Under the pieces are notes generated by a model that had not been told where the DNA came from, did not search any database, and worked only from the letters and a program-made list of their open reading frames with translations. Shown piece after piece: positions 1-13,295 of a DNA stretch of 13,295 nucleotides. The position numbers were made by a program, and so were the translations under genes. Source of the DNA: a virus; IMG/VR virus record IMGVR_UViG_3300045988_024822, positions 1-13,295 of that record. One strand, written 5' to 3'. The first letter of the stretch is position 1. Every line of letters starts with the position of its first letter.

Positions 1-55
1 AGTACCGCAATTTTTGCAATGTTTATAGCAACATATACAATATAACGTATGGTAT
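1..55. repeat. Left inverted terminal repeat (ITR). It is perfect over 55 bp and extends imperfectly to 62 bp. Presumed replication origin for protein-primed replication.
   Basis: Bases 1-55 (agtaccgcaatttttgcaatgtttatagcaacatatacaatataacgtatggtat) equal the reverse complement of 13241-13295. Position 56 mismatches (g vs a), 57-62 match again, and 63 mismatches. Confidence 0.97.
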
Positions 56-99
56 GCTATATGGATCCCGTGGTATCGCTATAGTGCCCCAGTAGTGGG

Positions 100-143
100 T
101 ACAAAATATAGTGCCCACTCCCCATAGGGTAGGGAGTGGGCAC
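100..143 (-). terminator. Rho-independent terminator ending the late operon, downstream of the tailspike gene
   Basis: Perfect 12-bp stem gtgcccactccc (111-122) / gggagtgggcac (132-143) with a 9-nt loop. On the minus strand it starts 14 nt after the tailspike stop codon and is followed by TATATTTTGT (110-101). Confidence 0.75.
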
Positions 144-157
144 AAGATACAATATAA

Positions 158-2428
158 TTATAGGCGAGTCGTGGTTAGTGTCGTCAAGTCACTTTCCTGG
201 TTCGACAGTTCGGTACCTGCTACTGCATTTCCTCCAATGATGTTGCGCAGGCCAGTTGAATCAAAGCGTATACCGGCCACGTAGAATAGTTCGGCAGAAG
301 GAGGGACAACCGAATTAAACAATACCCTATTATCGACACAGCCGTTAAGGAACGAAAAAGCAAATGCCTCTGTGAATTTTGTAGTGCGATGAACTATGTT
401 TTTTGTAATCTGACATGCGGAAGACTGCGATGCCGCGACACATTGATCCACATTGATAAACTGGCAATTATCAACAACGCACCCTCTCGCATACGACAGT
501 CGAACTCCTATGCAAGATTGCGTACCGATAAATTGGCAGTTGCTTATCACGCCAGAGGAGTTCTCAAATTCGACCAAACGGTCTTTTGCATTGAAATAGC
601 AACCATCAACAGTGATCTGGCTGCCTCCTGCATTTCTGACATACAGTCCGCGGGTGCACTGGTCCGCGACATAGCCAGTAATCCAGATATTCCATACGGT
701 GTGGCCGCTGCTTTTAGTGAAAATCTGGATAGCCGTTGACGCGCACGAGCATTCGCACTTATCAATGTAGACGTCGCGCATGTCATCGGAGTTGTACAGA
801 AGAAATTGTTGGCTGTCGCCCGTCAGATTGTTACAGCTACTGAGACAGTTATAGAATCTGATGGACGCATTGCCACTAATTCCTGAGACCCCGCCGCTTG
901 ATTCATCCAGAAGGAACGACGAATAGGGGTTAGCCGATGTATAAAAAGTGTCGTGAACAATATTTTTTGTATAGATGTTGATCGTGTTAATATAGCGAGC
1001 TACCCGTCGGCCTCCGATACAGTGGAGATTATCAATGGTGACACGTTCGGCATACTGAACATTGATAAACTCCAGCACATTTTCGGCGGTCGCCACAAAA
1101 GTAGCATTGCGAACAGACAACCGTTCCACATGAGCAGTATTGCTGCTACCCCTAATATTGATAACACCGTCTGGGCTGAAACTCACAACATTATTACAAA
1201 AATCATAAGTCGTGTGGGAGCTGGCCCCTACAGGCGCATTAATTTTATAAATTGTATCGGCTGTAAGAGTCCCTGCCGCGGCGCCCCAGTTACCGGCTGT
1301 GGGGAACTTGATTGTACCTGTAAAGGACTGAATTGAGCCCCCGCTGAACACATCTGCGATACTGGTGTCGATGAACCAATCTGCGATAGTCTCACCCGCT
1401 TTGACTGCAAATTTGCCGCCATTTTTCTGTCGGAAGTGCAGGGTGCAGGGGGCCACAGGATCACCAATCGTCAACATTACGCCCGACGCTACCACGATAG
1501 CTTTACTTGTCATGAGCGGCGATCCGATGTTAATTGCACCTGTGATAATGTACTCGCCGTCAGGAATAAACAGGTCTTTGCCGGATGCAATGGCGGTCGA
1601 GAACGCGATAGTGTCATCGGTAGTGCCGTCACCCTTGGCGCCGTAGCTTTTTACGTTAGCGTAGTCAAGGACGTTTTTAACATCCTGCTGTAGCTGGTCA
1701 ATACTGTTCTGAAGGTCGTTGTCGGCGTTCACTCTGGCCGATGTCTCTGCCTCAATGGCCGACTGAAGGCTGCTGTCAGCATCCTCCCGGGCCGTTTTCT
1801 CGTTGTTGATAGCCGTCTGGAGCTGCGTGTCTGCATTCTCCCGGGCCGTCTGCTCCGCCCCAATAGCCGTCTGAAGCTTGTTGTCTGCGTTCTCCCGGGC
1901 CGTCTGCTCGGCTCTCAAGCCCTCATTAAGCCTGGTAATAAGGTACTGCACAACTTCATTTGTGGAGCTGCTCACGCAGTTGGAGCCGGGCACATAGGCA
2001 TCGCCGGCGAGCATTGTTTTAGTGACACGCACCAGCGCCCCATTGACCCACACAAGATCGTCGACAGCTCTATTTTCTGTGGCGGTGGGGCTGTGTCCCT
2101 CATCGTTTGGAGTGATGGCTTTTTTCACATCGGCCCAGAGTTCGTCGAAATTGCCAATTTTTGTCCAAAACTCCGTACGGTCCAGAGAAACACCAGACGG
2201 CACCGGCTTCACAGACAGATATGCGTTGCCATTGCTATCCACTACAACGGTGTTTGCTTCATACTGGCTAGTAATGTTCCACTGGATGGGGTTCGCATAC
2301 TTGATAGTAGCCAGACTGACAAAGTTTGTCAGTTTGGTATTATACTCATTCAGCACCTCAATAATCCAATCAAGATTGAGGTCATGGAAATTTGTGTAGG
2401 GCGTTCTGTGAATAGGATTGATACTCAT
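158..2428 (-). CDS. Tailspike / pre-neck appendage-like receptor-binding protein with a pectate-lyase-type right-handed beta-helix (putative glycan depolymerase)
   Basis: 756-aa ORF with RBS AAGGAGA 7 nt upstream of the ATG at 2428. After the coiled coil comes NVKSYGAKGDGTTDDTIAFSTAI, the classic pectate_lyase_3 / tailspike beta-helix N-cap signature. This is followed by long Cys/Asn/Gly-rich repeats typical of beta-helix rungs. It is the last gene of the structural module, matching the phi29 gp12 role. Confidence 0.8.
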   Translation of the reverse strand: MSINPIHRTPYTNFHDLNLDWIIEVLNEYNTKLTNFVSLATIKYANPIQWNITSQYEANTVVVDSNGNAYLSVKPVPSGVSLDRTEFWTKIGNFDELWADVKKAITPNDEGHSPTATENRAVDDLVWVNGALVRVTKTMLAGDAYVPGSNCVSSSTNEVVQYLITRLNEGLRAEQTARENADNKLQTAIGAEQTARENADTQLQTAINNEKTAREDADSSLQSAIEAETSARVNADNDLQNSIDQLQQDVKNVLDYANVKSYGAKGDGTTDDTIAFSTAIASGKDLFIPDGEYIITGAINIGSPLMTSKAIVVASGVMLTIGDPVAPCTLHFRQKNGGKFAVKAGETIADWFIDTSIADVFSGGSIQSFTGTIKFPTAGNWGAAAGTLTADTIYKINAPVGASSHTTYDFCNNVVSFSPDGVINIRGSSNTAHVERLSVRNATFVATAENVLEFINVQYAERVTIDNLHCIGGRRVARYINTINIYTKNIVHDTFYTSANPYSSFLLDESSGGVSGISGNASIRFYNCLSSCNNLTGDSQQFLLYNSDDMRDVYIDKCECSCASTAIQIFTKSSGHTVWNIWITGYVADQCTRGLYVRNAGGSQITVDGCYFNAKDRLVEFENSSGVISNCQFIGTQSCIGVRLSYARGCVVDNCQFINVDQCVAASQSSACQITKNIVHRTTKFTEAFAFSFLNGCVDNRVLFNSVVPPSAELFYVAGIRFDSTGLRNIIGGNAVAGTELSNQESDLTTLTTTRL
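1698..1914. repeat. Four degenerate tandem 54-bp units encoding an 18-aa repeat (A-E-Q-T-A-R-E-N-A-D-x-x-L-Q-T-A-I-x) in the tailspike neck
   Basis: The core tctcccgggccgtctgctc recurs at about 1840-1858 and 1891-1909, with a diverged copy at about 1783-1800. The protein reads RAEQTARENADNKLQTAIG / AEQTARENADTQLQTAINN / EKTAREDADSSLQSAIEA / ETSARVNADNDLQNSIDQ. Confidence 0.85.
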
Positions 2429-2440
2429 AACTACATCTCC

Positions 2441-3130
2441 TTAATAAACCAGCAAACAGAAGTTTGCCCGGATGTCCGTAACGATTTTATGAACGGCATT
2501 TTCCATTGCAAGGGCCAACTCTTTGGAAATGAGGTCTTGCGGGTCACGCCCTGCCCGGCCCTTCTCGGTCACGGTGTCGTTATAGCCGTCGTGTAACTCC
2601 GAGGTGTTGTTATCGGTTGTCGTCTGATCGGTGGTGGTCGTGTCCGTGCCGCTGCTGGTAATGGTGTTCCCAGTACCGAGGGCCGTTGTGCTCCGTTCAG
2701 CGGTTTGCAAGGATCCACTGTCGAAGCCCGTAACGTCCCGGGTGGTGCTGTCACTGCCGGTATTCTGGCCAGTCGTGGTCAGGTTCGGCGTGCGGGTCGT
2801 CGATCCCTTCCTGCCGTTAGTGCGGTTGATTGTGCCGCCGCTAGTTCCTGCATGGTCGGTTGTTCTGGTTCGGGCATCGGACGCCAAAGCGTCGTATTCA
2901 AGGCCCAGGGCCTCAGTGTACCGGGACCAGCTCGGGAGCATGGTTTCAGAAAAGACCCCTAGCGCCCGGCGCATTGTCGGGCCGTCCGCATATAGCACCT
3001 CAAATTCCAGTGTATCAAACAGTAATTGATTGCAGACAGTTTCTTTAGAGACACTGCTAGGAACTTTCAAGTCATCGAACAGTTCCGGGTATCCTGCCAA
3101 TAGGCCGTTAAAGCTCAATGTTGCGTGCAT
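2441..3130 (-). CDS. Putative lower collar / tail tube protein (phi29 gp11 position)
   Basis: 229-aa ORF with RBS GGAGGTG 7 nt upstream of the ATG at 3130. It overlaps the portal gene 3' end by 23 nt and sits immediately downstream of the portal, as in phi29 (10 then 11). The central ~100 aa is Thr/Ser/Gly/Asn-rich. The call is positional; I recognise no diagnostic motif. Confidence 0.5.
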   Translation of the reverse strand: MHATLSFNGLLAGYPELFDDLKVPSSVSKETVCNQLLFDTLEFEVLYADGPTMRRALGVFSETMLPSWSRYTEALGLEYDALASDARTRTTDHAGTSGGTINRTNGRKGSTTRTPNLTTTGQNTGSDSTTRDVTGFDSGSLQTAERSTTALGTGNTITSSGTDTTTTDQTTTDNNTSELHDGYNDTVTEKGRAGRDPQDLISKELALAMENAVHKIVTDIRANFCLLVY

Positions 3131-4049
3131 CGTTGTTCACCTCCTGTGTAGTAGTATCGGGCGGAAACCTCCAATCGACCCACAAAGTAGACTTATCAAT
3201 TCCAAACAGTTTGTGAACCCGTTCGCAACCCTGTTGCAAGCTATCCAACCAGAGCGACGCCTTAGCGGCTGTCTCGACGTTGTTCGAGTTGACTTCGTCG
3301 GTCAACATCCGCTCTTTCTTGCTGGTATTAGTGTTCGGTATGCCGACTTCTGTGTCGAACAGCGCTTTAATGGTTTTAAGAGCGGATAGCAGTTCGTTGG
3401 TTATGAAGTTCCCTTTGAGGTCAGTTGCAAAATACATCCACGGGGCTTGCCCGGATGGCCCATTCTTGGGCGCTTTGAGCAAAGAGGCATCAACAAAAAC
3501 GGCAGGGTCACCCTGCATAATCGCGTCAAACATCTTTTTAAAAGATTCTGCACCCGCTTTGTTGCCGGACGCAAACACGTAGGCAAGGCGGCTATTGATT
3601 AAATTGCTCTGGATGGTCTGGGCGGCAAGGGCCATCATATCCCCATAGTAGGCCACAATATCCACCATCCCACGGTAATCGGGTTGCAAATTGATGATCT
3701 CGCATTGTTTTCCGATTTGCAAATATGGGGACCCTTTAATAAAAGGGTTAGCAATGATGGAGTGGGTGGGATTGTAGAAAATGTTAATGCCGGTAAGTCC
3801 CATTCGGTCATACACGAGGCCGTAACGGTCAGTATTGAACACCGTAACACCGCCGGAACCAAAAACAAGATACTGCAAGCGGTTACTGGGCCATGTTTCG
3901 GGCAAGGTCCACCGTACCATAGACACGGCCTCAAGGAACAGATATTTGCGGAAATAATAGGACAGGCTGTTGCCCTTTGTGTGCATCACGGAGGGAGTCA
4001 CCGGCGACACATGGGCGTTGATCTGTTCGTAGCTGTAGGGAGCACTCAC
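3108..4049 (-). CDS. Portal (head-tail connector / upper collar), phi29 gp10-like
   Basis: 313 aa, similar in size to phi29 gp10 (about 309 aa). The segment IPNTNTSKKERMLTDEVNSNNVE...CERVHKLFG parallels phi29 gp10 [23 protein letters not shown]...CEKINELYG (recalled from memory). GTG start at 4049 with GGGAGG 9 nt upstream; its start overlaps the M23 stop codon as GTGA. Confidence 0.9.
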   Translation of the reverse strand: MSAPYSYEQINAHVSPVTPSVMHTKGNSLSYYFRKYLFLEAVSMVRWTLPETWPSNRLQYLVFGSGGVTVFNTDRYGLVYDRMGLTGINIFYNPTHSIIANPFIKGSPYLQIGKQCEIINLQPDYRGMVDIVAYYGDMMALAAQTIQSNLINSRLAYVFASGNKAGAESFKKMFDAIMQGDPAVFVDASLLKAPKNGPSGQAPWMYFATDLKGNFITNELLSALKTIKALFDTEVGIPNTNTSKKERMLTDEVNSNNVETAAKASLWLDSLQQGCERVHKLFGIDKSTLWVDWRFPPDTTTQEVNNDARNIEL

Positions 4050-4633
4050 AACAGACGACCTCCCTTCGCCATTTTAAACAGCAACCATACCGGCAATTTG
4101 CCAGTAGGCCACGGCCCGGGACCAGGGTCAGGACCCGGCCCGGGACCAGGGTCAGGACCCGGCCCGGGACCAGGGTCAGGGCCTCCACCCGAGTCCCACT
4201 CTACGTTCCACGTGCCCACCTGATTCGGGATTCTGATAATGCTGGACGGGTCCCGCAGGTTTCCGGCCGCATCGGCATACTCCCAATGTGTGTGAATGCC
4301 CGTGACGTAGCCGGTTTGTCCCTGTGTGCCGATGAACTGCCCCTTGGAGATCGTGTCGCCCACGTTCCAGATCTGTGAGGCAAAGTGTGCGGCCCGCCAT
4401 GTAGTGCCGTCGGCCATCCGTACCTTAATCATATTGCCCCACGACTGATCGCCCGAGGTGCTGCCGTTCCAGTGCTGGGCCACTACCACAACGCCCGCCT
4501 CGGGCGCATAGGCTTTATGATTGCCGTGGACTGTGTCAATGCCCCTGTGATGGCTACCGTCCGCGTATGCCGGATAACCGGCGGTGACTCTGATCGGCGA
4601 CACGTCAGTAATACACTGTTTATATACTGCCAT
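4046..4633 (-). CDS. Peptidase M23 (LytM-type) peptidoglycan endopeptidase with a C-terminal Pro-Gly-Asp repeat linker and a short amphipathic tail. Probably virion-associated, analogous to the phi29 gp13 C-terminal domain.
   Basis: 195 aa. M23 metal-binding motifs HxxxD (HRGID) and HxH (HTHWE) are present in the expected order. Then comes GGGPDPGPGPGPDPGPGPGPDPGPGP, ending with WPTGKLPVWLLFKMAKGGRLL. RBS GGAGG lies 9 nt upstream of the ATG at 4633. Confidence 0.9.
   Translation of the reverse strand: MAVYKQCITDVSPIRVTAGYPAYADGSHHRGIDTVHGNHKAYAPEAGVVVVAQHWNGSTSGDQSWGNMIKVRMADGTTWRAAHFASQIWNVGDTISKGQFIGTQGQTGYVTGIHTHWEYADAAGNLRDPSSIIRIPNQVGTWNVEWDSGGGPDPGPGPGPDPGPGPGPDPGPGPWPTGKLPVWLLFKMAKGGRLL
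4113..4183. repeat. Perfect 24-bp tandem repeat, about 2.9 copies (unit ggcccgggaccagggtcaggaccc), encoding the (PDPGPGPG)n linker of the M23 peptidase
   Basis: Units at 4113-4136 and 4137-4160 are identical. A third copy at 4161-4180 is identical for 20 nt before diverging. Confidence 0.95.
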
Positions 4634-4646
4634 CGTTATACGCCTC

Positions 4647-6062
4647 CTACTCTAAAAAGAATCCATTTTTCATATAACTTTTAACGCTGTCAATCTCGGC
4701 GGCTGTTGCGGCCAACTCAATGTCGGGGTCATCTACCATAATGAATCCCGGGATACTGAACAGCTGCACGCGCTGGCAAAGGGGCCTGCCATGGTCCTCG
4801 TTGTTGTCGTCTGCAAGATCATAAAACGCCCCCGTTAAATATGGCCTTATTCCATATTTGGCAACGCTCGCCCCTCCGCCCTTGGATTGACTTGCAACGG
4901 TCATCTGCTGGGCACCAGATGCAATACCGTTAGTAACATCGCCCCCGCCAAAAAAGGATTCAATACCGCCAGCGATAGCACCAACTGCGGTTTGAATCAG
5001 TCCACCCACACTTGCCAATTCATTTACATTGGTTGCGATCTGCGACAGCTGCACAGGTACCGAGACGTTGCCCGACGTGGAGAAGAAAATAGTATTGAAA
5101 TCATGATTAAATGACAAGTCCAGTATCGCGTCGCCGGTGCGGTAATCAACAGTCAATCTACAATACAACGTGCTTTGCAACACAAACAGGTTAGCATTTA
5201 ATTTAATTTCCCCAAATGGAGGACAATATAATGTATACTCGGAATAGGGTGCTCCGTCTGTATAGACGCCCCTTGTAATGTGCTGCGGATGATGTGGGGT
5301 GGAGATGCTGAACGTAAATATTTGTTTGTCGTTCTGACTCTGGATAACATAGGCGTTGCCGATATTCGGCATTTTCCACCAACCGACGGGAATTTCATGG
5401 ATGGGGGTGCCGATTGCCGTATTGCCGCAGGGTATCCAAAACGCCTTTGAAATATACTGAATAGGATTGAACAGCGCTTTAGTTAAGTTGCTGCTGATTT
5501 CGTCCGCGCTGATATTCAGATAATCCGTATTTTGCAAAAGGGCCTCCATGAGCTTTTGAAATGTTGTGCCGCTCATTGCAAGATAAATTGCCCCGCCAAA
5601 AGACACATACCCAGGAGCGATGACTGCCACAACAAAAAATCCTTGACTGCCACTTTCCGGGTTATCCGTGAACGGCGTTGAATTTGCATAGAGGGTTCTC
5701 GTGGTAATCGTTGCTTTGGTCGGGTACAAATTATCTACGATTTTAGGGTCATACTTGGCAGAGGACCTCACCACATACTCGGTAGAGGATCCGATCTGGT
5801 CGCGGTAGCTTGCGAGAGTGTCAACAGTCAGTGACGCATTCCAGAGCCCGTCAGAATATGTCCAGTTCTTAACCCAGTAGTATCGGCTGAACGCGGGAAG
5901 GTAGCAATAATTGAATCTGGTGGGGTCGCTCTGGGTTTCGATCTTGATCTCGGGGTCAATGATATTGCAAGGGGCTTTAAGGTTGATTCCGAATTCCTGC
6001 CCACCGCCGGGCCGCTTTGTGCTGTTTGTGCGTTTTGCAAACTGATAAAATGTAGCTTGCAT
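4647..6062 (-). CDS. Tail knob / distal tail tube protein, phi29 gp9-like
   Basis: 471 aa with RBS GGAGGTG 6 nt upstream of the ATG at 6062. The N-terminal pattern FYQFAKRTNSTKRP...NYCYLPAFSRYYWVKNW...LTVDTLASY resembles the N-terminal domain of knob proteins of small podophages (phi29 gp9 has ...WFYAFVTELEF...EIDVLQTW). There is a Gly/Ala-rich hydrophobic segment near the C-terminus. It directly follows the capsid gene, as gp9 does apart from the head fibre. Confidence 0.65.
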   Translation of the reverse strand: MQATFYQFAKRTNSTKRPGGGQEFGINLKAPCNIIDPEIKIETQSDPTRFNYCYLPAFSRYYWVKNWTYSDGLWNASLTVDTLASYRDQIGSSTEYVVRSSAKYDPKIVDNLYPTKATITTRTLYANSTPFTDNPESGSQGFFVVAVIAPGYVSFGGAIYLAMSGTTFQKLMEALLQNTDYLNISADEISSNLTKALFNPIQYISKAFWIPCGNTAIGTPIHEIPVGWWKMPNIGNAYVIQSQNDKQIFTFSISTPHHPQHITRGVYTDGAPYSEYTLYCPPFGEIKLNANLFVLQSTLYCRLTVDYRTGDAILDLSFNHDFNTIFFSTSGNVSVPVQLSQIATNVNELASVGGLIQTAVGAIAGGIESFFGGGDVTNGIASGAQQMTVASQSKGGGASVAKYGIRPYLTGAFYDLADDNNEDHGRPLCQRVQLFSIPGFIMVDDPDIELAATAAEIDSVKSYMKNGFFLE

Positions 6063-6073
6063 TTTGCACCTCC

Positions 6074-6105
6074 TATAAAATAACCGGCGGGCAATGCCCG
6101 CCGGT
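6074..6105 (-). terminator. Rho-independent terminator or attenuator directly after the major capsid gene
   Basis: 9-10 bp GC stem accggcgggc / gcccgccggt (6083-6105). It starts 5 nt after the MCP stop codon (6111-6113) and is followed on the minus strand by TATTTTATA, then the RBS of the next gene. Confidence 0.75.
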
Positions 6106-6110
6106 ATTGG

Positions 6111-7385
6111 TCAGGACTTAGAGGGGTCCGCGTCCTTATATGTGGTGGTTTTCAGGGTGGACGCTCTTGCCGCCTTGGCATCGCTCGGGGTGGTGACGTC
6201 TCCAGAGGTCATCAGGAACAGAACTGCGTTCTCGGTGAAGTCATCGTACCACGACCATCCGTAGTGATACCAGAAGTTCGTATACAGTCCGCGGGCGTTC
6301 ATGGGGGTAGGGACGACGCGGGACAGCTTCGGAGTGTAGCCGATTGCATCCCAGTCCAGCAGACAACCAAACACATTCGACAGTTGCACCGCTGCATTCT
6401 TGGTTGCCACCCCGGCGGTATTGGTCACAACAGGCGTTGCGGAAATGGTCTCGCGCTGGTTGATGTTCTGCCAGAACGTTACCTGCTCGGCGTCGCGGTA
6501 TTTCAGCATGTTGTCATGGAATACCTCGGGAATCACGCGGGCGTCGATCTGGCTCTGCGTGCCGCTGTACAGATAGAGGTGCTGACGATCATACGGAGTG
6601 TGCCGCATGATGTTGTACGTCGTGTCGCCGATCTTCCAGTTTTGATGCCAGTTGATAGACCGCTCTTTCATAAGGCGGGAAATGTCGTTGATACGGCCAT
6701 AGGCGTACTTTGCAAAACCCGGGAAATTCGCTTCTTTGTAGACGTCCTGCACCGTCAGGTTAGTGCCCTGCTGGGCGTTGTACTCATCGAGCAGATACAC
6801 AACGCTGTGCGGGTTGGTCACAGTCATACCGGTCAAATGATTGGCCATCAGGTTGTTGGCCAGATTGCGCCGGTCAGCCTCGATCTGGTTCGACAGATGC
6901 AGCACGAACGAAGACCAGAACTGCGCCAGTTCCTCGGGCCCCTTGAATGCTGCCTCCATCTGGGTATCAGCTTGCGTGTACACGCGGCTGTAATTGGTCT
7001 GGCCGTAGTAGTTTGTCTGGAGGACTTTAGGCTTGTGGACTTCGTACATGTCCACGCTCTGGCCGTCCTCCAGCTCCCACGCCTTATCGATGACGGGGTC
7101 GCTGTCGCAAAAATTGATCTTCCGCACATGGTTGGACCAGTCATCGCCCGTCACCTGCAAGCGTTTCAGCGGGGCATCGTAGGGGCGGACGGCAAAAATG
7201 GTACGTCCCAGCACCTGGCTAATCGCTTTAGTGTAGTTGTCGGGGCCGGTCAGCAACGTGGCCTGCGCAAGAGACACAAAGCTAGACGTGTCCACGATGG
7301 GGGACGTCGGATCCTGACCAGTGGCCACCTTATTGATCTCAGTCAAAATTGCGGCAATGTCCGCAAAATCCATACCAAGAGGCAT
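6111..7385 (-). CDS. Major capsid protein, phi29 gp8-like (HK97 fold)
   Basis: 424 aa. The C-terminal segment NARGLYTNFWYHYGWSWYDDFTENAVLF parallels phi29 gp8 [28 protein letters not shown] (from memory). It lies immediately downstream of a small helical scaffold-like gene, and its ATG sits 1 nt after the scaffold stop codon. Confidence 0.9.
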   Translation of the reverse strand: MPLGMDFADIAAILTEINKVATGQDPTSPIVDTSSFVSLAQATLLTGPDNYTKAISQVLGRTIFAVRPYDAPLKRLQVTGDDWSNHVRKINFCDSDPVIDKAWELEDGQSVDMYEVHKPKVLQTNYYGQTNYSRVYTQADTQMEAAFKGPEELAQFWSSFVLHLSNQIEADRRNLANNLMANHLTGMTVTNPHSVVYLLDEYNAQQGTNLTVQDVYKEANFPGFAKYAYGRINDISRLMKERSINWHQNWKIGDTTYNIMRHTPYDRQHLYLYSGTQSQIDARVIPEVFHDNMLKYRDAEQVTFWQNINQRETISATPVVTNTAGVATKNAAVQLSNVFGCLLDWDAIGYTPKLSRVVPTPMNARGLYTNFWYHYGWSWYDDFTENAVLFLMTSGDVTTPSDAKAARASTLKTTTYKDADPSKS

Positions 7386-7386
7386 A

Positions 7387-7683
7387 TCACTTCACTTCCT
7401 TTCCATAGGTTGGGTCAATAATTCGGGCCGTCACCGTGGCGGCATCTGCCGTCGGCTGCTGCTGGATGCCAAGGCCCAGCGCGTTCGCCTGCAACGTCTG
7501 CGTCATGGTCTGCATTGCCTGCGCAGTAGTCTGCTGACCCTGCAAAAGCTGCTGCAGCAGGGTCTCAAGGCCATCGTACTGCTGCGGCGCGGGCTGCGGC
7601 GCGGGCTGCGGCTTCTCCATCGCTTCAATTTCTGCTTTGGTGTATCCGGCCCTAGCGAGGGCCACCTTTTCACTGATTTTCAA
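7387..7683 (-). CDS. Putative scaffolding protein (phi29 gp7 position and size)
   Basis: 98 aa, Gln/Ala/Leu-rich and predicted helical (LETLLQQLLQGQQTTAQAMQTMTQTLQANALG). It lies directly upstream of the MCP. TTG start at 7683 with GGAGG 9 nt upstream. The start is uncertain because an in-frame GTG lies 6 codons downstream. Confidence 0.55.
   Translation of the reverse strand: MKISEKVALARAGYTKAEIEAMEKPQPAPQPAPQQYDGLETLLQQLLQGQQTTAQAMQTMTQTLQANALGLGIQQQPTADAATVTARIIDPTYGKEVK
7582..7612. repeat. 12-bp tandem repeat (ctgcggcgcggg, about 2.5 copies) encoding PQPAPQPAPQ in the scaffold-like protein
   Basis: Direct reading shows ctgcggcgcggg at 7582-7593 and at 7594-7605, then a partial third copy. 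Confidence 0.8.
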
Positions 7684-7903
7684 CTTTAATCGCCTCCATC
7701 ACAACATACGTATCATGCGCCAAGCATTTAACGACTTGGGCTTTGTCTCCTTCGGTGACTGGGCCCACTGCACAACACTGCCGCGTGTGGGAATTGTCGG
7801 CCCAGTCACTATAATAGCCGATACTCAAACGAGCGCACAAATCAGCCAGCAGGAACGCGCGTTCGTTTGTGATCGACTGGGCAAAAATGATATAGCACCC
7901 CAT
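7670..7903 (-). CDS. Hypothetical protein, 77 aa with 6 Cys and no recognisable domain
   Basis: ATG at 7903 preceded by AAGGAGAG. Its 3' end overlaps the scaffold start by 14 nt. The compact operon context supports that it is coding. Confidence 0.55.
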   Translation of the reverse strand: MGCYIIFAQSITNERAFLLADLCARLSIGYYSDWADNSHTRQCCAVGPVTEGDKAQVVKCLAHDTYVVMEAIKVENQ

Positions 7904-7906
7904 AAG

Positions 7907-8065
7907 TTAGCTCTCCTTCTTAATATCGTCCAGAGCGAGCCTCATTTCGGTGATAGCCGCGGTATTCTCCTTGACCACGGTATTGCACTGATACCACATC
8001 AGCAGAAACGCGGCAATGGGAAAACCAACGTTAGAAATAGCCTGAATTACAATATTAGCATCCAT
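7907..8065 (-). CDS. Small single-pass membrane protein, holin-like (BhlA/UviB-type architecture)
   Basis: 52 aa: MDANIVIQAISNVGFPIAAFLLMWYQCNTVVKENTAAITEMRLALDDIKKES. It has one N-terminal hydrophobic helix followed by a charged helical tail. RBS AGGGAGGTG is upstream of the ATG at 8065. It falls below the ORF-track length cutoff and forms the 3' part of the spurious 170-aa ORF 7907-8419. Confidence 0.5.
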   Translation of the reverse strand: MDANIVIQAISNVGFPIAAFLLMWYQCNTVVKENTAAITEMRLALDDIKKES

Positions 8066-8094
8066 TTTATGCACCTCCCTTACAGATACAAGTA

Positions 8095-8164
8095 AATCCT
8101 CGGTTCTTGCGCTGGCTGACGCTTGCCCGCCCCTTCTGGGGGCTGCCTGTGGGCACCGAGGATT
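8095..8164 (-). other. 70-nt structured RNA element (closing 10-bp helix plus internal GC helices) at the 5' end of the predicted late transcript
   Basis: On the minus strand, AAUCCUCGGU (8164-8155) pairs perfectly with ACCGAGGAUU (8104-8095). Inside are gcccc-cagaa-ggggc, flanked by gccc/gggc with a 7-nt bulge, and a weak gcg/cgc hairpin. No ORF is present. It lies between the -10 box and the holin RBS. Confidence 0.5.
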
Positions 8165-8170
8165 ATCTTT

Positions 8171-8199
8171 AGTATATATCCTCTGTGTAAAAAAGTCAA
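8171..8199 (-). promoter_or_regulatory. Near-consensus sigma-A/sigma-70 promoter (TTGACT, 17-nt spacer, TATACT); candidate late promoter
   Basis: On the minus strand the -35 box TTGACT is at 8199-8194 and overlaps the ATPase stop codon. The spacer is exactly 17 nt and the -10 box TATACT is at 8176-8171. It lies in the largest intergenic gap on the coding strand. Confidence 0.65.
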
Positions 8200-9257
8200 G
8201 TACCGCAATACTCGCGAAAGAAAATTTCATCCGAGTATCGCTCAAATTCAATTTGCCGCTGCAAGTATGCGGGCCAGATGTACCCATACGCGGCCCTAAA
8301 CCGTTTCCGCTCATAGTCGCCGGTGCCATAGAGGGGCATCTCGCCAGACCTGTGACGGCATACATAGTATAGTGGTTTGCTCTTGTGCTCATAGATGCAG
8401 CAACGCCCAATTTGTACAAGCGGATAGTATTCCCGGAGGGGCCGGGACACTACCAAGCTCTTTTCTTCGGCACTGTACTGGTTCTCGATAGCTGATCTGT
8501 AAAAATCTGTGCCGGTCATGGACCTATAGAGGGCCGTATTTGCTTTCTCTTTTGCAATAGGGCTGTCCACAAGATCAATCAACAGAATGCCCTTGTCGGC
8601 CAACAGCTTGACGCGCTCTTTTTTGCCGATCATCTTTTCGACGGTATCAGTAATCTCCCATTGCATATAATAGGGGTTGGCCATGCCCACCGCGTTCGAC
8701 ATACACAAAAGCGTCAAGGGCTTTTGCCCCTTTAATTCGCGGTTACGGTTGACCGTTTCATAAATATTAGCAAGGCCCACGCCCTCGCCTCGCCGGTAGT
8801 AGTCGGACTCCTCTTTCTGGTATTCATCCAAAATAATGATGCTAGTGTGAGGACTTGAAAAACCACGGGTGCGAGCAAGAGTTACGACGCTCCCCACAAC
8901 TCCTGCCATTTGGGCCGGTTTTATGGGAGATCCTGTATCAGTGTAGGCCCCCGCGTTACCCACTTCATAGAAACCGGCGATTTTAGGTATTTTAAACGGG
9001 GCGTAATGTGTTTGTAGATCATCGTTCAACGGAGACCATGGCCACATACTGGGCGACGCACAAATAAGTTCCGCTTGCTGCGGCGTGCGGCGCAGATACA
9101 GAAATTCATCCCCGGTCTGATGGACGTGCTTTAGCGCTCCGTATGTCTTGCCGGTCCCGCGTCCGCCCCATATAAAAATAATGGGCGCCCCTGTTGACAA
9201 AATGCCGTCCTTTTCGGAAAAGTTCGGCCATCCATCATCGGTATAAAGTTTAATCAT
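8196..9257 (-). CDS. DNA packaging (encapsidation) ATPase, phi29 gp16-like
   Basis: 353 aa. Walker A is GGRGTGKT and Walker B is SIIILDE. FLYLRRTPQQ and MSNAVGMANPYY parallel phi29 gp16 GARGIGKS / FIYVRRYKPE / IVFDEF / LSNAVSVVNPYF (from memory). The ATG shares base 9257 with the polymerase TGA, and GGAGG lies 7 nt upstream. Confidence 0.9.
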   Translation of the reverse strand: MIKLYTDDGWPNFSEKDGILSTGAPIIFIWGGRGTGKTYGALKHVHQTGDEFLYLRRTPQQAELICASPSMWPWSPLNDDLQTHYAPFKIPKIAGFYEVGNAGAYTDTGSPIKPAQMAGVVGSVVTLARTRGFSSPHTSIIILDEYQKEESDYYRRGEGVGLANIYETVNRNRELKGQKPLTLLCMSNAVGMANPYYMQWEITDTVEKMIGKKERVKLLADKGILLIDLVDSPIAKEKANTALYRSMTGTDFYRSAIENQYSAEEKSLVVSRPLREYYPLVQIGRCCIYEHKSKPLYYVCRHRSGEMPLYGTGDYERKRFRAAYGYIWPAYLQRQIEFERYSDEIFFREYCGT

Positions 9258-11347
9258 CAGATAACCTCCATAATCTTGTACCCAAGTATCTTTGCGTATT
9301 CGTCGGTGATGCCTAACGTGTAGGTGTTATCACAGATGCACAGGTTTCTTGTGATGTGTACCGTATGCCCGTCAACCACAAAATCGGGCACCGTGGGGCG
9401 GTCATTATAAATAACCTGATTTCCGGCGGCAAGACAAAACGTGAACCCGGGCTTGAATACCTCAAAACCACCCCACAGGGTCAGCTCTAATCCGCCTTTC
9501 CGCTTGCTGACTCCTGCTATAGTGGTAGTGATCGGCCCGCCTTTTTTATAAGTAGTCGCGTATTTTTTAGCGCCCCACGTCATAAACTCCGCATAGCTGC
9601 GCTCCTGCTCATACACGCCCATATAATGAGTGTTGCCTTTGGGGTCAGTGGCACAAGCGCCGTTGTCTTTTGCGAGCTGCTTTACGGCTTTGTTAAAGTC
9701 CGACAAATCAATATTACCCATATATTTGACACTGTCGGTGTCGCAGTACACGCCATTTTTGCCCGCGGCCCACTGCGCTATTTTTAGGCGCTTGCGAGTG
9801 TGGGCAGTAGTCCATACTCCCCATTGGTAGGGCAAAAACAGATTGGGGCGGTGGTCGTTATAACTGCCCTCTGGATCGTCGGTGCATTCGCTCCACAGAT
9901 TGTCGGGGTCGTCCTCGTCAAAAAGTGTATCCAGCTGCAAGGGATCCTGCGCTGTCATACCGTAGTAGCTGTTAAGATCGCCCTTGGCTTTGACATAATA
10001 CAAATCTTGACCGGCTACACCTTTAAGGGATGTCTTGCCGGTATAGCTTTCTTTTACACAATCCGTCAACGGTTTAGGCAATTTACCATAATCGGACGTA
10101 TAAAGCTCCAAGACATTGAGAGCGTCCCACTCATATTCTTTGGCAATGATTCTAAAATCTATATCTGTTATCGTGATCTCCAAATGATCAGCAGACAACA
10201 AACGGCCATTGTCGTTAATGTATCCTTCACAGTGCCGGACCTTTGCAAGGGGGATATAGGGAAATCCCCACCACTTGAATCGCTGTCGTAAACCTTTTAC
10301 TTGCAAGCGCATGAGGCACGCCTTGCCGTGTCTCATACATTGCATCAGCCGCTCGACGGTGGATGGCTCCTGCCTAAATGGAGTCATAGGGAAATAGCAT
10401 TCACATTGTACGGCGGGGTACGCGCTTGACATATCCACGGATCCGACGTTTTCCAGATGGAGCCCAACATAATATCGGTTGGCATGGGTGTCACCGCCTC
10501 GGAATGCCTCACGCAGCATTTGATACAATTCCCACGACGGCAGTAAACGCTTGACCCGTTTAATGCCCCATTTGTACATCGCCTCACGGGCCATTCGTCG
10601 GACGTACCCAGTGCGCGTCAATGGTAATGTATAGAGGTCGTCGCCGTCTCGCTGCATCTCAATTAACAGACACTCTACAATACACCTAACATCATTGATA
10701 CAATACGCTAATTCTGTAGATGTTAAGGGCGTCCAAGGATACCGCACTTTTGAATAGTCAAGAGCACCCGTTAATTTGGCATGAGGGGCGCCCAGCTGCT
10801 TGCCCCAAGCATCAAGGGACAAGTTGCTGTGTCTCATACTGCACCTGTATTCAATCGCGCGGTTGTCGCATTTTAATACCCTGCGGGGCTTGCTGGCAAA
10901 CACATCGCCCGGGCCGAAATCCAGAACCCCCGACAAATATTGGAATTCGTGAGCCAAATTGTGAACGTACATGCACAGATACCAGTCACCCTGTGGGCCA
11001 CTGTTGGCTTGCAAATAGTCGCTGATTGTGTTTGTAAAATATAACCATTCATCCCATGTTCTGCCAATAATAGTGGCATCCAAACCTAACTGACACTGCC
11101 AGATGTACATAATGGTGTGGGGGTTGTCGTCGGCGTCAACACACACTCGGCTGGTCTCAATATCAAACGCACACGGCATACCCACATACAATCGGTTTTT
11201 GCGTGTTTTGCGCTTTTTGCCTTTGGTGTGCTTCCTGTCTAAGTGCTCCATGAGCCAGGGGACTGGATTGTAATTACAAGCCTCCTCCAAAACCTCCGCG
11301 CAAGTCGGCAGAGCTGCTCCCCTCGCTATAGTCCCACTCTTTGCCAT
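9257..11347 (-). CDS. Protein-primed family-B DNA polymerase (phi29 gp2-like)
   Basis: Exo I is FDIETS, Exo II is YVHNLAHEF and Exo III is YCINDVRCI. Pol motif A is DMSSAYP, motif B is KGDLNSYYG, motif C is YCDTDS and the KxY motif is KKYAT. All occur in canonical order and closely resemble phi29 YFHNLKFD / YIKNDIQII / DVNSLYP / KLMLNSLYG / YCDTDS. The start is set at the ATG at 11347 (GGTGAGG 6 nt upstream). The ORF is open back to a GTG at 11359, and an ATG at 11251 is an alternative. Confidence 0.95.
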   Translation of the reverse strand: MAKSGTIARGAALPTCAEVLEEACNYNPVPWLMEHLDRKHTKGKKRKTRKNRLYVGMPCAFDIETSRVCVDADDNPHTIMYIWQCQLGLDATIIGRTWDEWLYFTNTISDYLQANSGPQGDWYLCMYVHNLAHEFQYLSGVLDFGPGDVFASKPRRVLKCDNRAIEYRCSMRHSNLSLDAWGKQLGAPHAKLTGALDYSKVRYPWTPLTSTELAYCINDVRCIVECLLIEMQRDGDDLYTLPLTRTGYVRRMAREAMYKWGIKRVKRLLPSWELYQMLREAFRGGDTHANRYYVGLHLENVGSVDMSSAYPAVQCECYFPMTPFRQEPSTVERLMQCMRHGKACLMRLQVKGLRQRFKWWGFPYIPLAKVRHCEGYINDNGRLLSADHLEITITDIDFRIIAKEYEWDALNVLELYTSDYGKLPKPLTDCVKESYTGKTSLKGVAGQDLYYVKAKGDLNSYYGMTAQDPLQLDTLFDEDDPDNLWSECTDDPEGSYNDHRPNLFLPYQWGVWTTAHTRKRLKIAQWAAGKNGVYCDTDSVKYMGNIDLSDFNKAVKQLAKDNGACATDPKGNTHYMGVYEQERSYAEFMTWGAKKYATTYKKGGPITTTIAGVSKRKGGLELTLWGGFEVFKPGFTFCLAAGNQVIYNDRPTVPDFVVDGHTVHITRNLCICDNTYTLGITDEYAKILGYKIMEVI

Positions 11348-11873
11348 AGTTGACCTCACCTTGCAGCCACTTTACAAAATCGTCAATACTGACGTTGTAG
11401 CCGCCTTTCTCGCGCCAGTACATGACCGGCTGATCAGACGGATAGTAATACACGCCCGATGCCTTCACGATATCCCACCATTCAGATAGGACCGTATATT
11501 GATCTTTGGGAACGTCGGTTATATCAATACCGCCGACTTTCATTTTTTGCTCAAATTCTGCACGCGCACCACCAACGGTGGAGCCCTTGGAACGAACAAA
11601 CCGCGCTACATCCGCCAAAGCCTGCTCCACTGCTTTGCGATCTCCACGCATCGCCTTTAGAGTTGGGAACCCTCCGGCAAATTCTTTATAAACGTCGCTT
11701 GTCCCGCTGATCGGGTCTTTCGATAAGCGCTTAATGCGTTTTTGCGCAATGTCGCGAAGTCGGGAATACTCTTTGCGCATTTGATTATCGGGCCAAGACT
11801 CCAAGGCATAAGGGGTGTACAGCTCGGAGCTGTATTTAAGGGTCGCGCTTGCTTTAGCTGCGCCTACTGCCAT
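11274..11873 (-). CDS. Candidate terminal protein (primer for DNA replication)
   Basis: 199 aa, immediately upstream of and overlapping the pPolB gene, which is the invariant phi29 gene 3 to gene 2 arrangement. The basic helical segment RKEYSRLRDIAQKRIKRLSK resembles phi29 TP KAEYARLVKNTKAKIARTKK. The acidic C-terminal segment KEWDYSEGSSSAD resembles the phi29 TP priming-Ser232 context EEFDSEGNT (from memory). Confidence 0.6.
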   Translation of the reverse strand: MAVGAAKASATLKYSSELYTPYALESWPDNQMRKEYSRLRDIAQKRIKRLSKDPISGTSDVYKEFAGGFPTLKAMRGDRKAVEQALADVARFVRSKGSTVGGARAEFEQKMKVGGIDITDVPKDQYTVLSEWWDIVKASGVYYYPSDQPVMYWREKGGYNVSIDDFVKWLQGEVNYGKEWDYSEGSSSADLRGGFGGGL

Positions 11874-12084
11874 GCTTCATCCGCTCCTTTCTATTCATAA
11901 TCATATAATACCAGTGGAGGGGGTCCTCTTCAATGCCAAGGCCGCTAAAAATGATTTTGGCCCATTCAGAACGGAAAAAATCAACGTCTTTGTCGGTGAC
12001 TCCACTGTATACAAGGACAGAGGCAAGACATATCATGGAGTCGTCGTAATTCAACAAGGATACTCTGTTATCTCTACTTTTCAT
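11854..12084 (-). CDS. Hypothetical early protein, 76 aa
   Basis: ATG at 12084 with AAAGGAGG 4-5 nt upstream. Its 3' end overlaps the TP start by 20 nt. The ORF-track version (91 aa, start at 12129) begins inside a GC palindrome and has no RBS. Confidence 0.55.
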   Translation of the reverse strand: MKSRDNRVSLLNYDDSMICLASVLVYSGVTDKDVDFFRSEWAKIIFSGLGIEEDPLHWYYMIMNRKERMKHGSRRS

Positions 12085-12093
12085 GGGGCCTCC

Positions 12094-12129
12094 TTTAACA
12101 AATATGGCCGCCGCATGTGCGGCGGCCAT
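12094..12129 (-). terminator. GC-rich perfect palindrome; candidate intrinsic terminator or attenuator between the SSB-like gene and the replication genes
   Basis: atggccgccgca-tg-tgcggcggccat (12104-12129), an 11-12 bp stem. It starts 8 nt after the SSB-like stop codon and is followed on the minus strand by ATTTGTTAAA, which is only a modest U-tract. Confidence 0.5.
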
Positions 12130-12137
12130 TGGTTAGA

Positions 12138-12572
12138 TTAAACCAGATTCAAAGACAAAACCTGACCTTTTTTAGTGCTAATAAGCACAGGTTTGATCTT
12201 CACCGGCTCCGTCCACGTGTCAGGGGTTCCAAGCAGCGTAAACATACGCTTCAGAGACTGATACACACCGACGGAGACGCAGGCGTAAGACTGCCCGTCC
12301 TCGGTAATGAGGACGACACGCGGGGCAATCGTTTTGCCCTCCGGGACGTCCTCCTTGCTGACCTCGACGCACTCCACAGAAACATGTACCAGCGACAGAA
12401 CCTCATTGACATGCTCCTTCAGTTTGTTGGCAGGGTTGCTCGTTGCATTGTAGAATGCAACCGCGGCAGAGCGGTCAGAAAGATTCATATCGGTATACCC
12501 GACGCCGGTGTTCATCACGTCGGACACCATCATAGCACCATTGTTCTCGGCCTTCATCATTGTTTCGGACAT
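12138..12572 (-). CDS. Putative phage single-stranded DNA-binding protein (Firmicute-phage SSB type)
   Basis: 144 aa from the ATG at 12572 (AAAGGAG 8 nt upstream). The C-terminal pattern APRVVLITEDGQSYACVSVGVYQSLKRMFTLLGTPDTWTEPVKIKPVLISTKKGQVLSLNLV matches my recollection of lactococcal/clostridial phage SSB family proteins. Its position upstream of TP and polymerase mirrors phi29 gene 5. Confidence 0.5.
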   Translation of the reverse strand: MSETMMKAENNGAMMVSDVMNTGVGYTDMNLSDRSAAVAFYNATSNPANKLKEHVNEVLSLVHVSVECVEVSKEDVPEGKTIAPRVVLITEDGQSYACVSVGVYQSLKRMFTLLGTPDTWTEPVKIKPVLISTKKGQVLSLNLV

Positions 12573-12611
12573 AATACAAACTCCTTTCAGTATGTGCCCT
12601 GTCATTATCAA

Positions 12612-12683
12612 TACCGGGCGGGCGGTCCCGGTAGACGGCCCGGAGGCCGTTTCGACTTACAATTTTTTACACCCGTTAGGGTG
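12612..12683 (-). other. Cluster of three short GC-rich hairpins in the 79-nt intergenic region between ORF116 and the SSB-like gene
   Basis: taccggg/cccggta (12612-12633, 8-nt loop), acggcc/ggccgt (12635-12650, 4-nt loop) and caccc/gggtg (12670-12683, 4-nt loop). None is followed by a convincing U-tract on the coding strand. Confidence 0.4.
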
Positions 12684-12690
12684 ATCTATG

Positions 12691-13041
12691 TTACCGCCTT
12701 CCCATATCGCAGCAGGAACTGCCATAATCGCAACAGCTCCCACAGTCGGGGTTCTTGCGTCTGGGGCCTCCGGCGACATCTTTGCAATACTTCTGATACA
12801 TTTCTGCGGCCCCATCCCGTACAAAGGCTGCGCCCTGATACATTAAACTTGCCGCTGCACTGTCGCCTTTAATGCCTTCAAGCGCTTCGACTTGCTCGGC
12901 GCAGTGCTTGAGCGCTTGCCGATACCCGGCTAGCCATGTGCTATCATTTGAGGCTCGGATTGTGTCCTCGGGATCCTCATACTCGCAGCACGTCATCGTG
13001 CCGTTGGGGTGTATCTCGATGATGAATTTACGCATTTCCAT
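12691..13041 (-). CDS. Hypothetical early protein, 116 aa, with a Cys-rich C-terminal tail
   Basis: ATG at 13041 with GGGAGA 7 nt upstream. It ends ...KNPDCGSCCDYGSSCCDMGRR, with a duplicated S-C-C-D-[Y/M]-G unit. There is also a CC pair near the N-terminus (TMTCCEYED). Confidence 0.65.
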   Translation of the reverse strand: MEMRKFIIEIHPNGTMTCCEYEDPEDTIRASNDSTWLAGYRQALKHCAEQVEALEGIKGDSAAASLMYQGAAFVRDGAAEMYQKYCKDVAGGPRRKNPDCGSCCDYGSSCCDMGRR

Positions 13042-13057
13042 TCGTGGGTCTCCCTTC

Positions 13058-13201
13058 CTATATAATATTCAGAATCTTGGCAAGACTACAAAGCATTGTA
13101 ATACTGCTGATAATATCATTATCTGTTAAATCAGTGAGATTCTCACCGTCAAGAGTGATATTAGCATCGGTTACAGTAATTTTAATGACGACGTCTTTCA
13201 C
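13058..13201 (-). CDS. Hypothetical small protein, 47 aa; first gene after the right ITR
   Basis: GTG start at 13201 with GGAGG 8 nt upstream. The sequence is VKDVVIKITVTDANITLDGENLTDLTDNDIISSITMLCSLAKILNII. The stop codon lies 17 nt before the next ATG. It is short and uses a non-ATG start, so the call is tentative. Confidence 0.4.
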   Translation of the reverse strand: MKDVVIKITVTDANITLDGENLTDLTDNDIISSITMLCSLAKILNII

Positions 13202-13237
13202 CTGTATCACCTCCTTCGCGGTTCGTTCTTTATATAT

Positions 13238-13282
13238 AGTATACCATACGTTATATTGTATATGTTGCTATAAACATTGCAA
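13238..13282 (-). promoter_or_regulatory. Candidate early promoter(s) at the inner edge of the right ITR
   Basis: On the minus strand there is an extended -10 element TGgTATACT (13246-13238). There is also TTGCAA, 16-nt spacer, TACAAT (13282-13277 and 13260-13255). Both lie upstream of the first RBS. Confidence 0.45.
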
Positions 13283-13295
13283 AAATTGCGGTACT
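13241..13295. repeat. Right inverted terminal repeat (perfect 55 bp; imperfect extension back to 13234)
   Basis: This is the reverse complement of 1-55. Confidence 0.97.

Follow-up and report, generated by a model that had tools for sequence, protein, structure and literature searches.

Our analysis of a 13,295-nt contig (IMG/VR record IMGVR_UViG_3300045988_024822, referred to in its entirety as the window; GC content of 50.8%) revealed a small phi29-like podophage with a linear genome that bears inverted terminal repeats (ITRs) and encodes a protein-primed-type DNA polymerase, as an earlier note on this DNA had proposed and as both the profile matches and the repeat support. The window very probably represents the genome of an uncultured, virulent human-gut phage, a linear double-stranded DNA molecule of which about 98% is present, the ITR having been cut during assembly. 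The full genome spans approximately 13.6 kb, with an ITR of roughly 200 bp at both ends. The window is ordinary apart from a conserved, predicted self-cleaving-type hammerhead RNA among the early genes.

Genome organization and gene content

The window contains 16 open reading frames (ORFs), all on the minus strand, which cover 95.5% of its length (Table 1). These ORFs were intact in 96 to 100% of the relatives that gave a full-length match (63 relatives tested), whereas plus-strand ORFs of at least 100 amino acids (aa) were broken in most of the same 63 relatives, in agreement with the earlier description of single-strand coding with no opposite-strand operon.

Table 1. Features of the window, listed from the early to the late end
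Feature	Position	Strand	Basis or remark
Early-end repeat copy	13234..13295	.	inner 62 nt of longer ITR
Candidate early promoter, TTGCAA-16 nt-TACAAT	13282-13255	-	consensus match only
Candidate extended -10 element, TGGTATACT	13246-13238	-	consensus match only
47-aa early ORF	13058..13201	-	GTG start after GGAGGTG ribosome-binding site
116-aa early ORF, Cys-rich C terminus	12691..13041	-	ORF
Type II hammerhead ribozyme	12593..12657	-	RF02276 34.2 bits, E = 7.8e-4 (whole window)
SSB, phi29 p5 type, 144 aa, ATG at 12572	12138..12572	-	PF17427 E = 9.3e-9
Terminator-like hairpin, 11 pairs	12104..12129	-	just past SSB gene
91-aa ORF	11854..12129	-	position of phi29 gene 4
Terminal-protein candidate, 199 aa	11274..11873	-	directly upstream of polymerase
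Protein-primed-type family B DNA polymerase	9257..11347	-	PF03175 34.6 bits, cut-off 25.8
gp16-type DNA packaging ATPase	8196..9257	-	PF05894 E = 4.7e-15; phrog_2150 E = 1.3e-24
Candidate late promoter, TTGACT-17 nt-TATACT	8171..8199	-	consensus match only
Holin-like protein, 52 aa	7907..8065	-	phrog_4898 E = 3.7e-6
77-aa ORF	7670..7903	-	ORF
Scaffold candidate, 98 aa, Gln/Ala-rich	7387..7683	-	position and composition only
Major capsid protein, phi29 gp8 type	6111..7385	-	PF25622 E = 2.1e-16; phrog_2006 E = 8e-9
Terminator-like hairpin, 10 pairs then T run	6083..6105	-	after capsid gene
Tail-knob-like protein, 471 aa	4647..6062	-	position of phi29 gp9
M23 metallopeptidase	4046..4633	-	PF01551 E = 3.7e-13; phrog_7767 E = 8e-17
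Portal/upper collar connector, phi29 gp10 type	3108..4049	-	PF05352 E = 6.4e-16; phrog_2038 E = 2.9e-26
Lower-collar candidate, 229 aa	2441..3130	-	position directly after portal only
Tailspike, 756 aa	158..2428	-	PF12708 E = 9e-10; PF05048 E = 1e-6
Strong terminator hairpin, 14 pairs (143-111)	100..148	-	after tailspike gene
Late-end repeat copy	1..62	.	same 62 nt, one mismatch at position 56

At the early end, two promoter-like elements are conserved in relatives and may serve as early promoters. The 47-aa ORF that follows was called identically in L103, a contig from the Logan assembly of ERR321649, while the 116-aa ORF is a variable accessory gene with a full-length homologue in only 6 of 62 relatives. 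Profile searches gave no HMM match for these two ORFs, for the 91-aa ORF (intact in 45 of 47 full-length matches) or for the 77-aa ORF of the late region (intact in 63 of 63 relatives). The SSB, also called as the same 144-aa gene in L103, additionally matched phrog_6243 (E = 4e-19), and the hairpin past its gene overlaps the start codon of the next ORF. The polymerase ORF is open from position 11359, with the ATG at 11347 as its likely start; the protein matched phrog_1907 (E = 4e-42) and the phi29 DNA polymerase 1XHX (E = 3.4e-7) and carries the motifs FDIET, HNLAHEF, YCIND, DMSSAYP, KGDLNSYYG, YCDTDS and KKY. The protein encoded immediately upstream is a putative terminal protein (TP), proposed from gene order and remote homology. 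Its family comprises 2,179 representatives. Alignments showed that a basic helix (EYxRLRDIAQKRIKRL) is conserved and that Ser146 is nearly invariant. The candidate had no Pfam, PHROG or PDB match and neither sequence nor fold similarity to phi29 p3 was detectable; an hhalign comparison with the gene located upstream of the Astrid polymerase gene gave a probability of 97.3% (E = 2e-11).

In the late region, the candidate promoter lies within a 130-nt gap after the ATPase gene, and the holin-like gene is preceded by the ribosome-binding site AGGGAGGTG. The scaffold candidate, encoded directly upstream of the capsid gene, gave no significant HMM match in profile searches, and the capsid protein was matched by the profile Phi29_MCP. 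The knob-like protein had no HMM or PDB sequence match; its AF2 model (pLDDT of 62) matched in BFVD the fold of the "Major tail protein" of virus sp. ctK6s94 (E = 1.7e-9) and that of a 568-aa Astrid protein (E = 9e-6), which by gene order appears to be the main knob part described in a review (PMC11476376). In the M23 metallopeptidase, HxxxD and HxH motifs are present, as is a linker of Pro/Gly/Asp repeats. The lower-collar candidate, with a Thr/Ser-rich middle section, had no HMM or PDB match, and its homologues are confined to the same phage group. The tailspike, which also matched phrog_17212 and phrog_4775, has an N-terminal part resembling a pre-neck appendage, three coiled-coil repeats of 54 nt each and a pectate-lyase/NosD beta-helix; a full-length match was found in only 30 of 62 relatives. 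The terminator hairpin after its gene lies within an internal sequence that is a diverged copy of the inner ITR module of relatives.

Collectively, HMM matches uphold most of the gene set that had been listed before (polymerase, SSB, ATPase, capsid protein, portal, M23 peptidase, tailspike and holin), while the TP, lower collar and scaffold remain candidates from gene order or remote homology only. The M23 peptidase is, as claimed, the sole wall hydrolase recognised, with no separate endolysin, and likewise no head-fibre gene was recognised. The structural gene order had to be corrected: the M23 gene is flanked by the knob-like and portal genes, and the ATPase and holin genes precede the scaffold gene.

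Genes for protein-primed family B polymerases as well as ITRs are known from linear plasmids and other mobile elements too. Moreover, two relatives had been placed in bacterial MAG bins (both Collinsella and Prevotella), which would fit a contig that is a piece of a larger replicon, such as a prophage, a linear plasmid or a polymerase-carrying mobile element. However, the two binned relatives are stand-alone contigs of 13.2 to 13.5 kb, nearly all of the approximately 80 fetched relatives measure at most 14.3 kb, and the same ends recur in the full-length ones. As the window also carries a full set of head, tail and lysis genes, and as profile searches of its genes showed neither an integrase nor a host flank, we regard such an origin as extremely unlikely.

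The window ends within a longer terminal repeat

The window had been described as a complete genome bounded by a perfect 55-bp inverted repeat. Its two ends are indeed inverted copies of each other, in which 55 perfect bases are followed by a mismatch at base 56 and 6 further matches; what does not hold is the extent, as this repeat forms just the inner portion of an ITR about 200 bp long. The contig L103, which showed 0 mismatches to the window over 1,196 nt, runs 140 nt outward past base 13295, and this extension is homologous to the ITR present at both ends of relatives (for example, 111 nt in L070, 110 nt in L096, 157 nt in L059 and 154 nt in L052). In dozens of relatives, a conserved ITR comes first, and the homologue of the window terminus follows approximately 107 to 115 nt from the contig end. 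Because of the L103 extension and the conserved outer ITR of the relatives, the window is not complete and its ITR is not 55 bp long: about 140 to 150 nt are absent per end, and the true early terminus lies that far beyond position 13295. The outer 140 nt were seen in sequence only at the early end; their counterpart at the late end would follow from the 62-nt match and the relatives. Window positions 15 to 74, with the 62/63 junction and the variant base 56, recur in a contig of an independent NCBI assembly (L102). The window ITR extends 62 nt deeper into the genome than that of most relatives and enters the promoter region, a feature shared by L052 and L059.

The contigs of two relatives, L027 and L082, also have exactly 55 perfect terminal repeat bases, start in the middle of the ITR and diverge at base 56. 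The recurrence of this exact stop suggests an assembly cut at k = 55, which would explain the 55-base repeat of the window. The assembler would have collapsed the identical outer parts of the ITR and put out the unique body plus exactly 55 repeat bases per side. If the ends were cut inside the ITR, reads would join AGTACCGC to ...GGGTAGGGG. The contig ends of relatives cluster at GGGACACGTAATAGC (18 ends), and chimeric joins and Nextera adapter occur at this sequence or a few bases from it.

The coincidence of the repeat with both contig ends, as well as a size near that of relatives, would suit a whole genome with a true 55-bp ITR that represents a new, near-minimal lineage of tailed phages. 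Nevertheless, we consider this highly improbable, as the identical-strain contig L103 continues for another 140 nt, dozens of relatives carry the homologous sequence in an internal position, the exact 55-base pattern was seen again in contigs that are known to end inside a longer ITR, and hundreds of close relatives exist in databases besides cultured phages with even smaller genomes of 11.6 to 12.3 kb.

Close relatives of the phage

IMG/VR holds at least 184 contigs with a polymerase identity of 94 to 97%. The best of 80 fetched relatives showed approximately 87% nucleotide identity to the window, and the GenBank record MT836263.1 showed 88%. This record and IMG/VR genomes such as 3300045988_044983 (L054) share the gene order and single-strand layout of the window, with about 87 to 88% nucleotide identity over 98 to 99% of its length, and carry no annotation or classification. 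The human-gut relatives also share the terminal sequences and the position of the hammerhead, whereas many of them diverge in the 116-aa early gene and the tailspike. The usual species line is 95% nucleotide identity, below which these relatives fall; they belong to the same genus-level group as the window. The group is already heavily sampled, and the lineage is neither new nor minimal. Indeed, many phi29-like gut phages of 12 to 14 kb are listed in a 2024 review (PMC11476376), and metagenomic HK97-fold genomes of 6.9 to 10 kb have been reported (bioRxiv 10.1101/2025.06.18.659913), so that the term "near-minimal" was overstated and the implied novelty falls away.

A conserved hammerhead RNA upstream of the SSB gene

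The hammerhead of the window scored 2.8 bits below the RF02276 gathering score of 37; five relatives scored 40.6 to 45.1 bits, and the motif was found in 85 of the 97 loci scanned. In the alignment, 99.9% of cells were paired, with compensatory changes at two pairs. The core is a U3-A8 variant with an extra U after A9 and differs from the consensus at two positions. The replacement of C3-G8 by U3-A8 is a natural, active covariation (Perreault et al. 2011, PMC3088659). Cleavage is predicted after the C at position 12634, which is 62 nt ahead of the start codon of the SSB gene. With RF02276 type II hammerheads the motif shares the open stem II and closed stems I and III, the GAAA and UGAU core elements, C17 before stem I, and the pseudoknot of loop I with the tail 3′ of stem II; in contrast to them, an extra U stands between A9 and G10.1 in the window and most relatives. 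Its intergenic site within a long phage transcript is shared with type II hammerheads of phages and prophages. A literature search yielded no paper connecting hammerheads with phi29-like phages, which is absence of evidence only.

Proposed life cycle

In the presumably lytic cycle, the 199-aa TP candidate would prime DNA synthesis at both ends, with Ser146 as the candidate linking residue; the phi29-type polymerase would extend the primer and the phi29-type SSB would coat the displaced strand. Transcription would proceed in one direction, the early unit beginning at promoters on the inner edge of the repeat, and the hammerhead may cleave the early transcript between the two variable accessory genes and the SSB-TP-polymerase-ATPase block. 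A second promoter past the ATPase gene would drive expression of the holin, scaffold, capsid, knob, M23 peptidase, portal, lower collar and tailspike genes, with putative terminator hairpins after the SSB, capsid and tailspike genes. The gp16-type ATPase would then package unit-length DNA through the gp10-type portal.

Comparison with cultured systems

The closest cultured phages are the Amedibacillus phages AD70P2 and AD70P3 (12.2 to 12.3 kb; Guelinviridae in NCBI). Like the window, they have a small genome with nearly all genes on one strand, an early order of a gene of about 200 aa followed by the polymerase, and a late order of capsid, knob-like gene, portal, lower-collar-position gene and spike. 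However, their polymerase is just 36% identical to that of the window, three small genes separate polymerase and ATPase, their GC content is 26.7%, and three small opposite-strand genes lie at one end. No hammerhead was found in them at the Rfam gathering score, and the match of their gene of about 200 aa to the TP-like family was weak (hhalign probability of 50%).

The Astrithrvirus group, which includes Salmonella phage Astrid (11.7 kb, 83-bp terminal repeats) and Acinetobacter phage Phanie (11.9 kb, 171-bp ITR), shares with the window long ITRs and an early gene of about 200 aa, homologous to the TP candidate, followed by the polymerase and a gp16-type ATPase. With 32 to 35% polymerase identity, this group is among the nearest cultured relatives. 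It differs in that the portal gene precedes the capsid gene, the knob is split into two genes, the lysin is a CHAP or amidase enzyme instead of M23, a small opposite-strand gene cluster is present and the hosts are Gram-negative. Phanie depends on a helper phage, as it needs the tail of an unrelated myophage for infection, and a review suggests that such dependence may be wider in the group (PMC11476376). By its relatedness to this group, the window phage might be a helper-dependent mini-phage as well. This is unlikely, though, given that the window appears to encode its own 756-aa tailspike with a pre-neck-appendage-like N terminus and a lyase beta-helix, a single full-length knob-like protein unlike the split knob of the Astrid group, and a predicted M23 lysin and holin.

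Bacillus phage phi29 (Salasmaviridae) has a genome of 19.3 kb; its ITR measures 6 bp, its early and late units diverge, and it has a pRNA of 174 nt (PMC11476376). The window phage differs from it by the genome of approximately 13.6 kb, the ITR of about 200 bp, the single transcription direction and the presence of a hammerhead; an RNA family search gave no pRNA match, and a head fibre and a separate lysozyme-type endolysin were likewise not recognised. Its polymerase is only about 23% identical to that of a phi29-group phage. The two nevertheless have in common a protein-primed-type polymerase, p5-type SSB, gp16 ATPase, gp8-type capsid protein and gp10-type portal, as well as the local gene orders of SSB, small gene, TP position and polymerase, and of scaffold, capsid, knob, portal, collar and appendage.

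Gene content and coding strand

Sixteen minus-strand open reading frames (ORFs), separated by gaps of at most 130 nt, tile 95.5% of the window (GC content, 50.8%), and all credible genes lie on that strand. Across 63 non-identical relatives, the minus-strand ORFs were intact in 96 to 100% of the cases with a full-length match, whereas plus-strand ORFs of at least 100 aa were interrupted in most of these genomes. This difference confirms the count of 16 genes on one strand that an earlier note had made from the sequence alone. For the same reason, none of the plus-strand ORFs was accepted as a gene, not even one of 385 aa antisense to the capsid gene. The structural gene order given in that note proved wrong: the genes run ATPase, holin, 77-aa ORF, scaffold, capsid, knob-like protein, M23 peptidase, portal, collar and spike, so that the M23 gene lies between those of the knob-like protein and the portal, and the ATPase and holin genes precede the scaffold gene. 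Profile searches backed its polymerase, single-stranded DNA-binding protein (SSB), ATPase, capsid, portal, M23 peptidase, tailspike and holin. For its terminal protein (TP), scaffold and lower collar, genes do occupy the expected positions, which makes them candidates by position or remote homology.

Features of the window, with the evidence for each
Feature	Position	Strand	Evidence
Early promoter-like sites, TTGCAA-16-TACAAT and extended −10 TGGTATACT	inner edge of the repeat	minus	consensus scan
Four small ORFs (47, 116, 91 and 77 aa)	12691-13041 (116 aa)	minus	without assignment
Type II hammerhead	12593-12657	minus	Rfam scan (RF02276)
phi29-type SSB	12138-12572	minus	PF17427, phrog_6243
TP candidate, 199 aa	11274-11873	minus	upstream of polymerase gene; position and family homology
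Protein-primed-type family B polymerase	9257-11347	minus	PF03175 above cut-off; phrog_1907, E = 4e-42
gp16-type ATPase	8196-9257	minus	PF05894
Strong promoter-like site, TTGACT-17-TATACT	130-nt gap after ATPase gene	minus	consensus scan
Holin, 52 aa	7907-8065	minus	phrog_4898
phi29-type capsid protein	6111-7385	minus	PF25622
Tail-knob-like protein, 471 aa	4647-6062	minus	fold match
M23 peptidase	4046-4633	minus	PF01551; HxxxD and HxH motifs
gp10-type portal	3108-4049	minus	PF05352
Tailspike, pre-neck-appendage-like N-terminus and pectate-lyase/NosD beta-helix	158-2428	minus	profile searches

The replication and head genes were 92 to 97% identical among relatives. A full-length homologue of the 116-aa early gene was present in only 6 of 62 relatives, and for the tailspike, full-length matches were limited to 30 of the 62, at a mean identity of 67%; the parts exchanged within the group are accessory genes of the early region and the receptor-binding protein. 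In-frame tandem repeats occur in the tailspike gene (three 54-nt units encoding an AEQTARENADxxLQTAI-type segment, positions 1708 to 1910) and in the M23 gene (three 24-nt units encoding a PGPGPD linker, positions 4106 to 4183). A tRNA search of the window returned none. A more distant 13.7-kb relative, MT836587.1 (polymerase 32% identical), carries a tRNA gene at its positions 8491 to 8563 that the window and its close relatives lack.

Replication and virion proteins

The polymerase matched the phi29 DNA polymerase (1XHX) at an E value of 3.4e-7 and contains the full set of exonuclease and polymerase motifs, which, together with the PF03175 match, is the polymerase type of phi29-like podophages. 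The 199-aa protein is homologous to the product of the same-position gene of Astrid, a phage of the Astrithrvirus group (hhalign probability, 97.3%), and a 2024 review (PMC11476376) treats the gene of Astrid's group as a p3 counterpart. Its family comprises 2,179 representatives (50% clustering, E ≤ 0.001), typically of 170 to 260 aa, and has no annotation in Pfam or PHROG; a basic helix is conserved in it, and one serine is nearly invariant. Pfam, PDB sequence and fold comparisons revealed no similarity of the 199-aa protein to the phi29 TP (p3). A PDB fold search with its model (pLDDT, 74) yielded nothing below E = 2 and did not recover the phi29 TP, and no consistent family emerged when 28 and 40 diverse members of the TP-like family were scanned against Pfam and PHROG. 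Because similarity to the phi29 TP was not detectable, the 199-aa product is named here as a putative terminal protein. This large, unannotated family of approximately 200-aa candidate TPs, with its nearly invariant serine, is directly testable given a host.

The Pfam matches of the ATPase, capsid and portal proteins all exceeded the cut-offs, the combination found in phi29-like podophages. The 471-aa protein had no sequence-profile or PDB match; however, its AF2 model (pLDDT, 62) matched BFVD models of podophage "major tail proteins" (E = 1.7e-9) and a 568-aa protein of Astrid (E = 9e-6), which by its size and gene order appears to be the main tail-knob part of the 2024 review (PMC11476376). 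For this model the BFVD search was more informative than that of the PDB, in which nothing was found at E ≤ 0.001 and only short tail-tube- or neck-like matches appeared at E values of 0.1 to 0.4. The 98-aa scaffold and the 229-aa lower collar are candidates by position. The top list of a sequence search with the 229-aa protein consisted only of relatives above 90% identity, with no link to phi29 gp11, and tblastn against phages retrieved group members only.

A conserved hammerhead ribozyme in the early genes

The most interesting element of the window is a conserved type II hammerhead, whose kind is known but whose setting here is new. It lies on the coding strand, 3′ of the 116-aa ORF and 5′ of the SSB gene. 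With 34.2 bits (E = 7.8e-4 for the whole window), the window copy fell below the gathering score of 37, whereas the hammerheads of 5 of 10 relatives tested exceeded it (40.6 to 45.1 bits), and a hammerhead occupied the same place in 85 of the 97 loci scanned. The lower score is explained by the U3-A8 form of the window copy and an extra U after A9; natural, active U3-A8 variants are known (PMC3088659). Among 70 distinct hammerhead sequences, 99.9% of the cells of the proposed structure were paired, and two pairs showed compensatory changes, the stem I closing pair 1.1-2.1 (UA in 60, CG in 10) and C3-G8, a tertiary pair (UA in 46, CG in 12, UG in 11). Loop I and the 3′ tail form a 3-bp pseudoknot that was always paired, so that three stems around a conserved core, covariation and the pseudoknot give the structure of a type II hammerhead; such a pseudoknot has been described previously for this type (Perreault et al. 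2011, PMC3088659). The predicted cleavage site follows C12634 and lies 62 nt 5′ of the start codon of the SSB gene. None of nine relatives at greater distance, among them AD70P3, Astrid, Phanie and HM2, had a hammerhead at the gathering score.

Type II hammerheads are frequent in phage and prophage transcripts, and their proposed role is the cutting of long phage transcripts (PMC3088659). In the literature library searched, no paper tied hammerheads to phi29-like phages, and ribozyme-based mRNA processing is undescribed for them in that literature. We tentatively propose, while regarding it as rather doubtful, that a working hammerhead in the early operon parts the variable accessory genes from the SSB-TP-polymerase genes and so governs how stable the replication mRNAs are or in what dosage they occur. 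As a further part of this proposal, the genus seems to lack a pRNA, and its gp16 packaging motor would then work without an RNA ring. The ribozyme is compact and conserved, shows natural C3-G8, U3-A8 and U3-G8 variation and has a fixed place in a simple operon, and it is testable given a host.

The promoter-like sites are consensus matches and thus candidates, as are the terminator hairpins predicted 3′ of the SSB, capsid and tailspike genes. Both early promoter-like sites are kept in relatives. The sole mismatch of the terminal repeat (position 56/13240) falls in the −10 hexamer of the extended −10 promoter-like site, which reads TATACT at the early end versus TATGCT at the late end, so that the inward-facing late-end copy of this site may be the weaker one. 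Just 3′ of the SSB stop codon, an 11-bp GC-rich terminator-like hairpin (positions 12104 to 12129) contains the ATG of the 91-aa ORF, an arrangement that suggests attenuation or coupling of the SSB gene and this ORF.

The terminal repeat and the probable genome ends

The first and last 62 bases of the window form an inverted repeat of 55 perfect bases, a difference at position 56 and 6 further matches. The earlier note had regarded this 55-bp repeat as the terminal structure of a complete genome. The inverted repeat was confirmed, yet it falls short of the full inverted terminal repeat (ITR) and does not mark the genome ends; completeness is contradicted by L103, a Logan contig of the identical strain (ERR321649) that we retrieved by searching for contigs encoding the exact 116-aa protein of the window. 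L103 showed 0 differences across all 1,196 shared bases and extended 140 nt past base 13295. This extension (AATAGCAGATTGCACAAAA...CCCATAGGGTAGGGG) is homologous to the inverted repeat at both contig ends of close relatives, whose ITRs measure, for example, 111 nt (L070), 110 nt (L096), 106 nt (L069), 105 nt (L034), 157 nt (L059) and 154 nt (L052). In those relatives, the sequence of the window terminus, AGTAnnGCAATTTTTGCAATG, starts approximately 107 to 115 nt internal to the contig at the early end. An ITR as found in phi29-like podophages is thus present, its inner 62 nt at both window ends and its outer part in L103 and relatives.

A de Bruijn assembler that collapses an ITR at a largest k of 55 returns the unique body flanked at either end by k bases of the common repeat. 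Two further IMG/VR contigs of the group (L027 and L082) also have exactly 55 perfect bases, starting mid-ITR and diverging at base 56, and we infer that the 55-nt perfect repeat of the window is such a collapse of a longer ITR. From the L103 extension, the ITRs of relatives and the exact-55 pattern, we estimate that about 140 to 150 nt are missing per end, that the true ITR would be about 200 to 210 nt and the genome about 13.6 kb, and that the window covers about 98% of it. An exactly-k terminal inverted repeat followed immediately by a mismatch is a sign of an assembler-collapsed ITR, and contigs with this pattern, of which the group has at least two in IMG/VR, should not count as complete.

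The late-end copy is not a mis-join, because L102, a contig from an independent NCBI assembly, repeats window bases 15 to 74, including the 62/63 junction and the variant base 56. The ITRs of L052 and L059 likewise reach inward to the promoter region. Exact searches of IMG/VR and JGI metagenomes gave no match to the late-end junction, and exact-protein look-ups returned short contigs only (L102 ends 14 nt before the window end), so that the outer late-end repeat of this strain has not been sighted directly.

Eighteen contig ends of relatives accumulated at GGGACACGTAATAGC; two chimeric joins coincided with this point, and a Nextera adapter was fused a few bases inside it. Because these events cluster there, we infer that GGGACACGTAATAGC marks a physical DNA end. 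End artefacts were seen in several IMG/VR contigs of the group: both ends of L005 (1-50 and 13530-13579) carry 50 nt of folded-back tailspike sequence, L083 carries the adapter at its late end, a few bases within the terminus, and the early ends of L011 and L014 are chimeric joins precisely at GGGACACG.

The terminal regions (window 63-148, L103 1-140 and the ends of L069 and L052) consist of degenerate 35- to 45-nt modules (ACAAAATATAGTGCCCAC..CCCCATAGGGTAGGGG). Within its longer ITR, the window retains a diverged internal module copy at positions 100 to 135. In L069 the terminal module is duplicated in tandem, and a 22-nt repeat of L052 is present in 2 versus 3 copies at its two ends. These differences imply that the inner ITR boundary shifts between strains, probably by copying from the opposite end.

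Relatives and novelty

Over 94% of its length, the window is 88.6% identical to the unannotated GenBank record MT836263.1, a sequence of 13,058 bp from human faeces. At least 184 IMG/VR contigs encode a relative of the polymerase; in the 80 that were fetched, most of them 12.7 to 13.9 kb long, it was 94 to 97% identical, and the best of these 80 matched 99% of the window at a nucleotide identity of approximately 87%. The protein clusters of the group contain thousands of member sequences from public runs. Given these relatives, the window is, by sequence, distinct at the species level, as one variant within a genus of gut phages that is very common. As a genome it is therefore one more variant of a heavily sampled genus and of little direct impact.

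With these relatives, the new lineage that the earlier note implies does not hold. Nor is the genome near-minimal, as the cultured relatives measure 11.6 to 12.3 kb and many phi29-like phages of 12 to 14 kb from human metagenomes were catalogued in the 2024 review (PMC11476376). As a whole, the earlier description was largely right, but wrong about completeness and unsupported in its novelty.

Two contigs of full genome length, CALDWI010000036.1 and CAAGKM010000040.1, sit in Collinsella and Prevotella metagenome-assembled genomes. Because the two genera contradict each other, the placements are probably binning artefacts rather than host evidence.

Placement among phi29-like phages

The closest cultured phages are AD70P2 and AD70P3 of Amedibacillus (12.2 to 12.3 kb; polymerase 36% identical), followed by the Astrithrvirus group (11.6 to 11.9 kb; 32 to 35%). 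The polymerase of Clostridium phage HM2 is 34% identical and those of the Bacillus phi29-group phages approximately 23%. In the comparison with the Guelinviridae, to which NCBI assigns AD70P2 and AD70P3, the knob-like protein is 22% identical, and on these identities a place in that family is at most tentative.

Scanned on both strands against Rfam (E ≤ 1), the window yielded only Hammerhead_II and a chance HepC_CRE match, a result that counts against a pRNA if the Rfam copy holds the pRNA model. To our knowledge, the Rfam pRNA family comprises Bacillus-phage pRNAs only, and a divergent pRNA could escape it. Salasmaviridae have ITRs of 6 to 8 bp and divergent early and late transcription units, whereas the window has an ITR of at least 62 nt (approximately 200 nt with L103) and all its conserved genes on one strand, in a single direction. 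In the wider group, ITRs of 80 to 170 bp are normal, with 83 bp in Astrid, 171 bp in Phanie and 143 nt in MT836115.1. Because no pRNA was detected, the ITR is long and transcription appears to run in a single direction, the window misses three defining traits of the Salasmaviridae and would not be filed there; judged from its gene complement and ends, it fits the broad kind of phi29-like, protein-primed podophages (the former Picovirinae and allies).
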